From NCBI GenBank assembly GCA_964460695.1, contig CAYWSC010000001.1, positions 1 through 34,960 on the forward strand: a stretch of 34,960 nucleotides of DNA. Reading direction: 5' to 3'. Positions 1-34,960 of this stretch are shown here, in pieces. The DNA comes from Candidatus Hadarchaeota archaeon. Its GTDB lineage: Archaea > CAYQAE01 > CAYVLA01. Each line of letters begins with the position of its first letter. Position 1 is the first letter of the stretch. The position numbers were made by a program, and so were the translations under genes. The notes beneath the pieces are model-generated. The model had not been told where the DNA came from. It did no database searches and saw nothing but the letters and a program-made list of their open reading frames with translations.

Positions 1-1
1 T

Positions 2-1420
2 GGCAACGTGGAGCCCACCACGCCGTCCCCCATTTCAAGTGGCTGGTGGAGGAACATGATCGAGGCCGCAGCGGTTCACATAGCCAACCTGTCGCTCCGC
101 TACCCGATCTGGGGGATCATATGGGACGTAGAGCTCTACGATCACAAGGCGTTCAAGCACAAGTACTACAGCTTCGACGACGAGGCGCTACAGGGATTTG
201 CAGAGGACACCGGATACGAAATACCGAGGTTGGAGCCGAGTCAGAGGCGAGACTGGCTCAGGGACCACGGGCTATTGGAGGAGTTCCAGAGATGGGAGCA
301 GAACCGGGCCTACCAACTCGCCAAGGAGGTCGCCGACAAGGTCCACGCCATCAACCCGAAGCTCGTCCTGGGTTTCTTCCCCCTGGAGGATGTCTGGTTC
401 CACTGGGCAGTCCTCAAGGGATTCGGAACCTCCGAGGCGCCAGCGGGCGCTTGGACCGGCTGGCAGACCTATGGTGGATGCAGCGAGGAGATGGCTACGT
501 CTTTCAAGGAGAGGATCCGGGAAAAGGGCATCCATGCGGACTTCGTGGTTGGTCTAGCCGGGGCGGATCTTGCTCCATTTGAGGAAAGTGTGCGGAACAG
601 CGAGGCCGTGTGGATCTATCCCTTCGGAGAGGTCTCTCCAGGGCTGCAGACGAGGATTAGCATTGTGAGGCGATACCTGTACTTTAATCGGACTCATCTG
701 AATCGCCTTGAGGTATTCAGCGTTGGCCCAGATGTCTCTGCTAGACCCTACGGGGGACCTGCTGGGATCGTATCGATGATTCTCGCCCCCTACGAGGGGG
801 GAAAGACCCTGAACCCGTCTATCAATTTCACGACTGACGGAAGCGTGGTTCTAGTCTGTCAGGACAACTTAGCTCCGGTCATTATTAGCGGCCCGAGTAT
901 ATCGGTTAGAAGCGAGGATCTCCCGTGCCTCATCTATGGGTTAAAAGACGAGGATCTAACGCGGATGAAGGTTGAGTTCACGAGAAGGGAGCTCACCGAT
1001 CTGCAGAGGTACTATTCCTCGGCGGGACTCGGAGACCTGACTGAGGTGCTCTCGGCATTGGACTTTGCAGCTGGGAAAGCAGACACCGATCCAGAGGTTG
1101 CCTCGAGGCTCATACAGGCAAGAGAGGCGGCGTACGATGAAGCGGCAAGCGTCCTCTCGACAGTCTTGCAACAGCCAGGCAACCTAACGGTTCCCCCCGC
1201 CGCGAAAACCAAACTTTGGCTTGGATCTCTGATGATGTCGAAGAACAGGACGGGTCAAGGCCGGATGTACTTGTATGATGGCCTGAGGACTTGGTACTCC
1301 GTGGAAGAGGTGCTTCCATATTCTCCCATACTTGTTAGCGTGCTCGCCGCTCTTCTGATCCTCGTATGCTCTTCTCCGAAGAGGGCGGGGGACCGCGGCC
1401 CTGGCTTTCCAAGGCGTTGA
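2..1420 (+). CDS. 5'-truncated exported protein (runs off the window); paralog of 1612..3369; possible GHL10-like glycoside-hydrolase-like TIM barrel; C-terminal TM anchor
   Basis: The frame is open back to base 2. Its first residues, GNVEPTTPSPISSGWWRNMIEA, align to GNKMDTQPSPVSEDWWREMMEA about 120 residues into the downstream paralog, so the 5' end lies outside the window. It ends with a hydrophobic helix (ILVSVLAALLILVC) followed by basic residues. The function is inferred from motif pattern only. Confidence 0.8.
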   Translation, partial: GNVEPTTPSPISSGWWRNMIEAAAVHIANLSLRYPIWGIIWDVELYDHKAFKHKYYSFDDEALQGFAEDTGYEIPRLEPSQRRDWLRDHGLLEEFQRWEQNRAYQLAKEVADKVHAINPKLVLGFFPLEDVWFHWAVLKGFGTSEAPAGAWTGWQTYGGCSEEMATSFKERIREKGIHADFVVGLAGADLAPFEESVRNSEAVWIYPFGEVSPGLQTRISIVRRYLYFNRTHLNRLEVFSVGPDVSARPYGGPAGIVSMILAPYEGGKTLNPSINFTTDGSVVLVCQDNLAPVIISGPSISVRSEDLPCLIYGLKDEDLTRMKVEFTRRELTDLQRYYSSAGLGDLTEVLSALDFAAGKADTDPEVASRLIQAREAAYDEAASVLSTVLQQPGNLTVPPAAKTKLWLGSLMMSKNRTGQGRMYLYDGLRTWYSVEEVLPYSPILVSVLAALLILVCSSPKRAGDRGPGFPRR

Positions 1421-1579
1421 GATCTCGCTGGACTATCGGGTGACCCTGTGTGGGAAGCGCGGCGAAAGGACATATGTTGGGGATGAGTACCGTGGGGCAT
1501 CTCGAGATGGAGCCGCTTACAGAATTCCCAACCGCTCGTTCTTAGCCGGGGACGACCCCTAGGCTCTAGGCTCCCGAAG

Positions 1580-1588
1580 ATTTAAAAG
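1580..1588 (+). promoter_or_regulatory. TATA-like box (ATTTAAAAG) about 28 nt upstream of ATG 1612
   Basis: A/T-rich box in otherwise GC-rich intergenic DNA. The same box-to-start spacing recurs at several other genes in the window. Confidence 0.5.
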
Positions 1589-1611
1589 TGCCGGTTGATG
1601 GGGGGCGGGCT

Positions 1612-3369
1612 ATGGCCGGTCTTACGCTCCGCGTTTCAGCGTCGGTGATGATAGTTCTATCTCTGGCGTGTGTCGTGTACTCTCAGCAGCTTCCATTTTC
1701 CATGGTCTACTATCCTGCTGGATGGGGTTTTTGGCAGCCTTCTAACATGTCTGGTTTTAGGCAGATAGGGTTCGACGCATTCTACTACAATGGCTACTGG
1801 GAGTGGGACAACCCCGATGCGATCAAGCGTTGGGTCGTTCCGTTCAGCGTCGCCTGCGCAGAGAACAATATGACCTTCATTGCAGGATTGTACTGGTACT
1901 GGTGCAGGGGGGAGGAGTTCGACTACTCAAGGGCGGTCGATCAGTTCGGAAACAAAATGGATACCCAACCTTCCCCTGTATCCGAGGACTGGTGGAGAGA
2001 GATGATGGAGGCTCCCGCCGTCTATCTGGCGAACCTCTCCCTCTTTTACCCCATCTGGGGAGTAGTCTGGGATACGGAGGATTACAGCAGGTCTGTGGGA
2101 GGCGTATGGGTGGACTTCTTCCAGCGGGGGATGTACTCCTTCGACGACGAAGCGATGGAAGGCTATGCCAGGGACACCGGAAGAACTATTCCGGATCTCC
2201 CCCTGGGAAGGCGGAGGGACTGGCTGAGATCCAACGGGTTGCTTGAGGAATTTCGGGAGTGGGAGGCGAATAGGACCTACCAGCTGGCCAAGCGGGTGGC
2301 GGACAGGGTATACGAGATTAACCCCGAATTCAACCTCGGCCTGTTCCCAATAGAGGAGGATTGGTGGCTTTTGGCCATTCTCAAGGGCTTCAGCACCCAC
2401 AAGCCGGTTGGTGCGTGGACCGGCGCGTCCTCGGGTGCAGACACCTATCAAGGCATAAGCAGGGGGCTCGCTGAGAGCCTCAGAGCTATGCTAGAGGAAA
2501 GGAATATCAGTGCTACCCTAGTCGCCGGCGTCGGGGGGTGGATACGCATCTCAAAGAAGGAAACCGCGGTCCGCTTCTGCGACGCCACATGGTTCTACGG
2601 GACCATACCCAAGTGGGCGGAGGATGAGATCAGGGTTGTTCGGCAGTACATCTATTTCAACCAGACACATGCGAACATGCTGCCCAGCATCAATTTCGGG
2701 CCAGAGTTCTACGCTGATCCGTATCTCTCTCCGGACGGAAAGGTCTCGATGGTGATCGGATCGTACAACTCGGCCGGCAAGCGTGAGGAGATCAAGCTGC
2801 TAACGCCCAGCGACATTATCTATTTTCCAGATGACTACGGGACGAACAGGAACGCCTCCACGGTTCGACTCGAAGGTCCGAATCCGAGATTATCCCCCGA
2901 GAGAATTCCGTGTCTGCTCTACGGGATGAGCGAGGAGGACCTGCTAAGGACAGGCATCTGGTATTTGACGAACGAGCTTTCGAACCTTTCGCTCTTCTAC
3001 TCGAGCATAGGTCTGGGAAGGCTGCCGCAAGTTGAGAGGGCACTGAACTACGCATCCACCAATGCGACGACAGACCCACAATCCACACTCCAAATACTCC
3101 TAGACACGAGGGGAGAAGCATATCGAGAGATCCTAGAGGCGATAAACTGGGTTATGGAAGAGCCTGGAAATCTATCGATCCCTACGGGGGCTAGAGGGAA
3201 GGCTTGGCTGGCAGGTCTGTTTATCTCTAAGGGACAGGAGGGGCTCGGACAATCATATATCTACAGCAGTCTTGAGGCCTGGTACGTCGTGGTGGATGGT
3301 ATCCCTCTCACCGGCCTGCTAGTGCTCTTACTCGGCGTTCTGAGAAGAAGAGGCAAAGGTCGTTATTGA
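1612..3369 (+). CDS. Exported, C-terminally anchored protein; possible GHL10-like glycoside-hydrolase-like domain
   Basis: 585-aa ORF. ATG 1612 was chosen over GTG 1588 because the TATA-like box overlaps 1588. N-terminal signal peptide MAGLTLRVSASVMIVLSLACVVYS. Colinear with 2..1420 (PIWGVVWDTEDY, YSFDDEAMEGYARDTG, WLRSNGLLEEFREWE). C-terminal helix LTGLLVLLLGVL followed by RRRGKGRY. Confidence 0.85.
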   Translation: MAGLTLRVSASVMIVLSLACVVYSQQLPFSMVYYPAGWGFWQPSNMSGFRQIGFDAFYYNGYWEWDNPDAIKRWVVPFSVACAENNMTFIAGLYWYWCRGEEFDYSRAVDQFGNKMDTQPSPVSEDWWREMMEAPAVYLANLSLFYPIWGVVWDTEDYSRSVGGVWVDFFQRGMYSFDDEAMEGYARDTGRTIPDLPLGRRRDWLRSNGLLEEFREWEANRTYQLAKRVADRVYEINPEFNLGLFPIEEDWWLLAILKGFSTHKPVGAWTGASSGADTYQGISRGLAESLRAMLEERNISATLVAGVGGWIRISKKETAVRFCDATWFYGTIPKWAEDEIRVVRQYIYFNQTHANMLPSINFGPEFYADPYLSPDGKVSMVIGSYNSAGKREEIKLLTPSDIIYFPDDYGTNRNASTVRLEGPNPRLSPERIPCLLYGMSEEDLLRTGIWYLTNELSNLSLFYSSIGLGRLPQVERALNYASTNATTDPQSTLQILLDTRGEAYREILEAINWVMEEPGNLSIPTGARGKAWLAGLFISKGQEGLGQSYIYSSLEAWYVVVDGIPLTGLLVLLLGVLRRRGKGRY

Positions 3370-3392
3370 AGGCCGGAGCCGAGGTGACAGCT

Positions 3393-4622
3393 TTACATGC
3401 TCCGCCTCTTCGACGCGGCTCTCGTGAGTGCCACTTGGCGGTACATCCTCTTCTTCACCATGAGGCTGTAGAGGATGGAGCCGGAAAGGAGCGAGGTTCC
3501 GCTCACGGCTAGCCACTCGATGAGATAGACCCAGAGCAGTGCCCTATCCTTCAGCCTAAGTGCTTTCTCCTCCGCCTGTTCGTACTCGCTAATGATCTCG
3601 TCGTAGGCCGCCGCACATCCCTCATAGTCGCCTTGGATGTACTTGTTCTCGGCTGCTTTTCGCTTCTCGTCGATGAGCGCGACTTCGGCTGCCAGGGACC
3701 GCGTCTTCGCACCGAACATCTCTGCGAATTCTAGGACCGAGAAGACCATGGATCTAACCTCATCCGACCTTGTTATGAGGGACCTGGCTTTTCTCACGAG
3801 CTCGAGGTCCTTGGGGATCTCGTGGCGCGTGGTGGCAAATACTAGGTTGTATGCATAGTCCTGTAGGTATCTCCATCCGCTAGTCGTTTCTGCGGGGATG
3901 TTGTCCCATCCGTGGCCTATCTGGATGATGGCACCATTCCCAGGCGTAGAGAAGGTGACGCAATCGTAGTTTGTGCCTCTCCATCGGGCGAGAACCTTGC
4001 TCCCGGGTCTTGCCTGCATAGCTCCGTGATGGCCTATGTTCATTGGGTAGGTTTCGATACCCGGTAGGTCTAGCACGTCGCTTTCGGCAATGAGCTGGTA
4101 GTAGTTGTCCATGCCCCTTGGGATCTCTTGGCCGAAGGTGATGTCGGCAGGCACTATGTCGTAGAAGGGAGAGATCATCCAGAGGTCTATTCTGTTGCCG
4201 TTTCCAAACCAGTAGACGAACTCAACAAGGATCGCTCCGAGTCCCTCGTCCACTACGGCTTTCTTGAGATCTGTCGTGAAGCCGGGCGCAAGGACCTCGG
4301 GATTCAAATCCTCAAGGAGTATGCAGTCGAACTGGCTGACGAGCTGGTCATAAGTACGGGGCATGTACATCCTGACCTGCCTCCTCGCATCTCTTAGGGG
4401 CATGTCTTGGGTTGAACAAGGCACGATGTCGATGTCTATCCTCGGCTCGAGTCTATACCAGTCGGCAAAGAGATTGACGTTCGCGTGCAACTCCCCGGTG
4501 AAGAGGAGTCGGATCTTTCCCGTCTCTGGATCGTGCCGTGGCTCGGACGCGGTCACCAGGGGCAGTAGGACAGACACCATCATTACCAGGAGCAGTCCAG
4601 TTTGGGTTCTTGCTGGTCTCAC
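3393..4622 (-). CDS. Family F member F1 (subtype with F3): signal peptide, ThuA/GATase1-like ectodomain, helical stalk, conserved C-terminal TM helix and basic tail; function unknown
   Basis: 409-aa ORF with GTG start. Signal peptide ending LVTA/SE. Blocks DPETGKIRLLFTGE, RMYMPRTYDQL..DCILLED, LEFAEMFGAKT. C-terminus DRALLWVYLIEWLAVSGTSLLSGSILYSLMVKKRMYRQVALTR. Confidence 0.9.
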   Translation of the reverse strand: MRPARTQTGLLLVMMVSVLLPLVTASEPRHDPETGKIRLLFTGELHANVNLFADWYRLEPRIDIDIVPCSTQDMPLRDARRQVRMYMPRTYDQLVSQFDCILLEDLNPEVLAPGFTTDLKKAVVDEGLGAILVEFVYWFGNGNRIDLWMISPFYDIVPADITFGQEIPRGMDNYYQLIAESDVLDLPGIETYPMNIGHHGAMQARPGSKVLARWRGTNYDCVTFSTPGNGAIIQIGHGWDNIPAETTSGWRYLQDYAYNLVFATTRHEIPKDLELVRKARSLITRSDEVRSMVFSVLEFAEMFGAKTRSLAAEVALIDEKRKAAENKYIQGDYEGCAAAYDEIISEYEQAEEKALRLKDRALLWVYLIEWLAVSGTSLLSGSILYSLMVKKRMYRQVALTRAASKRRSM

Positions 4623-4645
4623 GGCTCACCGCGCCCCTGTCCCCT

Positions 4646-4654
4646 TGTTAAATC
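4646..4654 (-). promoter_or_regulatory. TATA-like box (GATTTAACA on the minus strand) about 28 nt upstream of the F1 start at 4622
   Basis: Only A/T-rich patch in the 138-nt F2-F1 spacer. The spacing matches the other candidate boxes. Confidence 0.45.
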
Positions 4655-4760
4655 TTCAGTATGAACATAGACATCGCGCCTCGAACGTCGTGATGACGGA
4701 GGTCGCTGGCAAGTGGTCGCCTCTCTTGCTTTGAAGGACCCTCATCCTTTCGAAACTCGC

Positions 4761-6002
4761 CTACAGCCTCCTTCCCTTGCCTCTCGTCACGTAGACCTGC
4801 CTGTACAGGCGTCTCCTGACCATGAGGCTGTACAAGATGGTTCCCGTTATGAGGCATGTGGCCGTGACCACGAGGTACTCTATGACGTATACCCAGAAAA
4901 GCGCCCTATCTCTGAGCTTGACCGACTCGTCGGCCAGATCCTGCGCCCTGCTGATTACCTCATCCATCATTTCGACGGCAGACTGGAAGTCCTGGGCAAT
5001 GTAGAGCCGCTCGGCCTCCCTTCGCTTCGCCTCATTGTCCCCGATCTCTTTGGTGAGGGTCCGGGTGTTAGCATTGAATTTTTCGACGAAGTCTATTGTG
5101 GCCATTAAGAGCCGCTTCTGATCCTCGTATTTGGCTATCTGGGTCTTGAAGATGTGTCTAAGCTTGTGTTCGGCGGGCACGCGCACCCCAGCGACGTAAA
5201 GCACCAGGTTGCTCGCGAAGTCTCCGTAGTACTCCCATTTCATGAAGTACACACCGCCCCCGGGTGTCCAATCCGCCCCCATTGCGAAGGTTCTGCCATT
5301 TCCCTGTAGCCATGTTGCAAGGAAAGGATTCTCCAGGTTTCCGGCCTTCAAGACGGCGAGAAGTTCAGCGCCGTCCTTTAGAATAAGGTCGTTGAACCTA
5401 TCGAACCCGTTCATGGGGGGGACAAGCGTTTCCCAGGGCAGGCTTTGGATGAACTCGTTATCCCACTTCTTTATCTCGACAACGCCGAAAGCAGGATTGA
5501 AGCTCTGGTAGATTCCCTCCACAGGCAGGATCTTCGCCACAGATGTACCTATCCAAGCGGGTCTACCTGGCTCGGCTCCAAAGCTCTCAACTCCGCCTAT
5601 CATGGCTAGGCCCAATCCATCCTTGACGACTGCATCCTCGAACCATTGGAAGTGCCTAGGCTCGAAGAGACGGACACCGGCATCGCTGAAGAGGATGACA
5701 TCGTTGTTTCGAGACATCTCCTCGTAGGATCGGGGCATGTATATCCTCATGAACTTCCTAATGAACTTCTCTTGATACCATGCCAGAGTCGCCGGGACCC
5801 CGCGAACAGAGATCAGGGGCTCTTGCTCGAGTAGTCGAGCAGGCGTGTCGGCGCCGACGTAGTCCCCTATGTAGAGGAGGCGGACCTTTCCAGTGGCAGG
5901 GTCTCTCCTCGGCTCCCTAGCCACCGCTGGAACAGACAGCAGTAGAACAGATAGCAGTAGAATTGCGACCACTATCAGTGAGAATTGTATCGACCGGCTC
6001 AT
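4761..6002 (-). CDS. Family F member F2 (subtype with the interrupted F6)
   Basis: The ORF extends to 6074, but ATG 6002 gives MSRSIQFSLIVVAILLLSVLLLSVPAVA/REPRRDPATGKVRLLYIGD, matching the paralog N-termini, and lies 28 nt below a TTTTTAAA box. Blocks RIYMPRSYEEM..DVILFSD, IDFVEKFNANT, DRALFWVYVIEYLVVTATCLITGTILYSLMVRRRLYRQVYVTR. Confidence 0.88.
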   Translation of the reverse strand: MSRSIQFSLIVVAILLLSVLLLSVPAVAREPRRDPATGKVRLLYIGDYVGADTPARLLEQEPLISVRGVPATLAWYQEKFIRKFMRIYMPRSYEEMSRNNDVILFSDAGVRLFEPRHFQWFEDAVVKDGLGLAMIGGVESFGAEPGRPAWIGTSVAKILPVEGIYQSFNPAFGVVEIKKWDNEFIQSLPWETLVPPMNGFDRFNDLILKDGAELLAVLKAGNLENPFLATWLQGNGRTFAMGADWTPGGGVYFMKWEYYGDFASNLVLYVAGVRVPAEHKLRHIFKTQIAKYEDQKRLLMATIDFVEKFNANTRTLTKEIGDNEAKRREAERLYIAQDFQSAVEMMDEVISRAQDLADESVKLRDRALFWVYVIEYLVVTATCLITGTILYSLMVRRRLYRQVYVTRGKGRRL

Positions 6003-6026
6003 TGCGCTCTTCCAAGCCGGTTTCGG

Positions 6027-6034
6027 TTTAAAAA
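6027..6034 (-). promoter_or_regulatory. TATA-like box (TTTTTAAA on the minus strand) about 28 nt upstream of ATG 6002
   Basis: Read directly from the sequence. It lies inside the upstream extension of the tracked ORF, which argues for the shorter start. Confidence 0.5.
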
Positions 6035-6249
6035 GTGTTCCCATCTCCGTCGCTCGTACGGGAGGATTGACCACCTACGATCATTCTATCCGGCGACAAG
6101 GCCTGTTAACGCGGGAGAGGTGTATCGGAAGGGTGTAGTAATACTCGCTGCCCCGCCGAACAAGCTCGTCGCTTCTACTCTCGTGGTTCGTACAGTGTAC
6201 AATCTAGATCTACAAAGTGGAAGTAGGGTGCACAATGCCAAGAGGAAAC

Positions 6250-6258
6250 CTTTAAGAG
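6250..6258 (+). promoter_or_regulatory. Possible TATA-like box (CTTTAAGAG) upstream of the double-propeller gene
   Basis: About 50 nt upstream of ATG 6306, which is preceded by GAGGAGGT (6294-6301). This implies a leadered, SD-dependent transcript. Confidence 0.3.
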
Positions 6259-6305
6259 AAGGTTTGTTCCGTGCTGGAAACACCTACTCGGAGCGAGGAG
6301 GTAGA

Positions 6306-8921
6306 ATGAAAGTGAGGGGCAGAGTATTACGTAGCATTCCGACCGGGATCGTGCTCGTAGCATTTCTGGTCGGACTGGGAGCGCTTGTACCAGCGGTTGC
6401 AGCGGAACTTCAGCCGCTCTGGACGACGAATATCGGTGGGAGAATAGAGGCCCAGCCGGTAGTGGCCGAGATAACGGGCGACGGGTATCCCGACGTCGTA
6501 GTGGGATGCCGGGAGACTGGCGCTGTCTCGGCGCTGGACGGCAAGACAGGTCAGATAGTCTGGGAGTTCAATGCTGGCTACCAGATAGTCAGGAATCTCG
6601 CAGTAGGCGACATAAACGCCGACGGCAAGACGGAGGTCGTTTTCAATACACGAAACGGGACCCTTTGGGTACTCGACAATGCCGGCAAACTGATATGGCG
6701 AAAGGATCTCAGCGGGGGTGGAGAGCTGTACTGCGCGCCCACCATAGCTGACATCAATGGCGATGGCAAACTAGAGGTTCTATTGGGCTCGAAGGGGCTG
6801 AAGAAGTTCTTCGCGTTTGATGCGGATGGTAATGAGCTTTGGGAGGCTCCTATCGGAGCTATCGGTGACAACACCGCCGCTGTTGCGGATATCGATGGCG
6901 ACGGTCAACCGGAAGTGGTGATGACTTCGGAGGACGAGGTCCTCTATGCCGTGTACGCGTGGGAAGCGGACGGTACGCCGCTGTGGGTCGCACAGGTGGA
7001 GCCTGGCGACAGACTGAACGCGGCCGTTTCGATAGCGGACGTGGATGCCGACGGCAAGCTGGACATTGTAGTCGGCGGTGCCTACGAGGGACGTGTCTAC
7101 TGCCTGAATGCCGCAGACGGAAGCAGGAAATGGATGTTCGACTCCGGCGAGCCTGTCAGAGTGAGCAAAGCAGTGGTCGGCGACCTGAACGGCGACGGCA
7201 AATTCGACACGGTCTTCACACTCCGCAGAACGGGGATAGTAATTGCTGTCGACTACAAGGGCCAGGAGCTTTGGCGCGCCAACTTGACTGGTGAGGTCCT
7301 CCACAACTTCCAGCCAGAGGTTCCTGCGCTGGCGGATGTAACGGGTGATGGAAATCCCGACGTGGTGATTGGCGGATCTGACGGGAAGATCTATGCGTTG
7401 AAGGGTAGCGACGGAAGCATCGCGTGGACGTACCAAGCGATCAATTCAGGAAGATTCGGAGGAAATCAGCCCGTCATCGTTGATCTGGACGGCGACAAAG
7501 TGGCTGAGCTTCTTTACGGTGACGAGAGGGGAAACGTGAGCCTGCTGTCGACGAGCGGTTTGTATGTGGATGACTACACATCACCGTGGCCATACAGAGG
7601 AAGGACATTCGACAATGTGAACTACCTGTCGCGGAGGATGCCTCAGTGGACTGTTAATGTTGGTGGTAGGATTGAGTCTCCGCCGGTTGCGGCTGATCTG
7701 GATGGTGATGGTGTCAGTGAGGTTGTCGTTGGTTCTAGGGAGACTGGGAAGCTGTATGCGATAGATCTCAGTGGTAATATTCTCTGGGAGTTTGATGCTG
7801 GGGCGCAGATTATCAGGAATCCTGCGATCGGTGATATCAATGGTGATGGTAAGCTGGAGATCGTCTTCAATGCTAGGAACGGGACTATGCGCGTGCTGGA
7901 TAATACTGGTAAGCTGCTTTGGTCTAAGGATCTGAGTGGCGGCGGCGAGTTGTACTGTGCACCTGCGATTGCGGATGTCAATGGTGACGGCAAGCTGGAG
8001 ATCCTGGTGGGCTCGAAGGGGCTGAAGAAGTTCTTCGCGTTTGATGCGGATGGTAATGAGCTTTGGGAGGCTCCTATCGGGTCTATTGGTGAGAATACTG
8101 CTGCTGTTGCGGATATTGACGGTGATGGTCAGTTGGATGTGGTGATGACTTCGGAGGACGAGGTTCTGTATGCCATCTATGCTTGGAAGGGTGATGGTAC
8201 GCCTCTCTGGGTGAGTCAGGTCGAGCAGGGTGATCGGTTTAATGCGGCGCCTTCTATAGCGGATATCGACGGCGACGGCTATCTGGACATCGTGGCCGGA
8301 GGAGCATACCAGGGACGCCTGTATTGTGTCGACGATACTGGTACTCGTAAGTGGGTCTTTGATACTGGTGAGCGTGTCAGGGTGAGTAAGGCTGCTTTGG
8401 GCGATTTGAACGGTGATGGCAAGCTTGAGTCGGTGTTTACGTTGAGGAGGACGGGTAAGGTCTATGCCGTTGATTATAAGGGTGATGTGGTGTGGACCGC
8501 CGATCTTACTGGTGAGGTTTTGCATGGGTTCTTGCCTGAGGATCCGATCATTGCGGATGCTACTGGTGACGGTAAGCCTGATGTGATTTTGGGTGGGTCT
8601 AATGGCAGGATTTATGTCCTTAATGGTGAGGATGGTAGTCTTGCTTGGACCTACCAGGCTGTGAATGCGGGGAGGTTTACGTTTAACCAGCCGGTGATCG
8701 TTGATCTGAATGGTGACCATGTGGCAGAGATGCTGTATGGTGACGAGCGGGGCAATGTTTCCTTGTTGGATACGCCGGGTCTCTACGTTGACTACACGAC
8801 TACTCCATGGCCGCTCAAGTACAGAACCATCCAGAACACAAACTTCTACGGGATACCAGAGACTATCTTCGCAGCGCTCTCACTGATATCCTTGGCTTAT
8901 CTGAGGAGACTGAAGAGGTAG
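6306..8921 (+). CDS. Exported double beta-propeller protein with FG-GAP/VCBS-type DxDGDG calcium loops and PQQ/BamB-like blades; C-terminal TM anchor
   Basis: ATG 6306 follows GGAGGAGGT. Signal peptide MKVRGRVLRSIPTGIVLVAFLVGLGALVPAVAA. Sixteen D-x-[DN]-[GA]-D-[GK] loops (e.g. ITGDGYPDVVVG, INGDGKLEVLLG, IDGDGQPEVVM) alternate with G-x-x-x-W strands. The C-terminus is FAALSLISLAYL followed by RRLKR. Confidence 0.9.
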   Translation: MKVRGRVLRSIPTGIVLVAFLVGLGALVPAVAAELQPLWTTNIGGRIEAQPVVAEITGDGYPDVVVGCRETGAVSALDGKTGQIVWEFNAGYQIVRNLAVGDINADGKTEVVFNTRNGTLWVLDNAGKLIWRKDLSGGGELYCAPTIADINGDGKLEVLLGSKGLKKFFAFDADGNELWEAPIGAIGDNTAAVADIDGDGQPEVVMTSEDEVLYAVYAWEADGTPLWVAQVEPGDRLNAAVSIADVDADGKLDIVVGGAYEGRVYCLNAADGSRKWMFDSGEPVRVSKAVVGDLNGDGKFDTVFTLRRTGIVIAVDYKGQELWRANLTGEVLHNFQPEVPALADVTGDGNPDVVIGGSDGKIYALKGSDGSIAWTYQAINSGRFGGNQPVIVDLDGDKVAELLYGDERGNVSLLSTSGLYVDDYTSPWPYRGRTFDNVNYLSRRMPQWTVNVGGRIESPPVAADLDGDGVSEVVVGSRETGKLYAIDLSGNILWEFDAGAQIIRNPAIGDINGDGKLEIVFNARNGTMRVLDNTGKLLWSKDLSGGGELYCAPAIADVNGDGKLEILVGSKGLKKFFAFDADGNELWEAPIGSIGENTAAVADIDGDGQLDVVMTSEDEVLYAIYAWKGDGTPLWVSQVEQGDRFNAAPSIADIDGDGYLDIVAGGAYQGRLYCVDDTGTRKWVFDTGERVRVSKAALGDLNGDGKLESVFTLRRTGKVYAVDYKGDVVWTADLTGEVLHGFLPEDPIIADATGDGKPDVILGGSNGRIYVLNGEDGSLAWTYQAVNAGRFTFNQPVIVDLNGDHVAEMLYGDERGNVSLLDTPGLYVDYTTTPWPLKYRTIQNTNFYGIPETIFAALSLISLAYLRRLKR
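6415..8862 (+). repeat. Intragenic tandem duplication: two 1224-nt (408-codon) units, about 6415-7638 and 7639-8862
   Basis: The protein halves are colinear along their whole length. Exact nucleotide identity occurs at 6784-6856 = 8008-8080 (73 nt) and 6915-6940 = 8139-8164 (26 nt), both at offset 1224. Elsewhere the two units differ mainly at third codon positions. Confidence 0.9.
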
Positions 8922-8934
8922 GGCCCACCCTACC

Positions 8935-8947
8935 TTTTCCTTTTTTT
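8935..8947 (+). terminator. Oligo-T tract (TTTTCCTTTTTTT) 14 nt after the propeller gene stop
   Basis: Archaeal RNA polymerase terminates at oligo-T runs, and this is the longest T run in the window. It also sits about 28 nt before ATG 8972, so a promoter role cannot be excluded. Confidence 0.4.
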
Positions 8948-8971
8948 CGCTCCGAGGATGGGAGGATCGGA

Positions 8972-9859
8972 ATGAAGGTCGAACGGAGACTGATCGGAGT
9001 TCTGATCATCTCGCTCATAGTTGGAACTCTCATCTCTATGTACATGATCAGGGAGAAAATAGAGACGCCTGTGAGTCTGATCGACGAGTCCTACCCTCGT
9101 AGGGCCCTCTCGGGTACATCCGACCTTGATCAGGACAAGTATTCCGTGGCCTTCATCTGCCGCGAGGACCTGACTGAGGTGGCAGTGCACTTCGCGTCTC
9201 TAATCGAGGTCGAGCCCATCTTCAGTGGGTCAACGGGCAAGGTACAAGACCTGGAGAAGGCAGGGGAGCAGGTTGCGCAGATAAGCAACCAGCTTTCGTT
9301 GCTGAGGAAGGCGGGTTACGAACCGCAGGTCTTGGTAACCCAGGTCGAGATCGATGGAAGGAGGGAGACGGCTGTAGTCTACGATTTCAGCTCGCAGCTC
9401 AGCGCAGTGCTGCCTCCCGTCGGCTCTTCCCACTACCGGAGTATCTACGTCTTGCTAGTCAACAAGTCCAAGATGATCGACAGGCTATTCGAAGGGGTGC
9501 CCGACTTCTTCTTCATGAAGGACTTCTCGCTGCAGTCACTCGAGATTACGCTAAATGCGAACAAGACCGTCTATATGAAAGCAAAGGAGAAGGGGCAGCG
9601 TGAAGAGGGAACCCTGCCAATCTCCCAGGTCCCGGCCTACGGTACCGTGCTTTTTCGGAATCTGAAGCGAAACGACCGCGTCTCCATCGTATACAGGATA
9701 ATGTCCAGGCATGAACAGTACCCAGTGCTCTTCAGGAAGCAGCTTTCAAAGTCCAGATACGTCATCCACATGGTGAAGTTCCAGATAGACGGAGAGCTGG
9801 CCGAGGATAAGCTCCAGGTTCACGTAATGGACAATGGCGGGTATCAGGAGGAGACCTAA
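8972..9859 (+). CDS. Family X member X1: N-terminal TM anchor plus a domain of about 260 aa with no motif I recognise
   Basis: ATG 8972 is preceded by GGGAGGA. N-terminus MKVERRLIGVLIISLIVGTLI. Colinear with X2 (LPISQVPAYGTVLFRNLKRNDRVSIVY vs LPLSQAPSGVLTFRKVEKDDVVNVVF; IHMVKFQIDGE vs IAMIQMVKIYVDAK). The stop lies 1 nt before the Y1 start. Confidence 0.85.
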   Translation: MKVERRLIGVLIISLIVGTLISMYMIREKIETPVSLIDESYPRRALSGTSDLDQDKYSVAFICREDLTEVAVHFASLIEVEPIFSGSTGKVQDLEKAGEQVAQISNQLSLLRKAGYEPQVLVTQVEIDGRRETAVVYDFSSQLSAVLPPVGSSHYRSIYVLLVNKSKMIDRLFEGVPDFFFMKDFSLQSLEITLNANKTVYMKAKEKGQREEGTLPISQVPAYGTVLFRNLKRNDRVSIVYRIMSRHEQYPVLFRKQLSKSRYVIHMVKFQIDGELAEDKLQVHVMDNGGYQEET

Positions 9860-9860
9860 G

Positions 9861-10940
9861 GTGAAGAGGGTTTCTCTTGTCGTCGCATCGCTGGCCTTCA
9901 TTCTCCTTGGAAGCGTCACGGTGGGGGTGGCCGACGAGCCGGGGATAGTTCCAATCCTCTGCCAAAATGCGTATCATCCAATGACTGGTGAAGGGTCGAC
10001 CTTCGACAGATACGCAGCGGCACTTGCAGACATAATCAGGAACGACACTTCCCTCAACCTGGTCCCTGTGGTTGTCCACTCCTTGGGAGAGTTCGCTGAG
10101 TACCTCGGATATCCCCAGACCTACGCAGGTGTGCTATCGTTGTTCGAGGAGAAGATTCCAGAGCAGATGGACACCTCCAAGTTCTACTCTAGGACCCCCG
10201 AGGACCTGGAGAAGGCTATCTACGAGCTGTTCCGTTCAGGAGTCGGGCTCGTTGGGATGAATGACGTCGCCTTCTGCAGAAACCTATCCAAGACCGTGTT
10301 CCCTGTATTTGCCAACAGGTCCACGCCGGGGCAGATCGGGATAGTGGGCGGGAAACTCCAGATGGGACACTACTATCTCGTCGCGGATCCGACGCACCCC
10401 GTCGCGAATGGGCTCCCGGAGAAGGTGTTCTTTACGGACGTTATGATGAACTGGTGCTACACGACCGGAAAGGGAGGGGTGGAGGAGCCGCCAAAGCCTG
10501 CAGAGGGTGAAGTGACATTCGTTTACAAGACGAAGGTGAAGGGCAGTCCGTACAAGGATGGAATGGTCCCGGCTGTGATCGCGTATGAGAATGGGGGGCG
10601 CTCTGTGACCCTTCCTGCATTCGGCGTTACTGAGAGAGGCGGGCCAGATGATTATCGCGCAGTGATCAGCGACCCGAACTTCCAGACGCTCTTCAAGAAC
10701 TCTCTCAAGTGGGTTGCGGAGAGAGGCAAGGCTTCCTACCAGGGTCGGCTGGAGGAGTTCAAGTCCAGGATAGATGCGTCGCAGGAGGAGAAGCTTAGGC
10801 TGAGAGAGGAGGCAGACAAGTGGAAGAAGAAGGCTTCCCTAAGGAGGACAACGAAGCTGGCCGTGTTTACAATACTGGGCATTGTCGCAATCGTGGCTGT
10901 GTACAAGCTGACCTTCAAAGCAGAGGTCGAAGAAGAGTAG
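9861..10940 (+). CDS. Family Y member Y1: signal peptide/anchor, ThuA-like (class I GATase-like) domain, coiled coil, C-terminal hydrophobic helix, acidic end
   Basis: GTG 9861 is preferred over ATG 9834: AGGAGGA lies about 10 nt upstream, and both Y paralogs then start M-K-R. ThuA-like order of blocks: FRSGVGLVGMNDVAF, DPTHPVANGLPEKVFFTDVMMNW, PAVIAYENGGRSVTLPAFG, DPNFQTLFKNSLKWVAE. The tail is KKKASLRRTTK, then LAVFTILGIVAIVAVY, then KLTFKAEVEEE. Confidence 0.85.
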   Translation: MKRVSLVVASLAFILLGSVTVGVADEPGIVPILCQNAYHPMTGEGSTFDRYAAALADIIRNDTSLNLVPVVVHSLGEFAEYLGYPQTYAGVLSLFEEKIPEQMDTSKFYSRTPEDLEKAIYELFRSGVGLVGMNDVAFCRNLSKTVFPVFANRSTPGQIGIVGGKLQMGHYYLVADPTHPVANGLPEKVFFTDVMMNWCYTTGKGGVEEPPKPAEGEVTFVYKTKVKGSPYKDGMVPAVIAYENGGRSVTLPAFGVTERGGPDDYRAVISDPNFQTLFKNSLKWVAERGKASYQGRLEEFKSRIDASQEEKLRLREEADKWKKKASLRRTTKLAVFTILGIVAIVAVYKLTFKAEVEEE

Positions 10941-12133
10941 GGTTTCTACTGCTGGCGGGCGTCCTCCTGTCGCTGCTCGCGGTTACCTGTCAGGAACAGG
11001 TGTGGGCCAACTTCGGTCAGGACGACGGGCTCCCGTCCAGCGATGTCTACAGCATCGCAGCTCTAGAGAAAGATGTTTGGGCAGGGCTCGACGGGTCCGT
11101 GGCAAGATTTGTCGAATCGAATCAATCATGGGTCGCGCTGTTCCCACCTGGATTGGCGGCGAGGGTCACTAGCATTGCAATAGGCAAGGGAGAGGTGTGG
11201 TTCGGCACCTTCGGCAGCGGCATCTTCCGCTACCAAGATGGCGAATGGACCTCCTACACCAAGCGAGACGGATTGGCTGACGACAGGGTGGAGGACATCG
11301 CCATAGATGGCAGCTACCTATACGCTGCAACAGTTGCCGGGGCTAGCCGGCTGCCTCTTTCCGCTCAACCAGCTAGGTTTCAGACGGTAAGAAAAACTGA
11401 CGGGCTCCCTGACGAGGGGTTGTCGTCTGTATGCGTCCTGGGCGATATGGTGTGGTTCGGGAGCAGGGCGCACGGTGTCTTGGGGCTGGACGCTAGCAGC
11501 TTCTCGTACAAGAAACAGGTATCGATCGAGCAAGGCCTCTCAGACAGCAGGGTGCTCTCTCTAGCCTCAGACGGACAATACCTGTGGGTCGGAACGGGTG
11601 CCGGTGGAGTGTGTAGGTACGATCCAGCGGAGGAGTCCATCGTGGTCTACAACAAGTCAACAGGCCTTGCCGACAACTTGGTAGGATCGGTCGCAACGGA
11701 CTCCTCGGTATGGTGTGGAAGCTGGGGCTCGGGTGTCACAGCTCTTGACAAGGACGGAACGACGACGATTTACGATCGGTCGAAAGGGCTCGCAGACAAC
11801 GACGTTAGGGATATAGCGGTCGGTCAAAGAGAGGTGTGGTTTGCCACTGCAGGCGGAGTCTCACGCTTCACGGGCAAAGTTGCGGCAGGGAGAGGCGGCG
11901 TACCCGTAATATACGTCGTGGTTGGCGTCATCGTCATCGGGGCCATAGCCGTACCTTTGCTGCTCAGAGGGAGGTCGCATGCCGAGAAGACGGGGGTAAA
12001 GAAGAAGAAAATGCCCTACGAGCTTTGTGGTGGCGAACCCGCGGAGAATCTGTGCCCGTTCTGCAGGTACAATGTGGTCAGAGCCGGGAAGCATTACTGC
12101 TCGAGATACCGGGTCTCGATCCCCTTCGAGTAA
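10820..12133 (+). CDS. Single-pass membrane protein with an extracytoplasmic 7-blade Reg_prop-type (two-component-regulator propeller) domain and a Cys-rich cytoplasmic tail
   Basis: Seven repeats of the form GL[AP]D..V..IA.D...[VL]W.G[TS]..G[VI]..[FYL]. TM helix VPVIYVVVGVIVIGAIAVPLLL. The tail carries four Cys (C-x8-C-x2-C-x11-C). The start is uncertain: ATG 10820 is the only canonical start upstream of the signal sequence (RGRRRVGFLLLAGVLLSLLAV), and it overlaps Y1 by 121 nt. Confidence 0.75.
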   Translation: MEEEGFPKEDNEAGRVYNTGHCRNRGCVQADLQSRGRRRVGFLLLAGVLLSLLAVTCQEQVWANFGQDDGLPSSDVYSIAALEKDVWAGLDGSVARFVESNQSWVALFPPGLAARVTSIAIGKGEVWFGTFGSGIFRYQDGEWTSYTKRDGLADDRVEDIAIDGSYLYAATVAGASRLPLSAQPARFQTVRKTDGLPDEGLSSVCVLGDMVWFGSRAHGVLGLDASSFSYKKQVSIEQGLSDSRVLSLASDGQYLWVGTGAGGVCRYDPAEESIVVYNKSTGLADNLVGSVATDSSVWCGSWGSGVTALDKDGTTTIYDRSKGLADNDVRDIAVGQREVWFATAGGVSRFTGKVAAGRGGVPVIYVVVGVIVIGAIAVPLLLRGRSHAEKTGVKKKKMPYELCGGEPAENLCPFCRYNVVRAGKHYCSRYRVSIPFE

Positions 12134-12315
12134 GCCCGTAGATAGGGACGGGACGGCGAGCCGTCAGGCAGAGCTGCCAGGGGTTTTGGAGTTGCAGGAA
12201 GAGCCAAATACGGCGACCACTCACCAGTCACCTCCCATGTGGTTACCCCAATGGTCTTGCAGCAAGCATCGGGCAGCTGTCGCGGTGAGGATGTTTCGCG
12301 GGATGCTGGATGCAA

Positions 12316-12324
12316 CTTTTATGT
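12316..12324 (+). promoter_or_regulatory. TATA-like box (CTTTTATGT) about 28 nt upstream of ATG 12348
   Basis: Same spacing as the boxes for F1, F2 and 1612. Supports 12348 rather than 12027 as the F3 start. Confidence 0.45.
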
Positions 12325-12347
12325 CCGACGCTTTCCACGTGCTGGCC

Positions 12348-13565
12348 ATGAGAGGGAAGCTCTTGGCCGTGCTGCTCTTGATCGGCTTCTCGATGGCTTG
12401 CGGCATGTGCAAGAGCGATCCGGCAACGGGCAAGGTTCGGGTGATGTTCGTTGGGGAGGTAAGCTCCTACAACAGGATGGTTCTGGACTGGCTAATGGCT
12501 GAGCCGAGGATCCAGCTAACCAGAACTGTTCCGTGCGACATCCAGATCGTCGGGTATAAAGACGCCGTGCGGTTTGCGAGAATATATCTCCCGCGCAGCT
12601 ACAAGGGCCTCTTCGAGGACAACGACGTGGCGATCTTCCACGACTTCCACCCCAAGGTGCTTCCCAGGGGATCCATAGATTGGTTCGGACGGGCGGTGGA
12701 GAACGGCTTCGGCCTATGCCTCATAGAGTTCGCCTATAGGGTCGCCGGGTACGCCGGAATGGATGTGTGGCCAACGCTCCAGATATACAAGCTCTTCCCG
12801 GGAGAATTTGTAATAAATCAGATAGAGGCGATTTACGGACGGCAGTACTATAGGGTTGTCAAGGAGGGACCCCTCCTAGGTCTCCCAGGAATCGAGAAGT
12901 ACAGGATGAACTGGGGGTGGCACGGTGACCTTAAGCCGAGGCCGGGAACAGTAGTCTGGGCCGTGTGGAAAGGCAGGGGGACACCTGCAATTGTGACTGG
13001 TACGTATGGCCAGGGGAAGGTCCTTCAGATGGATTCTGGCTACGACACCCTGCCGCAGGAAACCAAACGAGCATGGCCCTATGTGGCTGACTTCGTTTAC
13101 AATCACGTGACCTTCGTGTCTGGGCTCCCGTTTCCGGACGATATCGAACTCACTCACACCACTCGGAGAAAATTCATACGGTATAGAGATGAAAAGGCCA
13201 TGGCGAATATGGTCCTGGAGTTCATCGAGAAGTTTGGTGCCAATCCGAGGCCTTTCGAAGTGGAGATGGCGGACATGGCGTCTGAATACTCGAAGGCGGA
13301 GCGGCTGTATATCGACGGGGATGTCGAAGAGGCAAACGCGGCGATCGACGATCTCCTGGACCGCTTCGTATCGCTGAGCAATGAGATGACGAAGGCCAAG
13401 GACAGGGCAATGCTGTGGATATACGTCTCTGAATGGCTTGCTGTCAGCGGGACATCCATGGTATGCGGGTTTGTCCTCTGGTCGCTGATGGTGAGAAAAA
13501 GGCTGTACAGGGAGGTCGAGATAACGAGGGCCTCCGGAGTGGTCAAGAAGGAATGGGGCAAGTGA
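12348..13565 (+). CDS. Family F member F3 (subtype with F1)
   Basis: Start chosen at MRGKLLAVLLLIGFSMACGMCKSDPATGKVRVMFVGE, colinear with F1. Blocks RIYLPRSYKGL..DVAIFHD, LPGIEKYRMNWGWHG, LEFIEKFGANP, DRAMLWIYVSEWLAVSGTSMVCGFVLWSLMVRKRLYREVEITR. Confidence 0.88.
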   Translation: MRGKLLAVLLLIGFSMACGMCKSDPATGKVRVMFVGEVSSYNRMVLDWLMAEPRIQLTRTVPCDIQIVGYKDAVRFARIYLPRSYKGLFEDNDVAIFHDFHPKVLPRGSIDWFGRAVENGFGLCLIEFAYRVAGYAGMDVWPTLQIYKLFPGEFVINQIEAIYGRQYYRVVKEGPLLGLPGIEKYRMNWGWHGDLKPRPGTVVWAVWKGRGTPAIVTGTYGQGKVLQMDSGYDTLPQETKRAWPYVADFVYNHVTFVSGLPFPDDIELTHTTRRKFIRYRDEKAMANMVLEFIEKFGANPRPFEVEMADMASEYSKAERLYIDGDVEEANAAIDDLLDRFVSLSNEMTKAKDRAMLWIYVSEWLAVSGTSMVCGFVLWSLMVRKRLYREVEITRASGVVKKEWGK

Positions 13566-13598
13566 GATGGAGGAGCAAGCTGTAAGGCCGGAAGCCTT

Positions 13599-14828
13599 CT
13601 ATTGGTTTTCGTGGGTGAGTTTTGTGACTTCCACCTCTCTGTAGAGGCGTCTTCTCACCATGAGGGTCCAGAGTATGAATCCCGAGATGAACAGCGCTGA
13701 TGTTGTTATGAGCCACTCGATGATGTATATCCAGAGTAGCGCCCTATCTTTAACCTTCTGGGCGACGGCCTCTGCATTTGAGAACTCTTCAAGGCCCTTC
13801 TTCAGATCGCTGTAGGCCCCGGAAAAGTCCTGCTGGTCGACGTACTTCTTGGTCCCCTCGTTGTAGAGGTCTTCAAGATTGAGGATCTCGTCCTGAATCT
13901 TCTCGGTGTTCGCCCCGAACTTGTCTACAAAGTCCCTCAGGGATATGAGGGCGGAGAGCCTGGTCACGAACTCTGTTATGACCCCTTTGAGGCTGTGGAA
14001 GATGTCAACAGTGTCCCTGGTTATCAGGCCGCGGTGCGTTATCCAGAGGATCATGTTCATCAGAATGTCGGGGGAGTACTGGTTGCCGCTCCCCCCGAAG
14101 CTGGGGTAGCCGAGCCAGCCGTTTCCGAGGAAGTCCCCTGTAGTTATTGATCTTCCCTCTCCGTACTCCCAGGCTACTATGTAGCCGACCCTTCCCTTTC
14201 CCGGGAATCCTGTCTGCCAGGCAAGGGTCTCGGCGGCCTCCCTAGCTACCACAAGGCCGTGGGCCGAGTAGGCAGAGACCTTCTCAACGTCGTAGGGGAC
14301 AAACGGCGTGAGGATCGGGTACCTGGCTTGTTTGTTTATGAAGATGTTGAATGAGTTTGTCATCCTCCACTGCTGGCTTAGAACGGCGTCGACATCGTTG
14401 GGGAAGGCCTGCTGGGCAAGTGAGGCTGCCCAGGCGGTGTTGATATCGGTGACAATGCTGAAAAGGCTCCCATCGTTGATTCCTCCAGCCCCCTCCCTTA
14501 TCGCGTCGCGAATCCACCTATCCTGCGTATTGGTCAGGAGGTAGTATTCTGGGGAGGTGAGAAGTATTGCATCGTATTTCTTCATCTCTTCGTACGTCCT
14601 GGGGTAGTAGAGGCGGATCTGCTTCTTCATCGCATCCACTGTTTCAATACCCCTGGTTATCACCGGTTGATAGGTGATCAAAGGTTCGTTGTCGAAGAAC
14701 ATCCTCATGACCTGCATTATCGCGGCGTGGCCGACTATCAGCGCGTTTATCTTCTCCGCGCCGCACGGTCCAGCGACTATCAGGAGAATGATTAGAGATG
14801 GACCGAGGAGTCTTGAAGGAGGCCGCAT
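13599..14828 (-). CDS. Family F member F4 (subtype with F5)
   Basis: 409-aa ORF with signal peptide MRPPSRLLGPSLIILLIVAGPCGA. Blocks RLYYPRTYEEMKKYDAILLTSP, VAWEYGEGRSITTGD, RDFVDKFGANT, DRALLWIYIIEWLITTSALFISGFILWTLMVRRRLYREVEVTK. Confidence 0.9.
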   Translation of the reverse strand: MRPPSRLLGPSLIILLIVAGPCGAEKINALIVGHAAIMQVMRMFFDNEPLITYQPVITRGIETVDAMKKQIRLYYPRTYEEMKKYDAILLTSPEYYLLTNTQDRWIRDAIREGAGGINDGSLFSIVTDINTAWAASLAQQAFPNDVDAVLSQQWRMTNSFNIFINKQARYPILTPFVPYDVEKVSAYSAHGLVVAREAAETLAWQTGFPGKGRVGYIVAWEYGEGRSITTGDFLGNGWLGYPSFGGSGNQYSPDILMNMILWITHRGLITRDTVDIFHSLKGVITEFVTRLSALISLRDFVDKFGANTEKIQDEILNLEDLYNEGTKKYVDQQDFSGAYSDLKKGLEEFSNAEAVAQKVKDRALLWIYIIEWLITTSALFISGFILWTLMVRRRLYREVEVTKLTHENQ

Positions 14829-14852
14829 GGCGCGGGGAAGGGGAAGGCAAAA

Positions 14853-14864
14853 CTAATATAAAAG
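14853..14864. promoter_or_regulatory. Shared, near-palindromic TATA element (CTAATATAAAAG / CTTTTATATTAG) in the 74-nt divergent F4 | X2 spacer
   Basis: Best TATA match in the window (TTTTATATTA on the minus strand). It is centred about 30 nt from the F4 ATG (14828) and about 45 nt from the X2 TTG (14903). X2 additionally has GGAGGG at 14890-14895. Confidence 0.55.
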
Positions 14865-14902
14865 ATTTGTGTGCTACCCGCAGCCGGCCGGAGGGTTGGT
14901 GG

Positions 14903-15754
14903 TTGGTCGGGAGGAGGGTTTTGGGTCTCGCAGCCGTGTCTATGATTCTTTCCTCTCTCATTGTTGCTTCAATAGCGAGGGAGAGAGTGGCTGAGCCCGT
15001 GGAGGTTCTGAAGAACGAGTTTCCAGAGGTCTCTCAGCCTGGCAGCGGCGCATTCTCATTTTCAGTCGTGTTCCGGAGGAGCGTTGAAGAGGCGCAATTG
15101 AGGTTCTATGCCCTCTACTCAGCCGTGTATCCGGCGGTCGAGCTTGTAGACCCGGACAGGGTGTTCAACGAGACCAGCTCGCCCAAGGATATGATCATGA
15201 ATGTGAAGGCCTTCAAGTGGTTTTCCGAGAAGGCGTCAGCCATAGGTCTTCTACCCGAGGACGTTGAGGCCAATGTGAAGATTGGCGGCGAGGAGTATAA
15301 GCTTCTGCTGCATGACTATTCTAGAGTTCTAGAGGCGGTGTGTGGGAACGAGACCACAGCCAGCGTTTCACCAGTTTTTGGATGCGTGATGAACAGGTCG
15401 GGCGCTGGCTACTATCTTGTCGGCGGCCCGGGGTTCTTCCGGGCTGCCAATGCAACACTGCTTGGGCTAGCAATCTCGGCGGGAGGGGCGGAGCACCGAT
15501 ATGTACCGGACGACCAGGTCAAGGCTGGGTCGGGGGAGCTCCCGCTCTCACAGGCCCCGAGCGGCGTTTTGACGTTTAGAAAGGTGGAGAAGGACGATGT
15601 TGTGAATGTTGTTTTCTCCGTACGGGGTGGTGCATTGCCCCGGCCTATGAAGACGCCGATCGCGATGATCCAGATGGTAAAGATCTACGTGGACGCCAAA
15701 ATCATGGGAGAGCCGATACTGAACATCATCAAGTCAGGAGGGTGGCGGGCGTGA
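14903..15754 (+). CDS. Family X member X2
   Basis: TTG 14903 is chosen because GGAGGG lies 7 nt upstream and the N-terminus (M)VGRRVLGLAAVSMILSSLIVASI parallels X1 MKVERRLIGVLIISLIVGTLI. The tracked ORF start at 14798 would overlap the F4 start and the TATA box. The stop TGA overlaps the Y2 GTG (GTGA). Confidence 0.8.
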   Translation: MVGRRVLGLAAVSMILSSLIVASIARERVAEPVEVLKNEFPEVSQPGSGAFSFSVVFRRSVEEAQLRFYALYSAVYPAVELVDPDRVFNETSSPKDMIMNVKAFKWFSEKASAIGLLPEDVEANVKIGGEEYKLLLHDYSRVLEAVCGNETTASVSPVFGCVMNRSGAGYYLVGGPGFFRAANATLLGLAISAGGAEHRYVPDDQVKAGSGELPLSQAPSGVLTFRKVEKDDVVNVVFSVRGGALPRPMKTPIAMIQMVKIYVDAKIMGEPILNIIKSGGWRA

Positions 15755-16770
15755 AGCGCACAGCAAAGAAGAGGTGGCTTGCAGGAACCGTCAAACTACT
15801 CTTTGCGCTTCTTCTGGCTTTATCGACTCTGGTAGCCCAGTGCGGGGGAAGTCAGGACGTCAACGTCACCCCCATGATCTATCTCTACGCCCCTGGAGAC
15901 CGCACCTTTGCCGGCATGCTTGCCTCCTTGATTGGGAACGACACTAGGATCAGGCAGAGCGGGGCAAAAGTTGAGTTGCTGGACACCCAGAGCGAGGTGA
16001 TTTGGGCGACAGCCCTCCCAAACACGGCGTGCCTCGTTATATACTCGGACAATGCCAGGCAGCTAGAGGGGCTTGAGACACCTCTTCTCGCCTTCTTCAA
16101 GAACGGCGGTGGGCTGCTTGGCATCAGGGAGATCTGTTTCAAGCACAGAGGTTTGGAGCGGCTGGTCAGCGTCGTATTCCCGACCTTCGCCAACGGATCC
16201 ATCAAGCAGACGGGGACGGCCAAGAGAAGAGTTAGAACCTATGTGGCGGTCGAGCCCGGTGAGATTGGAGAGGAGCTTCCAGATAGATTTGACCTTGTGA
16301 GCATGGGTACCTACTATTGTGCTGATCAGGATGGAAACTATTTGCGGATTCCGAGCAACTACCAGGTTGCGTATATGGATGAGGAGATAGGCGCGCCTCT
16401 AGTTGTCGTTGCGGAGAGTGATCGTGGCGGACGATCGGTAGGGATGCCGGGAATCTGGGTCGTGAAGGCATCCAGAGTGGACATATACTACGGCAATCTG
16501 GTTTCCGATGAGAATTTCGTAAGGCTCTTCACCAACTCGGTCGTCTGGGCGATGGAGTCCTCTTGGTTCAGAGACAAGGGGCTGAATATGCACAGGAGGA
16601 TGGCGCAGATGATAGAGAAGGAGGAGACGCTGGCAAAGGACCTGGAGAGGATTGAGCGCACCAAGAAGGGCCGTAGAACCATCGTCCTGGCCGTGCTTTG
16701 GGTCATAGGCCTTGCGGCGTGCGCTGTTATTGCAAGGAACACGATCCTTGTGCCCCTCGAAGAGGAGTGA
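15751..16770 (+). CDS. Family Y member Y2 (ThuA-like, coiled coil, C-terminal helix, acidic end)
   Basis: GTG 15751 lies about 9 nt after CAGGAGGG. GTG 15742 is the alternative. Blocks FKNGGGLLGIREICF, VFPTFANGS, VVAESDRGGRSVGMPG, DENFVRLFTNSVVWAME. The tail is TKKGRRT, then IVLAVLWVIGLAACAVIA, then RNTILVPLEEE. Confidence 0.85.
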   Translation: MKRTAKKRWLAGTVKLLFALLLALSTLVAQCGGSQDVNVTPMIYLYAPGDRTFAGMLASLIGNDTRIRQSGAKVELLDTQSEVIWATALPNTACLVIYSDNARQLEGLETPLLAFFKNGGGLLGIREICFKHRGLERLVSVVFPTFANGSIKQTGTAKRRVRTYVAVEPGEIGEELPDRFDLVSMGTYYCADQDGNYLRIPSNYQVAYMDEEIGAPLVVVAESDRGGRSVGMPGIWVVKASRVDIYYGNLVSDENFVRLFTNSVVWAMESSWFRDKGLNMHRRMAQMIEKEETLAKDLERIERTKKGRRTIVLAVLWVIGLAACAVIARNTILVPLEEE

Positions 16771-16854
16771 GGCGGCATTGCGCCTATGGCAGTGTGGACA
16801 AACGACACGAGAATCCGTTGGGACAAATGTCGGGTGCTCGGGAGGTGTGATGTT

Positions 16855-17319
16855 ATGGCACCAAAGGCCTTGGTTGCATACTACTCGCGATCCGGCGGAA
16901 CCCAACTCATGGCAGAGGAGATAGCCGAGGGACTCCGTTCTCGCGGCATTGATGTCGATGTTAGGCGCATTGAAGATTGCAGGGTTAGGGACCTCAGGGC
17001 TGCTGATGTACTTGTGCTGGGCTCTCCGACTTATTTCAGCAATATGTCCTGGCAGGTGAAGCGCCTGGTAGACGAGTCGATAGAGCTATACACTTCAGGC
17101 GATCTCTCAGGAAAAGTGTTTGGCTGCTTCACCTCTGCAGGGACGAGGAGGGATGCCGAGGAATGTATAAAGATGCTCGAGCTAGCCTTCGGCTTCCACC
17201 ATCGAATGAGGTCGGTCCCGGGAATCTACGCCACGTCGGGGGAGTCCAGGGAGCAGATTCGAGAACGATGTAGGGAGTATGCTGGTCTGATAGCCAAGGC
17301 CCTATTAGAAGGGGGATGA
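16855..17319 (+). CDS. Flavodoxin-like fold protein (flavodoxin / WrbA-type FMN protein), cytoplasmic
   Basis: ATG 16855 follows GGAGGTG. N-terminal FMN-phosphate-loop-like ALVAYYSRSGGTQLMAEEIA, and VLVLGSPTYFSNMSWQVKRLVDES, typical of the flavodoxin-like fold. No signal peptide or TM segment. Confidence 0.75.
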   Translation: MAPKALVAYYSRSGGTQLMAEEIAEGLRSRGIDVDVRRIEDCRVRDLRAADVLVLGSPTYFSNMSWQVKRLVDESIELYTSGDLSGKVFGCFTSAGTRRDAEECIKMLELAFGFHHRMRSVPGIYATSGESREQIRERCREYAGLIAKALLEGG

Positions 17320-17323
17320 GAGG

Positions 17324-18574
17324 GTGCAAGGAGGGACTCTCCGAGAGAGGGCAGTGCTTGCAGCATTGTGGCTTCTCGTCCCACTGGCACTCTCAGCGCA
17401 GGCCTGTTCTGCGCAGAAGATCAGGGTCTTGCTTACGGGCCAGATAGACCAGTCGGTAAACCCCCTGCAGGTTTGGTTCAAGGCGGAGCCCCTGGTCGAC
17501 TATCTTGCCGTGCCTTCAAGGGATCTTAGAGGAATCCTAGGCGGGGACAAGGCGATGAGCAGGTTCATCAGGATATACTTTCCGAGGAGCTACCAGGACC
17601 TCAGCAGCTACGAATTCATCCTCCTCAACTCCCCCGTAACGAGTCTCTTCAGCAAGACGCAGCTCGACTGGATGTACAGGGCCATTGTTGACGGATCAGG
17701 GGGGCTGAACACGGCAAGCATCATGAGCCAGTTTCCAGACGTCTACGGTGGTTGGGTCGAGTCTGTTCTTCAAGAGGCGTTTCCAAACGATGCGCCGCTT
17801 GTGGTCCAGAAGTTCGGGGGCGCGACCAGCAAGACGAAAGCCTTTCACATCGTCGTCAACCGCGACTTTCCCGTCCCAGTCCTCACGCCCTTCATACCCC
17901 TCGGCGTGGAGCGTTTTCTCGGCGAGGATTCGCGGTTCATCATACTCAGGCCGGGGGCATCCGCGCTGGCGTACCAGGTCGGCAACTTCCCGGGGTACAG
18001 GGACGTTCCGTACATCGCCGTCTGGGAGTATGGAAAGGGAAGAACCATGACAACGGGCGATGCCTTCGGGCATACCTTCTGGTCCTCTTACCGCGGAACC
18101 AGCAGCGACAACATCTATGCCCTTGACATTCTCATGAACCTCATATTCTACGCTACACACAGAAAAGTCGCGGAGGATGTTCAAGCCTTTCACATGGCTA
18201 GGAGCTACTTCATGGAGTTCAGGACTAGGATGGCAGTTCTCCTAGGGCTGAAGGACTTCGTCGAGAAGTTCGGGGCCAGGACTCGAAGCGTGGACGAGAT
18301 GGTGGCCAGACTTGAGGAATTGAACAGGGAGGCGGGAGACCGGTACGTCCAGCAGGACTTCGAAGGGTGTGAACAAGTCATGAAGGAAGCGTTCGACCTG
18401 TTCAAGGAGACTGAGGTAGCGACGGTGAAGCTCAAGCAGAGGGCGCTGATGTGGGTATATCTCGTTGAATGGCTCGCAACTACATCCGTTCTGCTTTTCT
18501 CGGGTTTCCTTCTCTGGTCGCTCATGGTGAGGAGGCAGCTGTACAGGGGGGTCGGGTACACTAGGGCTGGGTGA
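17324..18574 (+). CDS. Family F member F5 (subtype with F4)
   Basis: GTG start 4 nt after the flavodoxin stop. Signal peptide ...LLVPLALSAQA. Blocks RIYFPRSYQDLSSYEFILLNSP, IAVWEYGKGRTMTTGD, KDFVEKFGART, QRALMWVYLVEWLATTSVLLFSGFLLWSLMVRRQLYRGVGYTR. Confidence 0.9.
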   Translation: MQGGTLRERAVLAALWLLVPLALSAQACSAQKIRVLLTGQIDQSVNPLQVWFKAEPLVDYLAVPSRDLRGILGGDKAMSRFIRIYFPRSYQDLSSYEFILLNSPVTSLFSKTQLDWMYRAIVDGSGGLNTASIMSQFPDVYGGWVESVLQEAFPNDAPLVVQKFGGATSKTKAFHIVVNRDFPVPVLTPFIPLGVERFLGEDSRFIILRPGASALAYQVGNFPGYRDVPYIAVWEYGKGRTMTTGDAFGHTFWSSYRGTSSDNIYALDILMNLIFYATHRKVAEDVQAFHMARSYFMEFRTRMAVLLGLKDFVEKFGARTRSVDEMVARLEELNREAGDRYVQQDFEGCEQVMKEAFDLFKETEVATVKLKQRALMWVYLVEWLATTSVLLFSGFLLWSLMVRRQLYRGVGYTRAG

Positions 18575-18648
18575 GATGTTTTGCGGTAACTCCACCCGGC
18601 CCGCCGTCTCTCTGGGGCGGCGAAGAGGAGGCGTCCCTATCCGCGTGT

Positions 18649-20916
18649 TCATGAGATGGGTTTGGTACCACTGCTCTTAAGCAGCCATATGTCTGATATG
18701 CGTGATCGGTGCCTCCAGTTGAGGTGTTGCTCTCCGGGGTCGGCAAATCCAACCTCTATCCACCCCTTGGACGTCAGCCTCTTCGGGATGGGGAACTCCT
18801 TGAAGCTGCCCTGTTCTCTCTCATACCTAGTGGGCTGGACGCGTTCACCGTCGACCTCGAGGAGGGCCTCGCCATATCCAGTTAGACGTATGGTGTAGCT
18901 AGCATCGGGGTCTAGACCTTCGTATCTCAGCTTGGGCCTATGCATGTAGACCTGGAAGGAGAGTCTTGCCCTGCTGAATCCGCTATCCCACCATGCATAG
19001 GTGGGCTGCTGGAGACCCTTCTGCACATGGGGAGACTTGGCCACGTTCCCAACGTCGTCGTAGAAGCTTCCATCTGGTGGATGTTCCCATTCCCTTATGA
19101 GCTTTATGCGCTCTATCTTGCACCTCTCGTCGTCCATCTTGCGTATCTTCTCGAACTCGTCTTCAAGCCACCATCGGTTGTTGAGCGGATAGTCCACGAA
19201 GTCGAGGACGCATCCCCTCTCGTATCCGCTGGCATGGAACCGTGGAACGCTCGTCTGAAGCCCGATGCTGTCGAATAGTGCGTAGCATAGCTCCTCAATC
19301 CTCCTCCTCAGCTCGGGCGCCACGTTCTCTCGGTCAGCCTTCTGCACCAACTCTAGGGCACGCTTCATCGGTTCTTCCGCGTTTCCCGGTCCAACTTCTT
19401 CGAGAACCTGCATTGCTTTTTTCTCCAGCTCCTGCTCGTAGAGGAGGCGACGTCTGGTATAGGCGTCGTAGTATGCTCTGAGAAGGAGGAGTTGCCAGCG
19501 CCAGTTCGAGGATAGGTCCGTTCTCTGGGTTTCGAGTCGTCTCCAGTGGTCAAGGGTCTTCTCGACAGACTCATTCCTCCAAAGGGGTCCCTCCCAGTTC
19601 TTCTCAAGCATGAATATTCCTCGAGCCGCCTGTTCGGCCACGTCGTCGCCGAAGAAGAACTTGCAGTAGTCTAGGATGATATCTTTGACAGGGATGTCTG
19701 GGTCCCAGGCAAGTCTCGTCCAGACGACCTTGTTGACGTCGTCGTGGACTCCGTCCGAGTAGGAGAGGAAGCCGTCGGTATACGGGGCGAAGTGATTGTG
19801 GATCTTCGAGTAGTAAAGGGGCTGTGGGTTGCACGGCTCGCGGCCCAATGTGAGGGCGAAGGCCTGGTCCCACCAGAGGACTGGGTACTGGCATCTGACC
19901 GTGTGGGTTATGTCCGGGTAGTGGCGGTGGCGATACTTCTGTGGAAGTCTATCCCTTGTCAGCGGGATCGGCGGGCTGCCTGGGCCTGACACCACTCCCC
20001 GCAGCCAGTCTGGGCTGTGTTCCTCGAGGTAATTAAAGAAGTAGTCCACTTCTTCGGGCTTGAAGCCTTGAAGGGAGACCCATACCCCGGCTCCCGGGTG
20101 ATGGCGTCTTAGCTTCTCGGATATCCTCTGAAGGAAGGGGAGGAGCACCTGGGGCGGGTTGCTGCCTGGGTCTCCCCCCGGAACGAAGACGCCGTCCAGC
20201 CTCGGACAGTCCTTGTAGAGTTCTTCGTGTTTTCTGACCTCGTCCTCAACCTGCTTCGGATCGGAGAGATCCACCGTTGCTGGGGTCCAAACCCAGAAGT
20301 CCAGGTCGTACTTTTCGCAGATCAGACTGATCCTCCGGTTCATCTCCCTACGGGGGAGCTTCATGAGCTCGTTGACATCAGCATCTTGGAGGGGGATGTT
20401 CTCGATGCAGTTCGTGCCAAAGAGGGCAAGCTCCCTTATATACCGCTCGTACTGGTCAGGTGTCCATGCGTCGTAGGAGTTGGCAGTTGGCCTGTAGCCG
20501 AGTTGGTGTCCCCTTATGGGGTATCTCGGAGAGCTTGCTATGTCAAGATCCTCTTCCAGCACTACTGAGTCGCGGGTAAATTGCAGCATCCTGAGGAGAA
20601 GTCCCACGCCGTAGAGACACCCGCGCCGGTCGGCGCCGATGACCCATATGATTTGGGCCTTCCTGTCTACCACTACGCGGAATCCCTCGGCCACGTTCTC
20701 TGGTGCTGACCCTGTCCGCCTGGGAACGGGTTTTCCAAGAAGCGTCTTGTTCCTCGACAGGGATACCGCGACGGCTGGCCGGTCATCCGGCCATGCATCC
20801 ACTATGGGCCACCCGACCCCGGCGCGGATCTCGACCTCTTCTCTCAGGGCCTCGGCAGCGACCCGTTCCGGAGCATGGGCACCGGGAATGACTATCGCAC
20901 AGTTTCCTACCTTCAA
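18649..20916 (-). CDS. Large cytoplasmic glycoside-hydrolase-like protein (GH20b/GH67N-type N-terminal domain, then a TIM-barrel-like region and a helical C-terminal part)
   Basis: 755-aa ORF. TTG start with GGAGGGAG about 6 nt upstream. The N-terminal pattern (AIVIPG..A..ALREEVEIRAGV..., EGFRVVVD...IWVIGADRRGCLYGVGLLLRML) resembles the alpha/beta N-domain that precedes GH20/GH67/GH115-type barrels. It is followed by PRYPIRGHQLGYRP. No signal peptide. The family assignment is tentative. Confidence 0.6.
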   Translation of the reverse strand: MKVGNCAIVIPGAHAPERVAAEALREEVEIRAGVGWPIVDAWPDDRPAVAVSLSRNKTLLGKPVPRRTGSAPENVAEGFRVVVDRKAQIIWVIGADRRGCLYGVGLLLRMLQFTRDSVVLEEDLDIASSPRYPIRGHQLGYRPTANSYDAWTPDQYERYIRELALFGTNCIENIPLQDADVNELMKLPRREMNRRISLICEKYDLDFWVWTPATVDLSDPKQVEDEVRKHEELYKDCPRLDGVFVPGGDPGSNPPQVLLPFLQRISEKLRRHHPGAGVWVSLQGFKPEEVDYFFNYLEEHSPDWLRGVVSGPGSPPIPLTRDRLPQKYRHRHYPDITHTVRCQYPVLWWDQAFALTLGREPCNPQPLYYSKIHNHFAPYTDGFLSYSDGVHDDVNKVVWTRLAWDPDIPVKDIILDYCKFFFGDDVAEQAARGIFMLEKNWEGPLWRNESVEKTLDHWRRLETQRTDLSSNWRWQLLLLRAYYDAYTRRRLLYEQELEKKAMQVLEEVGPGNAEEPMKRALELVQKADRENVAPELRRRIEELCYALFDSIGLQTSVPRFHASGYERGCVLDFVDYPLNNRWWLEDEFEKIRKMDDERCKIERIKLIREWEHPPDGSFYDDVGNVAKSPHVQKGLQQPTYAWWDSGFSRARLSFQVYMHRPKLRYEGLDPDASYTIRLTGYGEALLEVDGERVQPTRYEREQGSFKEFPIPKRLTSKGWIEVGFADPGEQHLNWRHRSRISDIWLLKSSGTKPIS

Positions 20917-21009
20917 TCAACTCCCTCCTATTGGTGATAGGTCCCTAACGGCCATTTCGGTCGTCAAGATGTTCTATCTAGCTGTATTGCTAGTCCGCCG
21001 GCCCGTCCG

Positions 21010-22251
21010 TCAAGGCGACCTTGGAGGCCGAATCTCAGCCGCGTTCTCTCTCAGCTTCTCAAAGGCCGCCACCACGTCATCCATATCCTCTTTGGAGCCC
21101 AGCAGGAGGTTTTGCTTCAGCCAGATCCCCTCAGAATAGCAGGCCCTCTCTGTGACCGGGAGAGAGGTCTTAGAGTAATCCACCTTCTTTCCGTAGTATG
21201 GGCACGAGATGGGACACTTCTTGAAATACTCCAGGTACTTCTCCTCATACAGGGGTCGAGAGTAGCCAGGAGTTGCAGGGATTCCCTCGGCCTCGAGGGC
21301 ATTGGCGAACTCGAACTTGGAAGCACCGTCGAACGCTTCATGGTCGTATCTGAAGATATAGAGGTGGTAGGCGTGTCTTGTGATCCTCTCGTCCTGCCTC
21401 ATGGTCTGTATGCCGTCGATCTTGGATAGCTTGGAGTCCAGGTAGGCCGCGTTTCGCATTCTGATCTCCGTGTGCTCATCGATTCTGTGTAGCTGGACCA
21501 GAAGTATGGCGGCCTGGAACTCGGTCATCCTGCAGTTGGATCCTGGAAGTGGGTGCTGGTACCATTCGCCCTCCGGCAGCCTTCCACAGTTGTGGAGGGA
21601 CCATGCCTTCACGTAGAGGTCGTCGTCATCGGTCACTATCATTCCGCCCTCACCGCTGGTCACGTTCTTGGAGGACTGGAAGCTGAAGCATCCCATGTTT
21701 CCTATGGCGCCTACCCGCCTCCCCCTCCACTCGGATCCCCATGCCTGGCAGGCATCCTCAAGTATGTACAGGTCGTTGTCGCGGGCGATCTTTTTCAGAG
21801 AATCCATGTCGGCGGGGCGGCCGGCGATGTGTACGGGGAGGATGCACTTGGTCTTGTCCGAAATCACGGACTCAACGCTCTTCGGATCAAGGGTGTAGGT
21901 GTCTGGCTCTATGTCCGCAAAGATGGGGATCGCGTTGACGTAGAGCACGGCTGTGACCGTTGCCATGAATGTATACGCCGGGACGATGACCTCGTCGCCG
22001 CAGCCTATCCCCATCGCCCTGAGGCTGATTTCGAGGGCAGTGGTGCCGCTGGTGACAGAAACGGCATGTTTCGCATGCTGGAAATCGGCAAACCTCTTCT
22101 CCAGTTCGGCCTGTCTCTGTCCGCCGATTCCCCAGACACCGCTCTCAAGGGCACCCCTCAACGCCTCCAGTTCGCGCTCGTCGTACACGGGCCAGGCGGG
22201 GAATGGCTTCGTCCTGACCGGTTTTCCACCTCTCACCGCAAGCTTGCTCAA
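21010..22251 (-). CDS. DegT/DnrJ/EryC1/StrS-family PLP-dependent sugar aminotransferase
   Basis: N-terminus LAVRGGKPVRTKPFPAWPVYDERELEALRGALESGVW. TSGTTALE. The PLP-lysine block FSFQSSKNVTSGEGGMIVTDD. NCRMTEFQAAILLVQL. These are all hallmark blocks of the family. TTG start. Confidence 0.9.
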   Translation of the reverse strand: MSKLAVRGGKPVRTKPFPAWPVYDERELEALRGALESGVWGIGGQRQAELEKRFADFQHAKHAVSVTSGTTALEISLRAMGIGCGDEVIVPAYTFMATVTAVLYVNAIPIFADIEPDTYTLDPKSVESVISDKTKCILPVHIAGRPADMDSLKKIARDNDLYILEDACQAWGSEWRGRRVGAIGNMGCFSFQSSKNVTSGEGGMIVTDDDDLYVKAWSLHNCGRLPEGEWYQHPLPGSNCRMTEFQAAILLVQLHRIDEHTEIRMRNAAYLDSKLSKIDGIQTMRQDERITRHAYHLYIFRYDHEAFDGASKFEFANALEAEGIPATPGYSRPLYEEKYLEYFKKCPISCPYYGKKVDYSKTSLPVTERACYSEGIWLKQNLLLGSKEDMDDVVAAFEKLRENAAEIRPPRSP

Positions 22252-22356
22252 AACAATCCCTCATCAACTTCCATAGTGCAGCGGGTGATCAGACGGGGGC
22301 AGATGGGAGGCGGCGGCATAAATACATTTACGTCGGCTGGGGGCAGCGGGCCAATC

Positions 22357-22363
22357 TTTTAAA
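22357..22363 (+). promoter_or_regulatory. TATA-like box (TTTTAAA) about 35 nt upstream of ATG 22395
   Basis: A/T box in the 143-nt divergent spacer between the aminotransferase gene and 22395. Confidence 0.4.
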
Positions 22364-22394
22364 GGCAGGACTTCCGGTAGCCGACGGCGGTGAG

Positions 22395-23516
22395 ATGCTT
22401 TTCACACAGGAAGGTGATCCAGTCTACCCCCTCGGAATGTACGAGCAGCCGAGGGACGCCGCAGAATGGGCCCAATGGGCTGCGGCAGGGGTTAACCTCC
22501 TGAGGTGCCACACGGAGGAGGATCTCGATAGGGCCCACAAGAATGGAATGATGGGCTGGGTTCCCGTTCCAATGATTGTGGGCGACCATAAGTCGGAGGA
22601 GGCCTTGGAGAAGAGGGTTCGAAACCTAAGAGACCACCCTGCACTACGGGTCTGGGAGGCCCCGGACGAGGCGATCTGGAACGCGTGTAGGCTTGAAGAT
22701 GGCCGTGTCTCTACTAGGCTCTGGGCGCTGGAGCCAAGCGTCAGGAAGAGGGTTTTCACCCGTCTTGAGGCAATTGTCGAGGGGCTCAGGAGCGGTTCCG
22801 CGCTGGTGAGACGGCTCGACGGCTCCCGGAAAATATGGTTGAACGAGGCTTGCAAGAGCGATCAGGACACGCTCGCGAGGTGCCTTCCATTCCTAGACAT
22901 CGTTGGCTTTGACTACTACCCGGTGCCGCAGTCCGAATCGAAGGCTAGGGCGCTTCCCCTGATAGGCCGCTACGTGGACAGATTCAGGATGACAGCCCCT
23001 TCCCACGACATATGGGTGGTAGAGCAGGCCTTCTCCTGGTCGACGATAAGGCCGGAGGACAATCGAAGGCGAGCCTATCCAACCCTTGATCAGTTCAGGT
23101 TTATGGCTTGGGATGCCGTAGCTCACGGGGCTACTGGGTTGCTGTGGTGGGGGTCGCATCACGAGGATAGGCCTGCGGCTTTCCTAGCCCATCTTATGAA
23201 GACTGTTTCCGAGCTCAGCGGGTTGCAAAGCTTTCTCGTCTCGGGGGAGGCCGGGCGAATCTCGGTCGAAGTAGACAATCGTCAAAACCCCGCCCTAGTG
23301 GGCGTGTCCTACACAATGAGAAGGTCCGGGGACGAGGCCATGCTGGTCTTGGCGAACGAGGATCGATTTGAGCACGACGTGATGATAAGGGGCGTAGAAA
23401 GGTTCGACCTGGGGGGCTTCCAGCCCCTCTGGGAAGACGAGAGTGAGCTGGAAAAGACATCAGAAGGTTGGATCGTGAAGATGAAAGGGCTCCAAGTCAG
23501 GGTTTACGTAGGGTAG
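22395..23516 (+). CDS. Cytoplasmic clan GH-A-like (beta/alpha)8 glycoside hydrolase candidate
   Basis: 373-aa ORF with no signal peptide. KIWLNEA (an Asn-Glu pair as at strand 4 of GH-A enzymes) and IWVVEQAFSW (a candidate nucleophile Glu at strand 7) lie about 75 residues apart. VGFDYYP lies between them. The family is not identified. Confidence 0.55.
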   Translation: MLFTQEGDPVYPLGMYEQPRDAAEWAQWAAAGVNLLRCHTEEDLDRAHKNGMMGWVPVPMIVGDHKSEEALEKRVRNLRDHPALRVWEAPDEAIWNACRLEDGRVSTRLWALEPSVRKRVFTRLEAIVEGLRSGSALVRRLDGSRKIWLNEACKSDQDTLARCLPFLDIVGFDYYPVPQSESKARALPLIGRYVDRFRMTAPSHDIWVVEQAFSWSTIRPEDNRRRAYPTLDQFRFMAWDAVAHGATGLLWWGSHHEDRPAAFLAHLMKTVSELSGLQSFLVSGEAGRISVEVDNRQNPALVGVSYTMRRSGDEAMLVLANEDRFEHDVMIRGVERFDLGGFQPLWEDESELEKTSEGWIVKMKGLQVRVYVG

Positions 23517-23559
23517 GTATACCAAGTCCCTTTGATCGAATGACTTCCTACCGCTGCCT

Positions 23560-23686
23560 CACCCTCTTGGTCTCTATGTCAACGAACTTTTCGTGCTTGC
23601 TGCAGTAGTTCTTGTTCTTGCTCTGGGCATTGGTGGTGAGGAGACGGCTCTATAGGGAGGTCGGGGTCACGAGAGGAGGGGCGTAG
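23560..23686 (+). pseudogene. Relic of a family F C-terminal anchor (helix plus basic tail only), containing a frameshift
   Basis: One frame reads PLGLYVNELFVLAAVVLVLALG (compare ALLWVYVIEYLVVTA...). The next frame continues LWALVVRRRLYREVGVTRGGA-stop (compare LYSLMVRRRLYREVEVTR). No matching ectodomain-coding sequence lies upstream. Confidence 0.6.
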
Positions 23687-23687
23687 A

Positions 23688-24514
23688 ATATACAGGCGGT
23701 TTGTAGGGTTTCTAGCGATAATACTGGTCATAACGACAGTCTTGTCTCTAGTCGCCTTTCAGAGGAGCCCTAGAGAGGCCCTCAGGTTCCTGTCCCATCG
23801 AATGCCCGCCAGCATCGTCGGTGGGCAGCAAGGCACTCTATCGTACTCCTTCGACCTGATGGCTACGCGTGGCGTCGACAACTTGGTCATAAGGTTCGAG
23901 TTCTTCGTTCGGCAGGTGGGAATTGCTCTGTCGAAGCCTTGGAACACTACGACCGGAAGGAAGTTCGAGTACATGGTCCAGAATGTGCCGCGGCTTTTCG
24001 AGATAAAGAGGGCGCTGGACGAACTTGGCCGATTGGCAGGGATTGACGCCTATCGTGTATTCGAGGTGAGGGGGAAGATGGGAAGATCGTCGTCATGGAC
24101 TTTACCGATGCGATGTCCCTTCTCGTGGGCCCAGATCAACTCAAAGGTGTCTACACGCTCTATGCGTTCGATGTCGCCCGGGAGGGCAACGTGTCGGTTT
24201 ACGGGGGCTGCAGAGACTTCTTCTTCAGGAGAGACACCGTGGTCCGGGGGATCAAGATTACGTTGCCGTCTGAAACCCTCTGCTTTGGGCGGGTTGAGCG
24301 GGTCGGCGCAGCTGTGTGTAGATCGATGACAGATGCTCCTATGGGTCTTGTGGAGCTACCGCGGCTAGGCAAGGGGCAGAGGATCCGCGTGCACGTGGTC
24401 CTGAACAGCGTACACATGTTTCCCCACATGGGAATGATTCAACTCATCGAGACCAAGTCCAGCGGGGAGCGCGGCCCTGTAATCATAGAGAGAATATCAG
24501 GGAGGGGCATATGA
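23688..24514 (+). pseudogene. Decayed family X member (X3): no canonical start codon and a 1-nt frameshift in a G5 run
   Basis: Frame 0 reads (ATA)YRRFVGFLAIILVITTVLSLVAF..., an X-type N-terminal anchor, with no ATG/GTG/TTG before the helix. At the G5 run 24070-24074 the X-like reading moves to another frame: ...AGIDAYRVFEVRG / EDGKIVVMDFTDAM..CRDFFFRRD..IKITLPSE..MGMIQLIETK. This is colinear with X1 and X2. Confidence 0.65.
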
Positions 24515-24557
24515 GCGTCACGTTGAGGTAGCATGTCTCCAAATCATGCCGCGGCGT

Positions 24558-25841
24558 TCAAGCGAATTTGGTCGTTTTGACCGGGCGATAAAGCCTCTTC
24601 CTCACCATAAGTGCCCAGGTAACTGATCCGAAGAACATTGCGGAGCCGGCGACGGCGAGGTATTCGACTGTATACACCCAGAGTAGCGCCCCCTTCTTGA
24701 CCTTCACAGACTCTGCGTTCAGATCGGCCCAGGCCTTGTGGACCTTTTCGAAGACTTGCGAGGCTTGGTCGTATTCGCCCTTCCTGAAATGGTCCTCTGC
24801 GACTTTCTCTAGTGAATTTACCTTTGCTAGCTGTTTGTAGAGCTTGTTAGTGTTCGCTCCAAACTTGTCGACAAATTCGAGCAGGGATACCAGCATCGAG
24901 ACCTTTGCGACATGGGTGTTGATCTCGTCTCTTAGCCTGTGTGCCCGGTAGACGTCCTGCGGAATAGGCTTGTCGACGGCGAAATAGGTTAGGTATATCA
25001 GGAAGTCCTGCCACCAGTCCCACTCGGTCTGCATTCGACCCCCGCAGCCGAGGCTGTAGAAGACCTGGGTCTCTCCCTCGACTTTGCCCTTGCCCGACCA
25101 CCAGTAGGCTATCCATGGATACCTCGTCTCGCCCGAGACAGCCTCAGCGACCAGCGTCGCGCCGGGTTTGGGTTGCACCTTGTTAAGGAGGCCTATTGGA
25201 GGGGAAGTCTTCCAGGGAAGGCGGGATAGCGGATGTCCGTCTGCGGAGGTGGGTCGCAGTGGAAGCCCCATGTAGATATCAGGGTTGTATCCTCAGAGAG
25301 ACTCGAAGGGAAGTATTGTATCGACTACGGTCTCTCCCCACGACGGATTGTTCTGCTCGCCGTGGCCGCCCCAGGAGGAGTCGCCTCCCCACATTGCCAG
25401 GCACATTCCAGCCTCTCGGACACCCTTGACGAACCATACAAGCCATCTGGGATCCAACCTGACTTCTGGTTCCAGAGGATGAGCGTAAGCTACGTTGTTG
25501 AGGACTACGAGATCGTACTTCGAGACCATCTCCTCATAGGTCCTCGGCATATAGATCCTCATCTTTCTGTTCACCTGCTCGGGTTCAACGATTCCGTACC
25601 AGATCGACCAGGCTCCCACCGTTTCGACTCCGACGACGTCCATCGACGGATCCGCCCTAAGTAGTATGTCTCGCCTATATCCATCCTCGCCAACCCAGTC
25701 ATCGGAGCGGCTCATGTAGAGAACGTCTATCCTGTCGGGCTTTCCCGCGCTGAGATGGGGCCCTGCGACAGATGTTGGCATCGTAAGCGCGACCGCGGCT
25801 AAGCAGAGGAGAAGGGCGACCCGGCTGGTGCCCTGCCGCAT
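24558..25841 (-). pseudogene. Family F member F6 (subtype with F2), interrupted by one in-frame TGA (25293-25295)
   Basis: ORFs 25293..25841 (signal peptide MRQGTSRVALLLCLAAVALTMPTSVAG; RIYMPRTYEEMVSKYDLVVLNNV) and 24558..25271 (LEFVDKFGANT; GALLWVYTVEYLAVAGSAMFFGSVTWALMVRKRLYRPVKTTK) are in the same frame. They are separated only by TGA and 7 sense codons. Together they total about 427 codons, near the family length. Confidence 0.75.
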
Positions 25842-25863
25842 GCCTTCGAATCCGAGGGACTGC

Positions 25864-25871
25864 TTATATTT
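25864..25871 (-). promoter_or_regulatory. TATA-like box (AAATATAA on the minus strand) about 26 nt upstream of ATG 25841
   Basis: Lies within the non-homologous upstream extension of tracked ORF 25293..25952. Supports the 25841 start. Confidence 0.45.
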
Positions 25872-25958
25872 CTTGGTCCCGGGAGGGGAGGGGCGAGGCA
25901 GTGAGGATGAAACGTATTTCAACCCGACCTCGGGGCCGAAAATCAGGGGCATGTCTTC

Positions 25959-27011
25959 GTGAAGTTCGAATATCCGAACCGGGAGTACAGGGACAACTTC
26001 CTCAGGGCGCTGGAGTTCCGCTATCCGGACTGGATACCATGCTCGGTTTCATTCTCACTAGCGACTTGGAGGCACTACAGAGAGAAGCTGGAGGACATCG
26101 TCCTTGAGCATCCAAGGCTCTTCGGCAAGTATGAGAGGGGACAGACAGACTTCGATGCCAAGCCACCTGCGTACGCTGAAGGGCTCTACACGGACAACTG
26201 GGGATGCGTGTGGAAGAACATCCAACCGGGACTCGAGGGGCAGGTGGTGGGGCACCCGCTCGAGGATTGGGACGCCCTCGAGAGCTACAGCCCGCCGGAT
26301 CCGCTGGTCTACTCGGAGAGAGGGAGATGGGACTGGAAGAAGATAGAGGAGAACATAAGGTGGCGTAGAGAGCACGGCCTTCTCACGTCTGGCAACGGAG
26401 AGCGTCTCTTCGACAGGCTCTACTTCCTCAGGGGGTTCAAGAACCTCATGCGGGACATAGTCACGGGTGACCCTCGCCTCCCAAGGCTGATCAAGATGCT
26501 TGAGGAACACGAGCTGAAGCTGATAAACAGGTGGCTCGAGATAGGGGTTGACATCATGAGCTTCCACACAGACATAGGGATGCAGACAGGGCTGATGATC
26601 AGTCCAGCACAGTTCCGAAGGTACATCAAGCCCATGTTCAAGAAGCTCTTTATGACCTGCCGCAAGGCAGGGGTTCATGTCGGACTTTCCTCCGACGGGA
26701 GGCTTCTGGATATCGTAGACGACCTCGTGGAGTGCGGGGTGTCCGTTCACGACCCGCAATTCAGGGCAAATACCCTCGAAGGGATAGAGAGGGAGTACAA
26801 GGGGAAGATGTGCATAGATCTGGATCTAGACAGACAGATGTTTGCCTTCTGCAGGCCAGAGGACATATGGAACCAGATCAGGGAGTCTGTCGAGAGGCTG
26901 AACTCACCAGATGGCGGCCTGATGATGAAGGCCGAGGTCAACGGAACCAACGTCCCCCTCGAGAACATAAGGGCAATCTGCGAGGCGATGGAGGAGTATT
27001 GCTTCCCCTAG
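25959..27011 (+). CDS. Uroporphyrinogen-decarboxylase (URO-D)-like family protein
   Basis: 350-aa ORF with GTG start. The overall pattern is typical of URO-D/MtaA-like TIM barrels: GERLFDRLYFLRGFKNLMRDI, INRWLEIGVDIMSFHTDIGMQTGLMISPAQFRRYIKPMFKKL, VHVGLSSDGRLLDIVDDLVECGVSVHDPQ. The substrate is unknown. Confidence 0.65.
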   Translation: MKFEYPNREYRDNFLRALEFRYPDWIPCSVSFSLATWRHYREKLEDIVLEHPRLFGKYERGQTDFDAKPPAYAEGLYTDNWGCVWKNIQPGLEGQVVGHPLEDWDALESYSPPDPLVYSERGRWDWKKIEENIRWRREHGLLTSGNGERLFDRLYFLRGFKNLMRDIVTGDPRLPRLIKMLEEHELKLINRWLEIGVDIMSFHTDIGMQTGLMISPAQFRRYIKPMFKKLFMTCRKAGVHVGLSSDGRLLDIVDDLVECGVSVHDPQFRANTLEGIEREYKGKMCIDLDLDRQMFAFCRPEDIWNQIRESVERLNSPDGGLMMKAEVNGTNVPLENIRAICEAMEEYCFP

Positions 27012-27074
27012 AGTCCTAGCGCTCTACGGCTAAAGCCCATGAACGTAGCTTGGGACCGATCCCGCACGACCGCC

Positions 27075-28410
27075 TCATCTGGGTAGCCATATCCGTCGAC
27101 GGACGAAGAATCCGGAGAGGAGAAACAGGAAGGCAAATCCCCTCTCCGAAACCCTCACCTTGAAGAAGTAGGGATCGCCCCTGCTGCCGTACTGGCTTGT
27201 AAAGGAACCTATGATGTAATCATCCTCCGTTATCGTGCGAAAGCCGCCGATAGAGTAGATGGAGTTGGGTATCGGATCGCTGATGGCCCAGTCGTGCCAA
27301 CTTTCGCCGTTGTCGTAGCTTACAATCACACCGATTCGCGTGTAGTTTGTTCTGCCGACGAAGTAGAGGGGGGGAAGAGCCGGGCCCTGTGACGAAGAAG
27401 CCGTCAAGACCTAGGATCGATATGGTGTCTCCGCTCCAGACTGGTTGTATGCGTATGTCTGTCTCTCCAGAGACAAGGTCCAGCCTGACGTATTCCTCCC
27501 TCGGCTGGGGTGTCTGGGCCATATAGGCGAAGTGAACCTTGCCGTCCTTTACAACCATGCTGGAGAGCCACGTGTGGTACTCGAGCTCGTCTGGGAGAAC
27601 GATCTCGTCCGATTTTCCAGAGTTGTCCGGCTTTATCGGGCAGTACAGCCTGGTGCCGTTAGCCGTGAACCACGTCTTGCCGTCGTCTGGGCTTCTTGCG
27701 TAGTGGATGTCCCAGTACAGGTACTTGTCCAGCTTCTGGGTTGTCCACGCGTGATGCAGCGTTCCATCCCGTCCTACGTAGAGGTGGGGATACTGCGTCT
27801 GCGCGTACCGGCCGCTGGTTTCGACTACCTGTTTCCAACTGATCAAGTGGCCATCGGTTGCATTGATGACAAGCATCTTGCCGTAGTGGTTGAAGACGTA
27901 GAGCTTTCCAGCTCGGTAAAACATGCAGTACTTTCCGCTTTCAGCCCCATTGAAACTCCAGATGTCTGGGTCGGTGAAGTTCTTGTCGGCGAGAAAGCGG
28001 AAGATCAGAAGCGGCCTGTTTCGGTCGGTTGCATCTCCGCAGAGTGCGTATATGTTTCCCGCCTCGTCGGTCTCGATACAGGCAGCCTTCGACCCAACCT
28101 CTGGGGACGTATATATCACGCTGAACGTGGCTCCACCATCCGTGCTGCGGAGCAGCCTCCAGAATCCCGGCCACGGCGGCGTGTCCTCGTAGTCAACAAG
28201 GTAGGTCAGGAACATGCCGTGGCTATTCTGCAGGACCTTCTGGTTGTGGTTTTGGAACGTCGCGTAGTAGGTGCAGTTGGTGTCAAGCTTGACTAGATGG
28301 ACCTTCTCGAGGGCGTGGCCAGCCCCGGCGCTTGAAAAGAGTGGGGTGAGCAGGACGACGGACGTCCACCACAAGGAGGCTCTCAACAGTGCCGCCGGCT
28401 CTTTGGCCAT
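27075..28410 (-). pseudogene. BNR/Asp-box beta-propeller (sialidase-like fold) exported protein with a C-terminal TM anchor, disrupted by a 1-nt frameshift at a G7/C7 run (27368-27374)
   Basis: Start MAKEPAALLRASLWWTSVVLLTPLFSSAGA at 28410. Asp-boxes STDGGATF, SPDDGKTW and, after the shift, SYDNGESW. Removing one C from the run joins ...GLDGFFVTGPGSSP to LYFVGRTNYTRIGVIVSYDNGESW... The protein ends FAFLFLLSGFFV followed by RRRIWLPR. This could be a sequencing indel rather than a real lesion. Confidence 0.7.
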
Positions 28411-28472
28411 GGCGAATGTCGATGACCGATTGGTAAAGAAATCTTGGCAACAGGGGCTGTGTCGCACCTTGC

Positions 28473-30866
28473 TTACCCAATCACCTTGGTGGCCTCTGCA
28501 AGGTTGATTCTGTTTGCCTTTCTCAGGGCGGGTATCTGTGAGACGAAGGCGGTGACCAGTATGAGGATGGTTACAAGCACGCAGCTTGGGAGGGAGAGGT
28601 GGAAGGGGAAATAGAAATCGGAGCTGCTCGTCCAGACCCTGAATATGTACAGGGAGGTGAGTATGCCTACGACGATTCCGCCTGGGATGGACAGAATCCC
28701 CACCAAGAGGTTCTCGAGGGCGACCAACCTTGCAACCGAACCTCTGCTCTGCCCGAGGGCACGCATCGTCGCCAGCTCTCTCTCCCGCTCCAGGACGTTT
28801 ATCGTCGTGATGTTCAAGATCACGGCACCGGCTATGGCAAGCCCGAAGGCTAGGAAGATACCCATCATCACGTAGTACATACCCAGAAGCGATCTCCATC
28901 CGTCTTCAAGATCCTTCTTGACCTCTACGTTAGATATGCCAGGGAGATGGTAGAGCTCCCTTGTTACGTCGTCTAGCGTGTCCCTATCGACAGATATCAA
29001 GACCCCGTTGAAGATCTCTAGTCCTCCTGCAAACTTCTCTCGGATCCAAGAGAGGTTGACGTAAGCTCTCGGCGAGGTGGCTTCCTTGCTTTCAACTGCT
29101 GCTTCGAGGCTGACCGTGCTGAAGGGCGTTCGTACAGAGACGTTATCTCCGCTCCTTATCCCGAGCTGGCGGCCGATGTTAATGGGCAAGAGGATCACTC
29201 CTGGCCTTAGGACGGTCCTCGGGCCGGTCTTTGGAGGTAGCTGAAAACCGTGGAGTGTAGAGCCCGGGTCTATGGCCACGATGTAGACCTCCTTTTCCGC
29301 TCCTCCAGCCCTTACCACGGCTGGGGTTTCAAGTGTCGGCTCGGCCCGCATCACGCCTTGGATGCTAGTGATGCGAGCCAGGACGGTAGGGAGCTGGGGT
29401 AGTGAGAAGACCGGATGTAGATCCCAAAGGTCAGTCCTGTTGAATTGCAGATCCAATGTATAGTTTAAGGCGTCGAAAAGTGACCATGAGGATAGGAGGA
29501 CCACAAAGGCGAAGAAAAACCCAGCGGCGGAGGTGGCTGTTCGCCGGCGGTTTCTGGATATGTTGCGGAGAACGATCTTCCAGTTCGTGTTCAGCCTGAC
29601 GAGCCTTCCGAGGAGCTTTTCCACCAGTGAGACCGATCCGCCAGCTGCGGGAAGCGAGGGATCTGTTCTCATGGCTATGGAAGGAGCGATCTTCGCGGAG
29701 GATCGGGCGGGAAAGAATCCCGAGACGAGGCAGACAAAGACGGTGAGGAGGAACGCACCTAGGGCAGCAGACGTGTGGAGGCCAGCCTGGACGAAGGGCA
29801 GTCCGAGTTCTCGTGCGTAGGCCTCTGCGATAACTCTGCCAGCCGGGTAGCTGGCAATCAGGCCTGCCGCTGATCCGGACAAACCTATGATGAGCGAGTA
29901 GAGCATGTAATGGCTGGCGATCGTAGAGCTCGAGTATCCAAGCGCCTTCATGATTCCTATCTGGACCCGTTGTGCAAATACCATCCTGCTGAGCAGCACA
30001 TAGATTGACATGGCGGCGACCAGGAGAAACACACCGGAGACCACGCTCATCATTTCTCGCCCGTCCTCTAGGTCCATCATCAGGAGGTTGTAGGACGGAT
30101 TGTCAGATCTCTTCGAGATGGACTTGACGGGTAGCCCTTCGAGAGAGGACTCGATCTTCGCGAGTACTGGGGAGATATTACGTCTAGACCCTTCACGCAG
30201 AGAAATGCAAAGCTGGTTCACGCTGGCGTCGATCCCTAGGAGACGCTCCAGCTTGACTTGGTCGACGAAGAGAATGGCAAAGCCCCCTGGAAAGGGTAGG
30301 GGGTTTTGCTTGGACGAGACCGCCATGAGGTACTCGGGGCTGATAGCAGTACCGACGACTTGAACGGCGTGGTGCTCCCCATCTATCACTATGTCGAGGC
30401 TTTGGCCCGGCTCGATGTGGTGGTAGTCGGCGAAGTGGTGGTCGAGGATGGCGGATATTTCCTCGTCGGGATGCAGATATCGACCCTTCAGAAGGTGAAG
30501 CTGATTTATCGTCGGCATGCCCGTGGCGGGGATGCCAACGAGGCGTGCATGAACCTGCTTGCCATTTGACAGGAAGAGCCCGGTGTCCCAGACGAGCCGC
30601 CCTAGGATCTCCCCGACGCCTTCAACGCTGGAAAGCCTCTCAGACACATTTGCCGGAAGGGGCCTGTCGAAGGTGACGAGGATGTCTTGGAAGTGTAGCT
30701 GATCCAGCGTTCGGTTTATGGATCTTTCCACATCCTCGATCATCCCGGTCATGCCGGAGAAGCTGAGGGTGCCGAGGAATACGATGAGCACGAGGGCCGA
30801 GAACTGCCACTTCTGGTTAGAGATATCGCGGAGCAGCTTCAGGTGGATCTTCCTCAAGTCTACCAC
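28473..30866 (-). CDS. ABC transporter permease, FtsX/MacB type with two FtsX modules
   Basis: 797-aa ORF. Two copies of the FtsX signature region (IGIMKALGYSSSTIASHYMLYSLIIGLSG and LATMRALGQSRGSVARLVALENLLVGILSIPGG). Each follows a large hydrophilic loop and is flanked by hydrophobic helices. The GTG start overlaps the ATPase stop by 7 nt. Confidence 0.88.
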   Translation of the reverse strand: MVDLRKIHLKLLRDISNQKWQFSALVLIVFLGTLSFSGMTGMIEDVERSINRTLDQLHFQDILVTFDRPLPANVSERLSSVEGVGEILGRLVWDTGLFLSNGKQVHARLVGIPATGMPTINQLHLLKGRYLHPDEEISAILDHHFADYHHIEPGQSLDIVIDGEHHAVQVVGTAISPEYLMAVSSKQNPLPFPGGFAILFVDQVKLERLLGIDASVNQLCISLREGSRRNISPVLAKIESSLEGLPVKSISKRSDNPSYNLLMMDLEDGREMMSVVSGVFLLVAAMSIYVLLSRMVFAQRVQIGIMKALGYSSSTIASHYMLYSLIIGLSGSAAGLIASYPAGRVIAEAYARELGLPFVQAGLHTSAALGAFLLTVFVCLVSGFFPARSSAKIAPSIAMRTDPSLPAAGGSVSLVEKLLGRLVRLNTNWKIVLRNISRNRRRTATSAAGFFFAFVVLLSSWSLFDALNYTLDLQFNRTDLWDLHPVFSLPQLPTVLARITSIQGVMRAEPTLETPAVVRAGGAEKEVYIVAIDPGSTLHGFQLPPKTGPRTVLRPGVILLPINIGRQLGIRSGDNVSVRTPFSTVSLEAAVESKEATSPRAYVNLSWIREKFAGGLEIFNGVLISVDRDTLDDVTRELYHLPGISNVEVKKDLEDGWRSLLGMYYVMMGIFLAFGLAIAGAVILNITTINVLERERELATMRALGQSRGSVARLVALENLLVGILSIPGGIVVGILTSLYIFRVWTSSSDFYFPFHLSLPSCVLVTILILVTAFVSQIPALRKANRINLAEATKVIG

Positions 30867-31591
30867 TCGACCTCATCTGCGTCCAGGAGTCGCTTGTTGA
30901 CCTCAACAGATTTGATCCGTCCGTCGCGAAGGTGCACAACCCGCTGAGCCATAGCGGCGATTGCTGCGTTATGCGTAACGATGATGACGGTTCGCCCATC
31001 CTTCTGACTTAACTCTTGGATTACCTTCAGCACCTTTCTCCCCATTTCGAGGTCTAGGTTTCCCGTCGGCTCGTCTGCCAGAAGGATGGGAGGGTCCTTC
31101 GAGAGGGCTCTGGCTATGGCGACTCGCTGTTGCTCGCCTCCCGACAGCTGGCTGGGGAAGTGGTCTGCTCGGTCATCCAATCCGACCCTTCCAAGCAGCT
31201 CCAACGCCTTCTCGCGGATCTTGTCGCGGTCGTCCTCAACCAGTTCGAGTGCGAACTCGACGTTCTCCCGGGCCGTTAGAGTTGGAAGAAGATTGAAGAA
31301 CTGGAAGATGAAGCCAACCTGCATCCTGCGGTACTGTTCTAGCTTTTTCTCGTCGTACCCAGCAATATCTACAGAACCAACGGTGATCTTGCCGCTGGAA
31401 GGGGTGTCTAGGCCGCCGATGAGGTTCAGGAGCGTCGTCTTGCCCGATCCCGATGGGCCTCGCACGACGAGCAGTTCGCCCGCAGAGATCTCTAGATCTA
31501 TCTCACGGAGGGCGTGGACAGCGACCTGTCCCATGTGGTAGGTCTTCGAGACGGACTGCAGAGTTATCTCCGTTGCGCGGGGCATCGTCAA
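30860..31591 (-). CDS. ABC transporter ATP-binding protein (MacB/LolD-like subfamily)
   Basis: Walker [10 protein letters not shown], signature [15 protein letters not shown], Walker [14 protein letters not shown]-loop VTHN. The start is TTG 31591 or ATG 31585. Confidence 0.92.
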
Positions 31592-31743
31592 CCCCCAACC
31601 TACAGCCGCCGCTTCCGATTAATCTTTCGGGGCATTGGGACATTGGTTCTACGGGGAGTCGCCCACATCTGTGTGTTGCCACAGTCTGGCATTGCAGCCT
31701 GGTTGGCCAACAATTATCACCAGTTGCGAGACTCTTCCTCTGG

Positions 31744-32835
31744 ATGAGACTGCTCTTCGCAACGTCCGGAGTTGGACTCGGACACGTCGTCAGGGACGTG
31801 AACCTAGCGAGACACATGCCTTGGGCGGAAATCGACTGGATTAGTTCTGGAATCGCCGTCAAGTACCTTGAGGAGAGGGGGGAGCGGATTCATAATCTCT
31901 CACTTCATCTCTGTTCTCTGAATCCTGTCATTGAGAGGGCCTTCTCAACCGGCAGGCTCAAACTCGGCCTCGGAGAGATGGTCAGTCTCTACCGCTGGGT
32001 TAGGAGGAACGTCAGGCTTCTTGAACGTCACCTAAGCCTAGGTGAATACGACGGCGTGGTGGGGGATGAGTTCTGGGAGCTCCTACTTTCAAGGAAAAGC
32101 CACGATAAGATCGCGTTCATAACAGACTTCATCCGTTTCAAGCCTCAGCGGCGATCCTTGTCGCAGCGCCTCATACTGCCCTACGTTAACAGCCGCCTCC
32201 AAGAGGCGTACCGCAAAGTTGGATGCAGGATCTACGTTGGACTTCGGGGAGAAGAGGACGCGCAACGGGCAGGGTTTGAATACTACGGGCAGATCTTCTC
32301 GCACGGCCCCGTGAGCCGCGGACAAGAAGCCGACCGGGATTTGGCCGTCATAAACATCGGCGGTACCTGGGCGGGGAAACCCCTCGTAGCTATGGGGAGA
32401 GAGGCTGCCACGTCGTTCGGGCTGGATGTACAGATCATTGGTCCGGGACCCTACTTCAACCCGAACCCTCTTCCGCTAATCTCGTCAGCCAGGGTCATGA
32501 TCACCATCGCGGGGTACTCAAGCCTCCTCGAGGCGGCTAGGCTTAGGAAGAGAGCGGTCATTGTACCCCTCGGAGGGGACTTTGAGCAGCATGAAAATGC
32601 GCAAGCCTTCGAGGGCAGGGCCGGCTACCGGGTCATTCCTATGGACGAGCTGTCCTCAAGGGGACTAAGAGAGGCGATCTCCACTGTGCTCGACGAGGAG
32701 CCCGATCCCCCAGATCTGGTTGACGGAAGCTATGTGATCGCCAGAAGGCTGGGGATCTTCTTCGATTCTCATCAGCGGCAAAGAACCCCCTGCTCCTGTG
32801 GGAAAAGTATTATGAGGGCTTCATCGGCCTCATAA
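31744..32835 (+). CDS. GT-B fold glycosyltransferase, MurG/GT28-like
   Basis: Start at MRLLFATSGVGLGHVVRD, a Gly-rich N-terminal loop like the MurG G-loop. The C-terminal half has ARVMITIAGYSSLLEAARLRKRAVIVPL...EQHENAQ, like the GT28 C-terminal donor-binding region. The tracked upstream extension to 31453 overlaps the divergent ABC gene and is rejected. Confidence 0.65.
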   Translation: MRLLFATSGVGLGHVVRDVNLARHMPWAEIDWISSGIAVKYLEERGERIHNLSLHLCSLNPVIERAFSTGRLKLGLGEMVSLYRWVRRNVRLLERHLSLGEYDGVVGDEFWELLLSRKSHDKIAFITDFIRFKPQRRSLSQRLILPYVNSRLQEAYRKVGCRIYVGLRGEEDAQRAGFEYYGQIFSHGPVSRGQEADRDLAVINIGGTWAGKPLVAMGREAATSFGLDVQIIGPGPYFNPNPLPLISSARVMITIAGYSSLLEAARLRKRAVIVPLGGDFEQHENAQAFEGRAGYRVIPMDELSSRGLREAISTVLDEEPDPPDLVDGSYVIARRLGIFFDSHQRQRTPCSCGKSIMRASSAS

Positions 32836-32837
32836 AC

Positions 32838-33650
32838 ATGACGCTCCGGATCCCTGCGTGGTACTACCAACAGTTCGACGCCGACTACAGTCTCGACGTT
32901 CCCGCAGAGGGGTTCGGTGGATGGAAAAAGACGACGATAGAACTTGTTGCTGAGCATACGGCGCTTGTCGTCATGCACGCCTGGGACTGTGGGACGAGGG
33001 AACAGTACCCCGGATGGTTTCGGTGCGTCGAATATATTCCTAGGTCCTACGAGATCTGCAGGAAGGTGTTTCCAAGGCTGCTGTCAGCTGTCAGGCGATC
33101 TCCACTTCGCCTGTTCCACGTCGTGGGTGGCTCGGGGTACTATGAGCAGTATCCTGGGTACAAGAGGGCTCTCGAGCTGGCAGGTCCGAGCCCCCAGCCC
33201 CCGGAGAGGATCGAGAGCGATCCGTATCTGGAGAAGCTGAGGAAGTTCAAGACGGATTACTCCTTCATAGGGGCCCACAACAAGGACGACGTGGAGCGGG
33301 GATTCAAGAAGATAGACTTCCCAGAAGAGGCTCGGCCGCAGGGAGATGAAGGGGTCGCCAAGGACGGGCACCAGCTCTTCGTACTGTGCAAGGACGCTGG
33401 CGTGAACCACCTCGTCTACGTCGGATTCGCGATAAACTGGTGCCTATTGTTGTCGCCCGGCGGCATGTGGGATATGAATAGGCGGGGCTTCATGTGCTCG
33501 ACCATTAGAGAGGCCACCACCGCTGTGGAGAATAGGGAGAGTGCTAGGAAGCAGCTATGCAAGGAGCTGGCACTGTGGAGGGTTGCCCTCGCATTCGGCT
33601 TCGTATTTGAAGTTGACGAGTTCGTAGACGCGGTTCTCCAAGTGTCCTAG
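32838..33650 (+). CDS. Hypothetical protein, possibly an isochorismatase-like cysteine hydrolase
   Basis: 270-aa ORF starting 2 nt after the glycosyltransferase stop. TALVVMHAWDCG and HLVYVGFAINWCLLLS resemble the beta-strand/Cys blocks of isochorismatase-family proteins. The resemblance is weak. Confidence 0.4.
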   Translation: MTLRIPAWYYQQFDADYSLDVPAEGFGGWKKTTIELVAEHTALVVMHAWDCGTREQYPGWFRCVEYIPRSYEICRKVFPRLLSAVRRSPLRLFHVVGGSGYYEQYPGYKRALELAGPSPQPPERIESDPYLEKLRKFKTDYSFIGAHNKDDVERGFKKIDFPEEARPQGDEGVAKDGHQLFVLCKDAGVNHLVYVGFAINWCLLLSPGGMWDMNRRGFMCSTIREATTAVENRESARKQLCKELALWRVALAFGFVFEVDEFVDAVLQVS

Positions 33651-33729
33651 AGGTCAGCTTCGGAGACTTCGCCAGACTTTTCCCGGAACCTATTGCCTTG
33701 ATCTCCATACGCGTTCGTGTGGGAAGACG

Positions 33730-33737
33730 TTTTATGT
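33730..33737 (+). promoter_or_regulatory. TATA-like box (TTTTATGT) about 25 nt upstream of ATG 33758
   Basis: Same motif as the F3 box (CTTTTATGT) and similar spacing. Confidence 0.4.
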
Positions 33738-33757
33738 GACGAAGCTTACGCGAGTGC

Positions 33758-34759
33758 ATGCTCCACAGGATCAATCTTTACCCTTGGCCAGGGATGGATG
33801 CCGAGAAAGTCGTGTCGAAACTTGCAAAGGCAGGCTTCAACTCTCTATGCGTCCAAGCCAAGCCCGTAGACGGGGTCTCTCTGATAAACACTGGGTTCTT
33901 TCCGGGCGGCGACGGAAGTCTGTTGGACCGGATTATCGACATCGCGAAGAAGGAGGGGATGGAGGTCGTTGGGAGAATATCCTTGATGTGCGACATCCGC
34001 CTCTCGGCTGAGAGGAGTGATCTGCTGTCATATGCGCGCAACTCGATGCCCCTGGTACATCCGTACGTGGATCTAGACTGGTATGGATTCCTCTGCCCCG
34101 ACAGAGAAGAGATTATCTCCGCGTACCTAGACTTCGTAGAGACCCTCCTCTCTGAGCGGGACCTCGACGCAGTTGCGCTTGAGTATGTGGGCTACGCCTT
34201 TGCAAGGCAGGAGAATAGGAGGGTCCTGGCGTGTTACTGCTTTCATTGTAGGGAAAGATTTCGACAGGAGACCGGGCAGGATCCAATCGAGGTGTCCCAG
34301 CTCAGCGAGCAGTGGGTGAACTGGAGGGTCTCGAACGTCGCTAGGAACCTGAGGGCCCTGGCAAAGGTGGTCAAGCGAAACTCGGCCAGGCTTGAGGTTG
34401 TGCAGGATCAGGATGATACCCCCGATTTCCGGATCGAGAGTATGTATAGGCGTGCACTTGGAATAAGACTGGATCTCCTTCGAGACATAGTTGACAGGTT
34501 CGTCCCGCGAGCCAGGCATTCGCAGGCTCAGGTCTACTTCAGGCAGCTCAAGCATTTCCGGCAGATCCACGGAATGGATCTGGTGTCGGAGGTCGCCCGG
34601 GAGTGCATCAAGCGGCCGGAAGACTACCTGTACTTCCTTAAGGCAGCTGAGGCCGCCGGATGCTCGATATCATCACTTGAGGGGTTTGGCGCAGTTCACA
34701 ACGGTTTCGATCTCGACATGTTGTGGCGCATAAGCGAATTGGTATCGTCGCTAGGTTGA
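33758..34759 (+). CDS. Cytoplasmic GHL10-like (glycoside-hydrolase-like TIM barrel) protein
   Basis: 333-aa ORF with no signal peptide. The order GFNSLCVQAKP..., KKEGMEVVGRISL, DLDAVALEYVGYAF, CYCFHCRERFRQETGQDP, WVNWRVSNVARNL fits the pattern I associate with GHL10-type proteins. It echoes blocks in 2..1420 and 1612..3369. Confidence 0.55.
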   Translation: MLHRINLYPWPGMDAEKVVSKLAKAGFNSLCVQAKPVDGVSLINTGFFPGGDGSLLDRIIDIAKKEGMEVVGRISLMCDIRLSAERSDLLSYARNSMPLVHPYVDLDWYGFLCPDREEIISAYLDFVETLLSERDLDAVALEYVGYAFARQENRRVLACYCFHCRERFRQETGQDPIEVSQLSEQWVNWRVSNVARNLRALAKVVKRNSARLEVVQDQDDTPDFRIESMYRRALGIRLDLLRDIVDRFVPRARHSQAQVYFRQLKHFRQIHGMDLVSEVARECIKRPEDYLYFLKAAEAAGCSISSLEGFGAVHNGFDLDMLWRISELVSSLG

Positions 34760-34960
34760 TGCTTTGGGCGAGTCGGAGTCGGCGTCGAGATAGAGCATCC
34801 AGAATCTCTCGCCCCTTAATGTATAGACCCCTGCACAGAATCCTCCCCTCTTTTCGGCAAATGACTGTGCACTTTCGAACGAGTCAAAAGACGAGAGCAG
34901 GTAGTCCCTCCGAACTAGACGCGGTCCATCTTTTCTCGACGAGACACGTATGACGACGAC
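34751..34960 (-). CDS. Possible 3' end of a minus-strand gene entering from the right edge (unknown function)
   Basis: A 69-codon open frame runs from the window edge to TAG at 34751-34753: ...RDYLLSSFDSFESAQSFAEKRGGFCAGVYTLRGERFWMLYLDADSDSPKAST. It is absent from the track because no start codon lies in the window. It overlaps the convergent gene end by 9 nt. Confidence 0.3.
   Translation of the reverse strand, partial: VVVIRVSSRKDGPRLVRRDYLLSSFDSFESAQSFAEKRGGFCAGVYTLRGERFWMLYLDADSDSPKAST

Follow-up and report, generated by a model that had tools for sequence, protein, structure and literature searches.

Why do the members of a paralogous family of archaeal surface proteins diverge in their ectodomains and keep a common membrane anchor? 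The question arises from a 34,960-nucleotide stretch of contig CAYWSC010000001.1 from a Candidatus Hadarchaeota archaeon (hereafter, the window), in which an initial annotation had reported five intact genes, one broken gene and a relic, all belonging to a family of type-I membrane proteins with an unusually conserved C-terminal helix and cytoplasmic tail. A check of the open reading frames found all seven loci present. Paralog A (3393..4622, minus strand, 409 aa; 100% identical to P0001) comprises a signal peptide, a GATase1-like ectodomain, a helical stalk and the conserved C-terminal helix with its tail. The other intact copies are paralogs B (4761..6002, minus strand, 413 aa), C (12348..13565, plus strand, 405 aa), D (13599..14828, minus strand, 409 aa) and E (17324..18574, plus strand, 416 aa, with a GTG start). 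Paralog F (24558..25841, minus strand) is a pseudogene or interrupted copy whose one reading frame is broken by a lone TGA at 25293-25295, while the relic (23621..23686, plus strand) retains the end of the transmembrane (TM) helix and the tail, reads ...LWALVVRRRLYREVGVTRGGA* and has no upstream ORF. All copies have a hydrophobic, signal-like stretch at the N-terminus and basic residues clustered past the C-terminal helix.

The three motifs of the window copies read as originally described. The ectodomain motif RxY[MLFY]PR[TS]Y occurs as RMYMPRTY, RIYMPRSY, RIYLPRSY, RLYYPRTY, RIYFPRSY and RIYMPRTY, and the stalk motif as FAEMFGAK, FVEKFNAN, FIEKFGAN, FVDKFGAN and FVEKFGAR. The C-terminus consists of [KR][DQK][RG]A[LM][LFM]W[VI]Y..E[WY]L, the TM helix and LMV[RK][RK][RQ][LM]YR.V..T[RK]. 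This C-terminal module corresponds to residues 358-409 of A (3396..3551, minus strand; KDRALLWVYLIEWLAVSGTSLLSGSILYSLMVKKRMYRQVALTR...), 364-413 of B (4764..4913, minus strand), 351-405 of C (13398..13562, plus strand), 360-409 of D (13602..13751, minus strand), 371-416 of E (18434..18571, plus strand) and 382-427 of pseudogene F (24561..24698, minus strand). The consensus of the whole family is K-D-R-A-L-L-W-V-Y-x-I-E-W ... G-T ... S-G ... L-W-x-L-M-V-R-R-R-L-Y-R-E-V-x-x-T-R. Among 341 unique sequences the conserved positions include W9 (95%), E14 (95%), W15 (90%), G26 (89%) and W30 (78%), followed at the end of the helix and in the tail by M33 (99%), R36 (90%), Y39 (91%) and T45 (96%); in the same set the interior of the helix carries the small or polar residues G20, T21, S25 and G26. 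The module-bearing proteins continue for 10-20 residues downstream of the basic cluster, and the conservation extends over the first 10-12 of these into the cytoplasm (L38, Y39, V42, T45, R46).

The claim that the anchor and tail are the most conserved part of a type-I family was borne out, more strongly than the initial annotation had stated. In pairwise comparisons of the window paralogs the last ~46-47 residues are 44-63% identical, versus 18-38% over the ectodomain and stalk. In an alignment of 80 family members the last three full 15-residue blocks carry 3.3, 2.8 and 2.4 bits, with the remaining blocks at 2.6 bits or less and the RxYMPRTY block as the next best. Two hydrophobic controls gave lower values: 1.2-1.5 bits for the family's own signal-peptide blocks, and 2.0-2.3 bits for the anchor of F4, a neighbouring family of the window with a similar build, where the anchor is no better conserved than the ectodomain. 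In the wider set of more than 340 distinct homologs, too, the C-terminus is the best-conserved region, and neither conversion nor recent duplication is indicated. The ectodomains of paralogs have drifted to ~25% identity, and the C-terminal identity levels off at ~51% where the ectodomain identity is 15-30%.

The copies in the window are clustered and some of them are adjacent, and conserved antisense ORFs overlap the family genes (neighbour clusters 1 and 8), which could mean that the conservation stems from recent duplication, from gene conversion of the 3' ends, from an antisense gene that overlaps or from a DNA/RNA element. We consider such an origin outside protein function hardly credible. 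The antisense ORFs are by-products of the conserved sense frame, Rfam yielded no matches, and the window paralogs are too dissimilar outside the module (see above) to be recent duplicates. Identical amino acids are encoded by identical codons in ~40% of cases, in the C-terminus and elsewhere alike, the nucleotide identity of the module among the window paralogs is only 53-66%, and the C-terminal identity within genomes equals that between genomes in every identity bin. Synonymous positions are thus as scrambled in the module as outside it, and the C-termini of one genome are no more alike than those of different genomes, which excludes gene conversion and recent duplication. Purifying selection at the protein level keeps the juxtamembrane segment, the TM helix and the first ~12 residues of the tail to one consensus in more than 340 distinct copies.

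Such selection could in principle reflect generic stop-transfer, membrane-insertion or stability needs of a weakly hydrophobic helix in the lipids of this lineage, and the helix indeed has a modest hydrophobicity (Kyte-Doolittle 1.6-2.0 over 19 residues) and is flanked by aromatic residues and the Arg cluster. This explanation is nonetheless very unlikely, as the anchors of other C-terminally anchored families in the window (F2, F4 and an FG-GAP protein) are unrelated and poorly conserved, and hydrophobic matching does not explain the near-invariant E14, M33, Y39 and T45.

The initial annotation had allowed for the family proving to be a characterized one. The ectodomain does belong to a catalogued Pfam family, PF07090 (GATase1_like), from the clan of class-I glutamine-amidotransferase-like folds; a characterized function did not come with it, PF07090 being itself of unknown function. 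Paralog B is the only window copy that exceeds the PF07090 threshold by itself (41.3 bits, cut-off 27), the other four intact copies giving no single-sequence match, and precomputed PF07090 matches exist for ~30 of 80 homologs. The family profile matched the PDB entries 2GK3, 3SOZ and 3RHT (as a set, E-values 2e-19, 1e-18 and 6e-18), and Foldseek placed PF07090 proteins with these structures at ranks 1-4 (probability: 1.0; target-normalised TM-score: 0.65-0.72), followed by the middle domain of GH42 enzymes and then by Agd3 (6nwz_A, E-value 4.1e-4). The AlphaFold2 monomer model of paralog C (pLDDT 93) comprises an alpha/beta domain (residues 30-258), a three-helix bundle as the stalk (helices 266-295, 301-322 and 326-383), of which the last helix runs into the membrane without a break, and a cytoplasmic tail of ~20 residues modelled as disordered.

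The solved PF07090 proteins (STM3548, 2GK3, and STM1381, 3SOZ, from Salmonella; 3RHT from Planctomyces limnophilus) are homologous to the archaeal ectodomains and share with them the core motifs GGLLMIGG..SF.G, VLPVD and PLLV...G.G. These bacterial proteins are soluble, single-domain, of ~250 aa and deposited as cytoplasmic, whereas the archaeal proteins have in addition a signal peptide, the three-helix stalk and the TM/tail module, and occur in dozens of copies per genome; the RxYxPRxY motif is likewise its own, the bacterial structures sharing only its Pro. An alignment of 78 sequences revealed R78, Y80, P82, R83 and P151 as invariant ectodomain residues, with neither Cys nor His at any invariant or near-invariant position; hence the family lacks the Cys-His-Glu catalytic triad of class-I glutamine amidotransferases, and on this ground we rejected the possibility that its members are catalytic enzymes of that class. 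The bacterial PF07090 proteins, as far as tested, also lack the triad.

An ectodomain-only profile (A2), run over 1.84 billion cluster representatives with no word index, retrieved 616 matches at E<=1e-3. Among the best 150 of these, 125 of the 126 full-length proteins carry the C-terminal module (E<1e-5). Conversely, of 165 module matches across 1.2 Mb of related loci, 160 lie in the same ORF as a family ectodomain, and pseudogene pieces account for the other 5. Three related metagenome-assembled genomes (MAGs) of uncultured archaea contain at least 38, 52 and 58 copies, respectively, and the family is confined to a small number of such MAGs. Altogether, this is a large, lineage-restricted and previously uncharacterized family of archaeal type-I surface proteins with an ectodomain from PF07090.

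This coupling bears upon the possibility, raised by the initial annotation, that the C-terminus is a sorting or processing signal of the sortase, exosortase or rhombosortase type. The module would then have an intramembrane enzyme of its own (archaeosortase-like, rhomboid- or rhombosortase-like, or of a similar kind), which would cut near W-V-Y-x-I-E-W and release or re-anchor the ectodomain. The outer half of the module helix carries helix-weakening small residues (G/A/S20, T21, S25, G26), as do rhomboid substrates. The order of elements is that of PGF-CTERM/archaeosortase A, PEP-CTERM/exosortase, GlyGly-CTERM/rhombosortase, LPXTG/sortase and MYXO-CTERM/myxosortase, and a motif, helix and basic cluster at the C-terminus of dozens of proteins per genome is typical of such signals (PMC3237569); a lineage-restricted distribution is also common to both. 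However, proteins with known sorting signals are usually homologous in the tail only (PMC3237569), while all 160 intact modules occur on a single homologous ectodomain. In the archaeal module, moreover, conservation spans the whole helix and reaches past the basic cluster, which would be needless for an anchor to be discarded, and the basic cluster, which in sorting signals stands at the extreme C-terminus, is here followed by the 10-20 further residues mentioned above. Scans with NCBIfam/TIGRFAM returned no CTERM model, either for the full-length proteins (E<=1) or for the C-termini alone (E<=10), the only match being a sub-threshold CcmD (14-15 bits), in agreement with the original observation that the module fits none of LPXTG, PEP-CTERM, PGF-CTERM and GlyGly-CTERM. 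The Pfam scan found no sortase- or rhomboid-like gene among the ~20 large ORFs of the window, nor was one present in the annotated subset of the recurrent neighbour clusters. The restriction to one ectodomain, the conservation through and past the helix and the lack of a CTERM match together make a sortase-type signal improbable.

Another possibility is that the helix is conserved for homo-oligomerisation alone, for instance in a trimeric stalk and TM bundle with no other partner. The middle domain of GH42 enzymes, which is GATase1-like and appears among the structural matches, mediates trimerisation; the PF07090 crystal entries hold 3-6 chains, and the module helix contains residues resembling a small-xxx-small pattern. 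On the other hand, a self-complementary interface could drift by compensation within each paralog, yet ~350 paralogs from several genomes keep one consensus; the conserved tail is modelled as disordered; and the conservation showed no heptad pattern and no preference for a single face (p ~0.3). We regard self-association as the only cause as improbable.

Among the alternatives that had been put forward for the C-terminus, an oligomerisation or docking site fits the data best. The results suggest that the conserved helix and tail are a shared docking or assembly module and not a mere anchor. We infer, with a probability of roughly 45%, that this module acts within the membrane and the adjoining cytoplasm and carries diversified, putatively glycan-binding ectodomains. 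Each protein is built of a Sec-type signal peptide, the alpha/beta GATase1-like ectodomain, the three-helix stalk, the TM helix and the cytoplasmic tail. In the proposed scheme all paralogs would expose an identical surface, within the membrane and in the cytoplasm close to it, to one conserved partner or set of partners. These may be other paralogs (giving hetero-oligomers), a membrane or cytoplasmic partner common to all copies, or a combination of the two. The helix looks constrained from every side, and since its conservation does not fall on one face, it bears no direct signature of a single interface.

A candidate for this role is F3, an adjacent family of type-II membrane proteins, N-terminally anchored and beta-rich, whose genes recur right beside those of the family. 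The window encodes one member at 8807..9859 (plus strand), another at 14798..15754 (plus strand; the true start probably lies ~35 codons further downstream, where the 283-aa homolog P0285 has its own) and a degenerate F3-like copy at 23742..24329 (plus strand) beside pseudogene F, where neighbour cluster 2 includes 23640-24326 and 24047-24511. Out of 30 F3 genes, 27 are no more than 600 bp away from a family gene; for 15, a family gene stands directly upstream on the same strand. The best-conserved block of F3 is likewise its TM anchor (D-R-x-L-x-G....L-V-x-S-T), which makes this family a lead in the search for the partner. Family copies beside F3 (n=29) and away from it (n=131) agree with the module consensus to the same degree, so F3 is not the sole cause of the conservation, unless it acts in trans.

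F3 is often followed by F4, whose members in the window (9834..10940 and 15742..16770, both on the plus strand) are represented by the first one, with a signal peptide, a distant GATase1/ThuA-like domain (hhalign against the family ectodomain: 92%), a helical stalk and a non-conserved C-terminal TM segment. Other recurrent neighbours include genes for GH29 fucosidase, GH39, AXE1-like esterase, GFO/IDH/MocA and URO-D-like proteins. Sulfatase genes occur in 18 of 74 loci. As the loci were gathered around family members, all these neighbourhood frequencies, those of F3 included, are to be read without a genomic background; some family copies are surrounded by housekeeping genes. The N-terminal GATase1-like domain of Agd3 from Aspergillus fumigatus (CBM87), structurally closest to 3RHT and the one characterized domain with this type of fold, is a carbohydrate-binding module by experiment (PMC7229062) and, as the archaeal ectodomain, lacks the triad. 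It differs in being eukaryotic, fused to a CE18 deacetylase and devoid of a membrane anchor, and the resemblance is one of fold, with undetectable sequence similarity and no evidence of common binding-site residues. Judging from this likeness of fold and from the gene neighbourhood, the diversified ectodomains would most likely serve to bind different (sulfated) glycans.

The comparison with SlaB, the S-layer anchor of Sulfolobales, proposed in the initial annotation, comes down to a loose architectural resemblance: both are of type-I topology, with an extracellular domain on a helical stalk and one TM helix at the C-terminus. SlaB combines beta-sandwich domains with a long trimeric coiled coil and is the single-copy partner of SlaA, whereas the present family has an alpha/beta GATase1-like ectodomain, a stalk that the monomer model shows as a three-helix bundle, and dozens of paralogs. 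SlaB was not among the PDB matches of the profile search or of Foldseek, and no slaA-like gene was seen among the neighbours, which are F3, F4 and CAZyme genes. A functional analogy may be offered by the variant-specific surface proteins of Giardia and by cytokine receptors with Box1-type tails, large families of paralogs in which divergent ectodomains sit on a near-invariant TM helix and short tail that serve shared trafficking or docking to one partner, although these are eukaryotic proteins of unrelated sequence and fold from another biological context.

Extending the docking or assembly reading, we speculate that the family could form an archaeal surface-receptor system, in which dozens of diversified glycan-binding ectodomains per genome would plug via the invariant juxtamembrane/TM/tail helix into one conserved machine of the membrane or cytoplasm, possibly including F3, that serves signalling, uptake or scaffold assembly. 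We regard this extended scheme as unlikely. If true, it would be an archaeal counterpart of the surface glycan-binding proteins encoded by PULs, and would likewise be comparable to multi-chain receptors with one common signalling subunit.

The window holds five intact genes of the family, 3393-4622(-), 4761-6002(-), 12348-13565(+), 13599-14828(-) and 17324-18574(+) (paralogs A to E), a sixth copy, 24558-25841(-) (paralog F), broken by a single in-frame TGA (25293-25295), and a relic of 22 codons, 23621-23686(+), which reads ...LWALVVRRRLYREVGVTRGGA*. ORF lists and translations bear out this inventory of the initial annotation, and its three motif blocks were found in the form in which they had been written. 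Where paralog F has the TGA, an ordinary amino acid is encoded in the other paralogs; the stop codon most likely reflects a recent nonsense mutation, with sequencing error or read-through as the alternatives. Every copy exhibits an N-terminal signal-like hydrophobic segment and a C-terminal hydrophobic helix followed by a basic cluster, while full-length identity among the window copies is 25-40% (BLASTP).

Single-pass anchors normally drift. In the codon alignment of the paralogs, however, identity is 44-63% over the last ~46 columns, compared to 18-38% for the ectodomain and stalk. The first profile search returned 80 unannotated metagenomic homologs (one labelled Theionarchaea), and in their alignment the highest information per 15-residue block is found in the last three full blocks (3.3, 2.8 and 2.4 bits); the remaining blocks do not exceed 2.6 bits, the next best being the one with RxYMPRTY. 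This search was word-based and may favour proteins that share the tail, therefore an ectodomain-only profile (A2) was built and used in an exhaustive search of 1.84 billion cluster representatives (616 matches at E<=1e-3, 118 at E<=1e-30). The C-terminal module, i.e. the juxtamembrane segment, helix and tail, was detected (E<1e-5) in 125 of the 126 full-length proteins from the best 150 matches; therefore the ectodomain and the module have been inherited together. The proposal that anchor and tail are the best-conserved part, made for the window copies, thus extends to the whole family. The logo of 341 unique sequences gives the consensus K-D-R-A-L-L-W-V-Y-x-I-E-W-L-A-V-x-G-T-x3-S-G-x2-L-W-x-L-M-V-R-R-R-L-Y-R-E-V-x-x-T-R, with peaks at W9 (95%), E14 (95%), W15 (90%), G26 (89%), M33 (99%), R36 (90%), Y39 (91%) and T45 (96%).

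Nucleotide identity of the paralogs within the module is only 53-66%, and residues identical between paralogs use the identical codon in ~40% of cases, in the module and elsewhere alike, which rules out gene conversion as well as constraints at the DNA or RNA level or from antisense ORFs. Moreover, 11,026 pairs were compared, drawn from three MAGs, the window and one JGI contig. In each bin of ectodomain identity, pairs from one genome and pairs from different genomes have the same module identity, which levels off at ~51% where ectodomain identity is 15-30%. Both comparisons speak against concerted evolution and against the possibility, raised in the initial annotation, that the copies are recent duplicates with a 3' end homogenised by conversion; the paralogs are old and have all been kept to one consensus. 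Nor does hydrophobic composition alone explain the pattern: the signal-peptide blocks of the family reach 1.2-1.5 bits, and the anchor of F4, a similarly built neighbouring family, is no better conserved (2.0-2.3 bits) than the F4 ectodomain. A 3-4 spacing suspected by eye was dropped as a sign of a helical face or heptad periodicity after Fourier analysis and permutation (p ~0.3). Long antisense ORFs over family genes (4074-4394(+), 12879-13598(-) and 18208-18636(-) in the window, ~100 in related loci) are not genes but shadows cast by the conserved sense frame; they cluster as apparent "families" and can mislead naive ORF-based annotation. The scan of the window for tRNAs and Rfam families gave no match.

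The ectodomain is recognised by Pfam as PF07090 (GATase1_like) in paralog B and many homologs, and the family profile matches three solved PF07090 proteins, STM1381 (3SOZ), STM3548 (2GK3) and 3RHT from Planctomyces, with E-values of 1e-18 to 1e-19. In the AlphaFold2 model of paralog C (78-sequence alignment, pLDDT 93), a signal helix precedes an alpha/beta domain (30-258); two helices (266-295 and 301-322) come next, and a long helix (326-383) is predicted to continue from the stalk straight and unbroken through the membrane, followed by a low-confidence tail. The likeness to SlaB suggested by the initial annotation is only superficial. In the Foldseek search, 3SOZ, 2GK3 and 3RHT came out on top, ahead of GH42-type middle domains, true amidotransferases and Agd3. 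Neither Cys nor His is invariant at any position of the family alignment, so the family lacks the amidotransferase triad. RxYxPRxY is specific to the archaeal family; bacterial PF07090 structures keep only the Pro, and it was rejected as a general PF07090 functional site. To our knowledge, no function has been assigned to PF07090 proteins, and STM3548 is still given as uncharacterised in a 2026 paper. Among the relatives by fold, only the N-terminal domain of Agd3 has been characterised; it is closest to 3RHT and was identified by experiment as a carbohydrate-binding module. From this relationship and the gene context, we infer a possible glycan-binding role of the ectodomain. The Pfam family to which the ectodomain belongs is known, albeit uncharacterised; what is new is the stalk together with the invariant TM/tail module, and the massive expansion. 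No description of the archaeal family was found in the literature.

Constancy of the anchor and tail over hundreds of old paralogs indicates a functional interface, of a kind that no database describes. The order of motif, helix and basic cluster, and the dozens of copies per genome, are shared with sortase-type C-terminal sorting signals (LPXTG, PEP-CTERM, PGF-CTERM and GlyGly-CTERM), which the initial annotation had considered. However, proteins that carry the known CTERM-type signals are usually homologous in the tail only (PMC3237569), whereas in a six-frame scan of the related loci all 160 intact occurrences of the module reside on one homologous ectodomain, the five exceptions being pseudogene pieces. 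Conservation also spans the helix and 10-12 residues past the basic cluster, and none of the CTERM models matched the family, even at E<=10. On these grounds the sorting signal is disfavoured, and the conserved helix is best read, from its sequence conservation, as a shared protein-protein assembly module. A C-terminus-only search of a 5.8-billion-protein database revealed no other ectodomains: every match was a fragment no longer than 111 aa, and those inspected are truncated remnants that start at an internal Met; this search is uninformative on modularity, and the scan of the loci was used instead. Metagenomes and the related loci alike contain many such remnants, consistent with frequent gene loss.

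The same lineage does have a truly modular C-terminal tail, in which a TM helix and a basic linker lead to a cytoplasmic Cys4 zinc ribbon (C..C-x2-C-[RK]-[HY]-[YN]-x-[ILV]-x-[GA]-G-x3-C) at the extreme C-terminus. It occurs in the window (10820-12133(+)) and in related loci (L001 3088-4830; L002 8133-10028, 773-2332 and 1-765; L003 1868-3373; L062 13178-14443), on surface proteins with unrelated ectodomains (Reg_prop beta-propeller, GH39/cellulase-like domains).

Across GTDB species, each represented by one genome, the scan yielded 122 relatives, and 71 of the 72 loci kept come from three archaeal MAGs, the exception being a Bathyarchaeota contig. In 1.2 Mb of related loci, six-frame HMM scans set lower bounds for the number of distinct copies: at least 38 in CAZJVP01 (labelled "uncultured Thermococci archaeon"), and at least 58 in CAYVLA01 and 52 in CAZUNO01 (both labelled "Ca. 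Hadarchaeota archaeon"). Archaeal housekeeping genes (ribosomal protein S8e, PurP-type genes) are found among the neighbours. Ectodomain identity reaches 50-80% for between-genome pairs, and the public MAG labels differ (Thermococci, Hadarchaeota, Theionarchaea, Bathyarchaeota; e.g. homolog P0068 from the first search); these labels look inconsistent, and the genomes may represent one lineage.

Clustering of neighbouring ORFs placed sulfatases near family genes in 18 of 74 loci, and URO-D-like (uroporphyrinogen-decarboxylase family) proteins, which recurrently adjoin family genes and include 25959-27011(+) of the window, in 14. Further recurrent neighbours are GFO/IDH/MocA oxidoreductases, GH29 fucosidase, GH39, AXE1-like esterase, ABC ATPases, F4 and a second neighbouring membrane-protein family, F3. 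In the genomes (L001, and L002-L073 from the three MAGs; window 18649-20916, 27220-28899 and 33758-34759), genes for sulfatases, GH29 fucosidase, GH39 and AXE1-like esterase abound, as do BNR/GHL-type genes and GFO/IDH/MocA oxidoreductases. This repertoire points to putative degradation of sulfated polysaccharides, for which no paper on these lineages was found in the literature. The window gene 5985-8921(+) encodes a C-terminally anchored FG-GAP/beta-propeller protein of 978 aa; it is conserved, upstream of family genes, in the loci L001, L002 and L003, which are syntenic with the window. Two adjacent paralogs, 8-1420(+) and 1588-3369(+), are 42% identical, each with a C-terminal TM anchor, and have no Pfam match; the latter has an N-terminal hydrophobic segment, which is missing from the former, starting at the window edge. 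Their relatives occur in few related loci, and the anchors are not conserved.

F3 comprises N-terminally anchored (type-II membrane), beta-rich proteins (8807-9859 and 14798-15754) and F4 type-I membrane proteins (9834-10940 and 15742-16770) that are distant GATase1/ThuA-like relatives of the family (hhalign 92%). The window contains twice (8807-13565 and 14798-18574) a cassette of F3, F4, one variable gene (Reg_prop protein or flavodoxin) and a family copy, and F3-F4 pairs recur beside family genes in many related loci. Among 30 F3 genes, 27 lie within 600 bp of a family gene; in 15 cases a family gene immediately precedes F3 on the same strand, and in 11 cases F4 follows. Only four database homologs of F3 were found, and its predicted structure has a pLDDT of 54. 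F3 is a candidate partner of the family helix, because its best-conserved block is likewise its TM anchor (D-R-x-L-x-G....L-V-x-S-T). Nonetheless, the module is conserved to the same degree whether or not a family copy has F3 beside it, so F3 remains a lead only and was rejected as the sole cause of anchor conservation. An ABC/FtsX transporter was also dismissed as partner: the FtsX permease forms no recurrent cluster, and the occurrence of ABC ATPases in 18 of 74 loci comes without a genomic background.

The docking or oligomerisation alternative of the initial annotation fits the data, and its interpretation as a whole is partly supported. The helix and its surroundings contain near-invariant residues of polar, aromatic and small type, the cytoplasmic continuation is conserved, and no single face stands out; these features suggest that the helix would contact partners on several sides, both inside the membrane and at the inner membrane surface. 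Private homo-oligomer interfaces, one for each paralog, are less favoured, since the same consensus recurs in every paralog and genome; this would rather favour promiscuous hetero-assembly or a conserved partner common to all copies. With its short length and sharp limits, the module lends itself to an HMM for phylogenetic profiling, which makes the question directly testable. With at least 38-58 copies per genome, the family accounts for an unusually large number of genes in uncultured sediment archaea, whose genomes abound in sulfatases and glycosidases. Once found, the binding partner of the helix could reveal how these cells organise their surface and capture or sense polysaccharides, and would provide the first functional context for PF07090, a widespread domain.

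Follow-up and report, generated by a model that had tools for sequence, protein, structure and literature searches.

What is encoded by a gene pair, termed X-Y, that occurs twice in a 34,960-nt stretch of DNA (the window) from a Candidatus Hadarchaeota archaeon? The original prediction described a recurrent cassette of X, Y, an inserted gene and a downstream gene, F, encoding differently anchored surface proteins. On balance, we favour the explanation that X and Y are two subunits of a membrane-anchored, extracellular and N-glycosylated surface module, with a likely non-enzymatic role in glycan binding or scaffolding.

Two coupled X-Y pairs in the window

The ORFs of both cassettes were found at the predicted positions (Table 1). 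The recurring X-Y order is real: X1 and X2, Y1 and Y2, and F1 and F2 are all paralogues by blastp, far beyond chance. This archaeon carries two old copies of a coupled X-Y pair. Translational coupling was borne out by both junctions. Junction 1 reads TAA (9857-9859)-G-GTG (9861-9863) with GGAGGAG upstream, and junction 2 is an overlapping GTGA at 15751-15754 with GGAGGGTGG upstream. An SD-like GGGAGGAT precedes the X1 ORF, and Y1 is also called in the public record, as a 359-aa product.

The inserted genes agreed with the prediction, namely a Reg_prop propeller in copy 1 (Pfam E 3.3e-7) and a flavodoxin-type protein in copy 2. The only in-frame starts of the propeller are GTG 10820, which has GGAGG upstream, and GTG 11000, position 10937 being GTA. 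GTG 10820 overlaps Y1 by 121 nt and is the sole canonical start that retains the propeller signal sequence. The flavodoxin gene has an alternative ATG at 16786. As 214 nt separate the F1 start from the propeller stop, F1 is probably not coupled to the propeller gene.

A third X copy is split between frames: the X HMM matches one frame over positions 3-115 (E 1e-16) and a second frame over 127-274 (E 2e-25). In the adjacent F3, the F HMM matches are collinear on both sides of the in-frame stop. The contig also contains a 42%-identical pair, o8/o1588, and two of its genes are decayed.

Table 1 Genes of the two cassettes and related genes of the window
Feature	Coordinates	Strand	Description
Additional F paralogue	3393..4622	-	38% identity to F1, E 3e-91
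Additional F paralogue	4761..6074	-	PF07090 41.1 bits vs 27 cut-off, E 2e-10; real start probably ATG near 6002
FG-GAP/PQQ-like double beta-propeller	6306..8921	+	FG-GAP_3 3e-71; C-terminal IPE + TM + RRLKR anchor
X1	8972..9859	+	Type II (signal-anchor) membrane protein; N-terminal helix, beta-rich ectodomain of ~260 aa; previously undescribed family
Y1	9861..10940	+	Signal peptide; ThuA-like ectodomain of class I GATase fold, no triad; long helix; transmembrane helix at C-terminus
Reg_prop beta-propeller membrane protein	10820..12133	+	Cytoplasmic 4-Cys tail; start uncertain
F1	12348..13565	+	Type I membrane protein; signal peptide, GATase1-like ectodomain, helical region, highly conserved C-terminal TM, then RKRLYREV
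Fm, F paralogue between the two cassettes	13599..14828	-	40% identity to F2, E 3e-101
X2, divergent X1 paralogue	14903..15754	+	23% identity to X1 over 303 aa, E 4.5e-19
Y2, divergent Y1 paralogue	15751..16770	+	26% identity to Y1 over 320 aa, E 1.3e-18; start overlaps X2 stop (GTGA)
Flavodoxin/FMN-reductase-like protein	16855..17319	+	Probably cytoplasmic; FMN_red 3.9e-11, Flavodoxin_1 1.7e-10
F2, F paralogue	17324..18574	+	26% identity to F1 over 415 aa, E 5e-36; start 4 nt past flavodoxin stop
X3, third X copy	23688..24511 (approx.)	+	Frameshift near 24040-24075 splits gene
F3, F copy adjacent to X3	24558..25952	-	In-frame TGA at 25293-25295

Conservation of the X-Y pair in distant lineages

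X had been described as lacking any recognisable motif, and it indeed matched no known family. The family comprises about 100 clusters at 50% identity, for which no match was found in Pfam, NCBIfam or PDB. The AF2 model of X1 (pLDDT 84.5, pTM 0.80) consists of a helix at residues 2-30 followed by strands, and a Foldseek search of it against PDB gave no match below E 1e-3, with TM at most 0.25. We concluded that the X ectodomain is a new beta-rich family.

The original prediction had called for a search for X-Y linkage in other genomes. Adjacency was found in distant lineages, together with one Y-X fusion; the pair appears confined to one group of uncultured archaea, whose MAGs bear the labels Theionarchaea, Thermococci or Hadarchaeota. 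Five lineages, mutually at most 30% identical, have X next to Y, in the order X-Y in four and Y-X in one. The two genes overlap or are at most 7 nt apart in the window (twice), in L001-L008, L014, L015 and L018, and in a minus-strand pair of L020, where a Y-X pair with a 33-nt gap also occurs. Both proteins are only 20-30% identical between lineages and have diverged in parallel. Orthologues of X2 are P0123/P0124 and an L014 protein (39% identity), which is likewise followed by a Y2 orthologue (42% identity). The fusion, P0043, belongs to the Y-X lineage and is a single protein of 639 aa, in which residues 1-344 are Y and 358-629 are X; it is the sole fusion found and sits in a 3.7-kb MAG contig. 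In its 54% relative in L020, Y and X are separate genes in the same frame.

Other arrangements were also observed. At one locus, three X genes and two Y genes are packed inside 5 kb. Counting against the explanation that we favour, the Y gene of L009-L012 lies 1.6 kb from X on the opposite strand, and X occurs on its own in two lineages, L016 and L017, being fused to a GDPD domain in the latter. Such differences in gene order among lineages (X-Y, Y-X, F-X or X alone), and the active duplication and decay indicated in the window by six F genes, three X genes, the o8/o1588 pair and the two decayed genes, would suit independent surface glycoproteins or envelope proteins that are adjacent only via a hotspot of tandem and segmental duplication of envelope genes and form no X-Y complex. 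We consider this rather doubtful, because five lineages have kept junctions of at most 7 nt while diverging to 20-30% identity, X and Y diverge in parallel and are fused in one case, whereas plain hotspots keep no specific partner adjacent over such divergence. X-Y is the conserved unit. Because distant relatives retain the pairing and one of them has it as a fusion, X and Y probably form a cell-surface complex together.

Domain architecture and the F family

F had been proposed as the regular third member of the cassette, which was not supported. The six F copies of the contig lie on both strands, and F is absent from the X-Y loci of L014, L018 and L020. In L009-L012 (gaps of 1 nt and 5 nt) and in L019, the gene immediately upstream of X is F, which replaces Y as the neighbour of X in two lineages. 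F genes make up roughly an eighth of those around X loci. F1 matched the F HMM at E 1e-183 and is paralogous to F2, Fm and the copies at 3393 and 4761, the last being the sole F copy of the window above the Pfam GATase1_like (PF07090) threshold. Alignment of the Y and F profiles (hhalign E 9e-5 over 207 columns) indicated distant homology. F is a GATase1-like family that has undergone expansion and has Y as a distant relative. Their N-terminal signal sequences make Y and F type I membrane proteins, not tail-anchored ones in the strict sense.

N-X-S/T sequons were enriched in the X family (180 observed vs 69 expected in 63 members; two in X1 and four in X2) and in the Y family (19 observed vs 9.6 expected), where the sequon at the position of Y1 N152 is present in 7/9 members. 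This enrichment is consistent with an extracellular location of X and Y. In contrast, sequons are almost entirely absent from F, which the explanation that we favour does not yet accommodate.

SlaB-type S-layer anchors have a signal peptide, globular domains, a coiled coil and a C-terminal helix. Y and F, assisted by X, might similarly be stalk or anchor parts of the envelope and serve to keep an outer layer in place or to delimit a pseudo-periplasmic space, instead of binding substrates. The build of signal peptide, head, long helix and C-terminal TM agrees with this, as does the multicopy F, whose extremely conserved transmembrane and juxtamembrane segment (EW...LMVRRRLYREV..TR) hints at a constant partner in the membrane. 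In their wealth of sequons, X and Y resemble archaeal envelope glycoproteins, and some loci are of housekeeping (L019) or nucleotide-sugar/DegT type (window, L015 and L020). Nevertheless, such a role appears distinctly unlikely: searches of Pfam, NCBIfam and PDB matched no known S-layer or anchor protein, Y has a short stalk (~40 residues), and dozens of divergent heads are hard to reconcile with a purely structural role.

Fold and catalytic residues of Y

The assignment of Y as ThuA-like held at the level of the fold, with a sub-threshold sequence match. The AF2 model of Y1 (pLDDT 75.7), which has a continuous helix at residues 293-358, matched 1t0b (E 1.3e-10), 4jqs (5e-9) and also 2gk3 in Foldseek; IFT52 GIFT-domain structures were among the Y matches. 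Y1 scored 17.8 bits against PF06283 (ThuA; cut-off 33.4), and Y2 gave no match to this family. The Y and F alignments contained no invariant Cys or His. Hence, the Cys-His-Glu triad is absent from both families and Y is not an amidotransferase.

The fold lies within the class I glutamine amidotransferase superfamily, sugar-metabolism genes recur around X loci, and cytoplasmic ThuA + GFO_IDH_MocA pairs occur close by in L001; these would accord with Y and F as active extracellular amidotransferases, amidases or ThuA-type sugar enzymes, with X as a substrate-binding or regulatory subunit. The missing triad makes this very improbable. Moreover, the sequence matches are structural-genomics proteins of unknown function, and the closest characterised non-cytoplasmic relative of the fold is a non-catalytic CBM (PMC7229062).

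Membrane orientation of Y

In P0043, the Y helix is joined to the X anchor by a 17-residue Arg-rich loop containing 5 Arg. Such a link between two hydrophobic helices places both ectodomains outside and favours an ordinary out-to-in Y helix beside an in-to-out X anchor. An Arg-rich segment past the Y helix also leads toward the X anchor in L020.

According to the original prediction, a basic cluster before the Y helix and an acidic tail after it are conserved. Both are present in Y1 and Y2. The cluster recurs in 9/10 divergent Y proteins, but the acidic tail does not: net charges of Y tails range from -3 to +3, and those of RLTFKAEER, RFVVIRD, RYIIPRFSSSREPPA and ATFVKTQRMK are +1 to +3. No co-variation was seen between X N-terminal charge and Y tail charge. 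This result and the conserved basic cluster, which lies on what is predicted to be the outer side of the Y helix, count against our favoured explanation. The proposal of a differently inserted Y helix, or of one paired electrostatically with F, draws on this cluster, the EEE ends of Y1 and Y2 and the basic F tails, but it is scarcely credible, as the acidic tail varies, X-Y loci without any F exist, the Arg-rich segments of P0043 and L020 indicate the standard orientation, the conserved sequons suggest that the Y head is outside, and nothing was found in favour of pairing with F tails, the fusion pointing instead to the X anchor as partner of the Y helix.

Gene neighbourhoods and proposed module

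X1-type pairs belong to a conserved unit, FG-GAP - X - Y - Reg_prop, in L001-L008. The FG-GAP propeller is separated from X1 by 50 nt, with synteny kept in these loci, and the Reg_prop orthologues come after Y and share a conserved tail, RPYExCGGxPxxxLCPFCxYN...C. The inserted gene of the X2-type pair is not conserved, the flavodoxin counterpart being missing in L014. Recurrent members of X-locus neighbourhoods are glycoside hydrolases, an esterase and sugar oxidoreductases, while the neighbourhoods of L014, L019 and L020 contain housekeeping or nucleotide-sugar biosynthesis genes rather than genes for glycan breakdown; the glycan theme is thus weak. Reg_prop propellers are glycan-sensing domains of Bacteroides hybrid two-component systems. 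Together with the sugar genes and the fold likeness to CBM87 described below, this points to glycan binding, and by analogy the function of the X-Y module is probably sugar-related.

Here, we propose a model of this surface module. X and Y would be made together from translationally coupled ORFs. X would insert as a signal-anchor with its N-terminus inside and show a beta-rich ectodomain of the new family. Y would be exported via its signal peptide, carry a triad-less ThuA-like head on a helical stalk and end in a stop-transfer helix, so that the Y helix and the X anchor may lie side by side in the membrane as an antiparallel pair. F proteins, distantly related to Y and built alike, form a much-expanded family that can stand in for Y beside X, and they otherwise cluster nearby. 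The module would most likely bind or scaffold glycans at the cell surface with no enzymatic role, and the X1-type pair may work with the FG-GAP propeller and the sensor-like Reg_prop propeller of its operon.

Comparison with known systems

The Y model superposes on ThuA-like proteins (PF06283; 1t0b, 4jqs and 4e5v) with Foldseek E 1e-10 to 1e-8 and target TM of ~0.6, and Y shares their G-x-G-L-x-G motif past the central strand. Precomputed PF06283 matches exist for two Y orthologues. Known ThuA proteins are soluble and ~220-280 aa long; Y is set apart by its signal peptide, its helical stalk, the membrane helix at its C-terminus and its pairing with X.

The F profile matched GATase1_like/DUF1355 proteins (PF07090; 2gk3, 3soz and 3rht) at E 1e-16 to 2e-12, and many F orthologues exceed the Pfam threshold. 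To our knowledge, no protein of this family has a known function. F differs in adding a signal peptide, a helical region of ~110 aa and a conserved C-terminal TM with a basic motif, and in being multiplied and nearly devoid of sequons.

GldG/ABC_transp_aux (PF09822) and DUF4350-type proteins hold GATase1-like domains between membrane helices. Like Y and F, they have a class I GATase-like domain outside, held by a signal or anchor at the N-terminus and by a helix at the C-terminus. With an E limit of 0.1, Pfam gave no match to either family, no ABC transporter or MoxR/DUF58 genes are adjacent, and we know of no X-like partner of such proteins.

The exopolysaccharide deacetylase Agd3 of Aspergillus fumigatus has as its N-terminal domain CBM87, an extracellular carbohydrate-binding module with a triad-less GATase1/ThuA-like fold that binds a polysaccharide, and its nearest structures are 3RHT and 4JQS (PMC7229062). 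These same entries match F and Y, a likeness at the fold level. Unlike CBM87, which forms one protein with a CE18 catalytic domain, the heads of Y and F stand alone on their membrane stalks.

Conservation of the X-Y gene pair

The 34,960 bases under study, which are the entire contig of a public MAG, hold two cassettes in which a gene for X, an N-terminally anchored protein with a beta-rich ectodomain, is followed by one for Y, a protein with a ThuA-like head, a helix and a C-terminal transmembrane (TM) segment, and further downstream by a copy of F, a GATase1-like membrane protein. The original prediction read the first X-Y junction as TAA-G-GTG and the second as an overlapping GTGA, and both were found as written, with a GGAGG-type motif 8–15 nt upstream in each case. 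The proteins of the two cassettes are old but clear paralogues at 23–26% identity (X1/X2, E 5e-19; Y1/Y2, 1e-18; F1/F2, 5e-36). The two junctions and three paralogue pairs thus confirmed that the recurrence of the X-Y cassette is not due to chance. For the third X and the adjoining F copy, the choice is between an X/F pair in decay and errors of the assembly.

Table. Coordinates of the cassette genes and related features in the window
Feature	Coordinates (nt)	Strand	Remark
Further F copies	3393-4622 and 4761-6074	-	
FG-GAP double propeller	6306-8921	+	
X1	8972-9859	+	
Y1	9861-10940	+	
Reg_prop propeller	10820-12133	+	plausible start GTG 10820
F1	about 12348-13565	+	
Fm	13599-14828	-	between cassettes
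X2	14903-15754	+	
Y2	15751-16770	+	
Flavodoxin-like protein	end 17319	+	
F2	17324-18574	+	
Third X, frameshift-split near G5 run (24040-24075)	about 23688-24511	+	adjoins 24558-25952 F
F copy with in-frame TGA at 25293-25295	24558-25952	-	

The X-Y adjacency asked for elsewhere was identified in relatives. Six independent contigs carry X1 orthologues (52–87% identity) within the gene order FG-GAP, X, Y, Reg_prop. The adjacency is kept in the lineages of the loci L014, L015, and L018, in which Y again follows X, 4 nt apart or overlapping by 4 nt, at only 20–30% identity in both proteins, and it is fused in P0043, a single 639-aa protein with Y at residues 1–344 and X at 358–629. L020, the locus of a 54% relative of P0043, has separate Y and X genes located 33 nt apart in the same frame. 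Its region 2961–7933 repeats the multi-cassette pattern in a distant lineage: an X→Y pair of the minus strand and a Y→X→X run of the plus strand, three X and two Y genes in all, lie within 5 kb. The region is flanked by DegT, GFO_IDH_MocA, two Amidohydro_2 genes, and a GlmU-like gene, with no F within 12 kb. The divergence of X and that of Y are parallel across lineages. The named sources of the loci are Theionarchaea, Thermococci, and Hadarchaeota MAGs, and several loci are flanked by the archaeal markers Cdc6, RadA, exosome, L15e, and L37ae. These results showed that X and Y are inherited together as a tightly coupled pair. Since the MAG CAYVLA01 holds both an X1-type and an X2-type pair, the pair was duplicated as a unit before the species split.

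F had been listed as the downstream gene of the cassette, but it is not a fixed member: it is a multigene family on the contig, and some X-Y loci have no F at all. In two further lineages, those of L009–L012 (1-nt and 5-nt gaps) and L019, the gene immediately upstream of X is a complete F instead of a Y, showing that F is able to take Y's place beside X. In two lineages, L016 and L017, X stands alone with F 1.5–3 kb away. The X domain of L017 (P0035, 4245–5777) is C-terminally fused to a glycerophosphodiester phosphodiesterase (GDPD) domain, with no Y nearby and an FG-GAP gene also 1.5–3 kb away. A plain duplication hotspot without an X-Y complex is the first alternative to be weighed; the paralogous pairs and the many F copies of the window would be its products, and the kept junctions, the parallel divergence, and the fusion in P0043 point to the coupled pair.

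X is an undescribed protein family

X matched nothing in Pfam and NCBIfam and nothing meaningful among PDB sequences (best E 0.035), and a credible Pfam match was found in none of the 63 divergent family members. Its AF2 model is confident (pLDDT 84.5, pTM 0.80) and consists of an N-terminal helix (residues 2–30) followed by a beta-rich ectodomain, for which Foldseek identified no relative in PDB (best E 1.6e-3, TM at most 0.25). A HMMER scan of 1.84 billion representative proteins yielded 102 X clusters at E < 1e-3 and 68 at E < 1e-10, nearly all 260–300 aa long; the family size was taken from this search because a word-indexed search with the 63-member alignment gave only 8 proteins. From the cluster counts, the lengths, and the lack of any library or fold match, we concluded that X is a small, real, undescribed family. 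Both X and its pairing with Y or F are absent from the libraries and literature searched; the superfamilies of Y and F are known, though uncharacterised. Three giant repeat proteins (P0116, P0118, and P0120) were rejected as X relatives, their similarity being Ig-like repeat noise (Big_3, Calx-beta, and fn3).

Other proteins of the window also lacked library matches. Neither of two paralogues (8–1420 and 1588–3369; 42% identical, E 7e-124) was matched in Pfam or PDB; both carry C-terminal TM segments with basic anchors and are very sequon-rich. The latter, the complete copy of the pair, has an N-terminal signal-like segment and 10 sequons versus 2.7 expected. Two ORFs of 755 and 373 aa, at 18649–20916 (minus strand) and 22395–23516 (plus strand), lie between the cassette region and the DegT aminotransferase gene, and have neither an N-terminal hydrophobic segment nor a Pfam or PDB sequence match. 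Single-protein PDB sequence searches with three neighbouring unknown proteins gave nothing meaningful.

Fold and family membership of Y and F

Y had been described as ThuA-like. In sequence, Y1 scored 17.8 bits (E 0.004) against ThuA PF06283, below the gathering score of 33.4 bits, and Y2 had no match to it; two Y orthologues, P0015 and P0018, carry precomputed PF06283 matches. A Y profile found nothing meaningful among PDB sequences. The description held at the fold level: Foldseek on the Y1 model (pLDDT 75.7) identified 1t0b (E 1.3e-10), 4jqs (5.4e-9), and 4e5v (1.2e-8) with probability 1.00 and target TM 0.53–0.65, and also 2gk3. The C-terminus of the model is a single long helix (residues 293–358). 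An envelope stalk or anchor role, the second alternative, would fit this helix; a purely structural role would hardly account for dozens of divergent heads.

The F copy at 4761–6074 passed GATase1_like PF07090 (41.1 bits versus a gathering score of 27), as did many orthologous F genes, and F1, Fm, and F2 gave no PF07090 match singly. The F profile matched 2gk3, 3soz, and 3rht in PDB at E 1e-16 to 2e-12. An hhalign comparison of this profile with that of Y extended over 207 columns (E 9e-5, probability 59%) and makes Y a divergent sister of F; the Y profile gave no support against the single F2 sequence (probability 1%). The literature held nothing on the function of PF07090/DUF1355. The fold would allow Y or F to be an active enzyme, the third alternative. 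Alignments of divergent Y or F proteins contain no invariant Cys or His, and thus the amidotransferase Cys-His-Glu triad is missing from both.

Membrane topology and charge

In every Y and F protein, the N-terminus consists of a basic n-region and then a hydrophobic signal-like segment; that of X has a basic stretch and a 20-residue helix lacking a cleavage-type motif. On these N-termini, Y and F are predicted to be type I and X type II membrane proteins, none being strictly tail-anchored. The tail-anchored label thus does not hold for Y and F in its strict sense of a cytosolic N-terminal domain, no N-terminal signal sequence, and one TM segment at the extreme C-terminus, and the Y head is placed outside by the topology of the fusion and by sequon enrichment.

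The charge distribution around the Y helix had been read as reversed and at odds with the positive-inside rule if the head is outside. Of ten divergent Y proteins, nine keep the basic cluster before the helix. An acidic tail is not a conserved trait, with net tail charge ranging from -3 (Y1) to +3 (L009). In P0043, MPARQRPAPEARADRRE connects the Y helix to the X anchor, and the Y tail in L020 reads IPARQRRAAAEQ... Both sequences fit a normal out-to-in Y helix beside an in-to-out X anchor. The anomaly is therefore real only in part, with a strikingly basic outer juxtamembrane segment of Y. A charge match between the basic X N-terminus and the acidic Y tail was rejected as an explanation of the anomaly, since the tails range from -3 to +3 at X N-termini of about +2 with no co-variation. 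The weakest alternative, in which the Y helix inserts differently or pairs with basic F tails, has the basic cluster in its favour, and it met with no link between Y and F tails and with X-Y loci without any F.

Conservation in F is far stronger in the TM and juxtamembrane segment (window 13440–13565, 13599–13720, and 18450–18574, as well as every other F C-terminus) than in the ectodomain. The consensus of the segment is ALxWVYxxEWLxVxGxxxxxGxxLWxLMVRRRLYREVxxTR, in which a Glu and a Trp at the outer helix edge are invariant. This conservation hints at a fixed membrane partner or a processing step.

N-glycosylation sequons

N-X-S/T sequons numbered 180 in the 63 X members versus 69 expected by composition, and no member was sequon-free. 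Y had 19 versus 9.6 expected, with a sequon at the Y1 N152 position in seven of nine members. F had none versus 13.7 expected in 12 members, mostly 23–39% identical to F2, and six versus 33 in a wider set of 32 unique sequences (window 3393–6074, 12348–14828, and 17324–18574; loci L001, L004, L009, and L015–L019). Cytoplasmic proteins of the window agreed with expectation, and X, Y, and other anchored proteins were 2–3 times enriched. The enrichment supports an outside location of X and Y, and the scarcity suggests that N-glycosylation of F may be selected against. So sharp a contrast offers a clean signal with which selection on glycosylation in archaea can be studied.

Propeller genes and surroundings

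A start of the Reg_prop propeller at 10937, overlapping the Y1 stop as GTGA, was impossible, as the codon is GTA. The only in-frame starts are GTG 10820 and GTG 11000; the former has its own GGAGG, overlaps Y1 by 121 nt, and is the sole start that keeps the signal sequence. The protein and its orthologues in L001, L004, and L008 possess a second TM segment, and their conserved cytoplasmic tail (RPYE-x-CGG-x-P-xxx-LCPFC-x-YN...C-S-K/R-Y) resembles a 4-Cys zinc ribbon; the protein may be a transmembrane sensor.

FG-GAP propellers showed carrageenase- and rhamnogalacturonan-lyase-type Pfam matches. All FG-GAP/PQQ-like propellers compared (window 8850–8921, L001 about 9870–9937, L004, L008, L014, and L017) end in (G/P/A)(I/V)PE followed by a roughly 17-residue helix and a basic cluster, e.g. 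GIPETIFAALSLISLAYLRRLKR; the C-terminus of the 1588–3369 protein resembles this type (GIPLT...RRRGKGRY). GH10/39, GH9, GH129-like, AXE1, GHL10, and BNR_4 genes were identified near X/Y/F loci, as were GFO_IDH_MocA, DegT, and AP_endonuc_2 genes. The conserved Reg_prop propeller with its tail, the FG-GAP matches, and these neighbouring genes argue weakly for a role in glycan binding or scaffolding.

Discussion

We regard Y and F as membrane-held, non-catalytic GATase1-fold surface proteins. X is a new family, and in these little-known, uncultured archaea it is joined with Y in a conserved two-gene module. This module is a solid finding and open to testing, and so far it is in no conflict with established biology. 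We propose that X and Y would act as a two-chain surface module with paired membrane helices; that a split or fused TM hairpin joins two ectodomains is a concrete and testable structural hypothesis. The module might serve in glycan binding or scaffolding. This step is a guess that we consider rather doubtful, since some X-Y/F loci lie in housekeeping surroundings.

The glycan-binding proposal draws on the N-terminal domain of Agd3, a triad-less GATase1/ThuA-like fold that is the carbohydrate-binding module CBM87, with 3RHT and 4JQS as its nearest structures (PMC7229062); similar carbohydrate binding has been suggested for PelA in the literature. Glycan binding by the heads, if true, would provide a first account of how these archaea, with their loci rich in glycoside hydrolases, hold or sense substrates at the surface, and it would give the large uncharacterised GATase1_like/ThuA-like superfamily a function beyond the cytoplasm. 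Should none of this be true, the locus amounts to no more than paralogous envelope proteins in an ordinary cluster. The full reading is improbable in our estimate: an undescribed surface display system of sediment archaea, in which X-Y with interchangeable F would hold non-catalytic GATase1/ThuA-fold heads and a beta-rich domain on stalks through a split TM hairpin and capture or sense polysaccharides. Such a system would do for these archaea what SusD-like or cellulosome-scaffold proteins do for bacteria, with separate roles for its sequon-free F heads and its glycosylated X/Y heads. The literature held nothing relevant on Theionarchaea surface proteins.

No X, Y, or F matched GldG/ABC_transp_aux PF09822 or DUF4350 PF14258 at E up to 0.1. 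The adjacent ABC transporter or MoxR operon expected of these families is likewise missing; the only ABC genes of the window stand 10 kb off. No Y, F, or FG-GAP protein matched NCBIfam CTERM models of the PGF-CTERM and PEP-CTERM kind at E up to 0.1, and no sortase gene was seen within the window. The FG-GAP protein C-termini have the same three-part layout as exosortase/archaeosortase sorting signals, in which the basic cluster stands at the extreme C-terminus. F has 12–17 residues after its helix. With CBM87, Y and F have the structural neighbours 3RHT and 4JQS in common.
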